A stretch of DNA of 64,000 bases from the IMG/VR virus record IMGVR_UViG_3300035232_000745; one strand, given 5' to 3'. This document shows, one piece after another, positions 1 through 64,000 of the stretch. The position numbers were made by a program, and so were the translations under genes. Every line of letters starts with the position of its first letter. Positions within the stretch are counted from its first letter, which is position 1. Origin of the DNA: a virus. The notes beneath the pieces were generated by a model, which was given only the letters and a program-made list of their open reading frames with translations, made no database searches and was not told where the DNA came from.

Positions 1-1
1 T

Positions 2-352
2 TATAATGATTATATGGCGAAAAAAGTTTACGGTATCGAATGGAATAAACCACGAGAACTACCCGAATGGGCTAAAGAAATTTTCTCTGATAATATGCTA
101 GCTGTTGGCAATATTAGAGATGGCGAAGAACTAGACCAGTTTATGGCCATAACAAAAGATTTGGTTGATCATTACTTAACTAATCTTAAAGACAGTGCGT
201 TTGTATCAAATCGTGATACAAAACCATTACTTAACAAATACTGCACAAATCAAAAGATGAACCCTCATCTTCATAGATCTATTTTAGCTATGGGTATTTC
301 AGAGGAAGGAAAAAACCAATACGTCGACGACGTTCTATTTGAGGTAATTTAA
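2..352 (+). CDS. pcyX: Ferredoxin-dependent bilin reductase (PcyX/PcyA-like), C-terminal part; truncated by window start
   Basis: Frame is open from position 2. RELPEWAKEIFS and NKYCTNQKMNPH match C-terminal motifs of the PcyA/PcyX family. Confidence 0.7.
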   Translation, partial: YNDYMAKKVYGIEWNKPRELPEWAKEIFSDNMLAVGNIRDGEELDQFMAITKDLVDHYLTNLKDSAFVSNRDTKPLLNKYCTNQKMNPHLHRSILAMGISEEGKNQYVDDVLFEVI

Positions 353-712
353 ATGGAAAAAGGGTTTACAATTAATGCATGTTGTAGTAGAGTAAACATA
401 ATATCTGAATCACAAACATTGACATTCGGCGAACACTTGTTCCTCGTGACTGTAGTTCATTGTTCTAATTGTGGTTCAATTAAAGCAACTACTAATATTA
501 AGGAACACAAAATGGCAGGCGATACTATAATAGTAGAAAAAGCAGGAAAAACACTTAAGGCTGAATATTTTACAACAACAGATGGTTGTGGATGCAGATT
601 TTTTATTAACGAAGAATTTATTCAAGAAGAATTATATCAAGGTAAATCTATTACATGGGCAGAAAGTGCTGCGAGTAATTGGTTGTCTGGGGTGAAAACA
701 TTAAATGGATAA
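353..712 (+). CDS. Hypothetical protein (true start may be the internal MAGDT)
   Basis: ORF packed between neighbours; no recognised motif. Confidence 0.5.
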   Translation: MEKGFTINACCSRVNIISESQTLTFGEHLFLVTVVHCSNCGSIKATTNIKEHKMAGDTIIVEKAGKTLKAEYFTTTDGCGCRFFINEEFIQEELYQGKSITWAESAASNWLSGVKTLNG

Positions 713-959
713 TAAGGAAAAGGTTATAAATCCAAGAACTCCAGAAAAAGTACACCACGATATATCATATATGTTACAAACTGGCGTTAACTATGTTGAT
801 GCTCTTGTTGAATATGCTCGTAAAAATGATTTAGAAATAGAGGCGGTTGCTGATATTGTTAAAAAGTCTTCGATCTTAAAAGAGAAAGTAAGAAACGAAG
901 CTGTTAAAATGAAAATGGTTATAAGAGAAGATGATAAAGACATCACAGAGCTTTGCTAA
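705..959 (+). CDS. 33: Late transcription co-activator gp33
   Basis: NYVDALVEY...IEAVA...LKEKV pattern; T4 synteny 33-59-32. Confidence 0.8.
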   Translation: MDNKEKVINPRTPEKVHHDISYMLQTGVNYVDALVEYARKNDLEIEAVADIVKKSSILKEKVRNEAVKMKMVIREDDKDITELC

Positions 960-1533
960 TGAAGAGTCGTTTAATTGTTACGTAAAGTATCTTGCTATGA
1001 AAAAGCATTTTACTACTGATCAATACGACTATCATAAGTACAGAGGAAAGATTAGAGCTTCATTCGATACGTATCGTACTCGTAATGATGTTTTCTTCTT
1101 CCATAAGCTTGCTCAAAAAGATGATCCAGAGAAATTACTAATGGCTAACATGATAGTTAAGCCTAATATATGGATAAGAGAAATTCTTGAGCAAGCAGGT
1201 GAAGATCGATATATTGACTGGTTGAAGAAGCGAGACTCGCTTACTCGCGTAGTTAAAGAAGATCTAACCAAATTAAGAGACGTATATCAGGATAATTTTG
1301 TTTCAGTTAATGGACAACATCCTGAGATATTACGTCTCTTTATACAAAGACAAATAACACTTGAAACTTTTACGATACTTACGCATTCCGCAAAGATATT
1401 TGATTATTGGGATGCAAATTTGGTTGACAAAATCGTGGCACGTGATATTATAAGACTATCTAAGAAGTATTATCCTTTCTTAGATATAGATCAAAAAAAG
1501 TTTAAAAAGGTTATCAAAGACTACTTCTTTTGA
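931..1533 (+). CDS. 59: Helicase loader gp59
   Basis: YLAMKKHF...YDYHKYRGK...RNDVFFFHKLA; synteny. Confidence 0.88.
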   Translation: MIKTSQSFANEESFNCYVKYLAMKKHFTTDQYDYHKYRGKIRASFDTYRTRNDVFFFHKLAQKDDPEKLLMANMIVKPNIWIREILEQAGEDRYIDWLKKRDSLTRVVKEDLTKLRDVYQDNFVSVNGQHPEILRLFIQRQITLETFTILTHSAKIFDYWDANLVDKIVARDIIRLSKKYYPFLDIDQKKFKKVIKDYFF

Positions 1534-1541
1534 TATAAATA
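1534..1541 (+). promoter_or_regulatory. T4-type late promoter TATAAATA upstream of gene 32
   Basis: Exact T4 late consensus in an intergenic position. Confidence 0.7.
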
Positions 1542-1617
1542 GATGGTGGACACATTCCACATATACATCGCAATATAAAACAAACGCTATACAACGCAAA
1601 ATTAGGAGAAATAAACC

Positions 1618-2544
1618 ATGACTATGGATTTCAACGCACTGAAAAAGAATCGTTCAACATCACTTAACAAGTTGAACTCACAGCTCGAAAAGATTACACA
1701 GAAGAGCTACTCAGACCCCAACGAAGGTAAAATTTGGAAGCCTACCCGCGATAAAGCTGGTAATGGCTTTGCTATTATTCGTTTCCTACCAGCAGCACAA
1801 GGTGAAGAGATGCCTTTTGTTCGTGTATGGGATCACGGTTTCCAAGGCCCAACAGGCTTATGGTATATCGAAAACTCACTTACAACTATTAACGTAGACG
1901 ATCCCGTTTCAGAGTATAACTCTAAACTATGGAATTCAGGTATTGAATCTGATAAAGAAATTGCTCGTAAGCAAAAGCGTCGTCTTAAGTATTTCGCAAA
2001 CGTTTTAGTTGTCAAAGACTCAGCAAATCCTGAAAACGACGGCAAAGTATTCATGTACCAGTTTGGTGCAAAGATCTTTGAAAAGTTGAACGATTTGATG
2101 AACCCACAGTTCGACGATGAAACAGCAATCAATCCGTTTGATTTCTGGGAAGGTGCTAACTTCCGTCTCAAGATTCAAAAAGTAGCTGGTTATCCCAACT
2201 ATGATAAATCAGACTTTGATAGCGTATCAGCAATTGCTGATGATGATTCAGAGATCGAACGTATTTGGAATCAACAGCACAAGTTGCAAGACATGGTTGA
2301 TCCAAAGAACTTTAAATCATATTCAGAATTGAAAGCAAAACTTTACAGAGTTCTTGCTCTTGATGAAGAAGCTTCGACACCTTCTACAGCTGAAGAAGAT
2401 GATGATTTAGATCTAAGCAGCTTCGGTAATAAGTCGGCCCCAGAACCTACTTTAAAAGAAGCTATGCCAGCTCAAGCGGCAAGTGTACCTATGGACGATG
2501 ATGACGACGACCTCTCAATTTTTAAGGAACTAGCGAATGGTTAG
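1618..2544 (+). CDS. 32: Single-stranded DNA-binding protein gp32
   Basis: DKAGNGFAIIRFLPA, WYIENSLTT, FDFWEGANFRLK and an acidic C-terminal tail. Confidence 0.97.
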   Translation: MTMDFNALKKNRSTSLNKLNSQLEKITQKSYSDPNEGKIWKPTRDKAGNGFAIIRFLPAAQGEEMPFVRVWDHGFQGPTGLWYIENSLTTINVDDPVSEYNSKLWNSGIESDKEIARKQKRRLKYFANVLVVKDSANPENDGKVFMYQFGAKIFEKLNDLMNPQFDDETAINPFDFWEGANFRLKIQKVAGYPNYDKSDFDSVSAIADDDSEIERIWNQQHKLQDMVDPKNFKSYSELKAKLYRVLALDEEASTPSTAEEDDDLDLSSFGNKSAPEPTLKEAMPAQAASVPMDDDDDDLSIFKELANG

Positions 2545-2863
2545 TAAAACCTACGAAGAGGTTTTAGATTTTGACTTCGGCTTCAGCTTCATTGATGAAG
2601 AGCTTCAGGAAAAAGAAGCTGCGGCCGAGGAAAAAATTCAAGAAGTCAGTAACGAAAAACAATCACTTGAGGACCAACTCAATGATGCTAAAGTAGCTGC
2701 TGACGACTTTGAATATCGTCTAGAACTTCTATATAAATCAATTACTCCGTTCTTAGATAATCTTTGTAAGAACGAAGAAAAATCAACAATTTATTGGCCT
2801 GATCGAGTAAGTAAGATCGAGGCCTATAAGACTAAATTATATAGTATTGTAGAGGGAAAATAA
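2537..2863 (+). CDS. Conserved T4-like hypothetical coiled-coil protein
   Basis: DFDFGFSF...PFLDNL...IYWPDR; coupled to neighbours. Confidence 0.6.
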   Translation: MVSKTYEEVLDFDFGFSFIDEELQEKEAAAEEKIQEVSNEKQSLEDQLNDAKVAADDFEYRLELLYKSITPFLDNLCKNEEKSTIYWPDRVSKIEAYKTKLYSIVEGK

Positions 2864-2864
2864 T

Positions 2865-3938
2865 ATGAGTCTATTAGACAAACTAGTGAAAAACAGCACG
2901 ATTAAAATGACGGCTCCTCTTATGGACTCTAAAGTTTACGGCAAAAAAGACATGGCACCTACACAGGTTCCAATGGTAAATGTCGCGTTATCAGGTAGAA
3001 TTGATGGCGGTGTTGTTCCAGGCTTGCTAGTATTAGCAGGTCCTTCTAAGCACTTTAAATCAGCATTCGCATTGTTGATGGCTGGTGCTTATATGAAAGC
3101 AAATCCAGATGCTGTACTATTATTTTATGATGCAGAATTTGGTACACCTCAAGCTTACTTCGAATCTTTCGATATTGATATGGATCGTGTAGTACATACT
3201 CCAATTACAAATGTTGAAGAACTTAAGTTTGATATCTCTCATCAGCTTGATCAAGTTGAAAAGGGTGAACAAGTTATCGTTGTTATTGACTCTGTTGGTA
3301 ACTTAGCTTCTAAGAAAGAAGTAGATGACGCACTTGATGGTAAGTCAGTTGCAGATATGTCTCGAGCAAAAGCTCTTAAGTCTTTGTTTCGAATTGTTAC
3401 GCCGCATCTTAATCTTAAAGATATTCCGCTCATTGCTGTTAACCACACATACAAAGAGATCGGTCTATATCCTAAAGATATTATTTCTGGCGGTACAGGC
3501 ATTTATTATTCAGCAGATGCTATTTGGATTATCGGTCGCCAACAAGATAAAGTTGGTACAGAAATTCAAGGCTATCACTTCGTTATTAATATCGAAAAAT
3601 CAAGACACGTTAAGGAAAAATCTAAGATTCCAATCTCAGTGTCATGGGATGGTGGTATTATGAAATGGTCGGGTCTAATGGATGTGGCTGAAAAAGGTGG
3701 CTATCTTAACAAGCCTAAAGTTGGATGGTATGAAGCTATTAATCCTGAAACTGGTGAAGTCATATCTGAAAAGCTTATGCGTGCCAAAGAAGTTAACGAT
3801 AATAAAGAGTTTTGGCTAAAAATGTTTGAAGAAACTAATTTTGCTTCTTACATCAAGAGTCACTTTACAATCGGAGCTGGTGGTTCGATCATGAGAAACG
3901 ATGACGACGAAGTTATTGAAGAGACCTCAGTCGAATAA
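2865..3938 (+). CDS. uvsX: UvsX RecA-like recombinase
   Basis: AGPSKHFKS Walker A variant, YDAEFG, DSVGNLASKKE, DMSRAK. Confidence 0.97.
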   Translation: MSLLDKLVKNSTIKMTAPLMDSKVYGKKDMAPTQVPMVNVALSGRIDGGVVPGLLVLAGPSKHFKSAFALLMAGAYMKANPDAVLLFYDAEFGTPQAYFESFDIDMDRVVHTPITNVEELKFDISHQLDQVEKGEQVIVVIDSVGNLASKKEVDDALDGKSVADMSRAKALKSLFRIVTPHLNLKDIPLIAVNHTYKEIGLYPKDIISGGTGIYYSADAIWIIGRQQDKVGTEIQGYHFVINIEKSRHVKEKSKIPISVSWDGGIMKWSGLMDVAEKGGYLNKPKVGWYEAINPETGEVISEKLMRAKEVNDNKEFWLKMFEETNFASYIKSHFTIGAGGSIMRNDDDEVIEETSVE

Positions 3939-3940
3939 GG

Positions 3941-3969
3941 TTGACATTTTCAACTTAATGTTTTACTAT
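3941..3969 (+). promoter_or_regulatory. Sigma70-type promoter TTGACA-N17-TACTAT upstream of gene 41
   Basis: Canonical -35, 17-bp spacer and TAnnnT -10. Confidence 0.6.
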
Positions 3970-3973
3970 AAAT

Positions 3974-4004
3974 TTGTGGCGGGTAATTATGTTGCTCGCC
4001 ACAA
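3974..4004 (+). terminator. 13-bp stem-loop between uvsX and gene 41 (terminator or leader structure)
   Basis: ttgtggcgggtaa / ttgctcgccacaa inverted repeat; no strong U-tract. Confidence 0.5.
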
Positions 4005-4031
4005 TTCAACTTAGAATTCTGGGAATATATA

Positions 4032-5462
4032 ATGATCGAAGCAACAGTACTATCTAATCTGATATTTAATGAAGACTACTTTAGAAAAGTATATCCTTAT
4101 ATTAAAACAGATTACTTTGAAGACCACAATCTTCAAAAGATATTCAACACTTACTCCGAGTATGTAGATGAATATCGTGATCCTCCATCAATAGAGGTTC
4201 TAAAATTACAACTTGATAAAAAGAAAGATATGAACGAGGATACGTATAAAAACGTAATGTCCTCTGTAGATACACTAAAAGTTGATGAGAAAACAGACTT
4301 TGATTGGCTAGTTAAAGAAACTGAGAAGTTTTGCCAAGATAGAGATCTATACAATGCAATCCGTAAAGCAATCTTAGTTGTTGATGGATCAGAAACTGAA
4401 TTAAGTAAAGACGGTTTACCAGCGCTACTTCAGGACTCATTAGGTATAAGCTTTGATACAAGTGTAGGCCATGATTTTCTTGAAGACTATGAAGCACGTT
4501 ATGACTTCTATCACAAGAAAGAAGAGCGTATTCCTTTTGATATAGATATTATGAATAAGATTACGAAGGGTGGTTTGCCTCGTAAATCAATGACAGTTCT
4601 TTTGGCTACAACTGGTGGCGGTAAATCTTTAGTTAAATGCCATGCCGCAGCAGCAGCTTTACTTCATGGTAAAAACGTATTATATATTACTATGGAAATG
4701 GCTGAAGAACGTATTTCAGAACGCATAGATGCTAATATGCTTAATGTTACTATTGATGAAGTAGCTGAAATGCCACGCGATGTATACTACAAACGTATGG
4801 AACGCATCAAAGGCAAATCAACTGGCAAGTTAGTTGTTAAAGAATTCCCAACAGGTTCTGCACACGTAGGTCACTTTCGTCATCTCTTAACAGAGCTACG
4901 AATGAAACGTAACTTCAAACCAGATATTATTATGATTGATTATCTAAACATATGTGCATCAGCTCGTGTCAAAGGTGCTGCTGCAGCTAATTCATATACA
5001 TTAGTTAAGTCAATTGCAGAGGAGGTACGTGGTCTTGCGATGGAATACAATTGTGCTGTTATTACTTCGTCTCAATTTAATCGTGACGGGTACGGGAATA
5101 CTGACGTTGATCTTACTAATACTTCTGAAAGTATGGGAATAACACATACTGCTGATTGCATATTAGGTCTAATTACAACAGAAGAATTAGATAATCTAGG
5201 CCAGCTTATGATTAAACAATTAAAGAATAGATGGGGTGATTTAAGTTACTATCGTAGATTTGTTGTAGGTATTGATAGAGCTAAGATGCAACTATACGAT
5301 CTTGAAGATGGAGCACAAAATTTAAGTCAAGCTCCAGCAGTTGCTAATACAATGCCAAGACCTTCCGTTTCTTTTAGTGATGATAATGGTCCAGTATTTG
5401 ATAAAGGTCCACTTGGCAGAGTTGATAAGAAATCATTGTTCGGTGCAGGAGGGATTTCATGA
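4032..5462 (+). CDS. 41: Replicative DnaB-like helicase gp41
   Basis: ATTGGGKS, YITMEMAEE, IMIDYLNIC, SQFNRDG, KQLKNRWGD. Confidence 0.97.
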   Translation: MIEATVLSNLIFNEDYFRKVYPYIKTDYFEDHNLQKIFNTYSEYVDEYRDPPSIEVLKLQLDKKKDMNEDTYKNVMSSVDTLKVDEKTDFDWLVKETEKFCQDRDLYNAIRKAILVVDGSETELSKDGLPALLQDSLGISFDTSVGHDFLEDYEARYDFYHKKEERIPFDIDIMNKITKGGLPRKSMTVLLATTGGGKSLVKCHAAAAALLHGKNVLYITMEMAEERISERIDANMLNVTIDEVAEMPRDVYYKRMERIKGKSTGKLVVKEFPTGSAHVGHFRHLLTELRMKRNFKPDIIMIDYLNICASARVKGAAAANSYTLVKSIAEEVRGLAMEYNCAVITSSQFNRDGYGNTDVDLTNTSESMGITHTADCILGLITTEELDNLGQLMIKQLKNRWGDLSYYRRFVVGIDRAKMQLYDLEDGAQNLSQAPAVANTMPRPSVSFSDDNGPVFDKGPLGRVDKKSLFGAGGIS

Positions 5463-5653
5463 GTTACGTAGTGTTTACTTCATTGAAGAATAAAAAGAAA
5501 TACGATATCGTAGAAACAAAATGGAATACAAGAATTGAATTAAGAATTGCTAAGAACGAAGCAAACAAGTTAGCTCGTAGACTTAATCTTGGTAATGGGT
5601 TTGGTTCTGGTCCTGTACCAGCTTTCTTCTGCATAAAAACATCAAACGCGTGA
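5459..5653 (+). CDS. Hypothetical protein
   Basis: ATGA overlap with the gene 41 stop. Confidence 0.55.
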   Translation: MSYVVFTSLKNKKKYDIVETKWNTRIELRIAKNEANKLARRLNLGNGFGSGPVPAFFCIKTSNA

Positions 5654-5840
5654 TGAAAAAGATAGTTCTTGTAAGAAATCGCATGTTGCTTTCTGCTTTG
5701 TTGAAAGCGTTAATTCGTTATATGAACTATCAAGAAAAAACTAAAAAATATATTAACCCTAAATCTCAATGGTCCGGGGTTAATAATACAGAAGAAACTC
5801 TTATGCTTCAAGTTAAGAGAGTTTTAGAAAGACGATTGGG

Positions 5841-6212
5841 TTAAGACGTGTAACCACTTTCTTTAGTGAGTTTCATAATGACGTGGAATGGTCCGTCGCC
5901 AATGATGCGTATGTCTCTATCTGCATATACGTTGTCTACGAAACCTGTATATTCATGAGAACCAGAGTTAACAAAATAATAATGTCCGTGAGCAGTTGCG
6001 CCATCCCACCTAGATACATCTACGTGTTTGTTGACTTTACAACCCCAAAATATTTCTTTAATTGTAACAGAAGCTGTACCCGAATCAAAAGTTTCGCCAG
6101 CAGCGGCAAGGTCTGATAGTGCAACATCAACAGTATCGCCAGATGAGTCTGTTACGTATACTTTGATTACTGCTTCGTTCTGTGATCTTTTTAAATAATG
6201 AATACTAGACAT
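5841..6212 (-). CDS. Hypothetical late protein (start MSSIHYL)
   Basis: GAGG RBS and a - strand TATAAATA at 6233-6240 precede ATG 6212. Confidence 0.7.
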   Translation of the reverse strand: MSSIHYLKRSQNEAVIKVYVTDSSGDTVDVALSDLAAAGETFDSGTASVTIKEIFWGCKVNKHVDVSRWDGATAHGHYYFVNSGSHEYTGFVDNVYADRDIRIIGDGPFHVIMKLTKESGYTS

Positions 6213-6232
6213 TGCAACCTCTTTTTTTATTT

Positions 6233-6240
6233 TATTTATA
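6233..6240 (-). promoter_or_regulatory. T4-type late promoter
   Basis: TATTTATA on + equals TATAAATA on -. Confidence 0.65.
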
Positions 6241-6367
6241 AAATGACAAACTGTCACATTTTCACTTGGTGCATAACCGCAATGCCAAATAGGGCATGCT
6301 AATTTACCAATTTCCTTAATAAATAAAATTGTAAAACAGTTTAACACTTATTAGGAAAGGTACCAGA

Positions 6368-6643
6368 ATGGCACACACACTAAATAACGAATCATCTGCA
6401 GCATCAGTATTTGCATACAAAGTTGTAGTCTTCTTCGAAAAATTCGGCGCAGCAATGGCTAAGCGTAGAGAAGCACGAGCAACATTCAAAACCCTCCAAG
6501 GATTAACAGATCGCGAACTTAGCGACATTGGTATCAGTCGTGGAGACATTCGCTCGATCGCAAACGACACATGGGAAGATAATCGTAAACGCGATACTTT
6601 ACCATATGCATCAACTAACTCTAACTTAAAAGGTTTTGTATAA
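6368..6643 (+). CDS. DUF1127 (YjiS-like) small Arg-rich protein
   Basis: KRREARATFKTLQGLTDRELSDIGISRGDI is the DUF1127 signature. Confidence 0.9.
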   Translation: MAHTLNNESSAASVFAYKVVVFFEKFGAAMAKRREARATFKTLQGLTDRELSDIGISRGDIRSIANDTWEDNRKRDTLPYASTNSNLKGFV

Positions 6644-6831
6644 TGGAAATCGCAGGTGAACAACCAGTAAGAATGCCAAAATTTTTTAGATTATTAGCAA
6701 AAGGCTTAGTTGCTCTTGGAATGTTCTTATGGGCATTTGGTGAGTCAGCAGGTAGAGCAAGAGCTGCAAGTGAATTATATCGTCAAGGATATGTAGAAGA
6801 AGCAAGAAGATTAATGTTGGAGAGTAAATAA
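6643..6831 (+). CDS. Small hypothetical protein with one hydrophobic segment
   Basis: TAATG coupling on both sides; [17 protein letters not shown]. Confidence 0.65.
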
Positions 6832-7052
6832 TGACTGGTGATATAGCAACAATGGGCGCATTAATTGGCGCAGGGTTAGCAACATTTGGTATGGGTGGCG
6901 CAGCCATCGCAGTAGGAATGATTGTTGGTAGTGTACTTAAAGTAATGCCTAAGAAGCCGGATACTGGTACAATGTTTGTAGGAGTCGCATTTGCAGAAGC
7001 ATTAGGAATCTTTGCATTCTTAGTAGCATTATTATTAATGTTTGCGATCTAA
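6831..7052 (+). CDS. atpE: F0 ATP synthase subunit c homolog with altered polar loop
   Basis: IGAGLA...[10 protein letters not shown] helix 1 and [25 protein letters not shown] helix 2, with the proton-binding Glu. Confidence 0.93.
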
Positions 7053-7273
7053 TGGTTGGTGAACAACACCTCGAGATCTCAGCGCAAGTAGTACAGAAAT
7101 TAGGTTTCTATATGTTTGTGGTAATGACATCTCTAATATTAATATGCATAGCATTTGGGTTTTATGCAGTGATTACTAAGTTTAAAGAACCCACATGGAA
7201 AGAAGCGTGTATCGCACAAGGCGGTGTACCAGTACAGTTAGAAAAATCATACTTCGACTGTAAGAAGCTGTAA
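7052..7273 (+). CDS. Single-pass membrane protein with C-terminal Cys pair
   Basis: Hydrophobic stretch; ACIAQGGVP...FDCK. Confidence 0.6.
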   Translation: MVGEQHLEISAQVVQKLGFYMFVVMTSLILICIAFGFYAVITKFKEPTWKEACIAQGGVPVQLEKSYFDCKKL

Positions 7274-7288
7274 CAAAGAGGAAACGTA

Positions 7289-7423
7289 ATGTTTAAACGA
7301 TTTATGAAATTAATGGAATATAGAAGTTACTGCATGAGTATTAAGCAGTTGAGAGAAATGGGTATGTATGATAAAGCTGATGAAATCTCAGAATTCAAAC
7401 ACAACATGTATAAAACAAGTTAG
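7289..7423 (+). CDS. 44-aa hypothetical protein (not in ORF track)
   Basis: GAGG RBS; MFKRFMKLMEYRSYCMSIKQLREMG...; fills the gap in the operon. Confidence 0.55.
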   Translation: MFKRFMKLMEYRSYCMSIKQLREMGMYDKADEISEFKHNMYKTS

Positions 7424-7431
7424 GATATAAT

Positions 7432-7860
7432 ATGAAAACACTTTATTTTTATTTAGCAGTCTTCGCCGCAGTATTTACAGTGAGCGCAGCAAACGCAGAC
7501 GTAACAATCGAAATGTTAAACAAGCGCGACGATGGCGCTAAGATGGTTTACTCACAAGATATTACACGTATCGAAGTGGGTGAGATTATCACATGGATAC
7601 CAACATCAAAAGGTCATAACGTAGAATTTATTGCAGGACCAGACGGATGGAAGTTGCCTAAGAAATCAAAATTAAATAAAGTAGTTGAGATGCAGTTCAA
7701 TACACCTGGTGTATATTTGTATCAATGTTCACCACATAAAACAATGGGCATGATTGCTATTGTCGTTGTAGGTGATGGCGGAGATGGTTTATCTGTTCCA
7801 GGTAAAAAGATTAAAGGCAAGTCAAAGAAAAGACTTAAAGAAATAATGGCTGACCTATGA
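7432..7860 (+). CDS. paz: Pseudoazurin (type-1 blue copper protein), secreted
   Basis: Signal peptide, MLNK..., GHNVEF, and YQCSPH...GM supplying the His/Cys/His/Met Cu ligands. Confidence 0.9.
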   Translation: MKTLYFYLAVFAAVFTVSAANADVTIEMLNKRDDGAKMVYSQDITRIEVGEIITWIPTSKGHNVEFIAGPDGWKLPKKSKLNKVVEMQFNTPGVYLYQCSPHKTMGMIAIVVVGDGGDGLSVPGKKIKGKSKKRLKEIMADL

Positions 7861-7935
7861 TCGATCCAGACCACACTTACGTAAAGCCTAAAGGTGAGAA
7901 GAAAAAAGGCGGAAAGTAATAACTTTATAAATCCG

Positions 7936-7943
7936 TATAAATA
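7936..7943 (+). promoter_or_regulatory. T4-type late promoter for glycosylation cluster 1
   Basis: TATAAATA. Confidence 0.65.
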
Positions 7944-7975
7944 AAGGGTAGGCATTAAGTTGTCTACCTTTTTTT
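7943..7975 (+). terminator. Intrinsic terminator of the DUF1127-atpE-paz operon
   Basis: aaagggtaggca / tgtctacctttt stem followed by a T-run. Confidence 0.75.
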
Positions 7976-7994
7976 GATTCAACGGAGAAATATT

Positions 7995-8558
7995 ATGGGA
8001 AGAATACGTGATAGAGGTAATGATGGCGGTAATGTTTATAGGTGGCAAACATTAGCAAGATTCGTAAATACTAACGGTTGGAGAAGAGGCGCAGAACTAG
8101 GAGTTCACGATGGCGTTAACTACAAATATTTAATTAATAATTGTCCGAATTTACATTTAATCGGTGTAGATTTATACGAGCCACAACCAGAAAATAATGG
8201 TCCAGAAAAGTGGACTCCAGGCGAACATGGTCATGCTTGGAATCATAACGCATATTATGACGATATGAGAGAATTTTCAATAAAACACCCAGATAGAACT
8301 GATATAATTAAAGACTATACCACAGAAGCTGCTAAGACGGTTTATGATGGTTCATTAGATTTTGTATTCATCGATGCTGATCATGGATATGAAGGTTGTT
8401 TGCGTGATATTAAAGCGTGGGATAGTAAAGTACGAGAAGGTGGTATTGTATTTGGACATGATATTCATTTCCCTACTGTACAAAAAGCAGTTACAGAATT
8501 TTACGGTGAAAACTCTTGGAACGTTGAAGATGATTTTATTTGGTGGGTGCAAAAGTGA
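7995..8558 (+). CDS. Class I SAM-dependent methyltransferase (Methyltransf_24-like)
   Basis: GAELGVHDG, DFVFIDADHGYE, GGIVFGHD. Confidence 0.85.
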   Translation: MGRIRDRGNDGGNVYRWQTLARFVNTNGWRRGAELGVHDGVNYKYLINNCPNLHLIGVDLYEPQPENNGPEKWTPGEHGHAWNHNAYYDDMREFSIKHPDRTDIIKDYTTEAAKTVYDGSLDFVFIDADHGYEGCLRDIKAWDSKVREGGIVFGHDIHFPTVQKAVTEFYGENSWNVEDDFIWWVQK

Positions 8559-9205
8559 ATATTGAAAAGAAGCTGACACAGATTTGGATAGGACCTAAGC
8601 CTGCTCCGCTTACATGGATGCACACTTGGAGAGATAAACATCCTGACTGGGAATATTCTATATTTGATGATAGTATGCTTCATAATCGTAAATGGCATAA
8701 CCAACATTTAATTGATCGTTACTATGCAATGCAAAAGTGGCCAGGAGTATCAGACTTAATAAGATATGAATTGTTATATGAAAGAGGTGGCTTTTGGCCA
8801 GAAGCTGATATGACTTGCTTAGAAAATACTGATGAGTTGTTTACTTCACCAAAAGATCATGCTTATTCTTGTTATGAAAATGAAAAAGGAAGACAAAACT
8901 TTATTCAACCTATTATGGCATGTAATCCAGGTAATGCTTTCGTAAAACATGTCATAGATACATTACATATATTAACACCAAACGAATTAAGCCCAGAACC
9001 TTTTAGATCAACTGGAAATCTATTCTTAGCTCGTCATGTTCCGCATTGGATGCATCAACTTACAGTATGGCCCAGTCATTACTTCATTCCTTTGTTTTAC
9101 ATTGGCGGAGCTAAAAGATATGATGGACCTGATAAGGTTTATGCCGATCATAAATGGGGATCAACCGGCCATGCAAATAGTATAACATATGATAAGGGTT
9201 TATAA
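8555..9205 (+). CDS. Glycosyltransferase, GT32/OCH1-like (DXD sugar-binding)
   Basis: QIWIGP...HPDWEY...SDLIRYELLYERGGFWPEAD. Confidence 0.8.
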   Translation: MNIEKKLTQIWIGPKPAPLTWMHTWRDKHPDWEYSIFDDSMLHNRKWHNQHLIDRYYAMQKWPGVSDLIRYELLYERGGFWPEADMTCLENTDELFTSPKDHAYSCYENEKGRQNFIQPIMACNPGNAFVKHVIDTLHILTPNELSPEPFRSTGNLFLARHVPHWMHQLTVWPSHYFIPLFYIGGAKRYDGPDKVYADHKWGSTGHANSITYDKGL

Positions 9206-9876
9206 TGTACATATCTCACAAATATAAATTGATATTTTTAAGATCTCCGAAAACCGCTAGTAGCAGCTTATCAGAGTTTTTTATTAAAAACATTCCCGAT
9301 CCTGATGCTATATACACGCCAGTAGAAGATAGTAATATAAAAGGAACATTGAGTCAGGATATTATTAATAGATATAAAACTCATTTCAAATTTTATCATT
9401 TTACTTTGCAAGATATAATTGATAATAATATTATTACGAAAGAACAGGCATTATCATATCGTTCTATTTGTGTTATAAGAGATCCAGTCGATAGACAAAA
9501 AAGTTTTTACTACTTTTATAAAAAATGGAAACAACCTGGTTCTCAAGCGAGCATTGAACAATACAACGATTGGACATCAAACGGTCCTTTTATAGGTGAA
9601 CCTAACTCTGGTATATTACAATCATCTTTTTTAAAAATCGATAACAAAATTGTAGGAGAGTATTGGTTGTATCAAAACTTTCATAATGATTTAAGTCAAT
9701 TAATGCGAGAATTAGACTTATCGGTAACACATATGTTACCACAGCATAAGACAGACTTTAGAAAAAACAGAGATAACGAAATAAAGTTTAACGAGTTTGC
9801 CACTGATAATTTAAACAAATTCTTTGGTTCAGATGTTAAGTTGTATAATGAATTATTAGAAGAGACTTATGTATGA
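9205..9876 (+). CDS. Sulfotransferase family-2-like protein
   Basis: IFLRSPKTASSS (5'-PSB loop) and IRDPVDRQKSFY (3'-PB motif). Confidence 0.75.
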   Translation: MYISHKYKLIFLRSPKTASSSLSEFFIKNIPDPDAIYTPVEDSNIKGTLSQDIINRYKTHFKFYHFTLQDIIDNNIITKEQALSYRSICVIRDPVDRQKSFYYFYKKWKQPGSQASIEQYNDWTSNGPFIGEPNSGILQSSFLKIDNKIVGEYWLYQNFHNDLSQLMRELDLSVTHMLPQHKTDFRKNRDNEIKFNEFATDNLNKFFGSDVKLYNELLEETYV

Positions 9877-10556
9877 AAGCTTACATATTAAAGATTGATA
9901 CTCAAACATCGAATGAATATGCTAAAGTTTGTTCTGATAGCTGCAACAATATAGGACTTGATTGGGAGTATTTTAACGGGTTTCAAAACATGTCTGGAAA
10001 GATGGCTTTTAATACTTTAAATATCCCTGGTTTACCTGTAGAAACATACAGTCACATCGATAACCCTTCTACTGGCCATAAAGCTATGTGTGCTACAGCT
10101 GGTCATTTTGCGATATGGCAGAAAATTGCTAAGTCTGACCACGATGTAGGTATAGTTTTAGAACATGACGCAGTTATGTTACAACCAGTAACTATACAAA
10201 TACCAGAAAATACTATCGTTGTTCTTGGTTACAAAGTTAAAGATAAAGATAGATACGATCACAAATCTGCTGGTGTTCCTAATGATTTAATAAGAATTGA
10301 CGGGCACGAAGGAGCTCACGCTTATGCAATAACTAAAAGAACTGCTAAGTTCTTGCTCAATGAATTGAGCATACAAGGTGTTCATAGCGCAATAGATAAT
10401 GATTATTTTATTAGAAGACAGCGCAGAACTGCAATGCCTTTAACTATAGCATCACCTACACCAGCTATAGGATGGTTAAGGGAATCTACCATATGGCAAG
10501 AAAGTTCTCATACTAATTATGAATTTATACCCTCTTTTCATAAATATTATAAATAG
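9873..10556 (+). CDS. Glycosyltransferase, GT25-like
   Basis: CATAGHFAIWQK...IVLEHDAV...GAHAYAIT. Confidence 0.75.
   Translation: MKAYILKIDTQTSNEYAKVCSDSCNNIGLDWEYFNGFQNMSGKMAFNTLNIPGLPVETYSHIDNPSTGHKAMCATAGHFAIWQKIAKSDHDVGIVLEHDAVMLQPVTIQIPENTIVVLGYKVKDKDRYDHKSAGVPNDLIRIDGHEGAHAYAITKRTAKFLLNELSIQGVHSAIDNDYFIRRQRRTAMPLTIASPTPAIGWLRESTIWQESSHTNYEFIPSFHKYYK
10548..10555 (+). promoter_or_regulatory. T4-type late promoter for the internal-protein cluster
   Basis: TATAAATA about 33 nt before ATG 10588. Confidence 0.7.
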
Positions 10557-10587
10557 AAATAAATCTCAATACAATAGGATTGCTCTC

Positions 10588-12696
10588 ATGGCTGATGATA
10601 AAGACGTTAAAACAGATGAAAAATCTAAAAAGAAAAATTCTAAGAATTTTGACAGTTCAAAATATATAGATGTAGAACCTACATTGGATGAAAAAGAAGA
10701 GACTAACGAGGCTCTTTTAACCAGAATGCAAAGACGTGCACGCGGTATTACAATGCGTAAAAATCGTTTTAAGATTAAAAGAGGTAGAGAAAAAGCTGCC
10801 CGCAGAATGGCATCAGTCGAAATACTTAAAAAGAGAGCACGTAAACAAGCTATACGCAATTTAAAAGCCAAATTCGCTAAAAATAAAAGATATGCTGAAA
10901 TGAGCGCTGGTGAAAAGATAGTCATCGATAAAAGAATTTCTAAGTTACCAGCATCTAGATTGAATGCTATGGCTCGTAAGTTATTGCCAAGTGTCAAAAC
11001 TGCTGAACGCGCAAGAAAAACACATGCTAAGAAAGAGTCTGTTTCTTTATCAAGCATGGTAGATAATAATTTAAATGAAGCAACAATGTGGGGTCAAAGA
11101 CAAGGCAAGCGTCCTCATATGCTTCTTGATAAAGATAACAAACCAAAATTCGATAAACGTTTTAGAATGTATAAACCTAAAATGGAAGAAAGTGTTGATG
11201 ATTTTGATGAGATCCTCAATTTATTAGAAACAACAGAAGATTACGTTAGTAGCGAACAAGGACGAGAAGATATGCAAAGCTTTAAAGAAAACACAAGGCT
11301 AAAGTTAATTAATAAAATTAAAAACTCAGGCGTAGTTAAGTCAGGTTCCATGTCAAAAGACGCACCAGTTAAAAAGGAAAAAGAAGAGATCAAAGAGCTA
11401 TCGATTGCTGACGTTCAAAAGGCCACAGCGATGGCAAAGAAACGACAAGAAAAGGAACGTAATGCTAAAGGAAAAACCAGTGTATCGACGACTGATCTTG
11501 CAGCACGTATGCCTAAGAAAGAAGCAGCTGATTTAGCAGATCTCGCAAACGAAAAGATTAAAGATAAAAAAGAAATTGGTGAAATACCAAAAGACAGCGA
11601 AAGAAAATTTAAGCGTCGTAAAACCGTAGTTGATAAAGAAATAGAAAAAAATGACGTGGAAGAAGCAGCAACTCAAAGATCTTTGTTAAACATTGTTGCT
11701 AAAAACGAAGCATTTGGTCGTGCAAGATTTTCTCAAGAACTAAAAAGAAAAGGAATGGATGTAAATAAAATGCATTCCGACAATGTTAAAGATGCAGAAG
11801 CTGCAAAGAAAAGATCGGCAGAAGCTGAAAAAGATTTAGCTGATTTCAGAAAAAAGCACGGAATGAAAGAGTCAACAAACGGTGTACGTCAACCAAAGCA
11901 TATGGACCCTAAGCCAACAAGCATTAAATCTATTACTACAACCAAAAGAAATCCTACTAAAGTTAAACCAAAACCGGCTGCAAACAACCGGCCAGGATAT
12001 GTTGCTGGAGATGAGTACATTGGTGAAGCACAACTTGACGAGTTATCGCCTGAAACAATGATGAGCTATAAAAAGAAAGCTGATTACAGTGCAGATCGTG
12101 CAGCAAACTCTGCAGCTGCTAAAATTCTTAGAGGTAAAGATAAAGACGGCAATAGAGCTGATCATTCTCCTGAACTTAAGACTATGAAAAAACGCAGAGA
12201 AGGCGACAGACTGTATAATACAAGAGCTGCCGATAAGTTAAGAAAGGCTTTACAAAAAGAAGCTACTATTCCTGATGGACAAACTGCTTTTACAAAAAGA
12301 CCAGATGTGACAGATAGCGATAAAGATAAACTTCTTAAGATTAAAGCAATGATGGATAAAGAACGCTCAAAGAAAAATACGAATGAGAAATATGCTTCAG
12401 ATGCTCAACGTAAAGCAGTATGGGCATCGAGAAATGATAAGAAAAATGAAGCCCAGGTAGACGAGATGGATATTTCTGTTAAGTCTATTACTAAGTCAGG
12501 ACTTAGAAAAGTTGGTGATGAACCTAAACTAAAGGCTGATTTAAAAGCTTTAAGAGATAGACTTAATAAAGATAAGGGTGACGGATACGGCTCAAATAAA
12601 TCATTAAAAGCTAATTACGGCGAAGAAGCTGGTGCAGGAGAACAAGGTACTGATAAATTAGTTAATAGATTTAAAAAGGACACTCCCAATGCTTAG
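10588..12696 (+). CDS. Large K/E/R-rich putative internal head (poly)protein
   Basis: Late promoter; low complexity; many x-x-E-A/S/L motifs and an LDELSPE module shared with 15535. Confidence 0.6.
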   Translation: MADDKDVKTDEKSKKKNSKNFDSSKYIDVEPTLDEKEETNEALLTRMQRRARGITMRKNRFKIKRGREKAARRMASVEILKKRARKQAIRNLKAKFAKNKRYAEMSAGEKIVIDKRISKLPASRLNAMARKLLPSVKTAERARKTHAKKESVSLSSMVDNNLNEATMWGQRQGKRPHMLLDKDNKPKFDKRFRMYKPKMEESVDDFDEILNLLETTEDYVSSEQGREDMQSFKENTRLKLINKIKNSGVVKSGSMSKDAPVKKEKEEIKELSIADVQKATAMAKKRQEKERNAKGKTSVSTTDLAARMPKKEAADLADLANEKIKDKKEIGEIPKDSERKFKRRKTVVDKEIEKNDVEEAATQRSLLNIVAKNEAFGRARFSQELKRKGMDVNKMHSDNVKDAEAAKKRSAEAEKDLADFRKKHGMKESTNGVRQPKHMDPKPTSIKSITTTKRNPTKVKPKPAANNRPGYVAGDEYIGEAQLDELSPETMMSYKKKADYSADRAANSAAAKILRGKDKDGNRADHSPELKTMKKRREGDRLYNTRAADKLRKALQKEATIPDGQTAFTKRPDVTDSDKDKLLKIKAMMDKERSKKNTNEKYASDAQRKAVWASRNDKKNEAQVDEMDISVKSITKSGLRKVGDEPKLKADLKALRDRLNKDKGDGYGSNKSLKANYGEEAGAGEQGTDKLVNRFKKDTPNA

Positions 12697-13186
12697 TTTT
12701 AAACAATTTGTTATTGAAGCAAGAGATACTCATTGCTCAGATAAATGTTGTGGTTCCGACGTTAAAAGAGAAGATTGCGATTGCCCACCAACTTGTGAGC
12801 ATTGTAATTGCAACGCAGTTGACGAAGCTTGTTGGGATACTCATAAACAAGTAGGAATGAAGAAAAAAGGCGATAAGATGGTACCAGATTGTGTACCTAA
12901 AGAAGATGTAGATGAAGGTATTGTTGGATCAGCTTTATCAGGCGTATTTAAAGGCGCTGCTAAAACAGTTGTAGGTGGAACACGCCTAGCCGGTAAGGGT
13001 ATCAGAAGAGCATCTGTAGCAGGGAGAGCAGACGCAGCTGAGAAAAAAGCTAAAAAAGCCGAACAAAAGAATAAAGATCGTGAAAGACTTACTAAGATGA
13101 AAGCAAGATACGATGCTGCAAAAGCTAAAGCAAGAGAAAGAGCTAATGCACCGGTAAAGCCAACTAAATCAGGAGCTACTTCATGA
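12689..13186 (+). CDS. Putative internal head protein (CTS-like N-terminus; Cys-rich segment)
   Basis: MLSFKQFVIE; CW...GMKKKGDKMVPDCVP module. Confidence 0.6.
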   Translation: MLSFKQFVIEARDTHCSDKCCGSDVKREDCDCPPTCEHCNCNAVDEACWDTHKQVGMKKKGDKMVPDCVPKEDVDEGIVGSALSGVFKGAAKTVVGGTRLAGKGIRRASVAGRADAAEKKAKKAEQKNKDRERLTKMKARYDAAKAKARERANAPVKPTKSGATS

Positions 13187-13413
13187 AAAAGTTTAAGTCA
13201 TTCTTAGAAGCAAAAGACCAAAATCCTGGTGAATACGATCAAGAAGGAAGCATGGCTAAGACATCTTTGCGCACTATGATAGATGCTGCAACTGAATTGT
13301 CTAATATGCTAGGCGATGATGATAATCTACCAGAATGGGTTCAAGGCAAAATTACTAAGGCCACTGATTATATTGATACCGCAAGAGATTATATGAAGTC
13401 AGAAAAGAGTTAA
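13183..13413 (+). CDS. Putative internal head protein
   Basis: MKKFKSFLE; EGSMAK...LPEWVQGKITKA. Confidence 0.6.
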   Translation: MKKFKSFLEAKDQNPGEYDQEGSMAKTSLRTMIDAATELSNMLGDDDNLPEWVQGKITKATDYIDTARDYMKSEKS

Positions 13414-13416
13414 TAA

Positions 13417-13797
13417 ATGTTAAGATTTAAGCTTTTTTGCGAAAGAGTAACTCAGAGACAGATTACTGATTTAGAAAAATTTGGTGATAAACTGCTTAAT
13501 AAGTACAATATCGATATCGAGTTTTCTAGACATTTCGCAGATAGGATGAATGATCCAAGAAACAAACCAGAGATTAAGATAGCAGAGCTTCAGAAACTGT
13601 TTAAAAAGATTGCTAAGAGAAAAGGCAAATCAATTAAACAGTTAGGGCCTGATGTGCAAGCTGTTTTAAAAGATATTGATACAGATTTAAATTTGCCTAT
13701 TGTTATTCATTATAACAAAGGTGAATTTGAGATTACGCATAAAACTATTATGCGCAAAAAGAATTTTAGAACCCCAAACGACGTGGTGAAAGTATGA
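13417..13797 (+). CDS. Putative internal protein, possible RelE/RegB-like RNase fold
   Basis: MLRFKLFCE; IEFSRHFADR...KTIMRK. Confidence 0.45.
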   Translation: MLRFKLFCERVTQRQITDLEKFGDKLLNKYNIDIEFSRHFADRMNDPRNKPEIKIAELQKLFKKIAKRKGKSIKQLGPDVQAVLKDIDTDLNLPIVIHYNKGEFEITHKTIMRKKNFRTPNDVVKV

Positions 13798-14252
13798 AAA
13801 GATTTATTCAGTTTACAGAAAACGCTAGTTACTATAAAGGCATTCCTAAAAAACAAAAAGATGACAGAGAACGTCATTTTGAAAAAGGCGCAAAGATGGA
13901 TGATGGTAATCCAGCTGCTTATAAACCTGCTCCAGGAGATAAAGATGCTAAGACTAAAGAGTCAAAGCATACAAAGAAAGCACGCGCAATGGGTTTTACA
14001 AACGAAGAGTTTGATTTCTTAGGAGAAGACGCTGCAGGTAAATCTTTAGCAGATAAAGCAAAAAAATCGGGTATGGCCGCAGGTATTTTGCGTAAAGTAT
14101 ATAATAGAGGTGTTGCGGCATGGCGTACTGGACATAAACCTGGCACAACTCCACAACAATGGGGTCATGCTAGGGTAAATTCTTTCATTACAAAGTCTTC
14201 TGGTACTTGGGGAGGAGCTGATAAAGACTTAGCTTCTAAGGTAAAAAAATGA
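13794..14252 (+). CDS. Putative internal protein (basic, DUF5824-like)
   Basis: MKRFIQFTE; LRKVYNRGVAAWRTGH...QQWGHARVNSF. Confidence 0.6.
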   Translation: MKRFIQFTENASYYKGIPKKQKDDRERHFEKGAKMDDGNPAAYKPAPGDKDAKTKESKHTKKARAMGFTNEEFDFLGEDAAGKSLADKAKKSGMAAGILRKVYNRGVAAWRTGHKPGTTPQQWGHARVNSFITKSSGTWGGADKDLASKVKK

Positions 14253-15154
14253 TAACTTTTAAACAATATATAGCAGAACAAGAAGATAAGGCTACACCTG
14301 GCTTTGATAAAGATAAAGATGGAAACGTTTTTGTTGCTCATGATACTTCATTCGACAGGAAAAAAGAAAAAGAAAAGAAAAAAGATACTAACGAATCTAT
14401 AATAAAAAAAGTTAAAAAAGCTTTTGGCGTTAAAGCAGATCATGAAAAATCTTTAGCTGATCACGCTGCGAGTCATAATAAAACAGATCACAGTGAACAT
14501 CTATCAAACCATTCTTCTCGCGCACATGATGACAATCATGAGAGTGAAGCTTTCGGTCATTTTAAACGTAACTCTTCAGAAATGAATGAGCATTTAATAA
14601 GTCAGCATAAAAAAGGATTAAGTCCTGATCATCACAAAGGCTACAGTAAAAAAGCTGCTCACGAGCACAAAATACATAAAATGGACCATTCGCATTGGGA
14701 TGACCACAGTGAATTTCCTGATCGTCACGAGCAAAAACATATTCGCAATAGCGAAGCCCATGTGCATCACACAATCCATAAACATTCTAAACCTCTTGGT
14801 AAAAAAATAACTTTGTATCACGGTTCACATCACGACTTTGGTGCAGCAGCTGCAAAACATCCAAAAGGTATAATTCACAACCCAGCTCATATGTCTACAT
14901 CACATGATCATAAATCAGCAAAAGAATTTGGAAGCGGACATATTCTTGCAATTCACGCCGATAAGAAAACTAAAGCCGTTCATATAGACGGCGAAGGCGC
15001 ACGCCAACAGTCCAACCATCCTGAAAAAGAAACAGTTCTTCCAGCTGGAACTAAATTAAAACATGTTAAATCACATAAAACATCCGACGGCTATACAGTA
15101 CACCACTTTAAAGTCCATAGTCAACACGATAATGGCAAGCATTACGATCACTAG
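14249..15154 (+). CDS. His-rich ADP-ribosyltransferase-like putative internal protein
   Basis: MITFKQYIAE; ITLYHG, MSTS, EKETVLPAGTK resemble the R-STS-ExE ART motifs. Confidence 0.65.
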   Translation: MITFKQYIAEQEDKATPGFDKDKDGNVFVAHDTSFDRKKEKEKKKDTNESIIKKVKKAFGVKADHEKSLADHAASHNKTDHSEHLSNHSSRAHDDNHESEAFGHFKRNSSEMNEHLISQHKKGLSPDHHKGYSKKAAHEHKIHKMDHSHWDDHSEFPDRHEQKHIRNSEAHVHHTIHKHSKPLGKKITLYHGSHHDFGAAAAKHPKGIIHNPAHMSTSHDHKSAKEFGSGHILAIHADKKTKAVHIDGEGARQQSNHPEKETVLPAGTKLKHVKSHKTSDGYTVHHFKVHSQHDNGKHYDH

Positions 15155-15165
15155 AGAGATATTAG

Positions 15166-15489
15166 ATGAAAACTTTTAAAACATATATTAGTGAATTATA
15201 TACTGAAGAAAAAGATCCACGTTTAAAGAACGCTGGTGTAGCCGGTTTTAATAAAGCCAAAGGTACTCCTTCTCATCCTACTAAAAGTCATATTGTTGTT
15301 GCTAAAGATGGTGACAAAGTTAAAACAATTCGATTTGGTCAGCAAGGTGCAAGTACAGCTGGTGATCCTAAAAAGGGTGAGTCTGATAAAATGAAAGCAA
15401 AACGTAAGTCGTTTAAGGCTCGCCACGGTAAAAACATCGCTAAGGGGAAAATGTCAGCCGCATATTGGGCTGATAAGGTCAAATGGTAA
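15166..15489 (+). CDS. Putative internal protein (conserved basic phage family)
   Basis: MKTFKTYISE; KTIRFGQQG...RKSFKARH...AAYWA. Confidence 0.65.
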   Translation: MKTFKTYISELYTEEKDPRLKNAGVAGFNKAKGTPSHPTKSHIVVAKDGDKVKTIRFGQQGASTAGDPKKGESDKMKAKRKSFKARHGKNIAKGKMSAAYWADKVKW

Positions 15490-15495
15490 TTTTTT

Positions 15496-15503
15496 TATAA
15501 ATA
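15496..15503 (+). promoter_or_regulatory. T4-type late promoter
   Basis: TATAAATA, intergenic. Confidence 0.7.
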
Positions 15504-15534
15504 CTATCAGTAAACATACAAAAAGGAAATCAAA

Positions 15535-15852
15535 ATGAAACGGTTTAGTACATTCATTAACGAATTAGAAGAAAGTAAAAAGAAACTTTCTGGTGGACAA
15601 AAGGCGTTAGATAAAGATAACGATGGAGACATTGACGGTGACGATTTTGCTATGATGCGTAAAAAGAAAAACGAAGAAACAGATCAGCTTGATGAATTAT
15701 CGCCTGAAAAGTTAGGAACTTATATTAATAAAGCTTCTGATGATGCTTCTGATTTCCAGAATACGTCTAAGCGTAAAAAAGGTATTATGAGAGCTACTAA
15801 GAAATTAGTTACGAAAGCTGGTGGCGATAAAGACCAGGTCACAAACTATTAA
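15535..15852 (+). CDS. Putative internal protein with EF-hand-like DxDxDG loop
   Basis: MKRFSTFINE; LDKDNDGDIDGDDF; LDELSPE. Confidence 0.6.
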   Translation: MKRFSTFINELEESKKKLSGGQKALDKDNDGDIDGDDFAMMRKKKNEETDQLDELSPEKLGTYINKASDDASDFQNTSKRKKGIMRATKKLVTKAGGDKDQVTNY

Positions 15853-15876
15853 TTAACCCAAACTAGGAGAACAACA

Positions 15877-16179
15877 ATGGCACTATGGGGAAAAACAGAT
15901 GCACTAGCTTCCGTACCAAAATGGTTGGAAGATGCTGCATCAAACACAAACAAATCAAACGATCGCGATAACGCAATCTTTGTCGACCTTACAGAGGCAG
16001 GCATTGCATCTAACCGCGCTAAAGGTATTACTGGTCCAGGCTGGTGGTTGTATCATACATCAAATAGCCGTCATTATGCAGAATGCTTGGTACCGATGAA
16101 AGTAACCGCAGTTGCTGCTGGCGACTTAGGTGTTACTGGTGATACAGCTGTTGAAGACGCGATTGTAGCTGACGCATAA
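15877..16179 (+). CDS. Conserved virion-associated hypothetical protein (MALWG family)
   Basis: MALWGKTD...GITGPGWW; strong AGGAG RBS. Confidence 0.6.
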   Translation: MALWGKTDALASVPKWLEDAASNTNKSNDRDNAIFVDLTEAGIASNRAKGITGPGWWLYHTSNSRHYAECLVPMKVTAVAAGDLGVTGDTAVEDAIVADA

Positions 16180-16184
16180 ACAAA

Positions 16185-16559
16185 ATGAAATTAACAGAAT
16201 CAACCTTTCTGTTATTTGCTTCGAAGTATTACGACAATCCTAATTGTACTGATATAATCGAATTCGATGAGGACTTGAAAAGATTTCAATATTTACGTAA
16301 ACTTTTTGGTAGATATAGACAAGATAATGATTTGAAAGAAAGGTTGATTTTGAACCACTTGATCGTCATATATAATATTTTTGGACCTGAAGCAACTAAC
16401 ATGCTCTTTATGAAGCTACATGACTATCACGAGTATTTAAAGCCGTTCGTAGAGTATTTAAACTTTATGCCTTCGGTAATAGAATATGATGATATTATGC
16501 TTAGTAAAGATAATATTATTTCAGATATAAGTATAAGCGAAAAGCTTAGAGGAATTTAA
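16185..16559 (+). CDS. Conserved T4-like hypothetical protein
   Basis: YDNP...EFDEDLKRF...ERLILNH motif seen in T4-like phages. Confidence 0.65.
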   Translation: MKLTESTFLLFASKYYDNPNCTDIIEFDEDLKRFQYLRKLFGRYRQDNDLKERLILNHLIVIYNIFGPEATNMLFMKLHDYHEYLKPFVEYLNFMPSVIEYDDIMLSKDNIISDISISEKLRGI

Positions 16560-16562
16560 CAA

Positions 16563-17231
16563 ATGGTAGTAGATCTATTTTTAGTCTATCAATTTATAAG
16601 ACGTTTAGCTACACCATTTAATAAATGGGAAGCACATAAACTCGGCATCATTGATGATAAGGGTAATGTCTTAATTAAATCAAAAGAATTTACTAACTCT
16701 CGTCAGAGAAAGGCGTGGGGTATATTTGATAGAATGATAGCAAATCTAAAGAAACTCCTAGCTAAAGTGCCTGGTGGTAGTTCTAGATTTGCTACATACG
16801 CAGCTGCGTTATTCCTCATTAAAGAATATAAAGTGTTCACAGATGAATCAACTCTTACTGAAGACATAAGTGATGAACAACTACAAGAATCTATGGAATT
16901 ATTTTCTAGTAGGTATAACCATTATACTGTGTTAGCTGAAAATGTCAACGAAAAGTTGAAAAAGAGTGATGATATGGGTGCTTGGATAGACGACTTTCAA
17001 GACTCAGACGCTCCTCAGTTTAAAGGTAAATCAAAAGAGAAAAAACGTAAGATGGCAATTGCTGCAAAGCTAAGTGCTATGGATGAAGAACCAGTTAATA
17101 ATGTAGGTGGTGGTAATATCGCCGGAATGGATGGTGGCCATATGTCTAAAGCAGGACAAAAGAAATGGACGTCAAAGAATAGTTCTTCAAAAAATAAAAG
17201 ACTAAGAGACATTATTGGAGATAAAACATGA
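16563..17231 (+). CDS. Conserved T4-like hypothetical protein (61.1-like N-terminus)
   Basis: DLFLVYQFIRRLATPF.KW.A.KLGIID.KG. Confidence 0.6.
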   Translation: MVVDLFLVYQFIRRLATPFNKWEAHKLGIIDDKGNVLIKSKEFTNSRQRKAWGIFDRMIANLKKLLAKVPGGSSRFATYAAALFLIKEYKVFTDESTLTEDISDEQLQESMELFSSRYNHYTVLAENVNEKLKKSDDMGAWIDDFQDSDAPQFKGKSKEKKRKMAIAAKLSAMDEEPVNNVGGGNIAGMDGGHMSKAGQKKWTSKNSSSKNKRLRDIIGDKT

Positions 17232-18076
17232 TTACGTTAGAACAATTCAGTGCAATGATTCCTTCAAATAAAAATCCTGAAGCTTGGTATGAAGCAGCAG
17301 TTCCTATGTTTGAAAAATATGAAATCAATACAAACAATCGTATCGCTGGCTTCATGGCTCAGTGTGCGCATGAGTCATTAGACTTTACCCGTTTAGTAGA
17401 AAATCTTAATTATTCAGAAAAAGCATTAAACTCAGTGTTTGGTCGTTACTTTGGAAAGGGTAAAAGAAATGCAAAAGACTACGCTAGAAACCAAGAAAAA
17501 ATTGCAAACTACGTCTATCAAGATGAGTTTAGGTCCAAACGAGGAGCCTTGGGAAACGTTAATCCCGGCGATGGCTGGCTCTTTAGGGGTCGAGGTATCA
17601 AGCAGCTTACAGGCAGAAATAATTACACACAATTCGCAAATACAGTAGATATGACAGCCGAAGAAGCGGCTGAGTATGTTTCAACGCCTAAGGGCGCTAT
17701 TGAGTCTGCTTGTTGGTTTTGGTCTACAAATAAGTTAGAAAAATGGGCAGATAAAGGCGATAATAAAGGGTTAACTAAAAAAATTAATGGCGGTACTATT
17801 GGTTTAGATGACCGTAATCGTCGTTGGGATGAAGCATTAGCAATCCTTGGCGGTAAAGCACCAGCCCCCAAGAAAACATCTACAAATGCAGTACGCACTC
17901 TACGTAAAGGTATGCAAGGTGATGATGTTAAAAAGATGCAAAAGGCTATTGGCGTAACAGCTGATGGTGATTTTGGATTTGGAACTCTTACTGCCGTAAA
18001 GAAATGGCAAAAGATGAACGGTTTAACTGCAGATGGTATTGTTGGACCAGCAACTCAAGCTAAAATGTTTAGTTAG
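17228..18076 (+). CDS. Endolysin: GH19 domain plus C-terminal peptidoglycan-binding domain
   Basis: FMAQCAHES, ENLNYS, FRGRGIKQLTGR.NY, INGG; then ADGDFG...ADGIVGP. Confidence 0.92.
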   Translation: MITLEQFSAMIPSNKNPEAWYEAAVPMFEKYEINTNNRIAGFMAQCAHESLDFTRLVENLNYSEKALNSVFGRYFGKGKRNAKDYARNQEKIANYVYQDEFRSKRGALGNVNPGDGWLFRGRGIKQLTGRNNYTQFANTVDMTAEEAAEYVSTPKGAIESACWFWSTNKLEKWADKGDNKGLTKKINGGTIGLDDRNRRWDEALAILGGKAPAPKKTSTNAVRTLRKGMQGDDVKKMQKAIGVTADGDFGFGTLTAVKKWQKMNGLTADGIVGPATQAKMFS

Positions 18077-18084
18077 TATAAATA
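18077..18084 (+). promoter_or_regulatory. T4-type late promoter
   Basis: TATAAATA. Confidence 0.7.
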
Positions 18085-18114
18085 GAATATAGTTTAAACA
18101 AAGGAGGCAGTAAA

Positions 18115-18321
18115 ATGTCATTAGAAAAAATTATTGCAGCTGCAATCGAAGGCGATGCAGTTGAAGTCAATAACACGTTCAGCGAAGAAATTAGCAATCG
18201 TATCGCTTTGGCTTTAGAAGAAAAATATAAAAAAGCTATGGAAGCAAAAGCTGACGACGAAGACGAAGATGATGAAGACGAAGATGAAGATGATGATGAC
18301 GACGAGGATGACGACGAGTAA
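18115..18321 (+). CDS. 67: Prohead core protein gp67-like
   Basis: Short helical N-terminus (IIAAAIEGDAV) plus a D/E tail, as in T4 gp67. Confidence 0.6.
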   Translation: MSLEKIIAAAIEGDAVEVNNTFSEEISNRIALALEEKYKKAMEAKADDEDEDDEDEDEDDDDDEDDDE

Positions 18322-18338
18322 GTCGTTGATCTAAAAAT

Positions 18339-18863
18339 ATGCCATCATTCTTATATTTAGGCATTATAATCATGGCAATGGGTGGAGGCGGTGCAGTCTA
18401 CTACAAATCCACCCAAGCCAAAATTGTAGAACTTGTACAATATAATGCCACATTGACAGCACAAGTAGATCAGATTGCTCAAGTTAATGAAAAGAACTTA
18501 GCAACAATTGCTGACATGCAAGCAAACTTTGAACGTCAAAGAGAGCAATATGATGAGTTGCAAAAATCATTCAGCGAAATTAACGCACAGAAAAATCAAT
18601 TGCAAAAACGCTTAGGTGACCACGATTTAGGAGCATTAGCTGCTGCTAAGCCTACATTAGTAGAAAGGGTCGTTAACGGAGCTTCTAAGAAAGCTTTTAG
18701 ATGTTTTGAATTGGAATCAGGAGCTGAACTAACAGATAATGAAAGGAAAGCTAAAAATGCAAAAGCGTTTAATAGCGAGTGTCCTTGGGTTTACGATGAT
18801 CTTATCGCTAGCGGCGTGCTCATCAAATCCGATAGTGGAACCACCGCCGAAAATAATAACTGA
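18339..18863 (+). CDS. i-spanin (Rz-like)
   Basis: N-terminal TM, long coiled coil, overlapping lipoprotein gene. Confidence 0.75.
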   Translation: MPSFLYLGIIIMAMGGGGAVYYKSTQAKIVELVQYNATLTAQVDQIAQVNEKNLATIADMQANFERQREQYDELQKSFSEINAQKNQLQKRLGDHDLGALAAAKPTLVERVVNGASKKAFRCFELESGAELTDNERKAKNAKAFNSECPWVYDDLIASGVLIKSDSGTTAENNN

Positions 18864-19119
18864 AACAGAATACGTTAAACCATCTAAACCAATTGTTCCT
18901 AATCCTCCTCAATTAACTATGAGAGAAATAGAATTTATAATTGTAACTCCAGAAAATGTAGATGAAGTATTCGCAAAACTAAAATCTGAAGATAAGGCAA
19001 TATTTGGTTTAACGGATAAAGGTTATGGAGATATAGCTTTGAATCTTGCAGATTTAAGAGCATACATTCAACAACAAAAGAAAATCATAGGCATATACGA
19101 ATCTCAGTATGACCAGTAA
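18757..19119 (+). CDS. o-spanin (Rz1-like lipoprotein)
   Basis: LSLAAC lipobox, Pro-rich linker, overlap with the 3' end of the i-spanin. Confidence 0.78.
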   Translation: MQKRLIASVLGFTMILSLAACSSNPIVEPPPKIITETEYVKPSKPIVPNPPQLTMREIEFIIVTPENVDEVFAKLKSEDKAIFGLTDKGYGDIALNLADLRAYIQQQKKIIGIYESQYDQ

Positions 19120-19220
19120 GAATAGCAGTTATGCTATAAAAAAGTCTATTTTGTTGAACCAACCAGCCCAATATTCATAAATATAGATATATCATTTCTA
19201 GTGTGATTATATTATAATCA

Positions 19221-19255
19221 TGGAGTTCGCCACTAGCCTCCGTTATCAAAAGGCA
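19221..19255 (+). ncRNA. Candidate class-I preQ1-like riboswitch pseudoknot
   Basis: P1 UGGAG/CUCCG, 12-nt loop UUCGCCACUAGC, tail UUAUCAAAA, P2 GCC/GGC; manual alignment only. Confidence 0.45.
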
Positions 19256-19271
19256 TTAAAGGAATAATATA

Positions 19272-19766
19272 TTGTCAAAAGAACAAACTAATTGGGAAAC
19301 AGATATACGCCTAATACAAAGTGATATCAAACAAATCCAAAAGTTCTTTAACAAGGTTGAATCATCAATGGAACTTATGGTCGACCTTAGTAAAAACGTT
19401 GCTGTCCAGTCAGAAGTAATCGCTTTTACAAAAGAAAAGTTAGAAGAAATTGAACGTACGGTTGACGAAACTAGACGTAATGAAGATTTACGTTTACAAG
19501 TATTGAGCGATAGGTTAGAAGAATACAGACGATCGTCTCGTGGAGACCATGAAAAACTTGCGCAGCACAACGCTGAAAAACGAGCTATGAGTAATAAAGA
19601 AATACTTGAAAAGCTTGAAGTAATGGAACGTGGTTTGCATTCTCGTATCAACGATCAGAATAAAAAAGTTAATGCCCTAGAAAATTGGAAATACTATATG
19701 ATGGGTATTGGCGGGGTAATCGTTCTTCTTGTCGCGCGAATTAATTGGCCATATCTTTTTAATTAA
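19272..19766 (+). CDS. Coiled-coil protein with C-terminal TM (holin-like candidate), TTG start
   Basis: AAGGA RBS; C-terminal hydrophobic helix; follows the spanins. Confidence 0.5.
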   Translation: MSKEQTNWETDIRLIQSDIKQIQKFFNKVESSMELMVDLSKNVAVQSEVIAFTKEKLEEIERTVDETRRNEDLRLQVLSDRLEEYRRSSRGDHEKLAQHNAEKRAMSNKEILEKLEVMERGLHSRINDQNKKVNALENWKYYMMGIGGVIVLLVARINWPYLFN

Positions 19767-19770
19767 GTTG

Positions 19771-19799
19771 TGTACATCTGACAGATTCCGGCGTATAAT
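19771..19799 (+). promoter_or_regulatory. Sigma70-type promoter TGTACA-N17-TATAAT for primase, with GATTC in the spacer
   Basis: Seen directly. Confidence 0.6.
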
Positions 19800-19831
19800 G
19801 TTATTATCACGCAACATGGAATCAATTTATA

Positions 19832-20842
19832 ATGGTAGATTTTGTAGACATACAATATGCTCAAATGCTTTCTGGTCGTCTAGATCAGTTTAAGATAAAA
19901 CATACTAATCCGTATAAAATCAACTTTCGTTGTCCTATCTGTGGTGACTCTCAAAAGTCACGCTCAAAGGCACGCGCTTGGTTGTTAGAACGAGACAACA
20001 AATTCTCATTCTATTGTCATAATTGTAATGCTTCTCAAGGATTTTCATATTTCCTTAAAGGCCAAGATATGCAATTATACAATGATTACGTAGCTGATAA
20101 GTTTGTAGGTAAAGCTAATAATACTATTAAGGATACCAAACAAGACGATGATAAGTTTAAGACTAAGGCTCCTGTTTTTAACAAAACAAATCCTCTTGCC
20201 AAAATTAAAAAGGTAAGTCAGCTTAAACATGATCATCCTATAAAGCGTTATATCAATCAACGTAAAATTCCACCATCACATCATTACCGTTTATATTTTG
20301 CGCGTAAGTTTAAAACATGGATTAATGAAATTATTCCTGGTAAGTTTCAAAGTGTAAAGCACGACGAACCTCGTTTAATCATTCCGTTTCTAGACGAACG
20401 CGGTAATTGTTTTGGTGTCTCAGCGCGTGGATTTGATCCTGAAGGTATCAGATATATAACTATAATGTTTGAAGATAGACCAAAGATATTTGGTTTAGAT
20501 AAAGTAGATCAAACCCAAATATATTATATTGTAGAAGGCGCTATTGACAGTTTCTTCTTATCAAATGCAATATCTATGAATGGTGCTGAAGGTAATAGTA
20601 ATTCTGCTAACGATAACGCTGTATATGTCTTTGATGCAGAGCCTAGAAATAAAGAGATATGCAATCGCATGGAGAAGGTTATTAAGAACGGCCATAAAGT
20701 TTGTATTTGGCCATCTGATATAGATGGTAAAGATATAAACGAAATGTTTCTAGCAGGATTAAATCCTGAAAGAATAATAGAAGAAAATACGTACTATGGT
20801 TTAACAGCCGAATTAAAATTAGCCGCATGGCGCAAAACTTGA
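19832..20842 (+). CDS. 61: DNA primase gp61
   Basis: FRCPICGDS...YCHNC Zn finger; VEGAIDS Toprim; KDINEM. Confidence 0.96.
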   Translation: MVDFVDIQYAQMLSGRLDQFKIKHTNPYKINFRCPICGDSQKSRSKARAWLLERDNKFSFYCHNCNASQGFSYFLKGQDMQLYNDYVADKFVGKANNTIKDTKQDDDKFKTKAPVFNKTNPLAKIKKVSQLKHDHPIKRYINQRKIPPSHHYRLYFARKFKTWINEIIPGKFQSVKHDEPRLIIPFLDERGNCFGVSARGFDPEGIRYITIMFEDRPKIFGLDKVDQTQIYYIVEGAIDSFFLSNAISMNGAEGNSNSANDNAVYVFDAEPRNKEICNRMEKVIKNGHKVCIWPSDIDGKDINEMFLAGLNPERIIEENTYYGLTAELKLAAWRKT

Positions 20843-20852
20843 AGGATTAAAA

Positions 20853-21524
20853 ATGAAAGCTAGACTAATCGCATATTCACAACCATCCAAAGATGAAATC
20901 ATTGGTTTGGACGACGTACAAGATTTAATCGCGTACTGCGCAAGAGTATCAAACCCATCGAACCAATTAAACCAAGAAACAGCTCCTAAGCTATTGTCAT
21001 ATCTTGCTAAACATGCTCATTGGTCACCGTTTGAAATGGCTAATGCTACTATGGAAATTGAAACAACCCGTGATATCGCTCGCCAAATGTTACGTCATCG
21101 TTCATTTGCATTCCAAGAGTTTAGCCAACGCTATGCTGATATCCGTGACCTAGATAGTAAAATGGTTGTTCGTAAAGCTAGATTACAAGATCCAAAAAAT
21201 CGGCAAAACAGCGTTATGACTGACGATGTATCTCTGCATATGGCTTGGGAAGTTCATCAACGAAATGTTTGGAACGAAGCAATGAAATCATATGCGTGGG
21301 CTATTGAAAATGGTATCGCAAAAGAACAGGCTCGTGCTATTTTACCTGAAGGTAATACACCAAGTCGTTTATATATGCAAGGTTCTATTCGTTCGTGGAT
21401 CCATTATATTGAACTACGTTCGTCTAATGGAACACAACAAGAACATATGGAAATTGCTATTGCTTGTGCCGAAGCCATCACAAAAATATTCCCAAGCATC
21501 GGCGCTTTTATTCAAAAAGATTGA
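20853..21524 (+). CDS. thyX: FAD-dependent thymidylate synthase
   Basis: HWSPFE, RQMLRHRSFAFQEFSQRY. Confidence 0.97.
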   Translation: MKARLIAYSQPSKDEIIGLDDVQDLIAYCARVSNPSNQLNQETAPKLLSYLAKHAHWSPFEMANATMEIETTRDIARQMLRHRSFAFQEFSQRYADIRDLDSKMVVRKARLQDPKNRQNSVMTDDVSLHMAWEVHQRNVWNEAMKSYAWAIENGIAKEQARAILPEGNTPSRLYMQGSIRSWIHYIELRSSNGTQQEHMEIAIACAEAITKIFPSIGAFIQKD

Positions 21525-21549
21525 CATATTACCACATATGTGGTACCGT
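21521..21549 (+). promoter_or_regulatory. Promoter TTGACA-N17-TACCGT overlapped by the 16-bp palindrome TACCACATATGTGGTA
   Basis: Perfect palindrome at 21530-21545 upstream of nrdB. Confidence 0.55.
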
Positions 21550-21667
21550 AGTTGATAAATACACCTACCAATTGATAGACTCATTGGTAGAATTCCAAAT
21601 AAAAGTAGTAAACGTTGCATAGTTTTGTGATGCGTACTACTTTACACTTTTAAACAAAGAGGCGCCT

Positions 21668-22963
21668 ATGATGTTAGAGAATACGCAACCAATTTCAAAT
21701 GTAATAGAACTATTAAGACCGGTTAATTATGTAACAAAACGTGACGGAACTACAAAAGATTTCGATAAAGACAAGATTACAGCAGCCGTAGAAAAAGCTA
21801 TGAAAGGTATTGGAATTAGAAGTAAAAACTTATCAAGTGAGATTACTTCTGAAGTCGTAGAAACTATCAATCTAGAATCAAATGATGTTATTGTAAATGT
21901 TGATACTATCCATAAAACAGTAGAGAATGTTATAATGGATATGGGTTTACACGATTTAGCTCGTGAGTATATCCTATTTCGTTTTAACAACAAACCAGAC
22001 ATCTTTCGTAAGCGCACAAGCTTAAAGCCATACGAGTATCCTCAACTAGTAGAATATACTGACGCTATTCGTCATTCATATTGGGTACACACTGAGTTTA
22101 ATTATTCAGCTGATATTCAAGACATGAAGGTCCGTATGAAACCAGAAGAAGTCGAAATCGTAAAGAAAGCCATGTTGGCTATCTCTCAAATTGAAGTTGC
22201 AGTTAAAACTTTCTGGGCTAAAATTGGCGATAGATTTCCTAAACCTGAAATCGCGGCAGTTGGTATTACATTTGGCGAATCAGAAGTTCGTCATGCCGAT
22301 GCATATTCAAACTTAATCGAGATTATGGGTCTTAATGAAGAGTTTGAAAAAGTAGTAGAAGTACCTGCGATGAAAAAGCGTATTGCTTATTTAGAGCAAT
22401 CAATTGGTTCTCCTGCAGATGATAAAGACTATTTCCACAAAATCATTCTATTCTCTATGTTTGTTGAAAACGTATCTTTATTCTCTCAGTTCTTAATTAT
22501 GATGGCTTTCAATAAACACAAGAATGTTCTTAAAGGTATTTCAAATGCAGTTGAAGCAACATCAAAAGAAGAAGATATCCACGCTCGTTTCGGATTTGAG
22601 CTTGTAAATATTATCCGTGAAGAAAACCCAGAATGGTTCGATAAAGATAGTAATAACGAAGTTAATCGTCTTTGCCGTGATGCGTTCAAAGCCGAGTCTG
22701 CAATCGTTGATTGGATTTATGCCGAGCATGATTTAGACTTTTTACCCAAAGCAACAGTGAAAGAATTCCTTAAGCATCGCTTTAATCAATCGTTAAAAGC
22801 TATTGATATGAAGCCTTTGTACGAGGTTGATGAAGAAGCAATTGCAAGTACTGAATGGTTCGTAGAAGAAATCCTAAGTACCAAAAATGTTGATTTCTTT
22901 GTCAAGCGTTCGACCGCTTATTCTAAGAAGACAAAGGCATTCACTGAAGACGATTTATTTTAA
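21668..22963 (+). CDS. nrdB: Ribonucleotide reductase beta subunit with N-terminal ATP cone (NrdBi/class Id-like)
   Basis: VTKRDG...FDKDKI ATP cone; QIEVAVKTFW, EVRHADAY, ENVSLFSQF, EEDIH. Confidence 0.93.
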   Translation: MMLENTQPISNVIELLRPVNYVTKRDGTTKDFDKDKITAAVEKAMKGIGIRSKNLSSEITSEVVETINLESNDVIVNVDTIHKTVENVIMDMGLHDLAREYILFRFNNKPDIFRKRTSLKPYEYPQLVEYTDAIRHSYWVHTEFNYSADIQDMKVRMKPEEVEIVKKAMLAISQIEVAVKTFWAKIGDRFPKPEIAAVGITFGESEVRHADAYSNLIEIMGLNEEFEKVVEVPAMKKRIAYLEQSIGSPADDKDYFHKIILFSMFVENVSLFSQFLIMMAFNKHKNVLKGISNAVEATSKEEDIHARFGFELVNIIREENPEWFDKDSNNEVNRLCRDAFKAESAIVDWIYAEHDLDFLPKATVKEFLKHRFNQSLKAIDMKPLYEVDEEAIASTEWFVEEILSTKNVDFFVKRSTAYSKKTKAFTEDDLF

Positions 22964-22974
22964 GGAAGTATATT

Positions 22975-24672
22975 ATGAGAAAATACAAAAAATTCTATTG
23001 GCTAAATGATGACTCCAAGACATTTTTGTCGCGCGGTTATCTAGAAGAAAAAGAAAAGCCGCAAGACCGTATCCGTTTCATTGCTGATAAAGCTGAATGG
23101 TACCTTAAGGATATGGCAAAAACAAAAGCAGGTAAAGCTTCTTATGACGGCTTTTCTGATAAATTTTATGACTACATGAGTCGTGGTTTTTATTCCCTAG
23201 CATCCCCTATTTGGGCAAACTATGGTAAAGAACGTGGGTTGCCAGTATCATGTTTTGGATCGTACATCGATGATAGCATGTCAGCAATCTTATTCGGCCA
23301 TGCAGAAAATGGCATGTTGATGAAAAATGGTGGTGGTACATCAGGTTATTTTGGCGCAATCAGACACCGTGGAGCTCCTATCCGAGACTCAGGTGAATCT
23401 TCAGGTTCTGTGCACTTCATGCAGATGTACGATACTTTGGCTTCAGTCGTATCACAAGGTTCAGTACGTCGTGGTTTCTTTGCTGCATATCAAGACATTG
23501 AACACCCAGACGCTGACGAGTTTCTAGACATTGGCACAGAAGGTAATCCTATTCAAGGGTTAACAACTGGCATCAATGTTAGTAACAAATTCATTGATGA
23601 AATGAAAGCTGGAGATCCAGACAAACGTCGTCTATGGGCAAAGGTACTACAACGTCGTTCTGAAATTGGTTTCCCTTATATTCTATTTTCAGATAACGTA
23701 AACGATGGTCGACCGCAAGTATATAAAGATAAGGATATGAGAGTACACGCTTCAAATATGTGTGCTGAAATTGCATTACCATCTTCACACGAGGAAACGT
23801 TTACATGCGTATTGTCTTCTCTTAATGTTTTACATTGGGATGAAATCAAAGAAACAGATGCGATTGAAACATTGACTATGTTCCTTGATACGGTATGCGA
23901 AGAGTTTGTTCGTAAAACAGCTGGTCAAATCTATATGAAACGTGCTCGTGATTTTGCTATGAAACACCGTGCCCTTGGTGCTGGTATTTTAGGATGGCAT
24001 TCTCATCTACAATCTAAAATGATTTCCTTTGAGTCAAAAGAAGCATCTCAGTTAAACCTTGAGATTGCTAAAACAATGCAAGAACGTTCGTATGAAGCGT
24101 CTCGTCAAATGGCTAAAACATTAGGTGAACCAGAATTACTTGAAGGTTATGGAATGCGTAATACCACAACAATGGCTATTGCTCCTACTAAATCATCAAG
24201 CTTTATCCTTGGTCAAGTATCACAATCTATTGAGCCAGAATTCTCTAACGCTTATGTTAAAGATCTAGCGAAAATGAAAGTTACTATTCGCAATCCATAT
24301 TTAAAAGAATTGTTAATTAGTAAAGAACAAGATACGCCAGATGTATGGGAATCAATTAAAAACCGTGACGGATCTGTTCAGCATCTTGAGTTCTTAACTG
24401 AAGACGAACGTGCAGTATTTAAAACTTTCTCAGAGATTAGTCCAAATACTATTATTGACCAAGCTGCAATTCGTCAACAGTACGTTGATCAAAGTCAAAG
24501 CTTAAACTTAATGTTAGATCCAGATATGACTGTCAAAGATATTAATGCCCTATATTTGTACGCAAACGAGATGGGTGTTAAGAGTTTATATTATGCTTAT
24601 TCTATGTCAGCAGCACAATCTCTTACGAGGAAACGTGTTATGTCAGCAGATTGCGCAGCGTGTGAAGCATAA
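22975..24672 (+). CDS. nrdA: Ribonucleotide reductase alpha subunit (no ATP cone)
   Basis: [25 protein letters not shown]-terminal CAAC. Confidence 0.96.
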
Positions 24673-24679
24673 AAATAAT

Positions 24680-25873
24680 ATGGAATATATGAAATACTTT
24701 GAAAACACGATTGACGAATACAAATCAGACGGAAGATATAGAGTCTTTAACGATATATTGAGAGAGCGGGGGAATTTCCCTCGCTCAATATGGTATGGAA
24801 AATATGCTCCAAAGAATATAGTTAACTGGTGCTCAAATGATTATTTGGGCATGGGTCAAAATCAGTATGTTATTGATGCTATGCACACAGCTCTGGATCA
24901 AACCGGTGCTGGTTCTGGAGGAACAAGAAATATTGGTGGAACATCTCACTATCACGTAACACTTGAAAGAGAATTAGCATCTTTACATAAAACAGAGTCT
25001 TCATTACTTTTCTCTAGTGCTTATGTAGCAAATGAGTGGACTTTAATAGCCTTATCTAGAATCATACCAAATATCTGTTTTATATCAGATAACAAAAATC
25101 ATGCTTCTTTAATCATGGGAATAAAACATTCTCGTAGTGAAAAAAGAGTATTTAAACATAACGATATGAACGATTTAGAAGCAACGTTAAAGAAAGTCGT
25201 TAAACAAAAATTAAATCCTGTAATCGTATTCGAGTCCGTGTATAGTATGGACGGTGATATATCTCCTATCAAAGATATTGTTGCGTTGGCGCATAAATAT
25301 AACGCGTTAACTTATATTGATGAAGTTCACGCAGTAGGTTTATATGGTGAGACTGGTGGCGGATATTGTGAACAATTAAACATGTACTCTGACGATATAG
25401 ATATAATTAACGGAACGCTTGGTAAAGCTTTCGGTGTACAAGGAGGTTATATTGCAGCTAATAAAACGATTGTTGATGCTATTAGATCAGTCGCAAGCGG
25501 ATTTATATTCACAACATCCATCTCACCTGTTTTGTGTGCTGGGGCTATCGCCTCTATAAATTACGTAAAAGATCACAAATCACTTAGAGAAAAACATCAA
25601 TCAAAAACTAAGCAGCTTAAGAAAATGCTTAGAAGAAGGAATATACCAGTGCATGAAAATGCATGTACTCATATTGTTCCTATAATGGTAAACGACGCGT
25701 TTAAATGCAAAGAAGCAAGCGATCGGTTACTTAACGAATACGGCATATATATTCAAGCAATCAACTCACCAACTGTAGAAGCTGGAACAGAAAGATTGCG
25801 CATTGCTCCGACTCCATTCCACACAGATAACATGATGATGGAGTTGGTATCAGCTCTAAGGGATGTATTATAA
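24680..25873 (+). CDS. hemA: 5-aminolevulinate synthase (Shemin pathway)
   Basis: [49 protein letters not shown]. Confidence 0.95.
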
Positions 25874-25926
25874 TGAATCAATTACAAGCCGCTTTCTTTA
25901 GCGGTCAAACACAGAAAGATAATAGT

Positions 25927-26346
25927 ATGACTAAGATTAAAAAAGCCTTTTGGTTTGTATTAGGCATCCTCTTGGTAGGCGTAGCTTATTTAGGAGTATT
26001 ACTACCTGGACTACCGTGGAGTACACCTATTTTAGGGGCGACGTTTTGTTTTGCCAAGTCCTCCGACCGTTTACACAACTGGATTATGAACCACCCAAGG
26101 TTTGGTCCATTTGTTAAAAACTGGTCTAAACTAAGAGTTTACCCTCAAAAAGCAAAATATTTAATGGTTGCAGTAATGTCAACATCATTAGGATTTATGT
26201 ATTTTGGTACGGGAAATATAAAAGCAACATTGTATATGTTTATTATGTTTGCACTAATCGTTATTTGGGCATGGCGTTACCCAGGTAGTAAAGCGGAAGC
26301 AGAACGTCGTATTGAAGCCGGTGAAAAAATCGGTTGGTTAAAGTAA
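25927..26346 (+). CDS. ybaN: YbaN/DUF454 inner-membrane protein
   Basis: LGVLLPGLP.STP...CFAKSSDRLHNWI.NHPRFGP. Confidence 0.85.
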   Translation: MTKIKKAFWFVLGILLVGVAYLGVLLPGLPWSTPILGATFCFAKSSDRLHNWIMNHPRFGPFVKNWSKLRVYPQKAKYLMVAVMSTSLGFMYFGTGNIKATLYMFIMFALIVIWAWRYPGSKAEAERRIEAGEKIGWLK

Positions 26347-26360
26347 AGGATATGGTTAAC

Positions 26361-27305
26361 ATGAAACAAATATTAAGTGCGGTTTTAGCCACAACTATAG
26401 CATCAGGTGCTATGGCAGGTGGACATGAACAACCCGAAGAAAAAAACGGACCGTTTGTTAACGGCACTTTTGAAATCTATATTGACGACACAAATACTGA
26501 AGGAACAGTTGATACTCGTTTTGAGGCCATGGGTGGTTACGAAACAGACATCGATCATCCTTTAGCAAATTGGGCAGGTTTTGGAGCAAGGTTCGATACA
26601 AACTATGCTTTGAACAGATCTCTTGATAACACAATTACTGAAAAGCAAATGGGACTCGGTATCGGTAATAACGCAAGATTATACGTAGGTGAAACAGATG
26701 CTCAGCGTTTAGGTTTTGCAAAAACATCTAAAATCGGTGCACCTGTTATTATTACAAAACCAAGTTCTCGTATTGATCATAACGAAAAAGTAGTTCTTAC
26801 TTTTGGTGGTTGGGAAAACAACGACGAGTTTGAATTTAATACATATCGTTTAAAGCGTGATATGCCATATGGCGGCGTAGTTGGTTGGAATCCTGAAGAC
26901 GATTCACTATATTACGGTGCAACTGCTCGAGTAAGTATTCTCGACGTTTCGTATATGGGCATTAAGAAAGATGATGAAACACAACATGGTTATTCGGTTG
27001 GCACATCATTCCATCGCATGGGAGTTCCAGTAGGTCTTGGCATTGAAAGATGGGAAGACGCTGAGAATACACGCATGGACTTTGGTGTAATGTATAATTA
27101 TAGTAAAGAAATAATGTTTACTGCGCATAGAGTTGCAGACGACGACTTAGGATTTACATATAACTATCTTGCAGCAATTCATACTAAAGGACCAGTTGAG
27201 TTAGGATTATATCTACATCAAGGAAAAGACCAAGTAAATCCTTGGACCGGTCAAAAATCAGAAATCGATGATAGCATTAAGGCTACAATCAAATATAAAT
27301 TCTGA
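26361..27305 (+). CDS. Outer-membrane beta-barrel (porin-like) protein
   Basis: Sec signal peptide, amphipathic beta-strands, C-terminal ATIKYKF BAM signal. Confidence 0.7.
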   Translation: MKQILSAVLATTIASGAMAGGHEQPEEKNGPFVNGTFEIYIDDTNTEGTVDTRFEAMGGYETDIDHPLANWAGFGARFDTNYALNRSLDNTITEKQMGLGIGNNARLYVGETDAQRLGFAKTSKIGAPVIITKPSSRIDHNEKVVLTFGGWENNDEFEFNTYRLKRDMPYGGVVGWNPEDDSLYYGATARVSILDVSYMGIKKDDETQHGYSVGTSFHRMGVPVGLGIERWEDAENTRMDFGVMYNYSKEIMFTAHRVADDDLGFTYNYLAAIHTKGPVELGLYLHQGKDQVNPWTGQKSEIDDSIKATIKYKF

Positions 27306-27306
27306 T

Positions 27307-27314
27307 TATAAATA
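27307..27314 (+). promoter_or_regulatory. T4-type late promoter for glycosylation cluster 2
   Basis: TATAAATA. Confidence 0.65.
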
Positions 27315-27385
27315 AACTTAATATGGCAATCACCTCTGATATCACGTGATTGCTTTTACAAAATGTTATTGATGAGGAGTATATA

Positions 27386-28408
27386 ATGAAGAGAATATTA
27401 ATTACTGGTGGCGGTGGCTTTATTGCCCATCATTTAATTAACCAAGTGCTTATGCGAACAGATTGGGAAATTGTAACACTAGATCGCTTAGATTATAGTG
27501 GCAATCTTAATCGTTTACACGACTTGCTTCAAGAACGTACTCCAACCGAGAGGAAAAGAGTCCGCACAATCTTCCACGATTTAAAAGCAGAAATTAACCC
27601 GATGCTAGAAGCAGACATCGGTCCTGTTGATATCATTGCACATCTTGCAGCAGGCTCTCACGTAGATCGTTCTATTGATAGACCTATGGAATTTGTGATG
27701 GATAACGTTGTTGGTACTGCAAACCTTTTAGATTATGGTCGAAGACAAGATAATCTAGAACGTTTCTTGTACTTTTCAACTGATGAAGTATTTGGTCCTG
27801 CACCAGAAGGTGTTAAATACGATGAATACGATCGTTATAATTGTACTAATCCTTATTCTGCATCTAAAGCTGGAGCAGAAGAACTCGCAGTAGCTTATCA
27901 AAATACATATAAAATGCCAATATACATTACCCATACAATGAACGTATTTGGCCAAAGACAACATCCAGAAAAGTTTATTCCTATGACTATTCGTAATGTA
28001 CGAGATGGCGGTACGGTAACTATTCACAGTGATGAAACAAAAACAATTCCAGGTTCACGTCATTATATTCATGCTGAAGATGTTGCAGATGCTACATTGT
28101 TCCTATTAGAAAACGAACGCACTCTTGATATGACAAACAATACAGGCATTAAGTGTCCTAAGTTTAATATTTGTGGATCGACAGAATTAAACAATTTAGA
28201 ATTAGCTCAATTAATTGCAGAGTCTCAAGGGAAGGAATTAAATTATGAATTTATGGATTTCCATTCTAGCCGTCCTGGGCATGATCTTCGTTATGCTCTT
28301 AGCGGTGATCGTATGGCGAACATGGGTTGGACTCCACAACCAGTTAGAGAAAGAATTGATGAAGTGGTTCAATGGACTTTAAACAATAGAAGGTGGTTAG
28401 ACATATGA
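27386..28408 (+). CDS. rmlB: dTDP-glucose 4,6-dehydratase-like NAD-dependent dehydratase
   Basis: ITGGGGFI, HLAAGSHVDRSI, STDEVFG, YSASKA, RPGHDLRY. Confidence 0.9.
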   Translation: MKRILITGGGGFIAHHLINQVLMRTDWEIVTLDRLDYSGNLNRLHDLLQERTPTERKRVRTIFHDLKAEINPMLEADIGPVDIIAHLAAGSHVDRSIDRPMEFVMDNVVGTANLLDYGRRQDNLERFLYFSTDEVFGPAPEGVKYDEYDRYNCTNPYSASKAGAEELAVAYQNTYKMPIYITHTMNVFGQRQHPEKFIPMTIRNVRDGGTVTIHSDETKTIPGSRHYIHAEDVADATLFLLENERTLDMTNNTGIKCPKFNICGSTELNNLELAQLIAESQGKELNYEFMDFHSSRPGHDLRYALSGDRMANMGWTPQPVRERIDEVVQWTLNNRRWLDI

Positions 28409-28983
28409 GTTTTGTACAATTTATAGAAGGTGAATATAATAGAGTAAAGAACACTTTCTCTGATATTAACGAACACATCGAATTGCTATATACTTTAGGA
28501 ATGGAATGTGATAGAATATGTGAAATGGGTGTCAGAGATGGTGCTAGTACTAGAGCATTTCTTAATACTAACGCATCTTTGAGATCATACGATATCGAAT
28601 TAAACGAAGAAGTTCAAAACCTATTCACAAGAGCAAAGTCTGTTGGAAAAGATGTAACTTATGAAAAAGAGAACGTTTTGAATATTGAAATTGAGCAGTG
28701 TGATTTGTTGTTCATTGATACGTGGCATTCTGGTTCTCAATTAAAACGTGAGCTAGAAATACATGGTAACAAGGCTAACAAATATTTAGTATTCCATGAC
28801 ACTCATACATATGGATGCAGAGATGAAAAACAAAACTGGAGAGACTTTGCGGATAAACGACCAATAGCAGGCGAAGGGTTACTTAAATCAATAATCGATT
28901 TTGTTATCGAAAATCCTGAATGGAAGTTTAAAGAATTAAGAACAAATAATAACGGCCTAACCGTTCTAGAAAGGACAAAGTAA
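28405..28983 (+). CDS. Class I SAM-dependent methyltransferase-like
   Basis: EMGVRDGAST, DLLFIDTWH, VFHDT, NNNGLTVL. Confidence 0.75.
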   Translation: MSFVQFIEGEYNRVKNTFSDINEHIELLYTLGMECDRICEMGVRDGASTRAFLNTNASLRSYDIELNEEVQNLFTRAKSVGKDVTYEKENVLNIEIEQCDLLFIDTWHSGSQLKRELEIHGNKANKYLVFHDTHTYGCRDEKQNWRDFADKRPIAGEGLLKSIIDFVIENPEWKFKELRTNNNGLTVLERTK

Positions 28984-30524
28984 TGATTGTAGATTGCTTT
29001 CCATTTTTTGCACCAACAGGAGAAGAACTCTTAAAACTAAGAGTTAATCTTTTAAAAGATGTAGTCGATAAATTTATTATTGTTGAGTCTGATAAAACTC
29101 ACAGCGGTAAACCAGTACAAAGAAAGTTTCTTGAGATTGCCCAGAAGCATGGTCTTCCAATGGAAAAAATCATCTACGTCGAACATCACATTCCAGAACG
29201 TGAAGATATCGTAGTTGAAAAGATTGATAAGATTAATGCAGGTGTAAATAAAGATAATGAAGATTCAGTATATGCTCGTGCAAGAGAAAGAATGCAAAAA
29301 GATGCGGTAATGGAAGGCATGTCTGGTTTTAGAGATAACGATGTATTCTTATACGGTGATGCTGATGAAATCATTAGACCAGAAAATGTTAAATGGGTTG
29401 CAAGAATGGCTCTTGCACATCAAGAAATTATTCTCAAAATACCGTTAGCTTATCTGCAGGGTCGTGCCGATTTAAGAGCATATAATACTGACGATAGTCC
29501 AGTTGTATGGTGGAAAGCCATGTTCTTTGCGAGTAAAAAACAAATTATGGAGTTTTCAATAAACAAAATCCGTTGTGGTTCTATGCACCTCCCAATTCGT
29601 TGGCCAACACACAATAATCGTGTGATACAAGATATGGGCTGGCACTTTGCTTGGATGGGCGATTCTGATATGAGAAAAGTAAAAGCAGATTCTTTTGCAC
29701 ACGCGTTTGATAATTTTGATTGGATGGAAGATGTAAAAGGATATCAAGACTATGCTAATTGGGATATGCATCTAACTGAAGAAGGACCAGCACCAGATGG
29801 AAACATCAATCATAAACTTAAAAGGTACGGAATAGAAAACTTACCTAGTATTATTTTCGAAGATGAAAGCCTGCGTGACTTCTTGTTGCCTCCTACTGAT
29901 ATAAAAGAAGAGTTTAAGTTTAATAAGTGTGATTGTTTTTGGTGTCAAAAGCTTAAGTTCCCTTTGATGTATAATCTCGACGGCGAAAGAAATTGGTTTG
30001 AAGTTCCGAGAAGTTGTAGTGTAACAATTAAAGAATCATTTCCTGAAAGACGTCAAGTATTTAGAGATACAGACGAATATGATGAAGCACGAGGTAGACC
30101 AATCGTAGTTTACTCAGATCCTATTAATAGATTTGTTTCATGTATTAACGGTTATCTTGTAGAAAAACAACGTTATTATCATTATGGTGAAGATATTTTT
30201 GCGTCGTTTGGTAAAAAACTTAGTGAATGTACTAAGCAAGAAAAGATAGATTTATTCTTTAAACATCTGCATAAAATCGGATCATCTCATCAGCTTCATC
30301 ATTTTCACCCTCAAGCTTGGTTCGTTGATACTAATAAGTTTAAAAAGTTTACTTTAGTTAAAAAAGAAGATGTTTCTTCAACCTTTAATGTTAAACATAA
30401 ACTGAACCAAACTACGAAAGAAATCTTTGAGCAAGATTTTAGTGAAGAACAAATTGATTTTCTTAAACGCCTTTATGCTGTAGACTACGCCTTTTGGGAT
30501 AAGTACAAACCAGATGAAAGTTAG
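28983..30524 (+). CDS. GT17-like glycosyltransferase fused to a sulfotransferase-like domain
   Basis: VDCF.F...ELLKLR...VDKFIIVES..THSG, DADEI, GWHFAW; C-terminal EVPRSCS...DPINRFVS. Confidence 0.7.
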   Translation: MIVDCFPFFAPTGEELLKLRVNLLKDVVDKFIIVESDKTHSGKPVQRKFLEIAQKHGLPMEKIIYVEHHIPEREDIVVEKIDKINAGVNKDNEDSVYARARERMQKDAVMEGMSGFRDNDVFLYGDADEIIRPENVKWVARMALAHQEIILKIPLAYLQGRADLRAYNTDDSPVVWWKAMFFASKKQIMEFSINKIRCGSMHLPIRWPTHNNRVIQDMGWHFAWMGDSDMRKVKADSFAHAFDNFDWMEDVKGYQDYANWDMHLTEEGPAPDGNINHKLKRYGIENLPSIIFEDESLRDFLLPPTDIKEEFKFNKCDCFWCQKLKFPLMYNLDGERNWFEVPRSCSVTIKESFPERRQVFRDTDEYDEARGRPIVVYSDPINRFVSCINGYLVEKQRYYHYGEDIFASFGKKLSECTKQEKIDLFFKHLHKIGSSHQLHHFHPQAWFVDTNKFKKFTLVKKEDVSSTFNVKHKLNQTTKEIFEQDFSEEQIDFLKRLYAVDYAFWDKYKPDES

Positions 30525-30759
30525 GGCAGGTAGTGCCAATATAGATGTTCTAAGACTTGAAATTAAAGATTTAAATAGAGAGATTAGCGATCTATATAAA
30601 GAGCATGATATAGTAAGAAACCAAAATATGATGCTTCTCGAAGTATTAACAGATCTGACCGGTGACGAAAGTTATTGGTCAGATGAAGCAAAGAAGACTG
30701 GTATTGTCTTTAAACTTACGAATGTACTAACACAAATAAAAAATAATTTTGGTCACTAA
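30514..30759 (+). CDS. Hypothetical protein
   Basis: Coupled ORF. Confidence 0.5.
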   Translation: MKVRAGSANIDVLRLEIKDLNREISDLYKEHDIVRNQNMMLLEVLTDLTGDESYWSDEAKKTGIVFKLTNVLTQIKNNFGH

Positions 30760-30762
30760 ATA

Positions 30763-30800
30763 GTTTACAACCTATAGAAAACAGTATAGACTGATTCTAT
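30763..30800 (+). promoter_or_regulatory. Early promoter GTTTACA-N17-TAGACT-GATTC
   Basis: Member of the repeated promoter family. Confidence 0.8.
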
Positions 30801-30826
30801 AATAATATAAACTATGAGGCAGTACT

Positions 30827-31351
30827 ATGAAGTTTAAAAAAATTACATCAGCTCTTATTGCAGTAGCTATTAATACAGCTGCGTTTGGAGCTCTTGTCTA
30901 TACAGGTCAAGAGCTTGCAGCTCAAGAAGTAGAAAAAGACTTTGTTGAGTATCAAACACAAGAAATGAATTGCTTAGCTCTCAATATATACTTTGAGACT
31001 CATGCAGTATCATTAGTTGATGCAATGTCAGTCTCTGATGTTGTATTAAATAGAGTAATGAGTAAGCGCTTTCCTGATAGCGTATGTGACGTTGTTCATC
31101 AAGGTTTTAAACCAGGAAAGAAATCATGTCAATTTAGTTGGTATTGCGATGGTAAACACGATACACCTTATGATAATGACGCATGGGAAAAATCTCGTAA
31201 ATATGCACGAGACATGTATCTTGGCAATCAATACCGAGGAATTACAGAAGGTGCAACACATTACCACGCGCATTGGATGAAAGCTTATTGGGCTCCATCC
31301 ATGCATAGAGTAGCGCGTATGGGTTCTCATATATTCTACAGAGAAGATTAA
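30827..31351 (+). CDS. Cell wall hydrolase, SleB/Hydrolase_2 family
   Basis: CLALNIYFE, VVLNRV...FP..VC.VV, CQFSW, GATHYH, HIFY. Confidence 0.9.
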   Translation: MKFKKITSALIAVAINTAAFGALVYTGQELAAQEVEKDFVEYQTQEMNCLALNIYFETHAVSLVDAMSVSDVVLNRVMSKRFPDSVCDVVHQGFKPGKKSCQFSWYCDGKHDTPYDNDAWEKSRKYARDMYLGNQYRGITEGATHYHAHWMKAYWAPSMHRVARMGSHIFYRED

Positions 31352-31492
31352 TATGATAATAATCAGAGCATATTACAACAAAGCGTGGGTGAATAAATAC
31401 TTCACTTGCGCATTAGATGCACAAGAATATCGCGATTGGCTTGATGCTAGATACGCTCAAGTTCAATGGATAAATTACTAAGGAGAAAAATA

Positions 31493-31828
31493 ATGTCAGA
31501 TGAACGATACGTCGTAGCGACGGTTGTCTCTACTCATAGGATGCGCTATGCAATTCCAGTAAGTAAGATGGAAACCGAAGAAGGCGTCCCATTAAGTATG
31601 ACAGAAGCGAGTGTCATTGAGTATGTTAATGACTCAGTCACATGCGAAGAAGTAAAAGAATTTTCCCAACATTTTCTTGGAGAGCAAATCATCGATACAA
31701 TGATATTAGATGAAGAGCGAATTCTTAAACTTTTTGATAAAGATAACGAATATCTTTCGGAATGGACTCGAGAACAAAAACTTGAATTTATTGATAAATG
31801 GCAAGACAATTGGAAGAAAGGTGTCTGA
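31493..31828 (+). CDS. Hypothetical protein
   Basis: AGGAG RBS; EFSQHFLGEQI. Confidence 0.6.
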   Translation: MSDERYVVATVVSTHRMRYAIPVSKMETEEGVPLSMTEASVIEYVNDSVTCEEVKEFSQHFLGEQIIDTMILDEERILKLFDKDNEYLSEWTREQKLEFIDKWQDNWKKGV

Positions 31829-32159
31829 TAGGACTTATTCGCCGATATGTTGGGTTCTAATTGAAGTAATAGAAGAAGAAGGAACCCACTATCGAGTACT
31901 CGCTGGTTTTGAAGAAAAATTAAAACACGGCGACGATTGGAGAATAAGTAAAGATATAATTGGAGTTGAAGGAGATAAAGAAACATATACGTTTCATTGC
32001 TCGTCTGGTTCTCATTATCTCTGTCAAAAGAAAGAATACAATTTGTCTAGCCAAATTATGCATGTCTCAAGATCTTTATTAGATCAAAAAGGTGATAAAT
32101 GTAAAGTATTGAAAGATACTAAAGACTGGCTAAATTATGAATGGAGTTATAAAAAATGA
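31710..32159 (+). CDS. Hypothetical protein (likely GTG start near 31821)
   Basis: YSP..WV...YRVLAG...WR pattern. Confidence 0.5.
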   Translation: MKSEFLNFLIKITNIFRNGLENKNLNLLINGKTIGRKVSDRTYSPICWVLIEVIEEEGTHYRVLAGFEEKLKHGDDWRISKDIIGVEGDKETYTFHCSSGSHYLCQKKEYNLSSQIMHVSRSLLDQKGDKCKVLKDTKDWLNYEWSYKK

Positions 32160-32911
32160 ATATAGTCATTGCAGGATATGGATTTGTGGGAAAAGCTCAC
32201 GCTCTTTGGTTAGAATACGAGCATAATGTTACGATCTATGATCCTGCAATGGGCTACGGTGATATTCACACACAATTTGATAACGCGGATGGAGTAATAA
32301 TCTGCGTATCAACTCCAGAAGGAGAAAACGGTGAGTGTGATATGTCTAACGTATATAATGTCATAGAAAAATGTAACCCCGGTACTCCGATCTTAATTAA
32401 GTCAACTATAAGCCTAGAAGGTTGGCGCTTAATTAAGAGAGCATATCCTTACGAAAAGATAGCGTTCTCTCCAGAATATTTAAGAGCAGCTCACGCTATT
32501 GAAGATTTCAAATCAAACAATACTATGCAAATAGGAGGAGACTCAGAATTCTGGGTTAAAACATTTGCCTATTCAACAGTCACGATTATAAACGGATTTG
32601 ATGTTGAAGAATTGATTATGATAAAATATTTAAGAAATTCATTTCTTGCTTGTAAAGTAGCTTTCTTTAATCAAGTCTATGATATGTGCGAAAATGCTGG
32701 TATCGATTATGAAACAGTAAGAAACGGAGTTGCTGCAGATAAACGCATAGGAGATAGCCATACAATTGTCACTGAAGATCGCGGTTACGGAGGCCATTGC
32801 TTTCCTAAAGATGTTGCAGCTATTATAGCTTCTGGTTACAAGTCTGGAACTGACCTGTCTATTTTAGCAGAAGTTCAAAGTTATAATGAAAGGCTAAAGC
32901 TTGTCGAATAA
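32156..32911 (+). CDS. UDP-glucose/GDP-mannose dehydrogenase family, short form
   Basis: GYGFVG, ICVSTP, IKST, SPEYLR, GYGGHCFPKD. Confidence 0.85.
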   Translation: MNIVIAGYGFVGKAHALWLEYEHNVTIYDPAMGYGDIHTQFDNADGVIICVSTPEGENGECDMSNVYNVIEKCNPGTPILIKSTISLEGWRLIKRAYPYEKIAFSPEYLRAAHAIEDFKSNNTMQIGGDSEFWVKTFAYSTVTIINGFDVEELIMIKYLRNSFLACKVAFFNQVYDMCENAGIDYETVRNGVAADKRIGDSHTIVTEDRGYGGHCFPKDVAAIIASGYKSGTDLSILAEVQSYNERLKLVE

Positions 32912-33317
32912 GATAGGAATAACCTTTAGCACGTTTGATTTGCTTCATGCAGGACATATCGCTATGTTACGCGAAGCTAAAACACAATGCGATTATTTGA
33001 TGGTGGGATTGCAAATGGATCCTTCATCAGATCGTCCAGATAAGAATAACCCAGTACAATCTATTGTAGAAAGATACACGCAATTAAAGGGTGTACAATA
33101 CGTCGATGAGATTATACCATACTCTTCAGAAAGAGATGTCGAAGATATATTGACATTATACCAAATAAATGTTAGAATATTAGGAGAAGAGTATAGAGAT
33201 AAAGAGTTTACAGGTAAAGATATATGCCGTAAAAGAGATATAGATCTATATTTTAACAAGCGGGACCACAGATTTAGTTCCAGCGATTTAAGAAAGAGGG
33301 TATGTGAACATGATTGA
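32901..33317 (+). CDS. Cytidylyltransferase (TagD-like)
   Basis: FDLLHAGH, RDHRFSSS. Confidence 0.88.
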   Translation: MSNKIGITFSTFDLLHAGHIAMLREAKTQCDYLMVGLQMDPSSDRPDKNNPVQSIVERYTQLKGVQYVDEIIPYSSERDVEDILTLYQINVRILGEEYRDKEFTGKDICRKRDIDLYFNKRDHRFSSSDLRKRVCEHD

Positions 33318-33510
33318 AGAACAGTTAGAATTCGAATTCTATGATATATACGATACTACAGAAATTCGTAGAATTGATTCTAAAATGGAAATATTTTTAC
33401 ACGACTTGGCTCGTAGAGAAGATAATGAATTTATCCAGAGAATCGCAAATCGTTTTACTACTCTGTCTACAAAAGCTCATAGTCGTAAACATTGGACTGG
33501 GAGTGAATAG
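33310..33510 (+). CDS. Hypothetical protein
   Basis: Coupled ORF. Confidence 0.45.
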   Translation: MIEEQLEFEFYDIYDTTEIRRIDSKMEIFLHDLARREDNEFIQRIANRFTTLSTKAHSRKHWTGSE

Positions 33511-33693
33511 ATGATTTATTGGACTTTATTCGTTATCACAACTTCATTGTCTGAACCAATGGATAAGAATTATACCATGATTTCAAGACACAATGACAGA
33601 TGGGGTTGTGAAGTTTCGCTTTCTGAATTCAAAGAAATTTATCATGGTGACGGTATAGTCAAGTGTGATAAGACAGATCAATAGGAGATTATT

Positions 33694-33879
33694 ATGTTTA
33701 AATTGTTTAAAACTCGAAACGATTATCTTGACGAAATAGACTATACAGAAGATGTTAGTATGTTTCCAAGCGTAGAAGCTGAAATCGATCACATGCCAAC
33801 TGTGTTCGAGCAAGTCCTAGATAAGTGTGATGAAATAGAAGCCAAGCTAGATATATTACTGGAACGCGTTGGTAAATGA
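33694..33879 (+). CDS. Hypothetical protein
   Basis: AGGAG RBS. Confidence 0.5.
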   Translation: MFKLFKTRNDYLDEIDYTEDVSMFPSVEAEIDHMPTVFEQVLDKCDEIEAKLDILLERVGK

Positions 33880-35228
33880 AAATACTGGGTGTAAGTGAAG
33901 GCTTTCATGATGCTGGAGCTACTCTAATCAAAGATGGTGAAATTTTATCTGCTAATCATTCTGAAAGAATTAGCAGAATCAAACACGATAAGTGGTTGCA
34001 TTATACGCAGATTGAATACGCTGATAAAATTGCCTTCTTTGAAAAAGACTGGTTAAAACGAACACGTCAATGGTATGCTGGTCAACAAAGAAAGAAGTCA
34101 AGGATTAATTACGACATTTCGTTTTATCACCATGAATCTCACGCTGCTTCTGGTTTTTACACTTCAAAGTTCGACTCATGCAATATACTTGTTATCGATT
34201 CGATAGGTGAATGGGATACTGTTTCTATTTGGAAAGCATGGGTTAAGAACGGCAAACCTCGTATGGCCAAAATCAAATCATTTAAATATCCTTACTCAAT
34301 AGGATTATTCTATTCTGCTGTTACTCAATATATAGGATTAAAACCTCAAGAAGATGAATATATAACGATGGGTATGGCAGCATACGGAGAGCCAATCCAT
34401 TACGAAATTATGAGCGACCATTTAGAATATCACAATAATCATAAAGGAATACGTTACTTACCTTCTTGTTTTAGAAATGAAGACATAGCAGCATCAGCTC
34501 AAAGTGTTGTTGAAGATAAAATATTAGAATTAGTTAACGAGTATTGTCTACATGAAAACTTGATTATAAGTGGAGGAGTTGCTCTTAATTGTGTAGCTAA
34601 CACTAAAGTAGCAGAGCTCGGCAAAAACATTTGGATTATGCCAAACCCCGGCGATTGCGGATCATCGTTAGGCGCTGCAGCATTGGCATATGGAAATAAA
34701 CTAAACTGGATTGATCCATATCTTGGAACGGAGATTAAACGTGACCCCAAAATTAAAGAAATTGTTAACCATCTTATTGATTATTCCTATTGCGGCGTTG
34801 CGAATGGTCGTGCTGAGTTTGGCCCTCGTGCCCTTGGTAATCGTAGCCTTCTTGCTGATCCTAGACGAGATGTTAGAGATACTGTTAACGAAATTAAACG
34901 TAGACAAAAATTTCGACCCTTTGCGCCTTCAATCTTGGAAGAATTTGCTGATAAATACTTCGAAGGGCCAATGAATGAATACATGCAATTTGTTTCAAAA
35001 GCAAAGCATGACTACTCATCAGTAACTCACGTTGACGGAACAGCAAGAGTTCAAGTCGTAAAACAGAATTGTAAATCTATATTAAGGCCTATTCTTGAAG
35101 AATGGCATGAACAAACGGGATGCCCTATGTTATTAAACACGAGTCTTAATATTAAAGGGCAGCCTATGGTTGATACTTGGCAGCATGCTCTTGATTTTGA
35201 AAAAGAATATAAGGTTAAAGTTTTTTAA
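33876..35228 (+). CDS. Carbamoyltransferase (NodU/CmcH family)
   Basis: HDAGA, HHESHAA, GGVALNC, EFGPRALGNRS, RPFAP, LNTSLN. Confidence 0.93.
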   Translation: MKILGVSEGFHDAGATLIKDGEILSANHSERISRIKHDKWLHYTQIEYADKIAFFEKDWLKRTRQWYAGQQRKKSRINYDISFYHHESHAASGFYTSKFDSCNILVIDSIGEWDTVSIWKAWVKNGKPRMAKIKSFKYPYSIGLFYSAVTQYIGLKPQEDEYITMGMAAYGEPIHYEIMSDHLEYHNNHKGIRYLPSCFRNEDIAASAQSVVEDKILELVNEYCLHENLIISGGVALNCVANTKVAELGKNIWIMPNPGDCGSSLGAAALAYGNKLNWIDPYLGTEIKRDPKIKEIVNHLIDYSYCGVANGRAEFGPRALGNRSLLADPRRDVRDTVNEIKRRQKFRPFAPSILEEFADKYFEGPMNEYMQFVSKAKHDYSSVTHVDGTARVQVVKQNCKSILRPILEEWHEQTGCPMLLNTSLNIKGQPMVDTWQHALDFEKEYKVKVF

Positions 35229-36013
35229 TGGGTTTTATTTTAGCCAGCGGTTGTAGTTTTACAGATCCAAACTTTAAATCAGCAATTCACCCAGAATACG
35301 ATACTTCGTATCCAAAATGGCCTGAGATTTTAGGAAAAATCTTAGATAAAAAAGTAATTAATCTTGCGAAGTCAGGTGTAAGTAACGATAAGATTTCAAA
35401 TGATGTAGTACGAAAATTAATAAAAGACTTTGATATAATAGATTTGGTTTGTGTTGGTTGGACACAACCTGAAAGATACACCGTATGGGATCATTATAAT
35501 CTAAACGCGTGTAATGTCAGAAATACAAAGAAGTCATTTGAAAACCTCCAAGATAATAAATCTAGAGATTTTTATGATTGGGTATGGAACGATTTATTAG
35601 ATAAAAACGTATCTTTCAATCATAATCCTCTCAAAGTTATTAGAGATAATTTTTATAAGAATGTACTTTTAGTTCAAAACATATGTGAATTACTAAACAT
35701 AGATTTGGTGCATGGTTTTGTATGCGGCAATCTTGAAATTAATAGGTTTAAGTGGTTAGAGAAACATTATGAAAAAGAGCTACAATACTCTGAAAGAGAA
35801 TGGGTTAAAGTAATATCTGAGCCAAGCGAATTTTATGAAATAGAGGCAAGTAAATTCTTTGGCTATCCTATTTTAAAAGGTTTGGGCGGTTATACTTTAT
35901 ATGACGAACTAAACGATTATAGGATAAGTAAACAAGACGCACATCCCAATAAAGAAGGACACGAGTTCATTGCAGAAAAGTATTACGAAACGTATAAAAA
36001 TTCTATTTCTTAA
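35228..36013 (+). CDS. SGNH-hydrolase-like protein
   Basis: GCSFT, NLAKSGVSN, DAHPNKEGH. Confidence 0.6.
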   Translation: MGFILASGCSFTDPNFKSAIHPEYDTSYPKWPEILGKILDKKVINLAKSGVSNDKISNDVVRKLIKDFDIIDLVCVGWTQPERYTVWDHYNLNACNVRNTKKSFENLQDNKSRDFYDWVWNDLLDKNVSFNHNPLKVIRDNFYKNVLLVQNICELLNIDLVHGFVCGNLEINRFKWLEKHYEKELQYSEREWVKVISEPSEFYEIEASKFFGYPILKGLGGYTLYDELNDYRISKQDAHPNKEGHEFIAEKYYETYKNSIS

Positions 36014-36093
36014 ACTAAAATTCAAGTTTATGATTTGGAAAATGAGATTTAAAAAAGAAGAAATCGAAACCAGCAATGAAGAAAGATTCATTT

Positions 36094-36807
36094 ATGAAGA
36101 AGATTAGATATATATTCGATGTTGACGGAACGCTTACTCCAAGCAGACAAAAAATGGATCCAGAGTTTAAAAAATTCTTCTTGCAATTTATAGAAGATAA
36201 TAAAGTGTGGTTAGTAACAGGATCTGACTATGCTAAAACAAAGGAACAGTTAGGCTCAGACATAACTGAAAACGTAGTCACGTGTTATAATTGCAGTGGA
36301 AATGAAACTCGACATCGCGGTAAAATAGTAAACGCTTCAGGATGGAAGTTACCAGAAGAATGTAGAAGGTGGTTAAGCGATGAACTTATAAGATCTCCAT
36401 TCGTTTTAAGAACTGGAAATCATTTAGAAGAAAGAAGAGGAACTTGTAACTTTAGTGTTGTAGGCAGGAACGCAACACTTGGTGAACGTAAATTATATAT
36501 TAAATATGACGAGATAAATAACGAGCGCAGAGATATAGTAAACACTTTCAACTATGTTTTTGGCATCGAATCTTTAGGTATCTCGGCCGTAATTGGAGGC
36601 GAGACTGGAATAGATATATACCCAATAGGCAATGATAAATCACAAGTTCTTCAGGATTTTAACGAAGATGATAATATCCATTTCTTCGGAGATAAAATGG
36701 ATAATGGTGGAAATGATTATCCTTTGGCAAAAATGAATAAATGTGGAACAAACCACCACGTAAAAAATTGGGAAGAAACATATAAGATTTTAAGAGAGGA
36801 ACAGTAA
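36094..36807 (+). CDS. HAD-IIB phosphomannomutase-like
   Basis: FDVDGTLTPSR, VTGSD, NFSVVGRNA, FFGDK..GGNDYP. Confidence 0.85.
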   Translation: MKKIRYIFDVDGTLTPSRQKMDPEFKKFFLQFIEDNKVWLVTGSDYAKTKEQLGSDITENVVTCYNCSGNETRHRGKIVNASGWKLPEECRRWLSDELIRSPFVLRTGNHLEERRGTCNFSVVGRNATLGERKLYIKYDEINNERRDIVNTFNYVFGIESLGISAVIGGETGIDIYPIGNDKSQVLQDFNEDDNIHFFGDKMDNGGNDYPLAKMNKCGTNHHVKNWEETYKILREEQ

Positions 36808-37040
36808 TGTTTACAGTAGAAATTGATTGGGACGAGACAGCGGTAACAGTATTAGATCAAAGCGGAGAACATGAAGATGTTCAATTTCTTTTATACGAAG
36901 ACGCAGTCTATATTAGACAATTTGATAATGACTCAAACCGCCATACAGTTATTGAAATGTCACCCGATCAATTTCATGAATTAATGGCGGCAATGGATTT
37001 ACCAGATGGCGCATACTTGTTAGGAGATAAAAATGATTAA
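36807..37040 (+). CDS. Hypothetical protein
   Basis: Coupled ORF. Confidence 0.55.
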   Translation: MFTVEIDWDETAVTVLDQSGEHEDVQFLLYEDAVYIRQFDNDSNRHTVIEMSPDQFHELMAAMDLPDGAYLLGDKND

Positions 37041-37287
37041 AATCTACGGAACTCCAACTTGTGGCTTTTGTTTAAGAGCAAAGAAACTAGCAGAAAGACA
37101 CGGATTAACTTACGAATATTTCGACGTTACATATTCAAAATATAGAGATCAAATGAATGAAGCTTTAGGATCTAAAACTGCTGAAACTGTACCTCAGATT
37201 TGGTGGTATGATAAACACATTGGCGGTTATCAAGAGTTCTCAGAAGAAATAGATAATACGAGAACTTATGGAGATGGCGGGTTTTAA
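37033..37287 (+). CDS. nrdC: Glutaredoxin
   Basis: CGFC, TVPQI, IGGY. Confidence 0.9.
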   Translation: MIKIYGTPTCGFCLRAKKLAERHGLTYEYFDVTYSKYRDQMNEALGSKTAETVPQIWWYDKHIGGYQEFSEEIDNTRTYGDGGF

Positions 37288-37289
37288 CC

Positions 37290-37326
37290 GTTTACATGCA
37301 TGCTCAAATAGCTTATACTGATTCTA
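37290..37326 (+). promoter_or_regulatory. Early promoter GTTTACA-N17-TATACT-GATTC
   Basis: Repeated promoter family. Confidence 0.85.
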
Positions 37327-37349
37327 GAAACAAGGTATAGGACGAAAAA

Positions 37350-37640
37350 ATGAACGCTCAAAACTTCTGGATCAAAACTGAATTAACAAACGTTGAAGCA
37401 TTAATCGTAGAGTATAACGAATGTGCAGAAAGTTGCATAGAAGATCTTAAAGATGTATATTTGAGCGACTCAGCTGACTACCAGGCAGCTTTAGAAATGT
37501 TCCGTATGTCAGATGCAGAAAAGCTCGCAGCTCATGTTTCTGACTTAGATACGTGCTCACGTGACAATCTGGTAGTAGCATTTCAGAAAGATTGTGGTGA
37601 CGAATTCGTTGAAGATATTCTTGGTTTTACTTTAAGATAA
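37350..37640 (+). CDS. Early hypothetical protein
   Basis: Directly after an early promoter. Confidence 0.65.
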   Translation: MNAQNFWIKTELTNVEALIVEYNECAESCIEDLKDVYLSDSADYQAALEMFRMSDAEKLAAHVSDLDTCSRDNLVVAFQKDCGDEFVEDILGFTLR

Positions 37641-37647
37641 ATTAGCT

Positions 37648-37686
37648 GTTTACAAGCCTGTTAAAAAGCCGTATACTGATTCTATA
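37648..37686 (+). promoter_or_regulatory. Early promoter GTTTACA-N17-TATACT-GATTC
   Basis: Repeated promoter family. Confidence 0.85.
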
Positions 37687-37710
37687 AGCTGAAACAAAGA
37701 AAGAAATAAA

Positions 37711-37974
37711 ATGACACACACAATCACAAACTTAACTAACGGCGTAACTTATAAATCAGACATCGTTGCTTCATTTGAAAAAGCAATCGTTAGTGAAGAA
37801 AACCTTGAGCAAGGTTATGGTTCAACCGGCTTTTGGAACTATGTTTCAGCAGACATGCATATGGATCTTAGCACGTGGTACGCAGCAACATTGATCGACG
37901 AAGCTTTCGATTACATGGTCGACTTGCATGATGAAGATCGTGCTGCTGAAATCAATATGTTGGAGTTTGTATAA
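37711..37974 (+). CDS. Early hypothetical protein
   Basis: After an early promoter; FWNYVSADM. Confidence 0.65.
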   Translation: MTHTITNLTNGVTYKSDIVASFEKAIVSEENLEQGYGSTGFWNYVSADMHMDLSTWYAATLIDEAFDYMVDLHDEDRAAEINMLEFV

Positions 37975-38139
37975 TGCGTATTAAAGGTGCAATGACTGTT
38001 TTAAATAAGCAGTGTGATTTTTTAGGAATGAACTTTGAGCAACTTATCGAGTTCATAGAACGTGCTCCATTAGCACAAAATAATGCTACTATTCAAGCGT
38101 ATAAGGTTTATAAGCTTGATAGTAGAAGTAGGAGATAAA

Positions 38140-38334
38140 ATGAAAGTAACTATGGTCGATCCACCTTCAGGGTGGAAATATGGTTTTCCAAAAGCGTTAC
38201 CGAATCCCTTGCCTCAGCCATGGAGTTTAGCTCTGTGGCTGATCTCAGAAGGTTATCCAGAAATAGAACTAACGAGATTTGGCGATTTCTTTCTATACGT
38301 AAGACAATGGGAACAAGATGATGACAGAGAATGA
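38140..38334 (+). CDS. Hypothetical protein
   Basis: VDPPSGWKYGFPK phage motif; AGGAG RBS. Confidence 0.6.
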   Translation: MKVTMVDPPSGWKYGFPKALPNPLPQPWSLALWLISEGYPEIELTRFGDFFLYVRQWEQDDDRE

Positions 38335-38718
38335 TCCTTATAAAGATGTAACTCGAGTTGAAGTCATAGATAACAACGGAAGAGTTTACGCAAAGCATTC
38401 AGTTGAACGTGTTTGGCTTTCAGAGCAAGACGATGGTCGAACTCTGAAAGTTTTTGTTACGTTTGAAGAACAAGAGGAGATTTGCATTGATTGAGGTATG
38501 GACATTAGTGTTTATCAATATAATGTTTAACGCTAGTTCGGGTTATCAAGAACCGATTATCGAAGGATATTGGAAATACGATACTATGATTGAATGTTTT
38601 CAAGCTCGTTCTGTATTAGGATTTGAATACACTGGAAACCCTGGACATTTTCCTGAAGGAACTCAAGCTGTATGTATCAGACAAATGATGGAACCAGCAT
38701 AAATAACTTCATAGCATT

Positions 38719-39153
38719 ATGGAGAATATTATGTGGTACTACAAGGGTGCAGAGTTTACTTCCGAGATGATTGAAGATTACATAGGATTTTTATATGTGA
38801 TTACCGATAGATCTAACGATAAGAAATATGTAGGAAAGAAATTGCTTAAATCTACAAGGCGACTTCCTCCTCTAAAGGGTAAAACGCGTAAAAGAAAAAA
38901 AGTAGTCGAATCAGACTGGAAAAAATACTATGGATCATCAGATGAAGTCAAAATGATGGTCGAAGAAAAAGGAGAAGATAATTTCCACAGAGAGATAATT
39001 ACTCTCTGTATGACAAAAGGTGAGCTTGGCTATCTAGAAGCTAAGTACCAATTCGATCATAATGTTTTATTACGAGATGACTACTACAACGGTATTATTC
39101 AATGCCGCATCCATAAGAATCATGTGAAAGGATTGACATTTTTATTAGAATGA
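38719..39153 (+). CDS. GIY-YIG-family (Seg-like) nuclease
   Basis: GFLYVIT...KYVGKK...YYGSS...YLE...YYN. Confidence 0.75.
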   Translation: MENIMWYYKGAEFTSEMIEDYIGFLYVITDRSNDKKYVGKKLLKSTRRLPPLKGKTRKRKKVVESDWKKYYGSSDEVKMMVEEKGEDNFHREIITLCMTKGELGYLEAKYQFDHNVLLRDDYYNGIIQCRIHKNHVKGLTFLLE

Positions 39154-39193
39154 TGTATAATATTATTAGACTGTGAAACCTTGGAGAAATTAA

Positions 39194-39421
39194 ATGATCA
39201 TCACACGCACATCAGCATACTCTGGAAAAGAACATAAAAGAAACATCGCATTAGATCCTAATGACTGGGTTCTATACCAAAAAGGATACGGTAACATAAA
39301 CGAAATGATGCCTTATCTTACAGATCAAGATCGTGAATTTATTTTGTCTGGCATGATCCCACAAGAGTGGAAAGAAGCTTGCGCAGAAATTAATAATATA
39401 GTTGAGGACACGATTGCATGA
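39194..39421 (+). CDS. Hypothetical protein
   Basis: Preceded by TTGACA-N17-TATAAT (39133-39161); REFILSG..P.EW. Confidence 0.6.
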   Translation: MIITRTSAYSGKEHKRNIALDPNDWVLYQKGYGNINEMMPYLTDQDREFILSGMIPQEWKEACAEINNIVEDTIA

Positions 39422-40107
39422 TAATACTTTTTAACGGCCCACCCAGCGCTGGGAAAGATTGCGCTGCAGATTATTTTAAACACGGTAAAGGTTGGAAACA
39501 CCTTTCTTTTAAATATCAATTATATAAAGAAACTTGCAAATATTTTGATTGTAGATACGATTGGTTTATGGATCGTTATGATGATCGTTCTGTAAAAGAA
39601 GTTCCTCATATCGATTTAGGCCACATGTCATGTCGCGAGGCAATGATCTATGTTTCAGAAAAAGTAATTAAACCGAGACGTGGGTTAGATTATTTTGGTA
39701 AACAAGTGGCTGATGAAATTGACTTAAATAAGAACTACGCTATCTCTGATGGTGGATTTGTAGATGAGCTAATACCTGTTATAAATAAAGTTGGATCTAA
39801 AAATTTTATCTTAGTTCAACTTACAAGAGAAGGATGTGATTATTCTTCTGACTCTCGTAGATACTTTGATGGCAATGTAGTTCAAGAACATATTATAGGT
39901 CATATCACAGAAATTAATAATAAATACGTATTACCTCATAAGTTTGATGTAGTAACGCATAGAATACACAATAACGGAACAGTTCATGATTTCGAAACTG
40001 CGTTAGAAGACATATATCGAAAGGAATTTAATGGAGGAACGAGAACGAGCTACGAAGCCCAAAAAAGCAAAGCAGCCAATATTTTACGAGAACCCGTACG
40101 ATATTGA
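39418..40107 (+). CDS. Deoxynucleoside monophosphate kinase (gp1-like)
   Basis: NGPPSAGKD P-loop, ISDGGF.DE, DSRRY. Confidence 0.7.
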   Translation: MIILFNGPPSAGKDCAADYFKHGKGWKHLSFKYQLYKETCKYFDCRYDWFMDRYDDRSVKEVPHIDLGHMSCREAMIYVSEKVIKPRRGLDYFGKQVADEIDLNKNYAISDGGFVDELIPVINKVGSKNFILVQLTREGCDYSSDSRRYFDGNVVQEHIIGHITEINNKYVLPHKFDVVTHRIHNNGTVHDFETALEDIYRKEFNGGTRTSYEAQKSKAANILREPVRY

Positions 40108-40279
40108 AACGTTTATCGAAGGTTGTACTATAGCAGCCAAACAGAACAGAGAGTTTCAGTTTATAGATAGAGTAATAACGCATATGAGAATAGATCCTCT
40201 TCAAGAAGTTTCTACTGTCGTATTTAATGTTTTGACTAAAGATCTAGAACTAATGAAATTTGAAGAAAGAAAGTATTGA
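40031..40279 (+). CDS. Hypothetical protein
   Basis: AAGGA RBS; overlaps the kinase tail. Confidence 0.5.
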   Translation: MEERERATKPKKAKQPIFYENPYDIETFIEGCTIAAKQNREFQFIDRVITHMRIDPLQEVSTVVFNVLTKDLELMKFEERKY

Positions 40280-40338
40280 CATTTTTAAGTTTGCAGTTTA
40301 GATTAGGCTTACAACTTAAAATGAAAAGGAACTAAATT

Positions 40339-40596
40339 ATGGATAAAGATACAATCTTGACAGCACTACGTGCTGGAATCGTTAATATCACTTTTACAAA
40401 AGTAAATGGTGATAAGCGAGAAATGCGTTGCACGCTTGAGGCTTCAAAACTACCTCCTCAAAAGCCTGTAGACGAAACATCAATCAAACCAAAACGTAAA
40501 GTAAACCCAGACGTAGTTGCTGTGTTCGACCTCGATAACGAAGGTTGGCGCTCATTTCGTTGGGATAGCATTACGGAATTTAATACCGGAGCATAA
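40339..40596 (+). CDS. WYL_2/DUF2693 SH3-like protein
   Basis: FTKVNGDKREMRCTL...VFDLDNEGWRSFR; promoter TTGACA at 40276. Confidence 0.75.
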   Translation: MDKDTILTALRAGIVNITFTKVNGDKREMRCTLEASKLPPQKPVDETSIKPKRKVNPDVVAVFDLDNEGWRSFRWDSITEFNTGA

Positions 40597-40599
40597 TAC

Positions 40600-41565
40600 A
40601 TGAGTATGATTTATAAAGGTCAGGTCGTAGAGTCTGAGCAATCAAAAAATTCTAGTGGTGGCACAGAAATGATGCGACAACGTGTAATCGATAACGTGGA
40701 CTCTAATCTATTGGCAAATGTAGCGATACATTTTTCACGTCCTCGTGATATACCAACAGACGTAGGCCTTAATATTTTGTACTGTCATGATCTTGCTGAA
40801 GATCCTGAAAATAAAATCTTATTAAACGGCGGATGGAATAAATTTGATCATTTTGTTTTTGTAACACAATGGCAAAGAGATCAATATATCGGAGCATATG
40901 ATATACCTTATGCTATGTGCTCCGTAATTCCAAACGCTGTTGAAAAGAACTTTGTTGTACCTGAAAATAATGATCATCAAGGTAAAATTAAATTCATCTA
41001 TCATACTACTCCTCACCGAGGTTTAGAACTGGTATATCCAATCATTGATCAGTTATCTAAAGAGTATAATGATATTCATCTTGATGTATATTCTTCGTTT
41101 GCTATTTACGGCTGGGCTCATAGAGATGAGCCATATGTAGATTTGTTTACTAGAATACATAATCACCCTAATATGACTTATCATGGTTCTGTTCCAAATG
41201 CTCAAGTGTTAGCTGCATTAGATAAAGCAGATATATTCTTGTATCCAAACATTTGGAAAGAAACTTCATGTATCGCGCTGATCGAAGCTATTAAAAGCGG
41301 AGTATTGTGCATTCATCCAAATTATGGCGCTTTAACAGAAACAAGTGGTGGAGCAACGATTTCATATGACTACACAGAAGATCCGCAAGATCATGCGAAC
41401 GTGGCATATTCAGTTACAAAACAGGTTATCGAAACACACAAAGCAGATAATCAATTCTTTAAGAAGTTTACTACGAGTGATAGAGCCTTCTTAACCCGCA
41501 ATACAATTGACATATTCCAAAATCGTTGGAATAAACTTATAAGTGAACTAAATGAGCAAAGATAA
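40600..41565 (+). CDS. GT-B (GT4-like) glycosyltransferase
   Basis: GGTE, YHTTPHRGL, YPNIWKETSCIALIEA, GALTET. Confidence 0.85.
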   Translation: MSMIYKGQVVESEQSKNSSGGTEMMRQRVIDNVDSNLLANVAIHFSRPRDIPTDVGLNILYCHDLAEDPENKILLNGGWNKFDHFVFVTQWQRDQYIGAYDIPYAMCSVIPNAVEKNFVVPENNDHQGKIKFIYHTTPHRGLELVYPIIDQLSKEYNDIHLDVYSSFAIYGWAHRDEPYVDLFTRIHNHPNMTYHGSVPNAQVLAALDKADIFLYPNIWKETSCIALIEAIKSGVLCIHPNYGALTETSGGATISYDYTEDPQDHANVAYSVTKQVIETHKADNQFFKKFTTSDRAFLTRNTIDIFQNRWNKLISELNEQR

Positions 41566-41908
41566 TATCATATCATTTCCAAAAGACAAACTGCTAACTC
41601 CACCGCAAAATGCACAGGAGTTAGCAGATTCAGTAAAAGAATTTAAACTTGGTCATGCAGATCAAATTTCTGAAGCTCTTTGGCAATACGTTTTAACTGA
41701 AATGATAAGATCAGGTGTAGTTTTCGAACAAGACACTATGAAATATTTTCCAGCCATGGTTCTTATTCTTGAGTCAATTAAATCTCTTCACTTACTAACA
41801 AACTCAATACATCATCCTTTACAAGACTTCGCTAGTGACTCAATCGATATAGAAGCGTTTGAAGAAGAACTGAAAGATGTTGTTGACATTTCTGATGATG
41901 AAGAGTAA
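41552..41908 (+). CDS. Conserved hypothetical protein
   Basis: NIISFP...HHPLQ; upstream of rnh. Confidence 0.55.
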   Translation: MSKDNIISFPKDKLLTPPQNAQELADSVKEFKLGHADQISEALWQYVLTEMIRSGVVFEQDTMKYFPAMVLILESIKSLHLLTNSIHHPLQDFASDSIDIEAFEEELKDVVDISDDEE

Positions 41909-41944
41909 TATATAATTTATACAATGTAAAAATGAGAAAATAAA

Positions 41945-42805
41945 ATGGCTATACTAATAGACTACAATCAGGTTATCTTAGCCTCGTTATTCGCGAGTAT
42001 CGGTAATCATACAAACATAGAGATAGATGAGAATATCATCCGTCATATGTTCCTTAATTCTTTACGACAGAACCGCAAGAAATTCAATGAAGAATACGGC
42101 GAAATCGTAATCTGCGCGGATGGAAAAAACACGTGGAGAAAAGAAGCTTACCCTTATTACAAAGCGAATCGTAAAACGAGTCGTGATAAATCCGATCTTG
42201 ATTGGACTAATCTATTTAATATTATGAATACAGTAAGAGAAGAACTTAAAGATTACTTCCCTTATAAAGTAATACATATTGATAGATGTGAAGCTGATGA
42301 TATCATCGGTACAATCATTCATGATAATGGAACTGAACTTAATATGGGTGCTGAAAAATTCTTAATATTATCAGCAGATAAAGATTTTATTCAATTGCAA
42401 ACATATGCTAATGTTAAGCAATATGATCCAATTCGTAAGCGTTGGCTTGATAATCCAGATCCTTCTGGTTACTTAGAAGAGCATATTATTAAAGGCGATT
42501 CAGGAGATGGAGTACCAAATATTCTGTCAGCAGATAATTGCTTAGCAATTCGTGAGCGCCAGAAAGCTATGACACAAAAGAGATTAGCTTTATATAAAGG
42601 TACTACTGAAAATATGGATGAAGAGACTTTACGTCGTTATCATAGAAATAAGATGATGATTGATCTCACAGAAATCCCTCAGAAGTATAAAGATCAAATT
42701 CGTTCAGAATTCGACAAAGAAAAAGAAGTTGGTCGTTCACAACTATTTAACTTCTTTATTAAAAAGAAACTTAAAAACTTAGTTACAGATATACAGGATT
42801 TTTAA
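41945..42805 (+). CDS. rnh: T4 RNase H (5'-3' flap exonuclease)
   Basis: YYKANR, EADDIIG, SADKDFIQL, KGDSGDGVPNI. Confidence 0.95.
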   Translation: MAILIDYNQVILASLFASIGNHTNIEIDENIIRHMFLNSLRQNRKKFNEEYGEIVICADGKNTWRKEAYPYYKANRKTSRDKSDLDWTNLFNIMNTVREELKDYFPYKVIHIDRCEADDIIGTIIHDNGTELNMGAEKFLILSADKDFIQLQTYANVKQYDPIRKRWLDNPDPSGYLEEHIIKGDSGDGVPNILSADNCLAIRERQKAMTQKRLALYKGTTENMDEETLRRYHRNKMMIDLTEIPQKYKDQIRSEFDKEKEVGRSQLFNFFIKKKLKNLVTDIQDF

Positions 42806-42806
42806 T

Positions 42807-43232
42807 ATGGCAGTAAGAATATCAATTTCGGAAATTTGTGCAAAGTGTGACTCTCTTGGTCGTGCAGAAAAGGTTGAATGGTTAAAGCAAAACGACTCAG
42901 GTCCGCTTAGAACTATTCTAAAGAATATATATGATAAGAACGTTGAATTTTTGATACCCGACACTCCTCCGCCTTGGGAGAAAAACGAATACGAAGACGA
43001 AGCAAAAGCTTTACTATTTAGAGAAGCTCGTCGTCTTAAGATATTCATTAAAGGCGGAGGGTATGATCAGCTTAATCAAATAAAACGCGAAGCTTTGTTT
43101 ATATCATTACTTGAAGATATAGATAACGATGATGCCGAGTTATTGGCAAATAATATGATCTCAAAAAAGTCTATCAAAGGACTTACCAAATCCTGTGTTA
43201 TGGAAGCATTTCCAAACCTAATAGAAGAATAA
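42807..43232 (+). CDS. Conserved T4-like hypothetical protein
   Basis: KREALFISLLE...AFP pattern. Confidence 0.65.
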   Translation: MAVRISISEICAKCDSLGRAEKVEWLKQNDSGPLRTILKNIYDKNVEFLIPDTPPPWEKNEYEDEAKALLFREARRLKIFIKGGGYDQLNQIKREALFISLLEDIDNDDAELLANNMISKKSIKGLTKSCVMEAFPNLIEE

Positions 43233-43238
43233 TGAAAA

Positions 43239-43412
43239 ATGGCTAAAACTTTTAAAAAATTTCGAGAAGAATACGATGAATGGGGTTTAGATGAAGACAA
43301 CTCTGTTTCAGCGAAAGAAGAACGAATGAAAAATCGTAGAGATAGAAAACGAAATAAGCGACAAGAAAAATTAGCTAATTTCGATGAAAAAGACGATAAA
43401 AAAAGAAAATAG
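43239..43412 (+). CDS. 57-aa charged hypothetical protein (not in ORF track)
   Basis: MAKTFKKFREE...; fills the gap. Confidence 0.5.
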   Translation: MAKTFKKFREEYDEWGLDEDNSVSAKEERMKNRRDRKRNKRQEKLANFDEKDDKKRK

Positions 43413-43414
43413 CC

Positions 43415-43451
43415 GTTTACATCTATACCCACACAGGTTATTCTGATTCTA
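43415..43451 (+). promoter_or_regulatory. Early promoter GTTTACA-N17-TATTCT-GATTC
   Basis: Repeated promoter family. Confidence 0.85.
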
Positions 43452-43481
43452 GATAAACAAATCAAGATAAGGAATATAAAA

Positions 43482-43868
43482 ATGGGTACTTCAGCGATGA
43501 TCGGTAAAATAATGCCAGACGGTTCAGTAACGGCAACTTACTGCCATTACGATGGCTACGTTTCTTACATGGGCCGTCTTCTATCTCAGTCATATAATAC
43601 TCCTGAACTTGCAAAAACAGTTGCAGAAACAGGTTATTTGTCGTCATTAACCGAAGATTTAGAGTCTTCAAAAGAACGCGCAGTACATAAAAATCCTCCT
43701 GTAGAATACAATAAAGCAGAAACTTTCTTAAAGTGCGGCGACAATCGCGAAGGTGCAAACTATCTTTACCTTTTTGACGGACAAGATTGGTTGGTATCAT
43801 CTACTCAGTTTCGTGGAAGAGATCGTTTTTGGACACTTGTATCAGATGTTCTTAAAAAAAGTGCGTAA
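43482..43868 (+). CDS. Early hypothetical protein (YCHYDGY family)
   Basis: MGTS..IG...YCHYDGY...YLYLF. Confidence 0.7.
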   Translation: MGTSAMIGKIMPDGSVTATYCHYDGYVSYMGRLLSQSYNTPELAKTVAETGYLSSLTEDLESSKERAVHKNPPVEYNKAETFLKCGDNREGANYLYLFDGQDWLVSSTQFRGRDRFWTLVSDVLKKSA

Positions 43869-43873
43869 TAACT

Positions 43874-43903
43874 GTTTACACTGGTTTAGAATCAGTGTAG
43901 ACT
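43874..43903 (+). promoter_or_regulatory. Early promoter GTTTACA-N17-TAGACT with GAATC in the spacer
   Basis: Repeated promoter family. Confidence 0.8.
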
Positions 43904-43939
43904 TAACTTATAAACAAACTTAACACAGGAAAAAACAAA

Positions 43940-44302
43940 ATGGCTACTACAATTACAAAATTCGATCGTTCAACACTTCGTAACTTGCGTGACGAAATGC
44001 AAGCTTTGCTTGAGTCATACGGCGTTCAAACAAACCTAGAATTTAATGTAGGAAACATGAGCTTTTCAGAAGCAGAAGTAAACATCAAAGTTGCAGCTAA
44101 AGTAAAAGGCGCAACTACACAAGTTGATCGTATCTTACAAATGGAAGCAGATCGTTTAGGTCTTGTTATGGAAAATGCACAAGGCGAAAAGTTAGTTTCT
44201 TATAAGACACGAGCACGCAAAACGCCTTTCATCTATTCAACACCAGATGGAAAAATGTATAGAACTGACGAGCGTGGCGCTCAAATGAGATTTTCAGCAT
44301 AA
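43940..44302 (+). CDS. Early hypothetical protein
   Basis: After an early promoter. Confidence 0.65.
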   Translation: MATTITKFDRSTLRNLRDEMQALLESYGVQTNLEFNVGNMSFSEAEVNIKVAAKVKGATTQVDRILQMEADRLGLVMENAQGEKLVSYKTRARKTPFIYSTPDGKMYRTDERGAQMRFSA

Positions 44303-44313
44303 AAGGAATATAA

Positions 44314-44892
44314 ATGAAAATTGACGAAAAATTAATATTAGTTGATTGTGATGGGGTACTGCTAGATTGGCAGTACTCCTTTTACAATTGGATGGCTAAA
44401 CGTGGACATCATCCGATCCTCGAAGATCAATATGATATGGGCAAAACATTCGATATGCCCTATTCAAAAGCAAAAGAAATGTGTGAATACTTCAATTGTT
44501 CAGCAGCAATAGGTTGGTTAACACCTTTTCGAGACGCAAAGAAATATGTACGAAAGTTACATGAAGATCATGGTTTCATATTTCATTGTATTACTTCTCT
44601 ATCTACAGATAAATACGCTGGTAAACTACGCAAAAAGAATCTTGAAGCAATCTTTGGTAAAAAGGTTTTTGAAGAAGTAATTTGTTTAGAATGTGGTGGA
44701 GATAAAGACGAAGCTTTAAAACCTTACCGTGATACCGGCTGTTTTTGGGTAGAAGATAAACCCGAAAATGCTGATTTAGGTTTAGAATTAGGCTTAAACT
44801 CTGTATTAATCCAGCATGATCATAATAAAAATTATGACGGAAACGCAATTAAAGTTGCCAATTGGCGCGAGATTTATGAACTGATATTATAA
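44314..44892 (+). CDS. HAD-family phosphatase/5'-nucleotidase (T4 30.2-like)
   Basis: LVDCDGVLLDW, WVEDK..NA. Confidence 0.8.
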   Translation: MKIDEKLILVDCDGVLLDWQYSFYNWMAKRGHHPILEDQYDMGKTFDMPYSKAKEMCEYFNCSAAIGWLTPFRDAKKYVRKLHEDHGFIFHCITSLSTDKYAGKLRKKNLEAIFGKKVFEEVICLECGGDKDEALKPYRDTGCFWVEDKPENADLGLELGLNSVLIQHDHNKNYDGNAIKVANWREIYELIL

Positions 44893-44915
44893 ATATAAAC
44901 ATGGAAGGAAACGTA

Positions 44916-45152
44916 TTGCCCAGCTATACTTTTAAAAATATTGACACAAATGAAATTTTTGACTCGATCATGACAATGGCCGAGAGGGAAACTTTCCTTA
45001 CAGAAAACCCGCAAATCAAACAACAAATTGGAAAGCCACCGTCTATCGGTGACTCCGTTCGTTTGGGCCTTAGAAAGCCAGACGACGGTTTTCGTGATGT
45101 ATTACGCAACGTTCAACATCATCATAAAAAGGATAATATCAATACATGGTAG
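44916..45152 (+). CDS. FmdB-like small protein (no Cys), TTG start
   Basis: PSYTF...; late promoter at 44888-44895. Confidence 0.55.
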   Translation: MPSYTFKNIDTNEIFDSIMTMAERETFLTENPQIKQQIGKPPSIGDSVRLGLRKPDDGFRDVLRNVQHHHKKDNINTW

Positions 45153-45171
45153 AATCCTTATAGGAGGTTTC

Positions 45172-45921
45172 ATGGCAAAACAGCGCAGACTATCCCGCAA
45201 AGAAAAACGCAGACAAGAAAGAGAGAAAGATCATTTAATGGGCATCTTAAACAATAAGTTTTCGATGCGAAAGATAAATCCTCTCACACCATCACAGGGT
45301 GATTTATTCGAGTCTTATTATCAAGGATACAATCTCGCAGCCATCGGAACAGCAGGTACAGGTAAAACAATGTGCGCTACTTTTTTAGCGTTACAAGATG
45401 TACTACAGAAAGGAGAGTATGAAAAGGTCGTCATTATAAGATCTGCAGTTCAGACAAGAGAGCAAGGTTTTATGCCAGGTTCTCAGGCACAGAAAGAGGC
45501 GGTATTTGAAGCACCATATACCGATATCGTAAATGACTTATTCGAAAGAAAGGATGCTTATCAACTATTAAAACAAAAAGGTATGATCGAGTTTAAGACT
45601 TCATCGTTTGTAAGAGGACTCACATTTGATAACGCAATCATCATTGTAGATGAATGCCAATCAATGACATACCACGAACTTGATAGTATAATTACACGAG
45701 TTGGAGAATCATCAAAAATCTTATTTTGTGGAGACACGAAACAAGATGATCTACAACAATCAAGAAATAGAAATGATGTAACTGGCTTGCATGACTTTAT
45801 TAAAGTTTTAATGGCAATTCCATCATTTGACGTAATTAGATTTGGCATAAGTGACATCGTACGCTCTGGATTAGTAAAGGAATATATTATGGCGAAAGAA
45901 AGGTTATTAGAGGTAGCATAA
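45172..45921 (+). CDS. phoH: PhoH-family ATPase
   Basis: GTAGTGKT, GFMPG, RGLTF, VDECQ, GDTKQ.D, DIVRSGLV. Confidence 0.95.
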   Translation: MAKQRRLSRKEKRRQEREKDHLMGILNNKFSMRKINPLTPSQGDLFESYYQGYNLAAIGTAGTGKTMCATFLALQDVLQKGEYEKVVIIRSAVQTREQGFMPGSQAQKEAVFEAPYTDIVNDLFERKDAYQLLKQKGMIEFKTSSFVRGLTFDNAIIIVDECQSMTYHELDSIITRVGESSKILFCGDTKQDDLQQSRNRNDVTGLHDFIKVLMAIPSFDVIRFGISDIVRSGLVKEYIMAKERLLEVA

Positions 45922-46220
45922 TGCCATCAGTAATAAGGAAAGGTATAGACTCGCATATAGGTCATGCGTCACCTACGCCCAGCCCTTTTCATAAATCAAA
46001 ATACAATGTCGCAGGACAAGGCAAGGTTACCGCAGAAGGTGGCCTTGTCGTTACTACTGCAGGATCCACATCTTGTGGTGATGATGCCGTAGGTGGTTCA
46101 TCGAAAGTGACAGCAGGAGGATACCCAGTACATAGAACTGGTGACGCAACAAGTGGTCATGGTTCTTGGGTTGCAAATGCTGCATCTTCGGGTTCGACAA
46201 AGGTAACAGCCGGCGGATAA
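45921..46220 (+). CDS. PAAR spike-tip protein (gp5.4-like)
   Basis: GH...CGD...GSSKVTAGG.PVHRTGD...H. Confidence 0.8.
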   Translation: MPSVIRKGIDSHIGHASPTPSPFHKSKYNVAGQGKVTAEGGLVVTTAGSTSCGDDAVGGSSKVTAGGYPVHRTGDATSGHGSWVANAASSGSTKVTAGG

Positions 46221-46228
46221 ATAGGATT

Positions 46229-46627
46229 ATGGCAAATCCTGATTACGCAACATTATTATCCTTAATAGCCGCAGAGAGCGATCCTGCGGCTAAAGCTATT
46301 TTAGAAGCACAATGTTATGTGTTTAGTGAAGAGCTAACTGAAGCTGAGAGAGAATTATTTGAATTCCACGCATTTGAACATACAGAAGATAATCCAGGTT
46401 ATGTAGACGGCTCATACCAAGCGCCAGGTCTTTACGTTCTCGAAGGCTATGTTCTTGAGGGTTATATAAATACACAGAGCGAGTTAGAAACAGGATTATA
46501 TGTGGTAGCAGGATATGTTATCGACAATTATATAAATACACCAAACGAACAGAATATTGGCAATAATCCTAGCGGTTGGACCGCTTATGTAGGTCAATAC
46601 TATAGCGAAAACGGGGAAGTATCATAA
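46229..46627 (+). CDS. Hypothetical virion protein with YV..GYV repeats
   Basis: GLYVLEGYVLEGYINT / GLYVVAGYVIDNYINT. Confidence 0.55.
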   Translation: MANPDYATLLSLIAAESDPAAKAILEAQCYVFSEELTEAERELFEFHAFEHTEDNPGYVDGSYQAPGLYVLEGYVLEGYINTQSELETGLYVVAGYVIDNYINTPNEQNIGNNPSGWTAYVGQYYSENGEVS

Positions 46628-49600
46628 TGGCTATTACAAAAAGAGGCGATAAAGGTTCATCGTTAACCTATCAAGAAATGGATGATAACTTCGAAGCTAT
46701 CGCACCTCGAACATCTTCAGATGGCGCAATCCAAATTCCCTCTGGTGGTACAGCACAGAGACCTTCTCCTGGTGCTGAAGGTCAATTACGATTTAATACA
46801 GCTTCAAAACTATTTGAAGGTTTTCAAGGTACAGTTTGGACGGGATTAGGATCAGGCGGCGGAGGCGGAGGTGGCGTGCCAGGATCGCAGGGTGTTCAAG
46901 GATTTACTGGCGCTGGAATTCAGGGTACTACTGGATTGGGCCTTCAAGGTGCCGCTGGTACAGATGGAGCAGATGCAGCTCAAGGAATTCAAGGATTTAC
47001 TGGTGAAGGTGTTCAAGGGCCTGCTGGTAGTTCTCAAGGTACTCAAGGATTATTAGGAGTTGGGCTTCAAGGTGCAGCCGGCACAATCGGTAATGATGGT
47101 CCTATAGGTCCAACTGGTATTCAAGGTTTACAAGGTTTTAAAGGCGATGACGGTGATGCAGGCGGTGACGGGCCTCAAGGAACAACAGGAATTGGTGTTC
47201 AGGGTTTACAAGGCCAAGCAGGCACTGTTCAAGGTTTGCAGGGTACAACGGGAATTGGTGTTGATGGTCAACCTGGCCAAACTGGTCCGCAAGGTACTAC
47301 TGGAACTGGTATTCAGGGCTTACAGGGTACAACAGGCGATACCGGTCCTTCTGGTTTTGGATCTCAAGGTATTCAAGGTGTTCAAGGGGATGTAGGCCAA
47401 GATGGTGTTGATGGCGGAGCTGGTACTCAAGGAACGATTGGTTTGCAGGGTATTCAAGGCGAAAATGGATTTCAAGGATTTCAGGGTATATTAGGTTTAC
47501 AAGGCCAAACAGGAGCAGGTAACCAAGGTACACAGGGTACAGAAGGTTTTGGTGGAACTGGTGCTCAAGGTTTACAAGGTTTTACTGGTGCTGGTACAGC
47601 TGGAATTGATGGAGATGACGGCCAAGATGGATCGCAAGGTACTCAAGGTTTCCAAGGGGCTGCAGGCCAAGATGGAGTAAGCGTTCAAGGCTTTACTGGT
47701 ACTCAAGGATTAACTGGAATAGGTGTTCAAGGACCAGCTGGTTCCGTTCAAGGTTTACAGGGCACTGAAGGTAATTCTACTCAAGGTACACAAGGTTTAA
47801 TCGGTGTAGGTGTTCAAGGCGCAGCTGGTTCCACTCAAGGTTTACAGGGTCTACAAGGAAACGACGCTCAACAGGGTGTACAAGGTATTGAAGGTAGCCT
47901 CGGTAATCAAGGCGATCGAGGTATTCAAGGCTTTACTGGTATAAACGGAACTAACGGTGTAGCAGGACCTCAAGGTACTCAGGGCGTGCAAGGTTTACAA
48001 GGTTTACAAGGCATAACCGGTATTGGTATTCAAGGTACTGCTGGAGAACTTCAGGGTGTACAAGGTTTACTCGGTACTTCAGGATCTACAGGCGCGCAAG
48101 GAATTCAGGGTTTAGACGGGCCAATTGGTGCTATATCAAATCTCGTAGAAGATACAACACCACAACTTGGTGGTGTTTTAGATTTAAACGGTTGGCAAAT
48201 TACTCACGCAGGAGACATCGTTCTTAATCCAACATCAACTAACGGTCATGTCGGTATTAGTAGCACTACAGCTACTGGCGGTAAAATTATGCTTAATCAT
48301 GATCAAACCGGAACTCCAGCAACATCAGCAACTAACCACTCATATATTACCGTTAATAGAGGAACAAGCACAGATGTTTCTATGCGTTGGAACGAAGTTG
48401 ATGATAAGTGGCAGTTTACTAACGACGGATCAACTTACTATGATTTTGTAACTGCAGATACCGATACCGGTATATTAAACGTTATTGAAGATACAACACC
48501 ACAGCTTGGCGGTGATTTAGACGTTAATTCTAATAAAATTACTGCGATTGGTACATATGGCGAAATACCAATAGAAGTTAATATCAACTCAGTTGCTACA
48601 GAAATCGTAAAATTTGGATATGATCCAGTTAATCCTACGACACCGGTCGCAGCTCGTTATGGTACAACATTTACAGATAAAGTGTGGATTGACGCAAATC
48701 AAAACCAACAATTCGATCTTTATGATGTTGTAACAGATACGGCAGATATAACAAGCGATGCTGGTATTTACATGAACTTCAAAGCAATTGATGGTACATC
48801 AAACGAACAAATAAGAGCTTCGCTTTATCACCAAAATGGTTCACTTAAAATAGAATCTTTTGATCAAGACGCTGCAAGTCCTATAACTAATTATCTTCAG
48901 CTCGTGTTAACCCCAACAATTTCAAATTCTGCCTTTAAACTTACGAGTGTTGTTAACTCAGTTGCAACCAATTACAATATCGTTTCAGAATATAACGCTG
49001 ATGCTATAATTGCGGCAAAGACAGATTACTTCTCTAATCCTATTAGATTTTATTCTCGAACAACTGCAGAAATAGCTGCTCTAACTGGTATGACAGATGG
49101 AGATATGGTTTGGAACTCAACTACAGATAAAATCAATACTTATGATGGTTCTGCTTGGGGTGAAGTCGGAGGCGGTGGTGGTGGTGCTGACCTTTACTCA
49201 GCTAACGAGTCTAGTCCTACAGCACAACCTAGTGCGACAGGCACAAATGCTATTGCTATAGGTGATAGTGCAATAAGTTCAAGCGCAGACGGAATTGCTA
49301 TTGGTCTTGGTGCTACTCACACAACAGTTCATGGTACTTCAAAAGCATTAGCCATTGGTGCTAATACAGTAGCAGACTATTATGGAACTGCTATCGGAGC
49401 AGGTACTCCGAGTGATAAAACTACAGCTTCTGGAAACTCATCTCTAGCTATAGGCTATACTGCCAAGTCAACAGGAACTTTAGCAACAGCAATTGGTAAA
49501 AGTCGAGCCTCTGGAGTATATAGCTTTGCGGCGAGTATAAATAACAATACCACAACTTATGGTGCAACAGGTACTACTAGCATTGCGATGGGTCAATTCG

Positions 49601-50193
49601 CAAAAGCTGGAAGCAGTGGTACAGCTATCGGAAGCGCATTTGCTTATGCTAATGGCTCTCAATCTGTAGCTATTGGACGTAATGTATATGCCAATCACCA
49701 ATCTTCTATGGCGTTAGGATATGGCTCAATATCTGATGTTCAAGGTAAATTTGTTTACGCAGGGTACACAAATGCTAGTAATGGCGACAGCCAGTTTGGT
49801 TTATGCACATTAAGGATTTCTACCACGGATGCTACAGAAACAACCATGAGAACTGCGAGTCCAACTTCTGGTGTTATAGCAACAACCCAAATGACTCTAC
49901 CAAATAACTCAGCTCACACATTCTCTGGTACAATAGTTGCAAGAGAAAAAGCATCTGAAGGTACAGATGTGGGTGCTTGGGAAGTCAAAGGTATCATACG
50001 AAGAGAAGCTACCGCAGGGACAACAGTTTTAGTTAACTCAGTTATCAACGAACTTAATGTTCCTACAGGGTGGGCAGTAGCTCTTACTGCTGACACTACA
50101 CTCGGATGCTTAAAACTTGCGGTTACAGGCGTAGCATCAACAAATATCAGGTGGGTAGCCACTATACAAACATCGGAGGTTACATACGCATAA
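46627..50193 (+). CDS. Tail fibre: collagen-like stalk plus YadA-head-like adhesin repeats
   Basis: N-terminal KGSSLT..EMDDNF; long Gly-X-Y (QG-rich) region; EDTTPQLGG.LD twice; AIAIG repeats. Confidence 0.85.
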   Translation: MAITKRGDKGSSLTYQEMDDNFEAIAPRTSSDGAIQIPSGGTAQRPSPGAEGQLRFNTASKLFEGFQGTVWTGLGSGGGGGGGVPGSQGVQGFTGAGIQGTTGLGLQGAAGTDGADAAQGIQGFTGEGVQGPAGSSQGTQGLLGVGLQGAAGTIGNDGPIGPTGIQGLQGFKGDDGDAGGDGPQGTTGIGVQGLQGQAGTVQGLQGTTGIGVDGQPGQTGPQGTTGTGIQGLQGTTGDTGPSGFGSQGIQGVQGDVGQDGVDGGAGTQGTIGLQGIQGENGFQGFQGILGLQGQTGAGNQGTQGTEGFGGTGAQGLQGFTGAGTAGIDGDDGQDGSQGTQGFQGAAGQDGVSVQGFTGTQGLTGIGVQGPAGSVQGLQGTEGNSTQGTQGLIGVGVQGAAGSTQGLQGLQGNDAQQGVQGIEGSLGNQGDRGIQGFTGINGTNGVAGPQGTQGVQGLQGLQGITGIGIQGTAGELQGVQGLLGTSGSTGAQGIQGLDGPIGAISNLVEDTTPQLGGVLDLNGWQITHAGDIVLNPTSTNGHVGISSTTATGGKIMLNHDQTGTPATSATNHSYITVNRGTSTDVSMRWNEVDDKWQFTNDGSTYYDFVTADTDTGILNVIEDTTPQLGGDLDVNSNKITAIGTYGEIPIEVNINSVATEIVKFGYDPVNPTTPVAARYGTTFTDKVWIDANQNQQFDLYDVVTDTADITSDAGIYMNFKAIDGTSNEQIRASLYHQNGSLKIESFDQDAASPITNYLQLVLTPTISNSAFKLTSVVNSVATNYNIVSEYNADAIIAAKTDYFSNPIRFYSRTTAEIAALTGMTDGDMVWNSTTDKINTYDGSAWGEVGGGGGGADLYSANESSPTAQPSATGTNAIAIGDSAISSSADGIAIGLGATHTTVHGTSKALAIGANTVADYYGTAIGAGTPSDKTTASGNSSLAIGYTAKSTGTLATAIGKSRASGVYSFAASINNNTTTYGATGTTSIAMGQFAKAGSSGTAIGSAFAYANGSQSVAIGRNVYANHQSSMALGYGSISDVQGKFVYAGYTNASNGDSQFGLCTLRISTTDATETTMRTASPTSGVIATTQMTLPNNSAHTFSGTIVAREKASEGTDVGAWEVKGIIRREATAGTTVLVNSVINELNVPTGWAVALTADTTLGCLKLAVTGVASTNIRWVATIQTSEVTYA
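46880..48125 (+). repeat. Collagen-like QGxQG coding repeats (caagg-rich)
   Basis: Degenerate 9-nt period; approximate bounds. Confidence 0.85.
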
Positions 50194-51524
50194 TGGGGTC
50201 AATTAACTTAAAACATACAGGTGCAGGTGGAGCAATTACTCTCAGCTCAGATGGAACAAGTTTACTTTTAGATGGTTCAGCTGTTGGTGGAGGTGGTGGT
50301 GATTTAATTGCTTCTACCTCTTTTCCATCAACAGGTTTTACTTTAACAAATTCAGATAAAGGTAAATACTACCACATGACAGGTAGTAACCAAACAGTAA
50401 CTTTACCTGCTAGTTCTGCTATTAGTGCAGGTTGGTATGTGTTTTTAAGCCTTGACAAAAATGCGGTTTATCGTTTAGATATAGCAGTTGCTTCAGGAGA
50501 TTCTTGGTATAATGGAGAAATTAGCACTTATTCTATATATTCAGGAAACACAGTACTAGTAGTTTATCGAGGCAGTGGAGAATGGGGGTTAATCGGAAAC
50601 GATTATTACATGGCTACTTCTGCTTATGGCAGTGGTAGTCGGCCTACTTCTAATGGTGCTAGGGCAGTAGCAATCGGTGCATCAGCGGTTGCTGTTGGAA
50701 ACTATACTTACGCCTTTGGTAAAGATTCATATGCTACGGGTCTGTATGCAACAGCTATGACCCGTTCACGTGCTAGTGCAGCTAGCGCCTTTGCAGCCGC
50801 TATTGATACAAATTCAAGCAGCTACGGTGCTAGTGGTGCTAATAGTATTGCGATAGGGAAAAATGCAAAAGCTACTACAGGTAATGCAGTAGCGATAGGG
50901 TCAAGAGCTACTGCATCTGCATCAGCTTCAATGTCTTTTTCTACGAGTTACGCTAATTATGGAAATGTTTCTTCTGCCGCTAATGCAATTACAATGGGAG
51001 ATGGCAATGCAGCTTCCGCTACATCAGCAATAGCTACTGGATATGGAGCTAATTCTGCCGTCCAAGGTAAACATGCTCATGCAAATGGAAGTTTTGGTGA
51101 TGGTAATGCGGAAGGAAGTGCGCAAAGAGGGACATTTGTACTAAGGTGTGATACTACAGATGCAACAGCAGAGGCACTGAGAACAAATACTGGTGCAGCT
51201 GCTACTGCCAATCAGATTACTTTACCTAACAACTCTTGTTATGGATTTACAGGCACAATAATTGCTCGTGAAGATAGCTCAAGCACAAACGACTTTGCTG
51301 TATGGGAAATTAAAGGTGGAGCAGTTAGAGCGGCTAGTGCTGCTACAACAGCACTTGGTACTTACAACATTAATAAGATTAGTGAAAGCGCAGGCGCAGC
51401 TAACTGGAGCATAGCTCTTTCAGCAGACACTACTAACGGTGCTGTCGCGATAACAGTAACTGGAGAAGCCTCTCACAATATTAGGTGGGTAGCAACAGTT
51501 AACACAACAGAGGTAATTTACTAA
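50193..51524 (+). CDS. Tail fibre/adhesin paralog 2
   Basis: AIG repeats; C-terminal domain shared with 46627; N-terminus shared with 51524. Confidence 0.75.
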   Translation: MGSINLKHTGAGGAITLSSDGTSLLLDGSAVGGGGGDLIASTSFPSTGFTLTNSDKGKYYHMTGSNQTVTLPASSAISAGWYVFLSLDKNAVYRLDIAVASGDSWYNGEISTYSIYSGNTVLVVYRGSGEWGLIGNDYYMATSAYGSGSRPTSNGARAVAIGASAVAVGNYTYAFGKDSYATGLYATAMTRSRASAASAFAAAIDTNSSSYGASGANSIAIGKNAKATTGNAVAIGSRATASASASMSFSTSYANYGNVSSAANAITMGDGNAASATSAIATGYGANSAVQGKHAHANGSFGDGNAEGSAQRGTFVLRCDTTDATAEALRTNTGAAATANQITLPNNSCYGFTGTIIAREDSSSTNDFAVWEIKGGAVRAASAATTALGTYNINKISESAGAANWSIALSADTTNGAVAITVTGEASHNIRWVATVNTTEVIY

Positions 51525-52579
51525 TGGGATCAATTAATTTAGACAACACAGGATCAGGCGGAGCAATAACCCTTAGTTCTGACGGAACAAGTTTACTTTT
51601 AGATGGGTCAGCTGTAGGCGGTGGTGGCGGAGGAGTAACTGGTTTTACATCAGCAGACAATACCTCAAGTCCAAACGACACCGTAAACATAGCCAGTTTA
51701 AGTGTAAATAGTAGTAGTACAAACGCAGGTGCAGCTATTGTTACTAAAGGAACTGGTGCATTTATGTTGGGAATTCCAGACAGTGGAACAACTGGAGGAA
51801 ATGTTAGAGGTGCTAGTGCTGTTGATTTAGGAATATATAGAACGAATGCAATCCAAGTAGCGTCAGGTACAGAATCTATACTACTAGGTAATCGCATGAG
51901 AGCAAGCGGAACAGAAGCAATTGCTATAGGAAAAAATAGCTATGCAAACGGGACTAGATCAATGGCCATTGGTTATGATTCTAATACCTCTTCTTCCGAT
52001 AGCATTAATATGATGGCTGGCGGGTCTGGCATGCCAGGTCAATACGGTATTGTGATAGGACCAGGTAGCAAGTCTGGGAGTAGAGGATGCAGTGTAAATA
52101 GAGGACGAGCTACAACCAGTCACGCTTTTGCTAGAGGCGGCTATGCTCAAGCATTACAGACAGCATATTGTGAGTATTGGGGCAAAACAACAGATGCGAC
52201 TACTGCCACAATATCCTCAGAAGGACTTAACCAAAGCGATACTCAAGCCCATTACTTATCAATGGTTCCAGACGGGTTGTATTTTTATCAGCAACAATTT
52301 TGTTATATGTCAGCTAAAGTTATAGCAAATGATGATACAAATAGCTTACTAAGAGTATGGGAATTAAGCGCTGCTTTTAGAATTGCTGATGACGGTACTG
52401 TGACACAAGTAGGAACAACTACGAAAACTGTAATACACAGTGAAGGATCAGCACTTAATACAACAGACATTGATACTTCAATTACAAATCAATATCTTAA
52501 ATTAGATGTAACTGGAGTTGCATCAACCAATATTCACTGGACAGCGTGGATTAAACTTCATATGAATAGGTACGCATAA
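51524..52579 (+). CDS. Tail fibre/adhesin paralog 3
   Basis: Same MGSINL...DGSAVGGGGG N-terminus; diverged C-terminal domain. Confidence 0.75.
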   Translation: MGSINLDNTGSGGAITLSSDGTSLLLDGSAVGGGGGGVTGFTSADNTSSPNDTVNIASLSVNSSSTNAGAAIVTKGTGAFMLGIPDSGTTGGNVRGASAVDLGIYRTNAIQVASGTESILLGNRMRASGTEAIAIGKNSYANGTRSMAIGYDSNTSSSDSINMMAGGSGMPGQYGIVIGPGSKSGSRGCSVNRGRATTSHAFARGGYAQALQTAYCEYWGKTTDATTATISSEGLNQSDTQAHYLSMVPDGLYFYQQQFCYMSAKVIANDDTNSLLRVWELSAAFRIADDGTVTQVGTTTKTVIHSEGSALNTTDIDTSITNQYLKLDVTGVASTNIHWTAWIKLHMNRYA

Positions 52580-52860
52580 TGGCACTACAAAAAGAATTAA
52601 CCGCAGATGAAACAAATGTCGGAATGGCGGCTTCCGAAGCTTACTTAAAAATTGCAAGCTTATCTGTAATTGAAAATTTTGTAACTATAAATGTTGATGG
52701 ATACGGTTCGGCTGCGGCTAGGACAAATAACTCGCATCCGATATTTCATCATCAATATCACGCAGAATTACCAACAATAACAGGTACTGGAAACTTAATA
52801 GAAATATGCTATGCATATTTAAAAACACTAGACGATTTTTCTAGTGCAACAGACTTATAA
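52579..52860 (+). CDS. Putative tail-fibre assembly protein
   Basis: MAL...AYLKI...CYAYLK; paralog of the next gene. Confidence 0.55.
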   Translation: MALQKELTADETNVGMAASEAYLKIASLSVIENFVTINVDGYGSAAARTNNSHPIFHHQYHAELPTITGTGNLIEICYAYLKTLDDFSSATDL

Positions 52861-52874
52861 GGAAAATAAAAAAA

Positions 52875-53168
52875 ATGGCAATTCAAATAGATTTGGCAAC
52901 AAGCCAATACGGAACAGGATTTGACGCTGCATACTTCAGAATAGTTTCAGCGAACATTCAAAGAAACTTAGGTAATGAATTTTCGGTTATGATAGACTGT
53001 TCAGGATATGCAACTGCAACACCAACAGACGACACACATCCCATTGACTTTAAAAGATACGATGCACCTCTAGCTACAATAGAAGGAACTGCTGGTGATG
53101 ATTTTTTATCAAAGTGTTATACTTGGGTAATGGCTCAAAGTGACATGAGTGGATCAACAGCAGTATAA
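52875..53168 (+). CDS. Putative tail-fibre assembly protein
   Basis: MAIQ...AYFRI...CYTWV. Confidence 0.55.
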   Translation: MAIQIDLATSQYGTGFDAAYFRIVSANIQRNLGNEFSVMIDCSGYATATPTDDTHPIDFKRYDAPLATIEGTAGDDFLSKCYTWVMAQSDMSGSTAV

Positions 53169-53172
53169 AAAA

Positions 53173-53202
53173 GTTTACATTTCTAAAAATGTGTAGTATA
53201 AT
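53173..53202 (+). promoter_or_regulatory. Promoter GTTTACA-N17-TATAAT (no GANTC)
   Basis: Seen directly. Confidence 0.75.
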
Positions 53203-53232
53203 ATAAACTGAAGAAATAGACAAGGTTATATT

Positions 53233-53901
53233 ATGTTTACACATGTAGATCACGGCATAGTTTTGCCGAAACTTACAAGAAAAAGTACTGAAGCAGGACG
53301 TAGATATTTTACACCAGACGGGAATGCCTATCCATCAATTACTACAGTTTTAGGTATATTGAGTAAGCAAGGTATTCTCGAATGGCGTAAACGCGTAGGA
53401 GAAGAAGAGGCAAATAAGATCTCTACTCAAGCTGCGACACGAGGAACAGCCGTCCATAAACTGGCTGAAGATTATATCGATAATGTAGAGGAATGGTCAG
53501 AAGGTGCAATGCCTTCAAACATTGCTTCGTTCAATGATATCAAAAAAATAGTAGACGAACGTTTAGATAACGTTTGGATGCAAGAAGAATTTCTCTACAG
53601 CGATCGGTTAAAATGTGCAGGTCAAGTAGATTGTATTGCAGAGTTTGATGGTCAACTTTCTATTGTTGATTTTAAAACCTCTCGCAAACCCAAGAAAGAA
53701 GAATGGATTACTAGCTATTTTATCCAAGCTTCGTTTTATGCTGCAGCTTTCTATGAAAGAACAGGCATACCGATTAAACAAGGTGTGATTTTGATTACAG
53801 TAGATGGATCAGAAGCGCAAGTGTTTAAAGTAAATACTTACGACTATTTAGAACACTTTCTAAAAGTACGCAAACAATATAAAATTGAAAAAGGAATATA
53901 G
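53233..53901 (+). CDS. PD-(D/E)XK exonuclease
   Basis: YPSITTVL, RGTAVH, AGQVDCI, IVDFKTS, Q...Y. Confidence 0.88.
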   Translation: MFTHVDHGIVLPKLTRKSTEAGRRYFTPDGNAYPSITTVLGILSKQGILEWRKRVGEEEANKISTQAATRGTAVHKLAEDYIDNVEEWSEGAMPSNIASFNDIKKIVDERLDNVWMQEEFLYSDRLKCAGQVDCIAEFDGQLSIVDFKTSRKPKKEEWITSYFIQASFYAAAFYERTGIPIKQGVILITVDGSEAQVFKVNTYDYLEHFLKVRKQYKIEKGI

Positions 53902-53902
53902 C

Positions 53903-54127
53903 ATGAAAGAACAACTAATCAAAGCAGCACGTATGCACGCAGAAGGTGAGCTAGAACGTGCAAAAACTAATATCTTGGTTTATATGAACCATTCTGTTGG
54001 TATCGGAGAGCATTCTGATATCGTAGAAGCTATTCAAGAAGAACTTGATAAAATGGCTATGGCAACAGATCGTATCGATATGCTAAATAGACATTTTGCT
54101 GAACCTATAGAAATTAGAGTAGTTTAA
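53903..54127 (+). CDS. Conserved hypothetical protein
   Basis: VGIGEHSDIVEAI. Confidence 0.65.
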   Translation: MKEQLIKAARMHAEGELERAKTNILVYMNHSVGIGEHSDIVEAIQEELDKMAMATDRIDMLNRHFAEPIEIRVV

Positions 54128-54128
54128 G

Positions 54129-54167
54129 GTTTACATTTCGTTCAGAAGAGAGTAATCTGATTCTATA
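54129..54167 (+). promoter_or_regulatory. Early promoter GTTTACA-N17-TAATCT-GATTC
   Basis: Repeated promoter family. Confidence 0.8.
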
Positions 54168-54186
54168 AGCTAAAAAAGGAATCAAA

Positions 54187-54426
54187 ATGGCTCATTTTAC
54201 AATAGAACTTGATATCTCTTCTGAACCATCACACCGCGAAGTCAAAGAATTTGCTCGAGAAAATAACTGTGTCGCACTCCTAATGATGGAATATGGGCCA
54301 GCAGGAGGAAATCCTCTATATCAATTCTCTTCAACTTCTCGCGAATCTATTCTAGAACTAATCAAAAAAGTATTCGGCGAAGATATTGACATCGATCAAT
54401 ATAATGAAGAAATATTCGAAACTTAA
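54187..54426 (+). CDS. Early hypothetical protein (GPAGGNP)
   Basis: AAGGA RBS after the promoter. Confidence 0.6.
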   Translation: MAHFTIELDISSEPSHREVKEFARENNCVALLMMEYGPAGGNPLYQFSSTSRESILELIKKVFGEDIDIDQYNEEIFET

Positions 54427-54436
54427 TTGACATTTT

Positions 54437-54474
54437 AATTCCGATACGATAGAATCATTGTATCGGAATTTTTC
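54437..54474 (+). terminator. Stem-loop terminator overlapping the -10 of a TTGACA promoter
   Basis: aattccgatacgat / attgtatcggaatt followed by a T-run. Confidence 0.65.
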
Positions 54475-54491
54475 TTTGAAAGGAATATACT

Positions 54492-54656
54492 ATGGTTGAC
54501 TTGATTAAAGATATCGAAGTTCTACAGAACGCTATTATAGCTTTTGATGAAGGTGCTTCAGATGAAAAACGTGCAGCTCTTCATGCACTTCGTAAAATGC
54601 TAGTTTCAAAGTCTAATGAAGTTGAGCAATTCGAAGCAGAAATGTGTGTAGAATAA
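54492..54656 (+). CDS. 54-aa hypothetical protein (not in ORF track)
   Basis: AAGGA RBS; EGASDEKRAA. Confidence 0.5.
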   Translation: MVDLIKDIEVLQNAIIAFDEGASDEKRAALHALRKMLVSKSNEVEQFEAEMCVE

Positions 54657-54679
54657 TTTCATTTTATTTCAAATAGGCT

Positions 54680-54718
54680 GTTTACATAGCAGTCTATTTG
54701 TCTTATATTGATTCTATA
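54680..54718 (+). promoter_or_regulatory. Early promoter GTTTACA-N17-TATATT-GATTC
   Basis: Repeated promoter family. Confidence 0.8.
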
Positions 54719-54739
54719 AACACACACGGAGAAATAAAA

Positions 54740-55078
54740 ATGACACAGTTCGATAAATCAAAATTCAGCTTCCACGGCGGATACTTAACATACACTGGCA
54801 ACTATGTCGGTCGTCCAGTTTATGAAAATAAGCCAAACATTCACCCTTCAAATGTCGGTCGCGGTATTGATCTTTTCATCGCTCGCTTTAAGTATAGCGG
54901 AACTCCAATCACTAAAGCAAAATTCGTTAAAGAGTTAGTTAAAAACTTCACTGTTGAAGAGTATGTAGAAGCTCGTAACGGTCATGAAGTTGCACCAACA
55001 AGAGTTCTTGATAACAAAAACCCTGGTTGGTCAGAAGGTATTGTAAATGCTTGGAGAGAAAAGCGGGGTATGAAATAA
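54740..55078 (+). CDS. Early hypothetical protein
   Basis: GGAG RBS; FHGGYLTY...FIARFKY. Confidence 0.65.
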   Translation: MTQFDKSKFSFHGGYLTYTGNYVGRPVYENKPNIHPSNVGRGIDLFIARFKYSGTPITKAKFVKELVKNFTVEEYVEARNGHEVAPTRVLDNKNPGWSEGIVNAWREKRGMK

Positions 55079-55220
55079 TGAGTAATATCGGAAATTACGT
55101 TGTCGAAATGCAAGAAAACGCAACTGAATTAACTTATGAAGAATTTATCTCTCAGTACGGGCCTGCAAGCGCTCGTATCTGGGAAGATGAAAACGAAGAA
55201 TTTCTTATGGAGATAGTAGA

Positions 55221-55793
55221 TTGAATATTTTTATTCTATCAGAAGAGCCGCGTGAAGCGGCTCGAATGATGTGTGACAAGCATATTAATAAGATGATTAT
55301 AGAAGCCGCACAAATGCTGTGTACAGCCCACAGAATGCTAGATGGTCAAGTTGAACGTCGTGCATCAAAGAGTGGGAAGCGCATGGTGAACTACTGGGTG
55401 CATCCCAATAGCAACCTAGAAGCAACGCTGTATAAAGCTGTGCATCATCACCATCCCTGTACTGTTTGGACAATGGAAACAAAATCTAATTATATTTGGC
55501 ATTATGAGCATATGGTTGGTTTGACAGATGAGTTCGAGCATAGATATGGCAAGGAACATATGACTAAATTAAAATTAATCGATACTCTTAAACACGCGCC
55601 TGATAATATTAAAGATTCTGGTTTGACACCTTTTGCTCAGGCAATGAGTCATTATCCAGACTGTAAAGTCGAAGGAGATGCAGTATCAGCTTATCGTAAT
55701 TACTACCATGCTGCAAAAGATTTTGCGATTTGGAATAAAGGTAGACCAGCACCATCTTGGTGGCAAGGTTATAAAGGGGAATCATGGGCATAA
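55221..55793 (+). CDS. Pyrimidine-dimer DNA glycosylase (DenV)-like family protein
   Basis: MNIF.L...CDKH..KMI.E.AQML...HHPCT.W...AYRNYY. Confidence 0.75.
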   Translation: MNIFILSEEPREAARMMCDKHINKMIIEAAQMLCTAHRMLDGQVERRASKSGKRMVNYWVHPNSNLEATLYKAVHHHHPCTVWTMETKSNYIWHYEHMVGLTDEFEHRYGKEHMTKLKLIDTLKHAPDNIKDSGLTPFAQAMSHYPDCKVEGDAVSAYRNYYHAAKDFAIWNKGRPAPSWWQGYKGESWA

Positions 55794-56113
55794 GATATAT
55801 AATAGCAGATCCTAATGAAGGTGTGTTTTTAGGAACGCGTTCCGACGTCGATAGAGAAGGAGTCGGAATGCTTTTTTCTGCTTATAACTTTTTAGAATTA
55901 ACAAAGGCGGTTTCTTGGTCTAGTAGAAAAGAAGCTTTTGCATATATGAATCGATACATAAGACCAAACTTAAGAGAAAGTTTTGTTGCTGAAATCGTTA
56001 CTGACTCTAAATCTGACTTTGTATCGACTTTCGATATATGCAGATCTGGTTATGGAGATATCGCAACTGAAATGATAGATGCGATCCACATGCCAAACGT
56101 AAGTATTCATTAA
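55784..56113 (+). CDS. Hypothetical protein
   Basis: Coupled ORF. Confidence 0.55.
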   Translation: MGIRYIIADPNEGVFLGTRSDVDREGVGMLFSAYNFLELTKAVSWSSRKEAFAYMNRYIRPNLRESFVAEIVTDSKSDFVSTFDICRSGYGDIATEMIDAIHMPNVSIH

Positions 56114-56136
56114 AACGAAATTAAATCAAATTAAAC

Positions 56137-56166
56137 GTTTACAACAGAATAGAATCAGGGTAGATT
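56137..56166 (+). promoter_or_regulatory. Early promoter GTTTACA-N17-TAGATT with GAATC in the spacer
   Basis: Repeated promoter family. Confidence 0.8.
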
Positions 56167-56202
56167 AGTCTTATCGAAACTTAAAAATATAGGATGTTTA
56201 AA

Positions 56203-57159
56203 ATGGCACACGAACTTGAAATGATTAATGGCCAAGCTCAAATGGCATATCGCGAAAGCAATGGTCTACCTTGGCATGGACTTGGTACTCCAGTCTCAGA
56301 CGACATGACTCCACAACAAATGATGGAAGTCGCAGGTCTTAACTGGGAAGTTGAAAAAGTTGATACATTTATGCGCTGGAAAGGCGATAATGTTGCAACC
56401 GGTAATCAAGCGCTAGTTCGCTCAACTGACGGAAAAATCCTTACTCAAGTAGGTAAAGGTTGGAACCCAGTTCAAAACAGCGAAGCTTTTGATTTCTTCA
56501 CAGATTTTGTTGCAGCAGGCGACATGATGATGGATACTGCTGGTTCTTTAAAAGACGGTCGTATTGTTTGGGCAATGGCTGACGTAAAAGACGGTTTTTC
56601 ACTCTTCGGTGGAGATGAAGTAAAAGGTTATTTACTTTTCTCAAACCCGCACGAGTACGGTAAAGCAATCGACATTAAATTCGTAATGGAACGTGTCGTA
56701 TGCAATAACACACTGGCAGTTGCTCTTAATGAGAAAAACCAGCCTTCAGTTCGTGTTAATCACCGTTCAGTATTTGATGCTGCTAAAGTGAAAGACATTC
56801 TTGGACTTTCTCATAACAAAGTTGAACAATTCAAAGAAGCTGCAGAGTTTCTCGGTTCAAAGCGTTATACAGATGAAAAACTTACTGAGTTCTTCGGTGT
56901 TGTTTTTGGCAAATCAAACAAAGAGAAAGAAGATCTTGCACGTTCTGCTAAGAAAGCAATGTCTCTTGTGGAAACACAGCCAGGTGCAGAATTCGCACCA
57001 GGAACTTGGTGGAATGCTTACAACGCAGTTACTTACATGACAGATCACGAATTAGGTCGTAATGTAGATAATCGCATGACTTCTGCATGGTTCGGTCAAA
57101 ACGCAACCAAGAAAATTACTTCTCTTGATCTTGCATTGGAAATGGCTGATGCAGCTTAA
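56203..57159 (+). CDS. DUF932-family protein
   Basis: MAHELE, PWHGLG, VQN.EAF.F, TAGSL..GR.VW, RVVCNNTL, T.W.AYNAVT. Confidence 0.88.
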   Translation: MAHELEMINGQAQMAYRESNGLPWHGLGTPVSDDMTPQQMMEVAGLNWEVEKVDTFMRWKGDNVATGNQALVRSTDGKILTQVGKGWNPVQNSEAFDFFTDFVAAGDMMMDTAGSLKDGRIVWAMADVKDGFSLFGGDEVKGYLLFSNPHEYGKAIDIKFVMERVVCNNTLAVALNEKNQPSVRVNHRSVFDAAKVKDILGLSHNKVEQFKEAAEFLGSKRYTDEKLTEFFGVVFGKSNKEKEDLARSAKKAMSLVETQPGAEFAPGTWWNAYNAVTYMTDHELGRNVDNRMTSAWFGQNATKKITSLDLALEMADAA

Positions 57160-57179
57160 AACAATTGATATGTTATTTT

Positions 57180-57215
57180 GGGGAGTAGCTTTAGGGCTAC
57201 TTCTCATTTATTTTG
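57180..57215 (+). terminator. Probable intrinsic terminator
   Basis: ggggagtagct / ggctacttctc stem with T-rich tail. Confidence 0.6.
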
Positions 57216-57245
57216 ATCCGCTAATGATTATTTGGGAATTTTAAA

Positions 57246-57602
57246 ATGCGTTATACACTAATCTTTATCTTTACACATCTTGTAAGTATAGGATGTTTTC
57301 AATATACTTCCGACATTATTTATATGGTACCTTCAGCTTTAGCTATCATGTATTCTATTTTTCAATTCGTAAAAGTATGCACGTTGGTGTTTAGTCCAAA
57401 TTGGGACGTAGAACTTGGTTATGCGGATCATATTCCTTATCAATGGAAATTTCTTCACAACGCCATAGTTGCATTAAGTACATATATACTGTGGAATGAA
57501 GGTTACAGTTTCTTTGCAGGTATGACATCTTTATACATTTTAGCTGTAGTTTCTTCATTAATTATTACAGTATTAGATTTAAATATGTCAGGAGAAGATT
57601 GA
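57246..57602 (+). CDS. Multi-pass membrane protein
   Basis: About four hydrophobic segments. Confidence 0.6.
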   Translation: MRYTLIFIFTHLVSIGCFQYTSDIIYMVPSALAIMYSIFQFVKVCTLVFSPNWDVELGYADHIPYQWKFLHNAIVALSTYILWNEGYSFFAGMTSLYILAVVSSLIITVLDLNMSGED

Positions 57603-58030
57603 TGAAGATTTTAATATTTGGCTTGCCGGGTTCTGGTAAAACTTGGCTTGCCGAACGACTACAAAAAAGATTAGAATGCGCTTGGTTCAACGCAGATGAA
57701 GTACGGCGTATGGCTAACGACTGGGAATTTTCTGAAGCAGCCAGATACCGCCAAGCACATCGAATGGCGTCTATTGCTAACCATGAAAAGTATCACGATC
57801 GTACAGTTATATGCGATTTTGTTTGTCCGACTGAAGTTACGAGGGCAATCTATGATGCTGACTATACGGTTTGGATGGATACTATCGATGAAGGTCGTTT
57901 TGAAGATACTAATAAGATGTTTGAAACACCTGAAAAAGTAGACTACCATGTAGAGAAATGGTTTGATAATACGGACGAAGCCTTAGCAGATGCTATTGCA
58001 AGACATATAAGGATTAACAAAGATGTTTGA
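57599..58030 (+). CDS. cysC: Adenylylsulfate-kinase-like P-loop kinase
   Basis: FGLPGSGKT, NADEVR, DWEFS..R..Q, DFVCP, FE.P. Confidence 0.7.
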   Translation: MMKILIFGLPGSGKTWLAERLQKRLECAWFNADEVRRMANDWEFSEAARYRQAHRMASIANHEKYHDRTVICDFVCPTEVTRAIYDADYTVWMDTIDEGRFEDTNKMFETPEKVDYHVEKWFDNTDEALADAIARHIRINKDV

Positions 58031-58430
58031 TTATAAGAAACCAAGTGTACAAATGCTTGGCCGTTGGCAACCGTGGCATGATGGACATACAGAGCTATTT
58101 AAACGAGCACATGCTTTCACAGGGCAAGTTGTTATCATGGTACGTGATGTGTATCAATTTGATGGTGACGCCGGTGATGGTCGTACTGCTGTGCAAGATG
58201 ATAACCCTTTTGGTATTATTGACGTTATTGATAATATTGAAGTAGGATTAGCTCCGCATGGGTTTCATAACGGACATCAATATCTAATTCTTGAAGTACC
58301 AAACATTGTGGATATTAGTTATGGACGTGGTGTTGGATATACATTCACTGAACATGATTTAGGTGAAGATATTCATGATATTTCTGCAACTAAAATCCGC
58401 AAACAAATGCGAGAAGATGGTAAATTATAG
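58023..58430 (+). CDS. HxGH nucleotidyltransferase (cytidylyltransferase-like)
   Basis: GRWQPWHDGH, YGRGVGY, ISATKIR. Confidence 0.75.
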   Translation: MFDYKKPSVQMLGRWQPWHDGHTELFKRAHAFTGQVVIMVRDVYQFDGDAGDGRTAVQDDNPFGIIDVIDNIEVGLAPHGFHNGHQYLILEVPNIVDISYGRGVGYTFTEHDLGEDIHDISATKIRKQMREDGKL

Positions 58431-58459
58431 TTTACATTCTGTATGAATCACTTTATAAA
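58430..58459 (+). promoter_or_regulatory. Early promoter GTTTACA-N17-TATAAA with GAATC in the spacer
   Basis: Repeated promoter family. Confidence 0.65.
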
Positions 58460-58485
58460 GATTATAGAAGCAACTAGGAAAAACT

Positions 58486-58680
58486 ATGCATACTAATAAA
58501 GATTACTATTTTGAAACTGAAGCAGATGCACAATCTTTTGCAGATGAATCAAAAGTACCTTACGATCCATCTGCAGATGTTTATGTAAGAGGACCTTTTT
58601 TCAATGATGGCATTAATTCTGTTACTGGTGAACAGTGGCAAGAAGCGCATTGGAAAGTTAGTGTAGAGGTTTACAAATGA
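58486..58680 (+). CDS. Early hypothetical protein
   Basis: After a promoter. Confidence 0.55.
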   Translation: MHTNKDYYFETEADAQSFADESKVPYDPSADVYVRGPFFNDGINSVTGEQWQEAHWKVSVEVYK

Positions 58681-58696
58681 TAGTTAAACATACAAA

Positions 58697-59017
58697 ATGT
58701 CATTAGAACAATTTTTCCAAGAGGAAGAGAAACCTAAATGGGGAGGTTCTGTCGAAAGGCAGACTCATCTTCGCATCAAACTATGTATAGCAGCATATGC
58801 TTATGAGATAGAAAACTCTGAGATAATGTTGGATGCAGAATTTGATAAAAAATGTTTGGATGTTGATACATCTATTAATACTGGTCATGAGATAATGGAT
58901 AGGTTCTTTCGAGAACAATTTGATCCCTCAACAGGACAATGGATATATCGACATCCAGAACTAGATAAGGTCAAACAGACCTACAATAAATACTACAAAT
59001 TGAAAAGGAATATATAA
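58697..59017 (+). CDS. Stand-alone NAD-ligase domain-Ia-like protein
   Basis: AAYAYE...IMLDAEFDK resembles LigA Y-Y...P.ISD.EYD. Confidence 0.55.
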   Translation: MSLEQFFQEEEKPKWGGSVERQTHLRIKLCIAAYAYEIENSEIMLDAEFDKKCLDVDTSINTGHEIMDRFFREQFDPSTGQWIYRHPELDKVKQTYNKYYKLKRNI

Positions 59018-59259
59018 TGAATGATACAGCAAGTGTAACTGCAGATCAGCTTCGAGCTTTTATCGAAAGAGTAGAAACTTTAGAAACTGAAAAGCAAGAA
59101 GTTACTGATCAAATCAAAGAAGTGCTTTCTGAAGCTAAAGGCAGTGGATACGAATCTAAGATTATCAGAAAAATCGTTGCAATTCGTAAACGAAACCGTG
59201 ACGATGTTGAAAACGAAAACGCAATGACTGAATTGTATATGAACGCGTTGGGTATGTGA
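59017..59259 (+). CDS. gapR: GapR (DUF2312) nucleoid-associated protein
   Basis: QLRAFIERVE.LE.EK..V...IKEV..EAK..G...KIIRKIVAIRK...LY..ALGM. Confidence 0.92.
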   Translation: MNDTASVTADQLRAFIERVETLETEKQEVTDQIKEVLSEAKGSGYESKIIRKIVAIRKRNRDDVENENAMTELYMNALGM

Positions 59260-59260
59260 T

Positions 59261-59440
59261 ATGACAGATGGCCCATTTCAAGCTGCCTTTGACAGTGATG
59301 TTGAAGGTGTTATACGCAGAGAAATCGTAACATATCGTTTAAAAAACGGTTCTATGGTTAAAGAAGTAGCGACACGAGATTACTATAATTCTGGTGATTA
59401 TCATGATACAGTATCAACTCAACCGTTAGTTTCTAGATAA
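59261..59440 (+). CDS. 59-aa hypothetical protein (not in ORF track)
   Basis: MTDGPF...REIVTYR...DYHD. Confidence 0.55.
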   Translation: MTDGPFQAAFDSDVEGVIRREIVTYRLKNGSMVKEVATRDYYNSGDYHDTVSTQPLVSR

Positions 59441-59442
59441 AA

Positions 59443-60207
59443 ATGCCGTTACCTAAAACCTTTTACGAATATCAAATACCTTATGAACATCAGTATCACC
59501 AGGAATCTAATGAACCGGGTTTTACAAGTCCTGAAGATGGTCATAAACATGCGATGTTCGTAAAAGGAAACGACCATTTGATTGATGGTAGAACATATTG
59601 TTTTCAAGATGAAGACGGCAACTATGTTAGTACATTTGTAAGTCAATACTCAAGTATTATAGAGGATAATTTAGAACCAGGTGTAAAAGAAGCTGTACTC
59701 GCTTTACACAAAAAAGGATATTTGACCTTTACAAGTTGTCAGGGTCATGATGATTCTAAGCATCGTTATATTGGAGTTTTGTTTAATACTAAACAGCAAA
59801 AAGCTGATTTTATAAAAGAAATGAATAGCTTTCATTGTGACATATACTGGTATGATAATGTTATTAACACAGTAGAAAGACCGTGTCATGAAATTCCGTG
59901 GTGGTGTAATGGCGGTATTACTTTGCACATAATTTGGGATAACAGCCAAACATGGCATGAAGCACCGCAACAACGAAGAAGAAATAAGCCTTATACAGAT
60001 CAGGATTTAACAAATTTTTGGAATATTCAAACTTGTAGAAATTATCAACATTATGAAGCTATAGTATTTTCGTTTGGATATCCTATGGTAGACAAAAGTA
60101 TTTGGCACAGAGTTTATAAGTATCTTTTTTATAAACAAACTAAAGTTGAAATCGCTTATAAAGACTTTTGCAATAAAGTTAACAAACTTACTGACTACCT
60201 CGCATAA
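59443..60207 (+). CDS. Hypothetical protein with SCQGH motif
   Basis: LEPGVKEAVLAL..KGY.T.TSCQGH. Confidence 0.55.
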   Translation: MPLPKTFYEYQIPYEHQYHQESNEPGFTSPEDGHKHAMFVKGNDHLIDGRTYCFQDEDGNYVSTFVSQYSSIIEDNLEPGVKEAVLALHKKGYLTFTSCQGHDDSKHRYIGVLFNTKQQKADFIKEMNSFHCDIYWYDNVINTVERPCHEIPWWCNGGITLHIIWDNSQTWHEAPQQRRRNKPYTDQDLTNFWNIQTCRNYQHYEAIVFSFGYPMVDKSIWHRVYKYLFYKQTKVEIAYKDFCNKVNKLTDYLA

Positions 60208-60232
60208 AAAAAGGGAAGCCCGAAAGCTTCCC
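60206..60232 (-). terminator. Intrinsic terminator of gene 23 with UUCG loop
   Basis: On the - strand: GGGAAGCT-TTCG-GGCTTCCC-TTTTTTT. Confidence 0.88.
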
Positions 60233-60261
60233 TAGTAGTATCGTTATCCGATATCTTGTTT

Positions 60262-61572
60262 TTAGAACAAGTTGCTTACTGCAACACGTCTGTAGTACAC
60301 GTTTGCGTTCGCAGTAAGTGCACCGTTGCCTTGAGATCCGCCAGCAGCGAATGGGTTTGAAACCATGCCGTAACGAGTCTTAAAGCCGATTTTTGGTTGG
60401 AAAGAATTCTCACCAACTGCACGAACCATTTGTAACGGCACATATGGGCAATAGAACAATCCAGCATCGAAAGATGAAGAACCTTTATATCCTACGACCA
60501 TGTAGTTTGCACCTGCATATGGATCGATATACACTTTGTAACGACCGTTTAATACACCAGCGAATGTGTTGCCTGTGTCGTCTACGTTCAAAGAGTTAGA
60601 GTTAAGAGCTGGAGTGTAATCTAGTACACCTGCCATTTGAAGTGCAGAAGCAACATCAGATGAACAGATAACCATGTTACCTTTACCACGTCTTGTACCC
60701 TTAGCAATAGCGTTAGCTTCTTGCTCGATTTGGAACATAAGACCTTTGAACTTCTCTACTGACCAACGACCGTTAGCATCGACATCTAAGTCGAAAGTAC
60801 CGGCAGAAGCAGTTGCAGTTGCACCAGCAACAGCGTTTGAGTAGATTGTACGAACTAATTCACGGTTGATTTCAACTAAGATTTCAGACTGTAAGATGTT
60901 CGCTAGTTCTGTTTCAGCATCTAGACCGTGAACGGCTTTAAGATCCTGAGCAAGCTCTGTTGTGTATTCCGCTTTTAACGCACGAGACTTAGCAGCAACA
61001 GTAACTTTTTCAATTGAGAAAGCCATTTCTGCGAAGTTAGTACCGTTACCGTCGCCTAATGCTTCAGCTTCAGTTGTACCCATACCAGTACCAGTTGTTT
61101 CTGATCCTGCACCCAATGCGTTAGCATGTGTACCAGCACCTGAGAAGTCTGTATCGGCTTCGTTATAGAATACTTCGTTAGCCGCAGCTTGCGTAGTATG
61201 TGTTGAACGCATTGCGAAGATCAAGCCTGTTGGGCCTGTCATTGGCTGAACGCCAGCAATATCGTATGCGATCAAGTTTGGCATTGCACGACGTACTAAG
61301 CTGATCAATACTGGGTCATAACCAGCTGTTGGTCCGCCTGCAGCAGAAGCTGAGCCGAAGCCGCCTGTACTTGCATCGTTTGCGTGTGTTTCGTTTAGAA
61401 GAGAACTCATAGAAGCAGACGTATCGCCAGACTCCATAAGTGCTTTTTCTGTATTTTCAAGAATTGTAGCAGTTACGCTTTTCTTGTGTTGTGAATCGAT
61501 TGGCGTGAAAGAAGAGTGCTCAAGAATTGGGCCCCATTTTTCCACGAGCATCTGATAGTTTGACTGAGTCAT
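60262..61572 (-). CDS. 23: Major capsid protein gp23
   Basis: LVRRAMPNLIAYDIAGVQPMTGPTGLIFAMR, KSRALKAEYT.ELAQDLKAVHGLDAE, FQPKIGFKTRYG. Confidence 0.98.
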   Translation of the reverse strand: MTQSNYQMLVEKWGPILEHSSFTPIDSQHKKSVTATILENTEKALMESGDTSASMSSLLNETHANDASTGGFGSASAAGGPTAGYDPVLISLVRRAMPNLIAYDIAGVQPMTGPTGLIFAMRSTHTTQAAANEVFYNEADTDFSGAGTHANALGAGSETTGTGMGTTEAEALGDGNGTNFAEMAFSIEKVTVAAKSRALKAEYTTELAQDLKAVHGLDAETELANILQSEILVEINRELVRTIYSNAVAGATATASAGTFDLDVDANGRWSVEKFKGLMFQIEQEANAIAKGTRRGKGNMVICSSDVASALQMAGVLDYTPALNSNSLNVDDTGNTFAGVLNGRYKVYIDPYAGANYMVVGYKGSSSFDAGLFYCPYVPLQMVRAVGENSFQPKIGFKTRYGMVSNPFAAGGSQGNGALTANANVYYRRVAVSNLF

Positions 61573-61606
61573 GTGATTCTATCTCCTTGTGAGTTTATTC
61601 TAGATG

Positions 61607-61614
61607 TATTTATA
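61607..61614 (-). promoter_or_regulatory. T4-type late promoter for gene 23
   Basis: TATTTATA on +. Confidence 0.8.
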
Positions 61615-61641
61615 AAAGTTAAGTATTTCATCTGGTTGCGA

Positions 61642-62598
61642 TTATGATTGCTTCGTGTTAAAAGCCGATAAAAGAGCATTAATAGAAGAGTGCTCAGAAA
61701 GCGGTATTTTTGCTTCTGTATCTTCAGTAATGATTTCTTCTTCCTCAGTTACTTCTTCCACTACATGAGTAGCTTTCTTAAAGAAAGACTCTTTTAGTGT
61801 TGCAAGATCTGATTTATATGTGTCGACATCAGCAAAGTTTAATTTTTCTGAAAGTACTTTAAATCTTTCTTGTTCTACAAGTGTAAGACCTTCTGACATT
61901 TCAACAAAAACTTCATGAGCATCAGCTTCAGCTAATACAGCTTTTAATTCTGCATTTTCTGTAATCGCTTTATTAGCGAATTCTTTTGCTTCTGCTGCTT
62001 CTTCTTCAAGCGCTTTTACGATGTCTAGAGTTTCCTCATTAACGTCGATGTTGTGCTCTTCGAACAAACCTTTAAGCCCTGACATTAAGGACTCAGCTAC
62101 TTCAACCTTAATACCGGCTTCAATAGCTACTGCGTTCTCTGTCATCCACTCTTCTACAACGTAGTCGAGATACGAGTCAAGATTTTCAACAATATTATTT
62201 ACTGATTCTTCTGCAGCTGTGTGCATTTCTTCAGCAATTCTTTCTACTTCTTCTGCGATAGTTTTGTTCGCTTTAGCAGTAGCGGCTTCGTTAACTGCAG
62301 CTTCGAATACCAAAGTTACTTTGCTTGTAAATTCTTCTGACAAATCCATGCCTTCGAACATAGTCGCAATAGACTCTTCGATATCGATAACTTCTTCAAC
62401 AATCTCTTCTGACTCTGCGTCAACAGCGTCTTCTTTCATGCCTGGTGTTGGTGTACTGATTTTATCAGCAGTTGGATCAACTGCTTTTTTAACGTCAGCT
62501 TTCTTTTTCTTAATTGTTCCGCCAGCCGGTGTCGCAGGTTCTTCTACTGAAGAAATTCCGTCATCAGCTACGAACTTTTCGTCTAGTTCATTTGACAT
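61642..62598 (-). CDS. 22: Prohead core scaffold gp22
   Basis: LSEEF..K...VFEAAV, DSYLDYVVEEWM.EN.VAIE.GIK; synteny. Confidence 0.93.
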   Translation of the reverse strand: MSNELDEKFVADDGISSVEEPATPAGGTIKKKKADVKKAVDPTADKISTPTPGMKEDAVDAESEEIVEEVIDIEESIATMFEGMDLSEEFTSKVTLVFEAAVNEAATAKANKTIAEEVERIAEEMHTAAEESVNNIVENLDSYLDYVVEEWMTENAVAIEAGIKVEVAESLMSGLKGLFEEHNIDVNEETLDIVKALEEEAAEAKEFANKAITENAELKAVLAEADAHEVFVEMSEGLTLVEQERFKVLSEKLNFADVDTYKSDLATLKESFFKKATHVVEEVTEEEEIITEDTEAKIPLSEHSSINALLSAFNTKQS

Positions 62599-62640
62599 AT
62601 GTTCTACTCCTTTATTGGATCTCTTTTATTATATGAGTAT

Positions 62641-62648
62641 TATTTATA
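62641..62648 (-). promoter_or_regulatory. T4-type late promoter for gene 22
   Basis: TATTTATA on +. Confidence 0.75.
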
Positions 62649-62671
62649 ATAACTTTAGTTTACAGGTTGTT

Positions 62672-63361
62672 TTATTTTTTTAGTCCATTAACGAACCGTT
62701 GGAACAATTCAGAAGCTACGCTCTCGTCAATTTTGTGAACGACTCTTCTAATTTGTTTTTCTACAACATCCTGAATTTCTTCTATAACTTGCTCAACTGG
62801 CTCTTGTGCTACCCAGTTTCCTGAAGCTATATCATAGTAATACTCAGCATTTTCCATGATACCATTTACGAAACAGTTAGGTCCAGAAGGATCCGTTACG
62901 ATATCAACCGTTGCAAGATGAAAATCTTTTTGGACTTCCATAATTCCTTGTGCCGTTGGTTTAACAGAACCAAGGCCTCTTGTAGATACACCGATTTTTA
63001 CATCTTCATCCATGAATGTTTTAACGATCTCACCCATTGGTGTACTAAGAATTTTAGCTTTACCAGTAAAGTTTGATCCTTCTCTTTTCATTTCAGTAAT
63101 CAAATGCGAAACGCGATCGCCATTGATTGTAGGACCGTCTGGATGTCCTAGTTCACCAAGAGCTCTTTTAGTTTCGATAAAATCTTTCTGATAACGGCCC
63201 ATTTCTTTTTCTAGAATTTCAGCAGGGTATATACGACCATTACGGTTTTTAAGATCGCCTTGCATGAAAATACCTTCGATGAAATGGGTTTTCTTACCAG
63301 TTTCTTCGTTAATTTCTGTGGATACCGCTGTATCTTCTGTTACTTCAGTAATTAAAATCAT
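62672..63361 (-). CDS. 21: Prohead protease gp21
   Basis: IEGIFMQ...NRNGRIYP, ALGELGHP, GVSTRGLGS, DIVTDPS. Confidence 0.96.
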   Translation of the reverse strand: MILITEVTEDTAVSTEINEETGKKTHFIEGIFMQGDLKNRNGRIYPAEILEKEMGRYQKDFIETKRALGELGHPDGPTINGDRVSHLITEMKREGSNFTGKAKILSTPMGEIVKTFMDEDVKIGVSTRGLGSVKPTAQGIMEVQKDFHLATVDIVTDPSGPNCFVNGIMENAEYYYDIASGNWVAQEPVEQVIEEIQDVVEKQIRRVVHKIDESVASELFQRFVNGLKK

Positions 63362-63382
63362 GATAGGTTTCCTTTAATCGTA

Positions 63383-63700
63383 TTAAATTCTTGCGTCATA
63401 GTATGTTTTGCTTAATTCACTCCAAGGTCCATTTGTATTAGAGTCTGGATAAATTTGTCCAGTTGGTTGAACCTTTTTACATTTTACATATGTTTCTTGC
63501 AGAGTACCACCTGTTGGTGTAAATGATCTAATCCCTGCAGTTACTGTACCGTTTGCTTCACGATAGTATTGGTCATCTGGGTGGACTTTTGCCCCTGCTG
63601 CTAATGTTCCCAACGTAGGAGCATTATCGTATTGCCAAATTGCAGTTGGTGTTCCACTAACTAAAACTGTTGGTGATCCTGGTACGTCAACCCATGCCAT
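63383..63700 (-). CDS. Hypothetical protein in the head cluster
   Basis: AGGAG upstream of MAWVDVPG. Confidence 0.55.
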   Translation of the reverse strand: MAWVDVPGSPTVLVSGTPTAIWQYDNAPTLGTLAAGAKVHPDDQYYREANGTVTAGIRSFTPTGGTLQETYVKCKKVQPTGQIYPDSNTNGPWSELSKTYYDARI

Positions 63701-63701
63701 T

Positions 63702-64000
63702 TTACTCAGAGTCTCCTTTGAGTTTATAAGCAAACATATTTAAAACACTTTCTTTCATTTTTGTTTTTCCGCCAAGCGCCGCTTTAACCATAGCGTTTAC
63801 TTCCGCTTTGTCTTCAGCTCTAATAACATCTTGACCGTGGTCATCTGTTCTTTTATTTTTTGTTGTTTTCATAACAGTACGAGTTCTACCATCTGGGCCA
63901 GTTACGGTTACTGGCTTCTTAACAGCAGACATAGTTGTCTCGTTGACTTCTTCTTTAACATCTTTAGATTCGCCATGATGAGGCAAATGGTGTGCATGCG
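63702..64000 (-). CDS. C-terminal part of a head-cluster protein (truncated by window end)
   Basis: Open frame continues beyond the window; xxE motifs. Confidence 0.45.
   Translation of the reverse strand, partial: HAHHLPHHGESKDVKEEVNETTMSAVKKPVTVTGPDGRTRTVMKTTKNKRTDDHGQDVIRAEDKAEVNAMVKAALGGKTKMKESVLNMFAYKLKGDSE

Follow-up and report, generated by a model that had tools for sequence, protein, structure and literature searches.

A modular row of small genes in marine T4-like phages, with a loopless ATP synthase c subunit and a pseudoazurin, suggests a viral route onto host membrane energetics

Auxiliary genes through which phages act on photosynthetic electron transport have long since reached the textbooks, and small regulators of the ATP synthase are known in cells, among them the zeta subunit of Alphaproteobacteria, AtpTheta of cyanobacteria and IF1. 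The documented partners of Paracoccus pseudoazurin, a periplasmic copper protein, are denitrification enzymes. DUF1127 proteins have been connected with several functions; CcaF1 of Rhodobacter binds RNA and the SDPs of Agrobacterium bind the PhoR kinase (PMC11707872, PMC12648545), while YjiS of Salmonella is associated with the inner membrane (PMC11707872). A search of the literature returned no phage-encoded ATP-synthase component and no phage-encoded pseudoazurin. The first-pass annotation of the DNA analysed here had not recognised its gene row as a described phage system, and in agreement with this no paper on such a system was found.

The row lies in a viral sequence of 64,000 nucleotides (IMG/VR record IMGVR_UViG_3300035232_000745), the whole of which is termed the window. 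It occupies positions 6368-7972 of the + strand, and comprises the six genes of the earlier description (g1 to g6, of which g3 is called c*) together with a conserved 20-codon micro-ORF, orf20, that had been overlooked (Table 1). All six of the listed genes are real and tightly packed on one strand. The first four are joined by TAATG stop/start overlaps at the g1/g2, g2/c* and c*/g4 junctions, as had been claimed; g4 and g5 are separated by 15 nt and g5 and g6 by 8 nt, and the start of orf20 overlaps the stop of the pseudoazurin gene in the sequence ATGA. The single terminator said to close the row is also present. Pfam matches, together with the positions of the copper ligands, bear out the assignment of g1 as a DUF1127 protein (1.1e-12), c* as an ATP synthase c subunit (ATP-synt_C) and g6 as a blue-copper protein with four ligands (Copper-bind, 1.7e-13), while g2, g4 and g5 have no Pfam family match. 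The description of three small membrane proteins needs amendment, since a membrane location is clear for g4 alone; g2, of borderline hydrophobicity or amphipathic, and g5, which is soluble, are helical and for the most part not membrane-bound. All seven ORFs are genuine coding sequences under purifying selection (dN/dS 0.05-0.33). Neither the region nor c* nor pseudoazurin found a match when compared by blastn and tblastn with deposited phage genomes (50,697 records in the tblastn comparison of pseudoazurin), a set from which the record of the window itself may have been withheld. The GC content of the window is ~35%.

Table 1. Positions of the genes and flanking elements in the window; dN/dS values are medians against relatives.
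Feature	Description	Position	Strand	Evidence
g1	91-aa DUF1127 (YjiS-like) protein	6368..6643	+	PF06568 47.9 bits; dN/dS 0.20
g2	62-aa phage-only helical protein	6643..6831	+	alignment A3, AF2 model; dN/dS 0.33
c* (g3)	73-aa F-type ATP synthase c subunit paralogue	6831..7052	+	PF00137 1.6e-12; dN/dS 0.07
g4	73-aa single-pass membrane protein	7052..7273	+	follows c* in 74/75 viral loci; dN/dS 0.06
g5	44-aa soluble basic protein	7289..7423	+	alignment A6; dN/dS 0.05
g6	secreted pseudoazurin (type-1 copper carrier)	7432..7860	+	PDB pseudoazurins E 2e-22; dN/dS 0.13
orf20	basic 20-codon micro-ORF	7857..7919	+	dN 0.03 vs dS 0.83; dN/dS 0.05
palindrome	TGACA-N3-TGTCA(C), candidate operator or RNA element	6244..6257	.	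~115 nt upstream of g1
AATAAATA box	late-promoter-like box	6318..6325	+	relative of T4-type TATAAATA; 43 nt before g1 start
terminator	intrinsic terminator	7943..7972	+	12-bp stem, 6-nt loop, T run

The c* protein is matched by PF00137 over residues 12-69 with a score of 47.9 bits (cut-off 24), and has the two-transmembrane hairpin of the family. Both helices are kept, and the invariant columns of two alignments are confined to them (27 in alignment A1 and 30 in A4), including in each case the proton-binding Glu56. The loop is altered, the R-N/Q-P motif being replaced and the loop shortened by 5 residues. The motif is absent from all 75 viral copies of c*, and from 81 of its 120 best database relatives, where the loop variants are many and different; it is retained in the cellular relatives. 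The nearest cellular c subunits are those of Paracoccaceae, with 62-68% identity to named proteins. Identity with the c subunit of a candidate host metagenome-assembled genome (MAG) is 63%, with the alignment gap falling in the loop. The score against NCBIfam NF005733 is 61.3 bits, below the equivalog cut-off of 85. When the MAG proteins were used as tblastn queries, neither the window nor any of the fetched loci yielded a gene for the Fo components a, b, b' or AtpI. As judged from these comparisons c* is a host-derived rotor subunit under purifying selection, and can be classed as a host-derived auxiliary gene.

The neighbouring g4 protein is found in phages only. Its relatives are exclusively environmental, and in a set of 185,579 species genomes its presence is limited to two phage contigs of a single MAG; there is no match in Pfam, PHROG or NCBIfam. 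Nine residues are invariant in alignment A2 (V14, G18, F22, M25, L28, C32, G36, F37 and V40), the conservation maps to one face of the helix, and most copies end in a tail containing two cysteines. Derivation of g4 from AtpI or subunit b' was ruled out, the hhalign probabilities being 3.8% and 0.2% respectively. A predicted complex of three c* with g4 scored 0.00, the fold of the partner being uncertain, and bears on binding in neither direction.

The g6 protein aligns with the pseudoazurins 3tu6 and 1bqk, with query residues 22-141 on chain residues 1-122. The copper ligands are H62, C99, H102 and M107 (C-x2-H-x4-M), and residues 1-22 are a signal peptide that predicts export. The cupredoxin model TIGR02375 gives 91.4 bits, under its equivalog cut-off of 109.85 and far ahead of amicyanin (42.6) and plastocyanin (29.7); the match to PHROG 515 is weak (1e-5). 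Members of the pseudoazurin family score above cut-off in 73 of the 301 Rhodobacteraceae genomes, and with the purifying selection on g6 its sequence supports classing it as an auxiliary gene of a host-group family. Pseudoazurin is encoded on 321 viral contigs, mostly outside the cassette.

The most likely host is a low-GC bacterium of the Rhodobacteraceae/Paracoccaceae, an assignment based on sequence similarity and on a metagenomic bin whose contamination is 6%. In this MAG, 'Rhodobacteraceae bacterium Water_Bin34', the loci read have a GC content of ~36%; it contains related phage contigs, and its atp operon is normal, with R-N-P in the c subunit. Streamlined roseobacters, which contribute heavily to the cycling of carbon and sulfur in the ocean, are the probable hosts of these phages. 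In the candidate host genus pseudoazurin is missing from genome G050 and occurs in G001 on a phage contig only. No NirK scores above cut-off in the genus and no NirS is found in G001, so the classical partners of pseudoazurin are not seen there; the heme-copper oxidase subunit COX1 is present in both genomes.

The DUF1127 domain of g1 spans residues 28-62 (gathering score 23.3) and is followed by a conserved C-terminal tail N-L-K/R-G-W/F-V. Its constant companion g2 has a conserved Ala/Arg-rich motif, and is modelled by AF2 as a long helix (residues 13-47) and a short one (51-59) with a pLDDT of 79; its hydrophobicity is borderline in the window copy, and relatives are amphipathic. Among 1.84 billion small proteins 358 representatives are related to g2, and among the 301 Rhodobacteraceae genomes it is found in G001 alone, on phage contigs. 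The genomic contexts of two distant g2 relatives (L181 and L182) provided no functional lead. A search of Rfam near the DUF1127 gene for a known RNA, such as the sRNAs that accompany CcaF1, gave nothing significant. In g5 the core M-E-Y-R-S-Y-C-M is invariant. The motifs of g2 and g5 look alike by eye, but with an hhalign probability of 23% over 23 columns they are not established as paralogues. The orf20 sequence is found in 34 loci at 90-100% identity, and lies immediately 3' of g5 in loci that have no pseudoazurin gene.

Upstream of g1 the palindrome occurs once in the 64-kb window, and as one copy upstream of g1 in each of 30 related loci, where it is invariant between variable flanks (alignment A5). 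Genome G050 has two such sites compared with one for a control, so that no host regulon is evident and this possibility was rejected. The palindrome at locus L169 was considered as a captured host DUF1127 promoter, but that locus is phage DNA inside the MAG. The AATAAATA box has a TAAATA core that is invariant in nine relatives (A5). It is a putative promoter by virtue of a consensus match in AT-rich DNA, and might set the time of expression of the row. A scan of the + strand for sigma-70 promoters gave nothing convincing, with no more sites than in shuffled sequence. Boxes of the late-promoter type precede both neighbouring genes, and the one belonging to the next gene (TATAAATA, 7936-7943) adjoins the 5' arm of the terminator.

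The organisation of the row was compared in 75 viral loci that contain c*. A DUF1127 gene lies upstream of c* in 70 of these, and more sensitive queries place g2 between the two in all but two architectures; c*-g4 was never found without an upstream g1 in uncut loci. The order g1-g2-c*-g4(-g5) is repeated on contigs of 114 kb and 328 kb, and g5 follows g4 in ~28 of the 75 loci as well as on the 328-kb contig (L156). Other layouts include g1-g2 alone (for example L169, where a phage glycosyltransferase gene follows), g1-g2-pseudoazurin, g1-g2-g5-pseudoazurin, and g1-g2-c*-g4 without pseudoazurin. In the window pseudoazurin lies between g5 and orf20. Pseudoazurin adjoins the cassette in ~20 distinct architectures, and its position directly after g5 is shared by at least three pseudoazurin clades that lie well apart, so that the association must be either old or repeatedly formed and is not an isolated event. 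The two close relatives L003 and L005 keep g1-g2-g5-pseudoazurin and have no c*-g4. The module types are thus an anchor (g1-g2), an inseparable pair (c*-g4), an optional pair (g5-orf20) and a separately mobile pseudoazurin; the row is a modular island and not an indivisible operon. Co-occurrence of the genes in relatives, on which the first-pass annotation had staked its proposal, is found for the first four genes, while pseudoazurin is mostly elsewhere.

We interpret the row as a modular 'membrane-energetics island' of T4-like marine phages, with swappable cargo behind the g1-g2 anchor, and give this reading a probability of about 0.45. The phages would combine three kinds of cargo behind the anchor, i.e. 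c*-g4, g5-orf20 and pseudoazurin. The c* subunit should retain the capacity for proton binding and for assembly into a c-ring, and would be unable to dock the foot formed by gamma and epsilon of F1. Most likely c* and g4 would enter or imitate the host Fo rotor, altering F1-Fo coupling or proton conductance; the proton leak or ATP synthase control suggested earlier for the row is likewise hypothetical. Exported to the periplasm, g6 could provide an extra copper electron shuttle for a host genus that has no pseudoazurin of its own. Its electrons would most likely pass from the bc1 complex to a heme-copper oxidase, in parallel with the plastocyanin gene of cyanophages; to our knowledge this is not an established route for pseudoazurin in Rhodobacterales.

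Unrelated small genes accumulate in phage hyperplastic regions, so that proximity by itself says little about a common function. A dedicated six-gene module had originally been proposed for the row. If all seven products acted together, the pseudoazurin to boost electron flow and the others (c*, g4 and the small proteins) to retune the use of the proton gradient, then adjacency would have been selected and would not be incidental. The tight spacing and single terminator suggest co-transcription in the window, and pseudoazurin stands beside the g1-g2 island in several layouts (after g2, g5 or orf20), with its recurrence after g5 noted above and at least 14 contigs that carry both c* and pseudoazurin. 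Yet at 36 distinct loci pseudoazurin stands without any neighbouring cassette gene, the majority of c* cassettes lack a pseudoazurin within 5 kb, and in at least six contigs the two genes are >5 kb apart (at least 20 kb in three of these); in L003 and L005, moreover, c*-g4 is dispensed with. The row is thus not a single fixed module, and an integrated action of all the products seems unlikely. It is still less probable that c* is an ordinary auxiliary metabolic gene, supplying a spare rotor subunit after host shut-off and with loop changes that are tolerated drift. Host-derived bottleneck genes are common in phages, the helices, Gly-rich packing motif and Glu of c* are almost identical to those of the host, its dN/dS is low, and some loopless subunits might be tolerated in a hybrid ring, which would leave c* usable as a spare part. 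Against this, the loop motif has gone from every phage copy examined, with unrelated variants in its place, whereas cellular relatives keep it; furthermore c* scores below the equivalog cut-off and is always accompanied by phage-only partners that are foreign to cellular atp operons. A role as a simple spare part is therefore unlikely.

The loss of the F1-docking loop with retention of the ring-forming and proton-binding parts would also be expected if c*-g4 formed a ring or pore free of F1, possibly with host subunit a, giving a regulated proton conductance that served, for example, lysis timing or superinfection exclusion, with g1, g2 and g5 as regulators. The one-face conservation of g4 is typical of helix-helix packing, the late-promoter-like boxes before the row and its neighbours are consistent with such a function, and DUF1127 proteins can be associated with the inner membrane (PMC11707872). 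On the other hand there is no link to lysis genes, a proton leak would counteract the phage's own investment in an electron carrier, and the near-identity of helix 2 with that of host c suggests constraint by a host partner and not an autonomous pore. We regard an F1-free assembly as rather improbable. Returning to the modular island, we tentatively suggest a more specific and somewhat doubtful version of its function, in which a phage-evolved device (a rotor subunit blind to F1 and its obligate one-helix partner, regulated by DUF1127, g2 and g5) would re-gear or take over the proton turbine of host Fo in marine T4-like and jumbo phages, sharing one transcript with a periplasmic electron carrier in some lineages.

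The row points to an undescribed phage route onto host membrane energetics, whatever mechanism it may use. Among uncultured marine viral contigs the c* cassette is present on dozens and pseudoazurin on hundreds. If c* and its partners alter F1-Fo coupling or conductance, then phages manipulate the chemiosmotic machine itself and not just the pathways that feed it; were the device as we suggest, it would represent a class of viral control of chemiosmosis, in abundant ocean heterotrophs, that was not known before. Such an effect of c* and its partners would also provide natural, evolution-tested tools for the study of c-ring assembly and of the coupling between rotor and stalk, and place DUF1127 proteins in a concrete membrane-energetic context. 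The layout of an anchor with swappable cargo offers a route to further small energy-related phage genes.

Comparison with known systems shows what has been kept and what has changed. Like AtpE of Rhodobacterales/Paracoccaceae, c* has a two-helix hairpin with a Gly-rich helix 1 and an FAEALG-type helix 2 carrying the proton-binding Glu; unlike AtpE it has no R-N-P loop and no a, b or b' genes nearby, falls under the equivalog cut-off, and is headed by DUF1127-g2 and trailed by a phage-only one-helix protein. The zeta subunit, AtpTheta and IF1 provide a precedent for small proteins that tune F1Fo at low energy; no sequence relationship to them was found, and they act on F1 whereas here it is the Fo rotor that would be modified. 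Like CcaF1, the SDPs and YjiS, g1 is a small protein with an Arg-rich DUF1127 domain above the Pfam cut-off. It differs from these in being phage-encoded, longer at 91 aa, furnished with the conserved C-terminal tail and translationally coupled to the phage-only g2. The g6 protein resembles the pseudoazurins of denitrifying Alphaproteobacteria (TIGR02375; 3tu6, 1bqk and 1paz) over its full length, including the C-terminal helical extension; it shares with them a Sec signal peptide and the four copper ligands in a C-x2-H-x4-M arrangement, and departs from them in being encoded by a phage and in its score below the equivalog cut-off. Lastly, in common with the cyanophage plastocyanin PetE (PHROG 515), g6 is a small secreted type-1 copper carrier of a marine T4-like phage that sits in a region of small accessory genes, but it belongs to the pseudoazurin subfamily and its host is heterotrophic.

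The island lies in a segment of a T4-like myophage genome (GC content ~35%), in which the top named relatives of the gp41-type helicase gene are merely 50-54% identical. It consists of seven ORFs running head to tail on one strand. The junctions g1/g2/c*/g4 are TAATG overlaps, that of g6 and orf20 is an ATGA overlap, and comparison with relatives gives median dN/dS values of 0.05-0.33, i.e. purifying selection on all seven. The row proposed in the first-pass annotation is therefore real, including its overlaps and terminator. Its six genes are all present; the seventh ORF, orf20, had been missed, so that the row is somewhat richer than first described.

Coordinates of features in the window and in related loci
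Feature	Location	Position	Strand	Description
Helicase gene	window	4032-5462		gp41-type
Flanking gene	window	5841-6213	-	~120-aa conserved protein, likely start near 6213
TATAAATA of g0	window	6233-6240	-	precedes left neighbour gene
AATAAATA	window	6318-6325		contains TAAATA core
Island	window	6368-7919	+	seven ORFs
g1	window	6368-6643	+	DUF1127, Pfam 1.1e-12
g2	window	6643-6831	+	62 aa
c*	window	6831-7052	+	ATP-synt_C, 1.6e-12
g4	window	7052-7273	+	73 aa, single strong transmembrane helix
g5	window	7289-7423	+	44 aa, soluble
g6	window	7432-7860	+	cupredoxin
orf20	window	7857-7919	+	20-codon ORF
TATAAATA of methyltransferase gene	window	7936-7943		gene has likely start ATG 7996
Terminator	window	7943-7972		12-bp stem, downstream of orf20
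Cassette region	L156 (ENA, 328,038 bp)	1-16237		g1-g2-c*-g4-g5
N-G-G-E-H-tail protein gene	L059; L021; L139; L144	5052-5423; 5091-5450; 5657-5953; 1859-2164		~100-120 aa, membrane
Hsp20/IbpA-like gene	L082; L101; L139; L144	4085-4573; 1830-2300; 4133-4627; 404-946		by eye

By its sequence, c* is a rotor subunit of host origin in which the loop has been rewritten. Its identity to named c subunits of Paracoccaceae is 62-68%, and to that of the atp operon in the nearest genome, G001 (the MAG 'Rhodobacteraceae bacterium Water_Bin34'), 63%. The invariant columns of two c* alignments (27 in A1 and 30 in A4) all fall within the two helices, the proton-binding Glu among them. c* is almost identical to the host subunit in its ring-forming and proton-binding parts, and every phage copy has lost the loop; in c* the cytoplasmic loop lacks R-N-P and is shorter by five residues. 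In F1Fo the R-(N/Q)-P loop of subunit c touches both gamma and epsilon, and mutation of the loop uncouples F1 from Fo. R-[NQ]-P is missing in 81 of the 120 best database relatives of c*, the loops of which form a graded series with many unrelated variants. The c* score falls below the curated AtpE cut-off, and neither the window nor any of the retrieved loci contains a further Fo gene.

No family matches were obtained for g2, g4 or g5. The relatives of g4 are exclusively environmental sequences; its helix has invariant residues at intervals of 3-4, so that they lie on one face. The predicted structure of g2 has one long and one short helix, and its family comprises 358 small-protein clusters. 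We note an environmental protein of 87 aa (P0372) in which one reading frame runs from the end of a DUF1127 domain into the start of g2; a natural fusion and a frameshifted call spanning the g1/g2 overlap are the two possible explanations.

By its sequence, g6 is a pseudoazurin. Its alignment with solved pseudoazurins extends over the whole length (E 2e-22); it has the ligands H62, C99, H102 and M107, and carries a signal peptide of 22 residues. Its top-scoring model is pseudoazurin, the score of 91.4 being below the equivalog cut-off of 109.85. Pseudoazurin was found on 321 viral contigs, a far wider spread than the cassette, with 36 distinct loci apart from it, often within a small-gene cluster close to the major capsid gene.

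A c* profile scan of IMG/VR gave 77 viral contigs, from which 75 loci were analysed. In 74 of these c* is followed by g4, the lone exception being cut by the contig end, and 70 have DUF1127 upstream. More sensitive queries place g2 between g1 and c* in every architecture except two, and no uncut locus has c*-g4 without g1. The order g1-g2-c*-g4 recurs on contigs of 114 kb and 328 kb. The g1-g2 pair also occurs by itself (e.g. in L169, directly followed by a glycosyltransferase gene), with just pseudoazurin, or with both g5 and pseudoazurin. Where pseudoazurin is missing, orf20 is always directly 3' of g5; pseudoazurin is therefore located between g5 and orf20 in the lineage of the window. In L094 and L034 it is placed after orf20. 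The row is best described as a modular island, with a g1-g2 anchor followed by swappable cargo.

In the 328-kb contig (L156) the neighbours of the cassette include genes for IF3, ribosomal protein S21, Hsp20, ClpS, IMPDH, a class II tRNA synthetase, PEPCK and a purine permease, and the contig may belong to a jumbo phage whose accessory genes are unusually cell-like. An Hsp20/IbpA-like small heat-shock gene lies directly 5' of g1 in many lineages, as seen by eye and from the Pfam label in L156. In other lineages a conserved membrane protein with a C-terminal N-G-G-E-H lies beside pseudoazurin or the c* cassette, with several more tiny membrane-protein genes; it is a candidate further member of the accessory region. 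The ~120-aa flanking gene is on the minus strand in the window, L001 and L024 and on the plus strand in L003, L093 and L153, relative to g1, placing an inversion breakpoint at the left edge of the island.

The palindrome TGACA-N3-TGTCA is invariant, occurs once in the window ~115 nt 5' of g1, and 30 loci have it upstream of g1; the host-genus genome shows no enrichment for it. AATAAATA, whose TAAATA core is invariant, resembles a T4-type late promoter, and both neighbour genes are preceded by exact TATAAATA, so that late expression of the island is plausible. Note that the downstream TATAAATA adjoins the 5' arm of the terminator (7936-7972). If late transcription begins a few bases past it, the transcript would contain a partial stem and could read through, whereas upstream transcripts would stop.

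We infer the host from the metagenomic bin and from sequence similarity. G001 has 21% of the window 31-mers in common, and holds several phage contigs akin to the window. Its atpI-a-c-b'-b operon is normal (locus GC 36.5%), with an R-N-P loop in the c subunit. Four T4-like phage contigs at minimum, and probably more, are present in this GTDB species representative (C78, C102, C116, C143, C160 and C173), and they represent two or more genotypes (their names give assembly coverages of 83x and 5.6x); they inflate its gene content and account for part of its 6% contamination. Besides G001, g4 is in none of 185,579 species genomes and g2 in none of 300 Rhodobacteraceae genomes, so the cassette partners are confined to phages. 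In the Rhodobacteraceae pseudoazurin is common, 73 of 301 genomes scoring above the cut-off; G050, a clean genome from the same genus, lacks it, and G001 has it on a phage contig only. No NirK above cut-off was found in the candidate host genus and no NirS in G001; G001 and G050 both have a heme-copper oxidase.

We tentatively favor, with a probability of around 45%, a composite reading of these sequences in which the island is modular, c* alters the host rotor and pseudoazurin is an independent auxiliary gene. c* would enter or imitate the host rotor, changing coupling or proton conductance. This is suggested by host-like helices, a loop lost in every copy and a phage-only one-helix partner that is always present, a pattern to which c* as a spare part is a poor fit. 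A further alternative is that c* and g4 form an autonomous proton pore. The row might also be a single integrated module. c* and pseudoazurin occur together on at least 14 contigs, being >5 kb apart in six; on a tree of pseudoazurins at least three changes are needed to explain its position directly after g5, even when only well-supported branches are counted, and the window's clade of eight includes members without c*-g4. The link is recurrent or old, not obligatory.

In the composite reading g1-g2 could regulate or target the cargo, since the DUF1127 proteins known so far include RNA binders, kinase binders and inner-membrane-associated proteins (PMC11707872, PMC12648545). Neither c subunits encoded by phages nor phage pseudoazurins turned up in a literature search, and deposited phage records gave no match for either c* or pseudoazurin. 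Most simply, pseudoazurin would be an extra periplasmic copper electron shuttle for a host without one, and in this proposed role as a phage-supplied electron carrier it would parallel cyanophage plastocyanin.

Follow-up and report, generated by a model that had tools for sequence, protein, structure and literature searches.

The question raised by this locus is why seven adjoining genes of a virus (IMGVR_UViG_3300035232_000745) should begin with nearly the same short peptide and then continue into different proteins. Within the window, that is, the whole stretch of 64,000 nucleotides analysed, these genes occupy positions 12689-15852 on the + strand and each starts with M-x-x-F-x-x-[F/Y]-x(1-2)-E; the seven ORFs and N-termini listed in the initial annotation were checked against the window sequence and all proved correct. 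Tagged genes 1-6 form one operon with overlapping or abutting neighbours (ATGA overlaps), and a Shine-Dalgarno-like purine-rich stretch lies 6-13 nt 5' of every tagged gene (7/7). With good confidence, the locus is read as the cargo operon of a T4-like marine myovirus, encoding internal proteins and hypervariable in its content; the tagged products would be packaged, cut by gp21 and injected. The array and its flanks comprise:

10548..10555, + strand: TATAAATA late-promoter-like motif at the operon head (motif match), ahead of the large upstream gene
10588..12696, + strand: large basic protein, operon gene 1, ~702 aa from MADDKD (longest ORF start 10519)
12689..13186, + strand: W.1, tag MLSFKQFVIE; Cys-rich module, CW..GMKKKG..VP.CVP module and basic tail
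13183..13413, + strand: W.2, tag MKKFKSFLE; small acidic protein, mature pI 4.3
13417..13797, + strand: W.3, tag MLRFKLFCE; conserved family of unknown role, signature HF.DR..D.RN ... KTIMRKK.F
13794..14252, + strand: W.4, tag MKRFIQFTE; DUF5824 domain alone (PF19141, E=4.5e-17)
14249..15154, + strand: W.5, tag MITFKQYIAE; His-rich protein of predicted ADP-ribosyltransferase (ART) fold (LYHG / STS / EKE)
15166..15489, + strand: W.6, tag MKTFKTYISE; basic module phrog_7595, common across marine phages
15496..15503, + strand: second TATAAATA late-promoter-like motif (motif match), ahead of gene 7 (W.7)
15535..15852, + strand: W.7, tag MKRFSTFINE; DKDNDGDIDGDD Ca-loop-like motif and LDELSPE module
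15877..16179, + strand: conserved downstream flank gene, homolog of an S-PM2 protein annotated as virion structural (E=7e-13)

The strict motif occurs at seven of 571 ATG contexts followed by at least 50 aa in the 64-kb window, and all seven are the array genes. At first-ATG ORF starts, it was found in 7/178 in the window and in 4/227, 8/105 and 3/50 in the related contigs C116, C102 and C78, respectively, where all 15 matches lie in the syntenic array. Among the ORF starts of the window and the three related contigs, the tag is confined to the array. In the same contigs, a form of the motif without the Met matched 20 N-termini and four internal sites, the latter weakly, and a 10-residue DNA pattern gave 0-2 matches per ~40-195 kb in the control phages ICBM2, RHph_I1_18, PhiM12 and S-PM2; run on T4, this pattern finds ipII and ipIII. 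The bodies behind the tags, initially described as unrelated, gave no BLASTP match for any pair among the seven, and tandem duplication of one ancestral gene was rejected on this ground. It was also considered whether the gene starts constitute a nucleic-acid signal (a context for translation initiation, or a site at which genes recombine and are shuffled), the peptide itself being without function, since these starts are AT-rich and the breakpoints of an indel separating the window from C102 fall in or beside tags, so that tags do serve as recombination joints. However, the first 27 nt of the tagged genes share a mean nucleotide identity of only 59%, the upstream DNA is unrelated and the tag codons are mixed and synonymous (TTT/TTC, AAA/AAG, ATA/ATT; TAT vs TTT), hence the tag is conserved as a peptide and not as DNA. 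The peptide pattern moreover survives across families with fully diverged DNA, and the tag is retained in families gathered by body similarity, with bodies down to 28-50% identity. On the codon variation, a DNA-level signal was rejected as the main explanation and can be given almost no credence.

The closest known counterpart of this peptide is the capsid targeting sequence (CTS) of the T4 internal proteins (IPs). The CTS of IPI, IPII and IPIII is removed by the prohead protease gp21 (Mullaney & Black 1996; PMC9026906, PMC3012670), and its functional map places the targeting determinants at residues 4 and 7, those for processing at 8 and 10 (PMC9026906). In the T4 record, ipII and ipIII start with MKTYQEFIAE, the leader quoted at the outset, and ipI with MKTFKEFTS...ITE. 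The likeness comprises a 9-10 residue leader M-K-x-[F/Y]-x-x-[F/Y]-I-x-E with aromatics at 4 and 7 and, in four of the seven tags, an aliphatic residue at 8 together with Glu at 10, placed before unrelated, mostly basic bodies, in late-promoter-like context and with gp21, gp22 and gp23 in the same genome. These head-assembly genes lie at the far end of the window:

60262..61572, - strand: gp23 major capsid protein, predicted maturation site LLNE/THAND
61607-61614, - strand: TATAAATA ahead of gp23 (motif match)
61642..62598, - strand: gp22-type scaffolding core protein, predicted docking partner of the tag (PF25623, E=2.4e-58)
62641-62648, - strand: TATAAATA ahead of gp22 (motif match)
62672..63361, - strand: gp21-type prohead protease, predicted tag-removing enzyme (PF03420, E=1e-32)

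The gp21-type protease keeps the catalytic blocks GELxHP and GVSxRGLGS as in T4 gp21, and the predicted gp23 maturation site is of L-x-E type, with L-N-E aligned opposite L-T-E of T4 (FLTE/AEIGG). The TATAAATA motif is only mildly enriched window-wide (15 matches vs 8 expected). The description of the array as being under late promoters was overstated: the motifs at 10548 and 15496 exist, but they are two only, with genes 1-6 in one operon. In the tags themselves, the targeting positions (F at 4, F/Y at 7) agree in 7/7 and the processing positions (V/I at 8, E at 10) in 4/7 (VIE, IAE, ISE, INE). The other three are 9-mers ending in FLE, FCE and FTE; their P3 is F and their P2 is L, C or T, which is off the T4 (L/I)-x-E rule, so that these proteins may be targeted without cleavage. 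In the window, the predicted cuts are followed by A, A, R, N, Q, L and L, a set less consistently small than the residues found at T4 sites. In the AF2 model of W.5 the tag forms a helix (4-13) followed by a disordered linker.

A scan of IMG/VR revealed 169 tagged ORFs, grouped in 83 body clusters, at no fewer than 99 loci. Most of these lie on T4-like contigs (a T4-like nature could be demonstrated for at least 60 of 120 loci), and gp21 is present in both near-complete genomes of this census. Ten pattern matches inside NrdB, the one internal match to recur in IMG/VR, were chance matches and were removed from the census as false positives. Among the census tags, whose logos are biased because the seed pattern fixed several positions, 9-mers account for 14%, P1' is S/A/G in 47% and the Glu stands in an I/L/V-x-E context. 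The shared N-terminus might also be a different sorting or regulatory peptide (for another virion compartment, a chaperone, a membrane amphipathic helix or a degron) with a convergent likeness to the T4 CTS, given that the motif is short and the 9-mer variants do not follow the gp21 rule. This is very unlikely, however, since the match to T4 falls exactly on the functionally mapped positions, the motif occurs almost exclusively on T4-like contigs encoding gp21, the same regex recovers true IPs in T4, the I/L/V-x-E context resembles the phage's own gp23 site, and the tagged N-termini contain no hydrophobic stretch fit for membrane insertion. Seven genes sharing the T4 head-loading peptide thus probably encode packaged cargo that is injected with the DNA. 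All computational tests run agree with the proposal of modular cargo bearing a T4-type tag; the RNase-like label within it is unsupported, and its late-promoter part holds only loosely.

We infer a route in which the operon would be transcribed late from TATAAATA-type promoters, its tightly packed genes being translated together. The 9-10 residue N-terminal helix, with its aromatics at 4 and 7, would dock each product on the gp22 core during prohead assembly, a step modelled on the CTS of T4 IPII/IPIII, and the gp21-type protease would cut behind the tag Glu in its (I/L/V)-x-E context, as in gp23. The mature, mostly basic proteins would be kept in the head with the DNA and then ejected into the next host, where they would act ahead of any phage gene expression.

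Within this cargo, a fold was predicted for W.5. Its AF2 model (pTM 0.70) gave 121 Foldseek matches at E<=0.001, the best being C3bot, ExoS/T, iota, CDTa and VIP2 (probability 1.0, TM ~0.6 on the target), and on this model W.5 has an ART fold of the C3/VIP2-like class. The motifs STS (216-218) and EKE (259-261) are conserved in the 25 family members compared, while the catalytic Arg position is occupied by His191, or by Ser in the two most distant homologs. The R-S-E catalytic set is thus incomplete, STS and E-x-E being present, and the earlier term 'ART-like' holds for the fold but not for this Arg. W.5 contains 16% His. Pfam ADPrib_exo_Tox scores 20.3 bits on W.5, under the cut-off of 23.4, as compared to 126.9 bits for T4 Alt, and PF03496 gives E=4e-4 (below cut-off) as compared to E=4e-38. 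T4 Alt is a head-packaged, gp21-processed ADP-ribosyltransferase injected with the DNA, and W.5, which might have an analogous role, resembles it in its predicted fold, its position among predicted late genes and an N-terminal propeptide ending in I-x-E. However, W.5 lacks sequence similarity to Alt, as well as to ModA and ModB, carries His for the Arg of R-S-E and bears an IP-type CTS instead of the short MELITE leader of Alt.

Mature pI values of 9.2-10.2 in 5/7 cargoes agree with their initial labelling as basic proteins, and W.1 (mature pI 9.2) is Cys-rich as stated, with 10 Cys in the mature protein. The 'EF-hand-like' character of W.7 extends to one Ca-loop motif (DKDNDGDIDGDD), its EF-hand/dockerin matches being sub-threshold only. 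The W.3 family comprises 143 metagenomic clusters, nearly all bearing the tag. An RNase-like nature of W.3, proposed earlier, found no support in the sequence and fold searches and was dropped: Pfam gave no meaningful match, the Atlas only unnamed viral clusters, and Foldseek with a poor AF2 model (pLDDT 58) and a profile search of PDB sequences only noise, so that the invariant polar signature is what remains. The bodies show no significant similarity to T4 IPI, IPII or IPIII, with marginal matches only. The W.6 family was not accepted as an IPI homolog (34% over 56 aa with gaps; a PDB-wide search does not recover IPI), nor was C116 gene 3 as an IPII homolog, as the match was aided by the tag itself. 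Near and distant searches of the locus DNA against the phage collection gave nothing useful.

The large upstream protein has a pI of 9.9, aligns with the middle portion of phrog_23027 and shares the LDELSPE module with W.7; it bears no canonical tag and is possibly co-packaged with the cargo. Its nine [LIV]-x-E sites in 702 aa are about what composition predicts (an estimate), giving no evidence either way for a gp21-cut polyprotein, and this idea was set aside. Counting against packaging, orthologs of one cargo (DUF6267) in the cyanophages S-PM2 and Syn30 have no tag. In the S-PM2 and PhiM12 records, where some proteins are marked as virion structural, homologs of the cargo and of the large basic protein are unmarked, and a search for a proteomic record of cargo homologs found none.

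Tagged proteins might, alternatively, enter the prohead to serve as core or scaffold accessories or as DNA-condensing basic proteins, and not as effectors in the next host. T4 IPII and IPIII were long seen simply as basic DNA-associated proteins, and such a role would suit the basic products of the array, the median mature pI of 9.4 among census ORFs and an operon opening with a 702-aa highly basic protein. However, T4 IPI and IPIII have host-specific counter-defence roles, cargo content differs between near-identical phages, as would suit accessory functions, and several cargo enzyme folds have no obvious structural task. Besides the W.5 ART fold, the latter include ART-PolyVal (E=1e-23), a ParB-like nuclease (ParBc_2), HD_4, GNAT and RNA ligase in the census, and, at the corresponding place in relatives, an HD hydrolase of RelA/SpoT type and a Zeta-like kinase. 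Taken together, a role restricted to the head is unlikely, although it deserves some weight, and injected cargo is the reading followed here.

ART-PolyVal, ParB-like nuclease and HD_4 are families described in the virion-packaged polyvalent proteins (Iyer, Burroughs, Anand, de Souza, Aravind 2017; PMC5512222). The array resembles these proteins in having disparate effector domains, whose delivery along with the DNA is predicted and which are encoded beside virion genes, in the families in common (ART-PolyVal, ParB-like nuclease and RelA/SpoT-type HD in the census, and the match of the W.6 body to part of phrog_220, 'minor head protein and DNA pilot') and in extensive domain fusion, fission and shuffling. 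However, separate small genes each with its own tag are found here as compared to 2-15 domains in one giant polypeptide, and delivery is predicted to use CTS and gp21 and not fusion to MuF, portal or MPTase domains. As compared to the T4 IPs, seven tagged genes (eight in a relative) lie in one operon instead of three dispersed genes, enzyme folds are found among the cargo, three tags, as 9-mers, break the (L/I)-x-E rule, and the lineage is marine and not enterobacterial, with the system known from sequence alone. The array can be regarded, on its sequence, as a new and richer example of the known T4 head-loading mechanism; both the mechanism and the idea of CTS-like tags for varied cargo in T4-like phages are already in print. 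Petrov et al. 2010 make no mention of IPs or CTS, and the literature searched yielded none that deals with CTS-like tags of T4-like marine phages, though such a paper may exist.

About three quarters of the 83 census families have no Pfam match (a small sample). A broader proposal, advanced tentatively and with somewhat less than even confidence, is that the CTS-like tag could be a general, sequence-readable address label in environmental T4-like phages, marking dozens of unrelated, mostly unannotated families as an injected 'first-strike' proteome, a single-gene counterpart of polyvalent proteins, and that the tag/body boundary could also be a dedicated in-frame recombination joint for cassette swap, fusion and split, somewhat in the manner of an integron. 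Provided that the tag functions as it does in T4, the proteins which uncultured marine T4-like phages package and inject could be listed from their genomes alone, narrowing the search for counter-defence and host-takeover functions to candidates that would act before phage transcription, a stage hard to reach experimentally. T4 internal proteins and polyvalent proteins, treated apart so far, are hereby joined, as the same effector domains occur in both formats, and the tag might be used as a candidate packaging handle in non-coli T4-like phages.

Gain, loss, fusion and split of cargo would proceed via in-frame recombination at the tag/body boundary, and the tag is indeed a separable module. 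The W.6 homolog of a podovirus (Lentibacter podovirus gp31) is the body without tag, the W.3 body forms the C-terminus of a 602-aa protein in PhiM12 (gp159), fused there to the phrog_23027-like part of the large upstream protein, and a single tag in C78 heads a fusion of the W.2 and W.6 bodies. DUF5824, which stands alone in W.4, elsewhere forms the C-terminal end of cytidylyltransferase proteins (HTVC008M gp130, C202). Modules of W.1 reappear in other combinations in C78 and C116, and W.1 and the 376-389 aa proteins of these two contigs are the only multi-module cargoes, the others in the window being mostly single modules. Gene content of the T-even IP locus differs among close relatives (Repoila 1994, as cited in the literature), and the array is alike in this respect. 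A comparison of array content, proposed with the initial annotation, revealed differences even between near-identical phages: the close relative C102 has one extra tagged gene, encoding the HD hydrolase, and hence eight. The responsible indel of 545 bp runs exactly from one tag/body junction to another, with the tags swapped, and provides a concrete picture of arsenal turnover; the tag and RBS of W.6 match those of the HD gene in C102.

Near one another in this marine phage lie seven genes, W.1 to W.7, whose products share an N-terminal tag (M-x-x-F-x-x-[F/Y]-x(1-2)-E), and all seven are present as claimed in the initial annotation. From the sequence data, this array would be best explained as a T4-type capsid-targeting tag placed on a modular, fast-changing cargo operon. 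The phage is a T4-like myovirus, with a gp32-type SSB, UvsX, gp41 helicase, gp61 primase, thymidylate synthase and ribonucleotide reductase encoded in the window (G+C about 36%), and the structural genes are placed relative to the array as follows.

12689-15852, + strand: the seven tagged genes W.1 to W.7, head to tail
near the right end of the window, - strand: genes for gp23 (major capsid protein), gp22 (scaffold) and gp21 (prohead protease)

At the protein level, the nearest named relatives are Kyanoviridae-type marine phages (Pelagibacter HTVC008M, Methylophilales Melnitz and cyanophages) and rhizobial phages of the T4 superfamily. Among the assemblies compared, the nearest is G001 (3.6 Mb, 270 contigs). 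Eight Peptidase_S77 hits in it point to contigs from eight or more distinct T4-like phages, and as such a mixed bin it is not to be taken for the host; a syntenic locus is present on four of its T4-like contigs.

The shared starts are highly non-random and beyond chance. The motif might have been just as frequent at random phage N-termini, which is not so, since only 7 of 571 ATG contexts in the 64 kb match its strict form and all seven belong to the array. Over the window and three G001 contigs (C102, C116 and C78), 22 of 560 ORF starts carry it, every one within the array, and the Met-free form of the motif gives 20 N-terminal matches versus four internal ones, the latter weak. Searched as DNA, the 10-residue pattern yields 0-2 matches per control phage genome (40-195 kb) and on the T4 genome finds ipII and ipIII. 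No similarity is detectable among the seven bodies, that is the proteins after the tag, when all are compared with each other, and at the shared gene starts the peptide is conserved and the DNA is not. NrdB, the small subunit of ribonucleotide reductase of T4-like phages, contains around residue 208 a conserved stretch, MKLFKTYI.E, that resembles the tag and hence gives false positives in pattern scans (IMG/VR loci L046, L080, L094, L118 and others).

In T4, ipII and ipIII start with MKTYQEFIAE and ipI with MKTFKEFTS...ITE. Residues 4 and 7 of this capsid targeting sequence (CTS) are the main targeting determinants and residues 8 and 10 serve processing, according to a review of Black's work (PMC9026906). 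In the window, position 4 is Phe and position 7 Phe or Tyr in every one of the seven tags, and four of the seven have Val or Ile at position 8 with Glu at position 10; the other three are one residue shorter (9-mers) and end in F-x-E. Because the window gp21 retains the conserved blocks of T4 gp21 and the predicted gp23 site LLNE/THAND aligns against T4 FLTE/AEIGG, an (L/I)-x-E specificity would be a reasonable expectation for the protease of this phage. The 9-mer tags may direct targeting without cleavage; T4 IPIII with Asp at position 10 is reported to be targeted and to remain uncut (PMC9026906). Targeting of the tagged proteins to the prohead is graded here as probable, and injection with effector roles of the cargo as somewhat less so. 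The prohead protease of the window (62672-63361, - strand) itself begins with MILITE, and the similarity of this start to M(M)ELITE, the short propeptide found on Alt in T4, hints at N-terminal self-processing. T4 gene 61.1 (NC_000866 18966-19130, - strand; 54 aa), adjoining the primase gene 61, begins with MKTFKEFIKE, a perfect CTS-like decapeptide, and its product is not known to be counted among the internal proteins.

The genes were initially placed under late promoters, and this is true only in a loose sense. W.1 overlaps the end of a large upstream gene, its start lying 8 nt ahead of that gene's stop, the following junctions comprise three ATGA overlaps and two spacers (3 and 11 nt), and W.7 alone is set apart by a 45-nt gap containing TATAAATA. 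The same late-promoter-like octamer precedes the large upstream gene (at 10548) and, on the opposite strand, the genes for gp23 and gp22. Gene spacing and octamer positions argue that the array is a single late-type operon with a second, internal putative promoter rather than seven individually promoted genes. The large upstream gene (10588-12696) heads this operon and encodes a very basic protein of 702 aa (pI 9.9), whose relatives have the N-terminus ...KLKGFKDFDSSKYI.VE, a displaced tag-like element.

The behaviour of the tag as a separable module is evident from several comparisons. The W.6 body is frequent in unrelated marine podo- and siphoviruses, and its homolog in Lentibacter phage ICBM2 has no tag and starts straight at the body. 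In Sinorhizobium phage PhiM12, the W.3 body closes a 602-aa protein (gp159) as its C-terminal domain, and the remainder of that protein is similar to the large basic protein of the window, and the DUF5824 domain that constitutes W.4 is found in HTVC008M and contig C202 at the end of a cytidylyltransferase protein. The W.2 and W.6 bodies are joined in one tagged gene in C78, and proteins of 376-389 aa in C78 and C116 are chains of modules seen in W.1 and W.7. C102, the contig closest to the window (86-91% DNA identity), carries one tagged gene more, eight in all, the additional one encoding an HD_4 (RelA/SpoT-type) hydrolase; the 545-bp difference from the window extends from just past the tag of this HD gene to just past the tag of the next gene, so that in the window the W.6 body is joined to the tag of the HD gene and to its ribosome site. 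Such untagged, fused and tag-to-tag indel cases argue that cargo units swap in frame at the tag boundary. A tag is present on the DUF6267 proteins of C202 (L012 3384-4634) and Melnitz, whereas those of cyanophages S-PM2 (L160 4498-6273) and Syn30 are untagged and start at the body, which means that one cargo is tagged in some lineages and untagged in others. In a metagenomic sequence, P0030 (459 aa), a conserved 'VVDLFLVYQF' protein, homologous to the product of window 16563-17231, is joined to a tagged ART cargo in one called ORF, either as a true fusion or as a read-through call.

The predicted products of W.1 to W.7 have computed mature pI values of 9.2, 4.3, 9.9, 9.9, 9.2, 10.2 and 6.5, and the mature T4 internal proteins values of 9.0-9.7. 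Among the characters proposed earlier for these products, Cys-richness of W.1 is agreed. For the ART-like W.5, the predicted fold matches C3, ExoS, iota and VIP2-type ADP-ribosyltransferases, in a model (pTM 0.70) in which the tag forms a short helix that leads into a disordered linker, and its metagenomic family keeps the tag together with the motifs LYHG, STS and EKE-TV(I/L)PAGTKL. W.5 is, however, below the Pfam family threshold, has His in place of the catalytic-class Arg, and is no ortholog of Alt, to which it has no sequence similarity; ADP-ribosyltransferase activity of the protein is hence uncertain. W.5 (14249-15154) is also 16% histidine (47 of 291 mature residues), with many of these residues invariant in the family. 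For the EF-hand-like label of W.7 there is one Ca-loop-like motif, whose matches are all sub-threshold, and 'RNase-like' is unsupported for W.3, since fold and sequence searches gave no match; the W.3 family is abundant, nearly always tagged and bears an invariant polar signature. Additional cargo in relatives includes a Zeta-toxin/AAA_33-like kinase, a cytidylyltransferase with DUF5824, DUF6267 and DUF6321. Gene 3 of C116 (L011:8800-9015, - strand) encodes a 71-aa tagged protein with weak likeness to IPII past the tag (body-only E=3e-4, three-sequence database).

The T4 CTS and gp21 processing are established, as is the fact that IPI is injected and counters restriction and that internal proteins vary from one T-even phage to another (PMC3012670), and the CTS has already been suggested as a general loading route for varied proteins in T4-like phages (PMC9026906). 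The array is an unusually rich new case of this known type of system and no new kind of system; in the literature searched, with its incomplete coverage, no description of tag arrays in marine T4-like phages was found. Its value lies in a catalogue of candidate injected proteins that becomes accessible, in the overlap of cargo domains with polyvalent-protein domains and in a clean case of cassettes being swapped at the point where the tag ends.

A scan of IMG/VR with M-K-x-F-K-x-[F/Y]-I-x-E gave at least 120 loci, and 78 of the first 84 among the matches listed stand at the start of a reading frame of 40 codons or more. After removal of the NrdB-internal false positives, at least 99 loci with at least 169 N-terminally tagged complete ORFs were counted. 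Among the matches listed, these ORFs fall into at least 83 unrelated body clusters (64 singletons), with a median mature pI of 9.4 and S, A or G following the Glu in 47%; T4-like markers flank 50 loci, and for 10 further loci, including both near-complete genomes, gp21 lies elsewhere on the record. Pfam matches of the cluster representatives, again among the matches listed, comprise ART-PolyVal, Tox-ART-HYD1, ParB-like nuclease, HD_4, adenylate-kinase and Zeta-like kinases, GNAT, 2OG oxygenase and RNA ligase, about three quarters of these representatives having no Pfam match. A number of these families have been described in polyvalent proteins packaged into virions, or owe their definition to them (PMC5512222). 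Tags are fewer or looser in the named relatives, with two in Syn30, about five in Melnitz and two or three in HTVC008M. The array of the window lies about 1.4 kb upstream of an endolysin gene (17228-18076), and in T4 ipII and ipIII adjoin the lysozyme gene e; this proximity may be a coincidence or may reflect old synteny.

Follow-up and report, generated by a model that had tools for sequence, protein, structure and literature searches.

We analysed a 64,000-nt stretch of viral DNA (hereafter the window; IMG/VR record IMGVR_UViG_3300035232_000745) from a T4-like marine phage, in which genes for an endolysin, a spanin pair and a 164-aa protein are followed by those for a primase, ThyX and ribonucleotide reductase. 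Upstream of the 164-aa open reading frame (ORF), a holin candidate, lies a genuine 35-base pseudoknot element at 19221–19255. The positions assigned to its parts in an original prediction, made from the letters alone, all agreed with the sequence. The locus has the following features:

17228–18076, + strand: endolysin, GH19-like with a peptidoglycan-binding domain (phrog_181, E 2e-68; PF01471)
18339–19119, + strand: overlapping Rz/Rz1-like spanin pair (phrog_739, E 6.5e-16; phrog_812, E 1e-10)
19176–19183, + strand: late-promoter-like box of T4 type, CATAAATA, recognized by sequence
19188–19204, + strand: 5' leader strand of a predicted anti-Shine–Dalgarno (anti-SD) helix enclosing the aptamer, pairing with 19253–19271 in the minimum free energy (MFE) fold
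19198–19203, + strand: CUAGUG, recognized by sequence
19204–19220, + strand: AU-rich hairpin adjoining P1 (central pair probabilities 0.82–0.84), in the nearest clade only
19221–19242, + strand: P1 stem and its 12-nt loop, from covariation and column counts
19221–19225 with 19238–19242, + strand: the P1 strands, with floor pair G19225-C19238
19226–19237, + strand: 12-nt loop, with U19226, the P2 5' strand (19228–19231) and the candidate specificity base C19237
19243–19251, + strand: A-rich L3, in which A19251 is the equivalent of A30
19252–19255, + strand: P2 3' strand GGCA, recognized by sequence
19259–19263, + strand: Shine–Dalgarno (SD) sequence AAGGA, starting 4 nt past the last pseudoknot base, with an 8-nt spacer to the TTG
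19272–19766, + strand: 164-aa coiled-coil protein opened by a TTG start at 19272, XhlA-type holin candidate with one C-terminal hydrophobic helix

The motif's gene adjoins the endolysin and spanin genes, which bears out the original proposal of a lysis-cluster context rather than a queuosine one. The encoded protein was predicted to form one long helix (pLDDT 87, pTM 0.32), and it combines a membrane helix with a holin-like position in the lysis cassette, after the endolysin and spanins. PHROG matches of its homologues were weak (hemolysin in 4/22, holin in 2/22), and its Atlas neighbours were DUF7201 or hypothetical proteins. Significant homology to a holin family was not found in Pfam, by fold or to the XhlA-like protein of locus L033, and isolate phages gave no match; judged by its sequence and position the protein is a reasonable holin candidate, no more. 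Distant homologues of the ORF (L016–L024, L026–L032) lack the motif, which the gene can therefore do without. An identical ORF is present on a 222.6-kb contig, ERZ27246614:k141_284203.

A short acidic gp67-like prohead-core gene lies at 18115–18321, after the endolysin and before the spanins. The window also carries auxiliary genes of four kinds (at 14–352, about 6830–7050, 7432–7860 and 24545–25873; also L635). One is the end of a ferredoxin-dependent bilin reductase gene, preceded immediately outside the window by heme oxygenase; the others encode an ATP-synthase c-like peptide, a protein that binds copper, and an aminotransferase of class I/II resembling 5-aminolevulinate synthase.

Conservation and covariation of the pseudoknot

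By sequence comparison, the element is a member of an uncatalogued family of RNAs. In homologues of the ORF at 19272 its 33-nt core stayed nearly constant while the flanks drifted, down to 49% protein identity, and a pattern search returned 60 viral stretches with the motif, ahead of four unrelated ORF families. Once the outer P1 pairs were freed, stems with full compensation turned up in contigs from viruses and metagenomes: among 225 matches to a loop-plus-tail pattern with the four outer P1 pairs unspecified, 203 had a stem of at least 4 pairs, compared with 8 of about 100 matches to an over-loose control pattern, of a kind that yields mostly chance matches. Together with the strong covariation of P1, these stems dismiss the original worry that so short an element could be a chance match.

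A first count gave 56 two-sided cells in 76 sequences. In homologous leaders, P1 accumulated 119 compensatory cells over 98 distinct sequences, with four pairs covarying and the closing G-C present in 98/98, as the original prediction would have it. The compensatory count for the whole structure was reached by 0 of 500 shuffles and all slid registers scored much lower, although these counts are not probabilities because the sequences are related. P2 was complementary in nearly all sequences, with weaker support than P1. Its variants kept pairing: C10-G32 became U·G in 20 sequences, and of the 24 sequences with G8, 22 had C34, most of them belonging to one subtype. Two-sided changes were absent from the three core P2 pairs, even with P2 freed in the pattern search.

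Column counts in the same 98 sequences gave G5-C18, U6 and A30 in 98/98, C17 in 97/98 and the last three L3 adenines in 98/98, an invariance of the pocket bases that the search patterns and models in part impose and that is shared by related sequences; L2 was left free in one pattern search and P2 in another, which limits this search bias and does not remove it. Positions 7, 8, 10, 12, 13 and 16 were variable, and the base preceding the specificity C was G in 95/98 sequences, C in 2 and A in 1.

Some loci depart from the consensus. A natural copy at L660:1487–1525 (genome G034) carries U in place of the specificity C, has a weakened P1, and is either decayed or altered in specificity. Near the rpoB–rpoC boundary of L657 (G567), around 1480–1516, a pseudoknot-like element combines a similar P1 and tail with a different loop and matches the model weakly (E 0.018). 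In the leaders of XhlA-like genes at L034, L058 and L071, several short AGGCAC-like repeats flank the motif.

Occurrence in SAR116 and marine phages

Sequence comparison further indicates that the motif, taken in the original prediction for a phage element, is mainly a chromosomal element of SAR116, carried too by several phage lineages. Model R1 placed it in 31 of 83 Puniceispirillaceae (SAR116) genomes, with 1–4 copies each, and model R2 found a second subtype across the order. True matches in the genome scan fell in SAR116-labelled assemblies save for two bins, one with the match on a phage contig and one labelled only Pseudomonadota. A strict pattern run over 401 alphaproteobacterial genomes hit only the SAR116 seed genome, plus two stemless matches. 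The phage carriers are T4-like, podovirus-like and temperate marine phages, and the motif's distribution suggests that the window's phage infects SAR116. The family thus spans a clade of bacteria abundant in the ocean and three or more types of phage.

Copies lie in sense orientation in mRNA leaders. Downstream we found about 90 distinct peptides of 44–96 aa, most of which have a basic patch and a single membrane helix at the C terminus, as well as small unannotated proteins, a ParA/MinD-like ATPase, three families of phage membrane proteins and, for some phage copies, holin-like genes. One copy precedes pal, between tolB and cpoB, in a complete SAR116 genome of 2,753,527 bp, and another a cI-like repressor gene divergent from a Cro-like gene. 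None of the roughly 170 distinct ORFs directly behind the motif was a que, yhhQ or dpd gene; in one phage lineage queD is the second to fourth gene after it, 0.4–1.5 kb downstream on the same strand. Fronting envelope, holin-like and repressor genes, the family would appear to mark a non-queuosine regulon. As it is common to SAR116 and phages and stands ahead of membrane and envelope genes, host and phage may both be sensing one small-molecule signal.

Four loci (L349, L401, L415 and L425) carry two copies 103 nt apart, the first opening an 82-aa ORF that runs in frame through the second into the same 47-aa membrane peptide. Some phage copies (L192:3270–3308, L200, L422 and L381) have no start codon within about 100 nt, those of L192 and L200 coming after a late box; these are possibly free decoy RNAs. 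A type III antitoxin RNA was considered and rejected: the window has a single copy, elsewhere there are at most two in tandem, membrane-protein genes lie downstream, and no pseudoknot array ahead of a ribonuclease toxin gene was found.

Alternatively, the motif could be an operator, a site at which a SAR116 RNA-binding protein or small RNA runs an envelope regulon and which phages have copied. The very mixed downstream genes (small membrane peptides, pal, the ParA/MinD-like ATPase, unannotated proteins and the repressor) and the narrow host range would fit such a site, and copies without a nearby ORF could serve as its decoys. However, in model-based searches the invariant bases correspond to a nucleobase pocket and positions 7, 8, 10, 12, 13 and 16 are variable, and the family is similar to the preQ1 family RF00522; we consider an operator unlikely.

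Leader and expression platform

The late-like box that the original prediction had picked out belongs to a pattern seen across the motif's leaders: TAAATA occurred within 90 nt upstream at 59 of 66 low-GC, mostly T4-like, motif loci, compared with 4 of 106 others, so that by sequence such copies appear to lie behind a late promoter. The window contains ATAAATA 24 times on the + strand and 4 times on the − strand. We infer a transcript start near 19188.

From there, the leader strand 19188–19204 is predicted to pair with 19253–19271 and to hide the ribosome-binding site (RBS) in a helix that, in the computed fold, would cover the end of P2, the SD and the spacer. The helix was predicted in most close relatives folded individually, and opening the RBS cost a mean of 6.1 kcal/mol, compared with 4.0 kcal/mol for shuffled leaders. 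An RNAalifold consensus of the relatives did not recover this helix, nor was covariation found in it, and a mimicked bound state gave a predicted RBS relief of only about 1 kcal/mol. The AU-rich hairpin inside the helix (19204–19220) differs in loop length among relatives.

The original prediction had placed the switch elsewhere, in a competing helix formed when CUAGUG (19198–19203) invades the loop at CACUAG. The complementarity exists, and in isolation this helix plus the AU hairpin reaches −7.9 kcal/mol, compared with −6.7 kcal/mol for P1 plus the hairpin. With the helix forced, however, the best fold of the leader was −9.7 rather than −12.6 kcal/mol, and its pairing probability in the ensemble was about 0.02. 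CUAGUG/CACUAG complementarity was present in only 8 of 168 leaders and missing from close relatives such as L002 and L012; a loop complement of at least 6 nt occurred in 13 of 168 leaders (several of the 13 near-identical), against about 4% in shuffles. We rejected the helix because it lacks conservation and because about a dozen phage copies, which start 4 nt behind the late box, have no strand upstream to form it; its acting as the switch is highly improbable.

These copies that begin right behind the late box also bear on whether a ligand is involved at all. A ligand-free pseudoknot could protect the 5' end of the mRNA or tune translation constitutively, as would be consistent with that position, with start-codon spacings from 7 to over 70 nt, and with a quintuple-base motif that ligand-free stability elements likewise build from G5, U6, C18 and L3 adenines (PMC11625349). 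Such a role leaves unexplained both the L2 of 6–7 nt, with its invariant A15 and near-invariant C17, and the burial of the SD in most host copies, and we consider it unlikely, slightly more so than an operator.

The probable explanation, and the one we favour, is a riboswitch that acts on translation, folds as an H-type pseudoknot of the class-I preQ1 kind, is native to SAR116 and is also present in several marine phage lineages. Comparison establishes that the pseudoknot is conserved, that the pocket bases are retained and that the copies lie in sense within mRNA leaders; an SD-in-P2 geometry akin to that of preQ1-I type III and the occurrence of tandem copies also speak for a riboswitch of preQ1 type. 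A free base with a guanine face would pair with C19237, U19226 and A19251 would read the minor-groove edge of the bound base, and binding would lock P2. In most host copies the start codon lies 7–9 nt past AAAAGG and the P2 3' strand is the SD itself, so that locking P2 would bury the SD and turn translation OFF. In the window the SD, just past P2, is predicted to be covered by the anti-SD strand; the inner end of that strand competes with P2, and binding may therefore loosen the strand and possibly turn translation ON. Because this helix lacks consensus support and the predicted relief is only about 1 kcal/mol, the direction leans only slightly towards ON: given a riboswitch, ON has about an even chance, OFF by steric block is possible and less probable, and no effect is unlikely. 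Synthesis of the holin-like protein, and hence the timing of lysis, would in this way be tied to ligand level.

Candidate ligands and known riboswitches

SAR116 genomes encode tgt in 75/83 cases and queF in 21/83, and queC in 0/83; a complete genome has a queA–tgt–queG run, and neither queD nor yhhQ was found in four SAR116 genomes. As these bacteria keep tgt without queC, preQ1 must be scavenged, and by the criteria of PMC10570037 they are preQ1/preQ0 salvagers, for which the molecule would therefore report on the surroundings. In a check of the kind that the original prediction had suggested, no que gene was found in the window or in the partial contigs of close relatives. One motif-bearing large-phage contig carries folE, queD and queE, and queD in a related phage lineage is preceded by its own, different pseudoknot-like leader. 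This second leader occurs ahead of queD at L361, L407, L397, L396, L039, L353, L661 and L665, in phages that mostly carry the motif too.

In the nearest metagenome-assembled genome, contig C91 holds a complete 7-deazaguanine cluster that at first looked linked to the window's phage. It belongs to another phage, because the helicase gene shares 66% DNA identity and the motif was found on 0 of 30 QueC-bearing phage contigs. This other T4-like phage (L552 and L553; contigs C91 and C174 of G001) has queE, queD, folE, queC and a long queF, together with a 266-aa ORF of no annotation inside the cluster; a yhhQ-like transporter lies on a separate phage-like contig.

The ligand is most likely preQ1/preQ0 or another 7-deazaguanine, at a little below an even chance; guanine, a modified guanine or another guanine-faced base comes next among ligands and is doubtful, as is, hardly less so, the absence of any small ligand. 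If ligand binding is real, the family is either a new preQ1-I type or a receptor for a new ligand, and provides a metabolite cue for phage lysis timing. A bolder reading, which we put forward tentatively and think improbable, is that scavenged or phage-made 7-deazaguanine serves SAR116 as a signal, beyond its role as a tRNA precursor, through a preQ1-I-type envelope regulon (pal and many small membrane peptides) that lytic and temperate phages have rewired for lysis and repressor levels.

The class-I preQ1-type fold first proposed is borne out by the conserved pocket bases, the P1 covariation and the matching register. That register is the one of the B. subtilis and T. tengcongensis aptamers, including the UUC/UCG swap at positions 6–8 (PMC10639078), and the preQ1-I contact bases defined in PMC11625349 are kept in the family. 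With preQ1-I type II (RF00522; B. subtilis queC and T. tengcongensis) it shares a 5-bp P1 closed by G5-C18, U6, a 12-nt loop, a P2 of four steps in matching register that includes C8·A34, the last loop C and an A-rich L3. It differs from type II in a GCC/GGC P2 (C11-G31, not G11-C31), and from preQ1-I types I–III in the G before its specificity C, where those have A or U; UC (type I) or AC (types II and III) precedes their P1 3' strand (PMC11625349). The preQ1 riboswitches described in a review stand ahead of queuosine synthesis or salvage genes (PMC11625349). Rfam scans gave no hit for the window at gathering score, nor for the region or the bare motif, the last at E up to 10. The relative L643, which shares the B. 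subtilis P1 and tail start, had PreQ1 (RF00522) as its best Rfam match, at 19 bits (E 0.025) and below the 39-bit gathering score. Because the family departs from the UC/AC rule, the Rfam threshold and the gene context alike, it is not filed as a member of RF00522; judging from its sequences, it most likely works like one. A literature search by sequence and keyword, with the supplement of the phage structured-RNA catalogue PMC10690425 outside its scope, found no description of the motif.

With preQ1-I type III of E. coli (PMC10622847) the family shares the UU above P1, and in SAR116 host copies, likewise, the AAGG tail is P2 strand and SD at once. It differs in an L2 of 6–7 nt rather than 3, a loop that is not pyrimidine-only, its occurrence in SAR116 and phages, and an SD that in the window's phage lies outside P2. 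The c-di-GMP-I riboswitch of C. difficile prophages is located in a lysis module. Phages are reported to carry riboswitches very seldom, with examples in C. difficile prophages (c-di-GMP-I) and in two cyanophages (glutamine aptamers; PMC5473149). The family resembles these in being a probable host-type riboswitch carried by phages; they have another fold and ligand, and amount to four examples, compared with dozens of phage copies here.

Follow-up and report, generated by a model that had tools for sequence, protein, structure and literature searches.

Candidate GcrA-type boxes at fixed positions in the early promoters of a marine T4-like phage

Most of the predicted early promoters in the 64,000-nucleotide stretch of viral DNA analysed here (IMG/VR record IMGVR_UViG_3300035232_000745; the window) contain an oriented GATTC word at one of a few fixed places. 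We consider it fairly likely that these boxes are GcrA-type cis elements of phage early promoters. Such a word, at fixed places in most early promoters, suggests that the first genes of the phage are tied to host GcrA, which together with CcrM is known as a cell-cycle module of the Alphaproteobacteria. The phage is a lytic, marine T4-like phage, and its host, judged from sequence comparisons, is probably a low-GC member of the Rhodobacteraceae.

Results

Predicted early promoters carry GANTC at fixed offsets

All ten intergenic promoters of the form GTTTACA-N17-(−10) described in the initial annotation were found, each with an ATG 20–31 nt downstream and a Shine-Dalgarno-like stretch (10/10). 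The looser pattern TT[GT]ACA-N17-TAnnnT matched 20 times on the coding strand of the window and 4 times on the other strand. The ten promoters are listed below, together with the primase promoter and a TTGACA promoter. In class A the box lies directly after the −10 on the top strand; in class B the position of a bottom-strand box lies in the spacer. Start sites were predicted, so that box positions relative to +1 are predicted as well.

19771–19799, plus strand: primase promoter TGTACA-N17-TATAAT; GATTC 19784–88, centre −20
30763–30798, plus strand: class A early promoter; GTTTACA 30763–69, −10 TAGACT 30787–92, top-strand TGATTCT 30792–98; Hydrolase_2 cell-wall hydrolase gene (30827–31351) downstream
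37290–37325, plus strand: class A early promoter; −10 TATACT 37314–19, box TGATTCT 37319–25; 96-aa ORF downstream
37648–37683, plus strand: class A early promoter; −10 TATACT 37672–77, box TGATTCT 37677–83; 87-aa ORF downstream
43415–43450, plus strand: class A early promoter; −10 TATTCT 43439–44, box TGATTCT 43444–50; 128-aa ORF (phrog_1987) downstream
43874–43903, plus strand: class B early promoter; −10 TAGACT 43898–903; bottom-strand box, AGAATCA 43888–94, centre ~−19; top strand at box TAGAATCAG
53173–53202, plus strand: GTTTACA promoter without GANTC; −10 TATAAT; PD-(D/E)XK exonuclease gene downstream
54129–54164, plus strand: class A early promoter; −10 TAATCT 54153–58, box TGATTCT 54158–64
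54427–54457, plus strand: TTGACA promoter; bottom-strand box AGAATCA 54451–57 overlapping −10 TAGAAT 54450–55; an 11-bp inverted repeat, with the −10 in its loop, precedes a T run
54680–54715, plus strand: class A early promoter; −10 TATATT 54704–09, box TGATTCT 54709–15
56137–56166, plus strand: class B early promoter; −10 TAGATT 56161–66; bottom-strand box AGAATCA 56151–57 (TAGAATCAG); DUF932 gene downstream
58430–58459, plus strand: early promoter with GAATC 58445–49 at the class B position; −10 TATAAA 58454–59

The arrangement reported in the initial annotation was borne out. GATTC directly follows the −10 in six promoters (starting at 30793, 37320, 37678, 43445, 54159 and 54710), GAATC lies 9 nt past GTTTACA in three (43889, 56152 and 58445), and the promoter at 53173 contains no GANTC. 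Sites thus occur within 9 of the 10 GTTTACA promoters, and additionally within the promoter at 54427 (site at 54452) and the primase promoter at 19771 (site at 19784). The positional enrichment check that had been proposed was run, and placed the fixed-offset sites far beyond chance: the probability of GATTC at one given offset in at least six of ten promoters was 2 × 10−18 (9 × 10−17 corrected for 40 offsets), that of GAATC at one offset in at least three of ten was 7 × 10−8, and that of any GANTC inside the promoter in at least nine of ten was 8 × 10−9. GANTC overall was under-represented in the window, with 162 sites observed and 218 ± 14 expected. The 9-mer CTGATTCTA occurred in seven exact copies where 0.8 were expected, and all seven lay inside these promoters. 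The ten promoters share no sequence similarity in their spacers and flanks, indicating that they did not arise by recent copying from each other.

The box word resembles the published GcrA preference

The GANTC motif is real, but the conserved unit is not bare GANTC as first described; it is a longer, oriented 7–8-mer, (C)TGATTCT. The word usually appears as CTGATTCT. Six promoters have it on the top strand directly following the −10, two have it on the bottom strand within the spacer (~−19), and the promoter at 54427 has it on the bottom strand across the −10, so that nine promoters in the window carry exact TGATTCT on either strand. GcrA is reported to prefer YGAKTCK, with TGATTCG the best site (PMC4647560), and TGATTCT fits this preference. 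The sites at 58445 (TGATTCA on the bottom strand) and in the primase promoter (AGATTCC) do not.

The 252 distinct promoter-like sequences collected from related phages contained 83 GANTC sites, of which 69 fitted YGAKTCK, compared with 28% of the background GANTC sites in the same phage loci (Fisher odds ratio 12.7, p = 2 × 10−24, a value overstated because the sequences are related). The fitting sites comprised 60 TGATTCT, 4 CGATTCT, 3 TGATTCG, 1 CGATTCG and 1 TGAGTCT. Where the phage word varies (T or C at Y, T or G at the last K), it follows the published degeneracy of the GcrA site (PMC4647560). The phage word is nevertheless narrower than YGAKTCK: T is found nearly always at its centre, and the heptamer is preceded on its 5′ side by a conserved C, for which none of the published GcrA contacts compared accounts.

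Box positions were restricted. With the first T of TTGACA counted as position 1, which puts the −10 at 24–29, GANTC starts in the family promoters fell at 7, 15/16, 30, 31 and 36, in both orientations, corresponding to a few fixed places at ~−27, −19/−18, −4 and +3. Relative to predicted starts, class B boxes in the window centre at ~−19, within the ranges described for GcrA (−20 ± 1, −30 ± 2, and downstream between +2/+5 and +30; PMC4647560, PMC9976885), and boxes in relatives at ~−18, ~−27 and +1 to +5, which is borderline. The position −6 to −2, occupied by six of the ten boxes in the window, is outside these ranges. The promoters share the family design TTGACA-N17-TATAAT-N5-TATAA, in which N5 is variable. 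Promoters with the box less often had consensus elements than those without it (TATAAT, 9% versus 34%; TTGACA, 74% versus 96%), a comparison that is confounded by clade. With the same reservation, such sub-consensus elements would fit box promoters that are intrinsically weaker and depend on an activator.

The box is retained while surrounding sequence diverges

Six orthologous promoters in a near relative differed by nine substitutions, six in spacers and three at variable −10 positions; none of the nine fell within GTTTACA or TGATTCT. In distant relatives the −35 becomes ATTGACA and the spacers are wholly changed, while TATATTGATTCTATAA is retained. Judged from these comparisons, the box is under purifying selection.

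Between sister lineages that share the promoter design, the box is all-or-none: it was present in 0 of 13 promoters in lineage L057 and 0 of 6 in L018, where an orthologous promoter has GATTA at the place of the box. No alternative enriched word was found in the box-less promoters of clade II. The first genes after box promoters are mostly clade-restricted small ORFs.

A candidate host encodes CcrM and GcrA

More than 260 relatives of the phage clade are present in IMG/VR. No cultured close relative was found in the phage collection (no megablast match; core proteins at most 55% identical), and the host could therefore not be read from a named phage. The gp41-type helicase and a glycosyltransferase match proteins of Sinorhizobium, Rhizobium and Caulobacter phages that are T4-like. 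For ATP synthase c, the phage gene (6831–7052) is 67% identical to atpE in the atpI-B-E-F′-F operon of 'Rhodobacteraceae bacterium Water_Bin34' (G001; 36% GC), a bin in which a phage relative with 98% identity is also present. The two further genomes from the family of G001 gave 60–63% identity, and none of the rest of the 301 Alphaproteobacteria searched exceeded 53%. A SAR11 host, in which CcrM is also present (PMC3973325), was rejected: the phage gene was only ~40% identical in the sampled 1.2-Mb genomes, versus 60–67% in the family of G001. We infer that the G001 lineage is the best candidate host, from a metagenome bin and one host-like gene rather than from an isolate.

G001 encodes full-length CcrM (630 bits) and GcrA (155–159 bits). 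Its GcrA has all 14 of the Caulobacter DNA- and methyl-contact residues (M1, W3, W15, S20, A21, S22, T32, R33, N34, I37, G38, K39, H41 and R42; reference PMC5887438). The two proteins, whose absence from the host would have spoken against the proposal of the initial annotation, were thus both found in the lineage to which the phage is provisionally assigned. Host CcrM was the only member of the adenine methylase families PF01555, PF02086 and PF05869 found in the bin.

At intergenic GANTC sites in 330 kb of G001 host contigs, a crude test gave no enrichment of YGAKTCK (7/46, versus 19% in coding sequence); the intergenic sample is small, and this null is too weak to count against host use of YGAKTCK. 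GANTC was 2.5-fold depleted in the same contigs, at 1.2–1.5 sites per kb. The 39 other exact copies of CTGATTCTA in G001 were rejected as promoters, as they look coding (GCT GAT TCT), and the pattern TTGACA-N8/9-GAATC had no match there.

Homologues of gcrA or ccrM, which the initial annotation had suggested looking for in the phage, were not found in the window or in 878 kb of relatives; the tblastn search with host CcrM was negative for the window as well as for the related loci. A phage-encoded reader was sought among the clade-restricted small genes of the 30–52 kb region; no DNA-binding domain was recognised, and no gene there strictly follows the presence of the box. Three genes that at first seemed confined to box-bearing loci (40031–40279, 41552–41908 and 43482–43868), none with a Pfam domain, were rejected as candidates, having homologues also in box-less L018/L019 or clade II.

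Discussion

Comparison with known systems

The closest parallel is found in the GcrA/CcrM sigma70 promoters of Caulobacter crescentus, such as PcsM and PmipZ (PMC4647560, PMC5887438, PMC9976885), which likewise have a single asymmetric GANTC box. In both, the flanks fit YGAKTCK and the box occurs in either orientation; spacer boxes, by predicted start sites in the phages, lie near −20 and −30, one helical turn apart, with others at or just past the start. In PcsM, GAATC lies at −22 to −18, and Caulobacter GcrA boxes cluster at −20 ± 1 and −30 ± 2 (PMC9976885); GAATC is likewise the top-strand reading of the spacer boxes in the phage, which lie 1–2 bp nearer the −10 than that of PcsM. Monomeric boxes at −30 ± 2, −20 ± 1 and downstream are an unusual property of GcrA, which the monomer-like phage boxes, placed in both orientations, broadly match.

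There are also differences. The candidate boxes described here are on a lytic phage genome, whereas those of Caulobacter are on cell-cycle genes, and their word, C-Y-GATTC-K with T at the centre, is more restricted than that of Caulobacter. The dominant phage position, −6 to −2, is almost empty in Caulobacter: Haakonsen et al. (2015) found almost no GcrA sites around the −10, and a downstream class at +2 to +30 (PMC4647560). The T4-like Caulobacter phage Cr30, chosen because GcrA is well studied in its host, was uninformative as a comparison, since the 150 of 156 kb scanned had almost no TTGACA-N17-TAnnnT promoters and its YGAKTCK contexts held no positional information.

Copies of the CtrA binding site that wire phage promoters to this host cell-cycle regulator have been described in alphaproteobacterial phages (Mascolo 2022, PMC9437464), a case of another regulator and other phages; phage genomes were also scanned with the GcrA motif in that study, and no positional signal was reported. 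GcrA has been linked to phage genes by a prophage-like 26-gene operon of Brevundimonas subvibrioides with GcrA-dependent expression (Adhikari 2021, PMC7987155) and by the GcrA homologue of phiCbK-like phages. These concern a chromosomal operon and a phage-borne gcrA gene, not boxes in lytic T4-like early promoters, and the present phage, unlike the phiCbK-like phages, showed no gcrA homologue within the window. No published report of GcrA-type boxes in such phage early promoters was found in the literature.

What reads the box

The host-control reading of the initial annotation is strengthened by flanks that fit YGAKTCK, by a spacer class at the Caulobacter GcrA position, and by a candidate host with CcrM and intact GcrA. 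It is weakened by the commonest position, −6 to −2, which is nearly free of sites in GcrA-regulated Caulobacter promoters (PMC4647560).

The strongest alternative, which we regard as possible though clearly less probable, is that the box is the operator of another sequence-specific protein, such as a phage-encoded early or middle repressor or activator or a virion-injected factor, its likeness to GcrA sites being coincidental or convergent. The initial annotation had itself allowed that a factor of the phage's own may recognise TGATTCTA. Every box position overlaps the core promoter (−30 to +5), the typical zone of repressor operators; the conserved 5′ C and strict central T exceed YGAKTCK; and the −4 class is not among the described GcrA positions (PMC4647560). 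The all-or-none pattern in close lineages is what gain and loss of a phage gene would produce, and is equally compatible with a phage-encoded reader. However, only about one random 7-mer in 1000 would fit YGAKTCK when both strands are counted, and the variation seen among the phage boxes has the same degeneracy. The small clade-restricted genes at 30–52 kb offered neither a recognised DNA-binding domain nor strict box-tracking, and a positively acting box on early promoters needs a reader that is present at infection.

It is improbable that the box has no trans-acting reader, and reflects an intrinsic promoter preference or a word that hitch-hiked with promoter-plus-small-gene cassettes in one clade. 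The small ORFs first downstream of box promoters would suit such cassettes, and the generic promoter design allows many N5 values. Against this, the same 8-mer recurs in the opposite orientation at further fixed positions, the unrelated spacers and flanks show that the promoters are not copies of one cassette, and the word persists while neighbouring bases diverge.

In enterobacteria, several promoters are modulated by Dam sites that overlap or adjoin the −10 element. A direct effect of methylation without GcrA, in which m6A at GANTC in the melting region (−6 to −2) or in the spacer would alter duplex stability or sigma70 contacts and promoter strength would report template methylation, is the least probable reading: class A sites do lie within the discriminator, which must melt, and CcrM is present in the candidate host lineage, but CcrM needs GANTC only, leaving the conserved Y/K flanks and the orientation unexplained.

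A model for GcrA-type boxes

Under the favoured reading, that the boxes are GcrA-type elements, we infer that GcrA would be the reader, that its effect would be activation and that methylation would participate at the box. The early genes would be transcribed by host sigma70 RNA polymerase from one promoter class, mostly with a GTTTACA −35 and a sub-consensus −10, carrying the embedded, oriented C-Y-GATTC-K. Host GcrA would sit on sigma70 region 2 and scan through its flexibly tethered, monomeric DNA-binding domain; engagement of the box would keep the holoenzyme on the promoter and favour open-complex formation. At a spacer box (~−19 or ~−27) GcrA could remain bound in the open complex, whereas at −6 to −2 or near +1 it could be bound in the closed complex only, and released upon melting. 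Methylation of both box adenines by host CcrM would strengthen recognition.

An epigenetic timer, in which virion DNA methylated in the previous host is read by GcrA-RNAP and new, unmethylated copies are silent at these promoters, is a doubtful extension. It would provide shut-off of early genes, and perhaps sensing of the host cell cycle, without a T4-style AsiA/MotA switch.

If the GcrA reading is true, this would be the first lytic phage to use the sigma70 cofactor GcrA, and possibly host DNA methylation, for its first genes, and the known positional range of GcrA boxes would extend into the discriminator region. The reading gives a testable prediction for transcription timing in T4-like phages without known early-to-middle switches. 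The box would also allow the host of one clade of uncultured marine phages to be recognised from sequence alone.

Oriented GANTC boxes in promoters of the window

The initial annotation held that GANTC, the CcrM methylation site, occupies two fixed positions in early promoters of the window. Re-examination of the sequence bore out all of its coordinates: GATTC directly followed the −10 element in six GTTTACA-N17 promoters, GAATC lay 9 nt after GTTTACA in three, and the promoter at 53173 contained no GANTC. The positional enrichment test proposed there gave chance probabilities of 2 × 10−18 for GATTC after the −10 and 7 × 10−8 for GAATC in the spacer. The probability of any GANTC occurring by chance in nine of the ten GTTTACA promoters was 8 × 10−9. 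These promoters are not duplicates of one another, because their spacers and flanks are unrelated.

The GANTC sites are real, but the true conserved unit is longer than GANTC, and oriented. The window contained seven copies of the exact 9-mer CTGATTCTA, where 0.8 would be expected, and every copy was within these promoters: five follow the −10 on the top strand, and two sit in the spacer in reverse-complement orientation. An additional copy of the core word TGATTCT, here called the box, was found at the TTGACA promoter at 54427, where it overlaps the −10 on the bottom strand.

Box presence within the window tracked the GTTTACA form of the −35, and the TTGACA-N17 consensus promoters at 33150, 39133, 40276 and 41883 had no box. 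The GTTTACA promoters with a box and the box-less TTGACA-N17 promoters may represent two early-promoter classes that are regulated differently.

At 54438-54478, the 54427 promoter has its −10 and box enclosed by an 11-bp inverted repeat without mismatches, AATTCCGATAC ... GTATCGGAATT, after which comes TTTTCTTT. This arrangement resembles an intrinsic terminator that would serve the gene upstream and overlap the promoter that follows. Similar inverted repeats surround the −10 in box-less relatives (e.g. CTACATG...CATGTAG).

Gene content and promoter classes

The window has a G+C content of 35%, and its + strand carries nearly all genes. Sugar-modification genes are encoded, as are the following:

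4032-5462, gp41-type helicase
19832-20842, primase
21668-24672, ribonucleotide reductase
38719-39153, SegE-type GIY-YIG endonuclease
41945-42805, T4 RNase H

The helicase shared 50-54% identity with its counterparts in T4-like phages infecting Sinorhizobium, Caulobacter (Cr30) and cyanobacteria. No close cultured relative of the phage was found; related marine contigs in IMG/VR numbered more than 260. The T4 late-promoter word TATAAATA was present in 11 copies on the + strand, all away from the promoters treated here. As sigma70-type promoters are also present, two promoter classes coexist in the window, and those of sigma70 type that precede small ORFs can reasonably be regarded as early promoters.

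The ribonucleotide reductase region was unusual in domain make-up. A 431-aa ORF matched the small subunit over nearly its full length, with residues 19-132 also matching N-terminal parts of large-subunit families, and the large-subunit match of a 565-aa ORF was limited to its C-terminal two thirds. Elsewhere, an ORF of 1188 aa (46627-50193) with long collagen-like Gly-X-Y repeats probably encodes a fibre protein; these repeats account for GTTTACA matches at 47126-48008 and for a local rise in GC.

Conservation of the box in related phages

A 98%-related phage in G001, a Rhodobacteraceae metagenome bin, has six orthologous promoters with the box directly after the −10. Nine substitutions separated the two sets, six in spacers, three at variable −10 positions and none in GTTTACA or TGATTCT. 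In phages of about 74% protein identity the −35 is ATTGACA and the spacers are unrelated, yet TATATTGATTCTATAA is still kept.

The survey was extended to 252 distinct promoter-like sequences of related phages, which contained 83 GANTC sites. YGAKTCK, the form preferred by the methylation-dependent activator GcrA, fitted 69 of these (60 TGATTCT, 4 CGATTCT, 3 TGATTCG, 1 CGATTCG and 1 TGAGTCT), compared with a share of 28% in the background of the same loci (odds ratio 12.7, P = 2 × 10−24, a significance overstated by the relatedness of the sequences). The misfits were mostly GGAATCA at +6 to +8, overlapping a Shine-Dalgarno-like AAGGA. With the first T of TTGACA numbered 1 and the −10 at 24-29, top-strand sites started at position 30, and bottom-strand sites at 7, 15/16, 26, 31 and 36/37. 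A distance of 8-9 bp separates the two spacer classes, which places them on one face of the helix.

Comparison with GcrA boxes of Caulobacter

Haakonsen et al. (PMC4647560) found that GcrA prefers the GANTC subset TGATTCG, more broadly YGAKTCK, and that sites in regulated promoters fall narrowly at about −20 and at +2 to +30, with almost none near the −10. Wu et al. (PMC9976885) placed GcrA boxes at −20 ± 1, −30 ± 2 and +5 to +30, and gave GAATC at −22 to −18 for PcsM. In their description GcrA is monomeric, and a linker roughly 60 residues long connects its DNA-binding domain to a domain that binds sigma70 region 2; they also reported that open-complex formation releases downstream boxes from GcrA.

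The phage TGATTCT fits YGAKTCK, although the phage word is narrower, with a 5′ C and a strict central T. With the −10 set at −12 to −7, the midpoint of the window's spacer boxes falls at about −19; their top strand reads GAATC, as does the published notation of the PcsM box. Predicted box positions agree within 1-2 bp with published ones, except for the class at about −4, whose position (−6 to −2) is new relative to Caulobacter. Such use of one asymmetric word, in either orientation and at a small number of separate sites about the core promoter, is characteristic of GcrA boxes. A literature search found no paper describing GcrA boxes in phage promoters; a GcrA-motif scan of phage genomes gave no positional signal (Mascolo et al., PMC9437464), and a prophage-like operon is dependent on GcrA (Adhikari et al., PMC7987155).

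A candidate host and its GcrA

The genome nearest to the window was G001 ('Rhodobacteraceae bacterium Water_Bin34'). Co-binning of phage contigs with it is weak evidence of host identity, since G001 is a metagenome bin and its two related phage contigs differ in coverage. Independent evidence comes from an ATP synthase c-subunit homologue of the phage (PF00137, 73 aa, 6831-7052), which adjoins a DUF1127 gene (together 6368-7052). It was 67% identical to G001 atpE, which lies in a normal atpI-B-E-F′-F operon on a host contig of 36% GC. Identity was 60-63% in two further genomes from this family and at most 53% in the remainder of the 301 Alphaproteobacteria sampled, a low-scoring background that includes two unpublished genomes (G241 and G041) on which no conclusion depends.

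The one PF01555 methylase of G001 is a full-length CcrM (630 bits) between rnhB and mutY; no other PF01555, PF02086 or PF05869 gene was found in the bin. GANTC sites numbered 1.2-1.5 per kb, where composition predicts about 3.3 (contigs C134 and C98), a stronger depletion than in the phage. The GcrA gene adjoins lysC. Residues through which GcrA contacts seven bases, two methyl groups and the backbone are M1, W3, W15, S20, A21, S22, T32, R33, N34, I37, G38, K39, H41 and R42 (Wu et al. 2018, PMC5887438). All are identical and at the same positions in G001 GcrA, which should therefore read the same word as the Caulobacter protein. Host contigs of G001 gave no independent sign of the same 8-mer marking host promoters.

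Lineage distribution and the reader of the box

Between phage lineages the box was all-or-none. Among the loci surveyed, the window, L012, L015/16 and most of L021-L047 carried it in half to all of their promoters (e.g. 6/7, 7/10). It occurred in none or at most one promoter of L017-L019, L042, L044, L013 and nearly all of L049-L093 (0/13 in both L057 and L075, 0/9 in L013). At the L018 orthologue of the 43415 promoter, a natural variant has GATTA in place of the box word CTGATTCT. No substitute word was found in promoters of box-less clades. The G001 bin itself contains two related T4-like phages, L013 and L012, at coverages of about 88x and 5.5x, one with boxes and one without.

This pattern implies a trans-acting reader used by some lineages only, and does not tell whether the reader is of host or phage origin. 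A different sequence-specific protein, possibly phage-encoded, is a possible but rather doubtful reader. That no trans factor acts at all is improbable, and a direct effect of methylation on the promoters seems slightly less probable still. The homologue search suggested by the initial annotation, which covered the window and 878 kb from relatives, found neither CcrM nor GcrA, so any methylation of phage DNA would need the host enzyme or a methylase elsewhere in the genome. Modified cytosines, if present in the phage DNA, could influence the action of both CcrM and GcrA at GANTC. GANTC is under-represented in the window (162 observed, 218 ± 14 expected), and its density is alike in box-bearing and box-less clades.

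Promoters with a box had TATAAT less often than box-less ones (9% versus 34%), and likewise TTGACA (74% versus 96%), a comparison confounded by clade. The replication-linked shut-off of early genes put forward initially is speculation. The most likely reading, and on balance a probable one, is that host GcrA would read the boxes and boost phage early promoters of an intrinsically weaker class.
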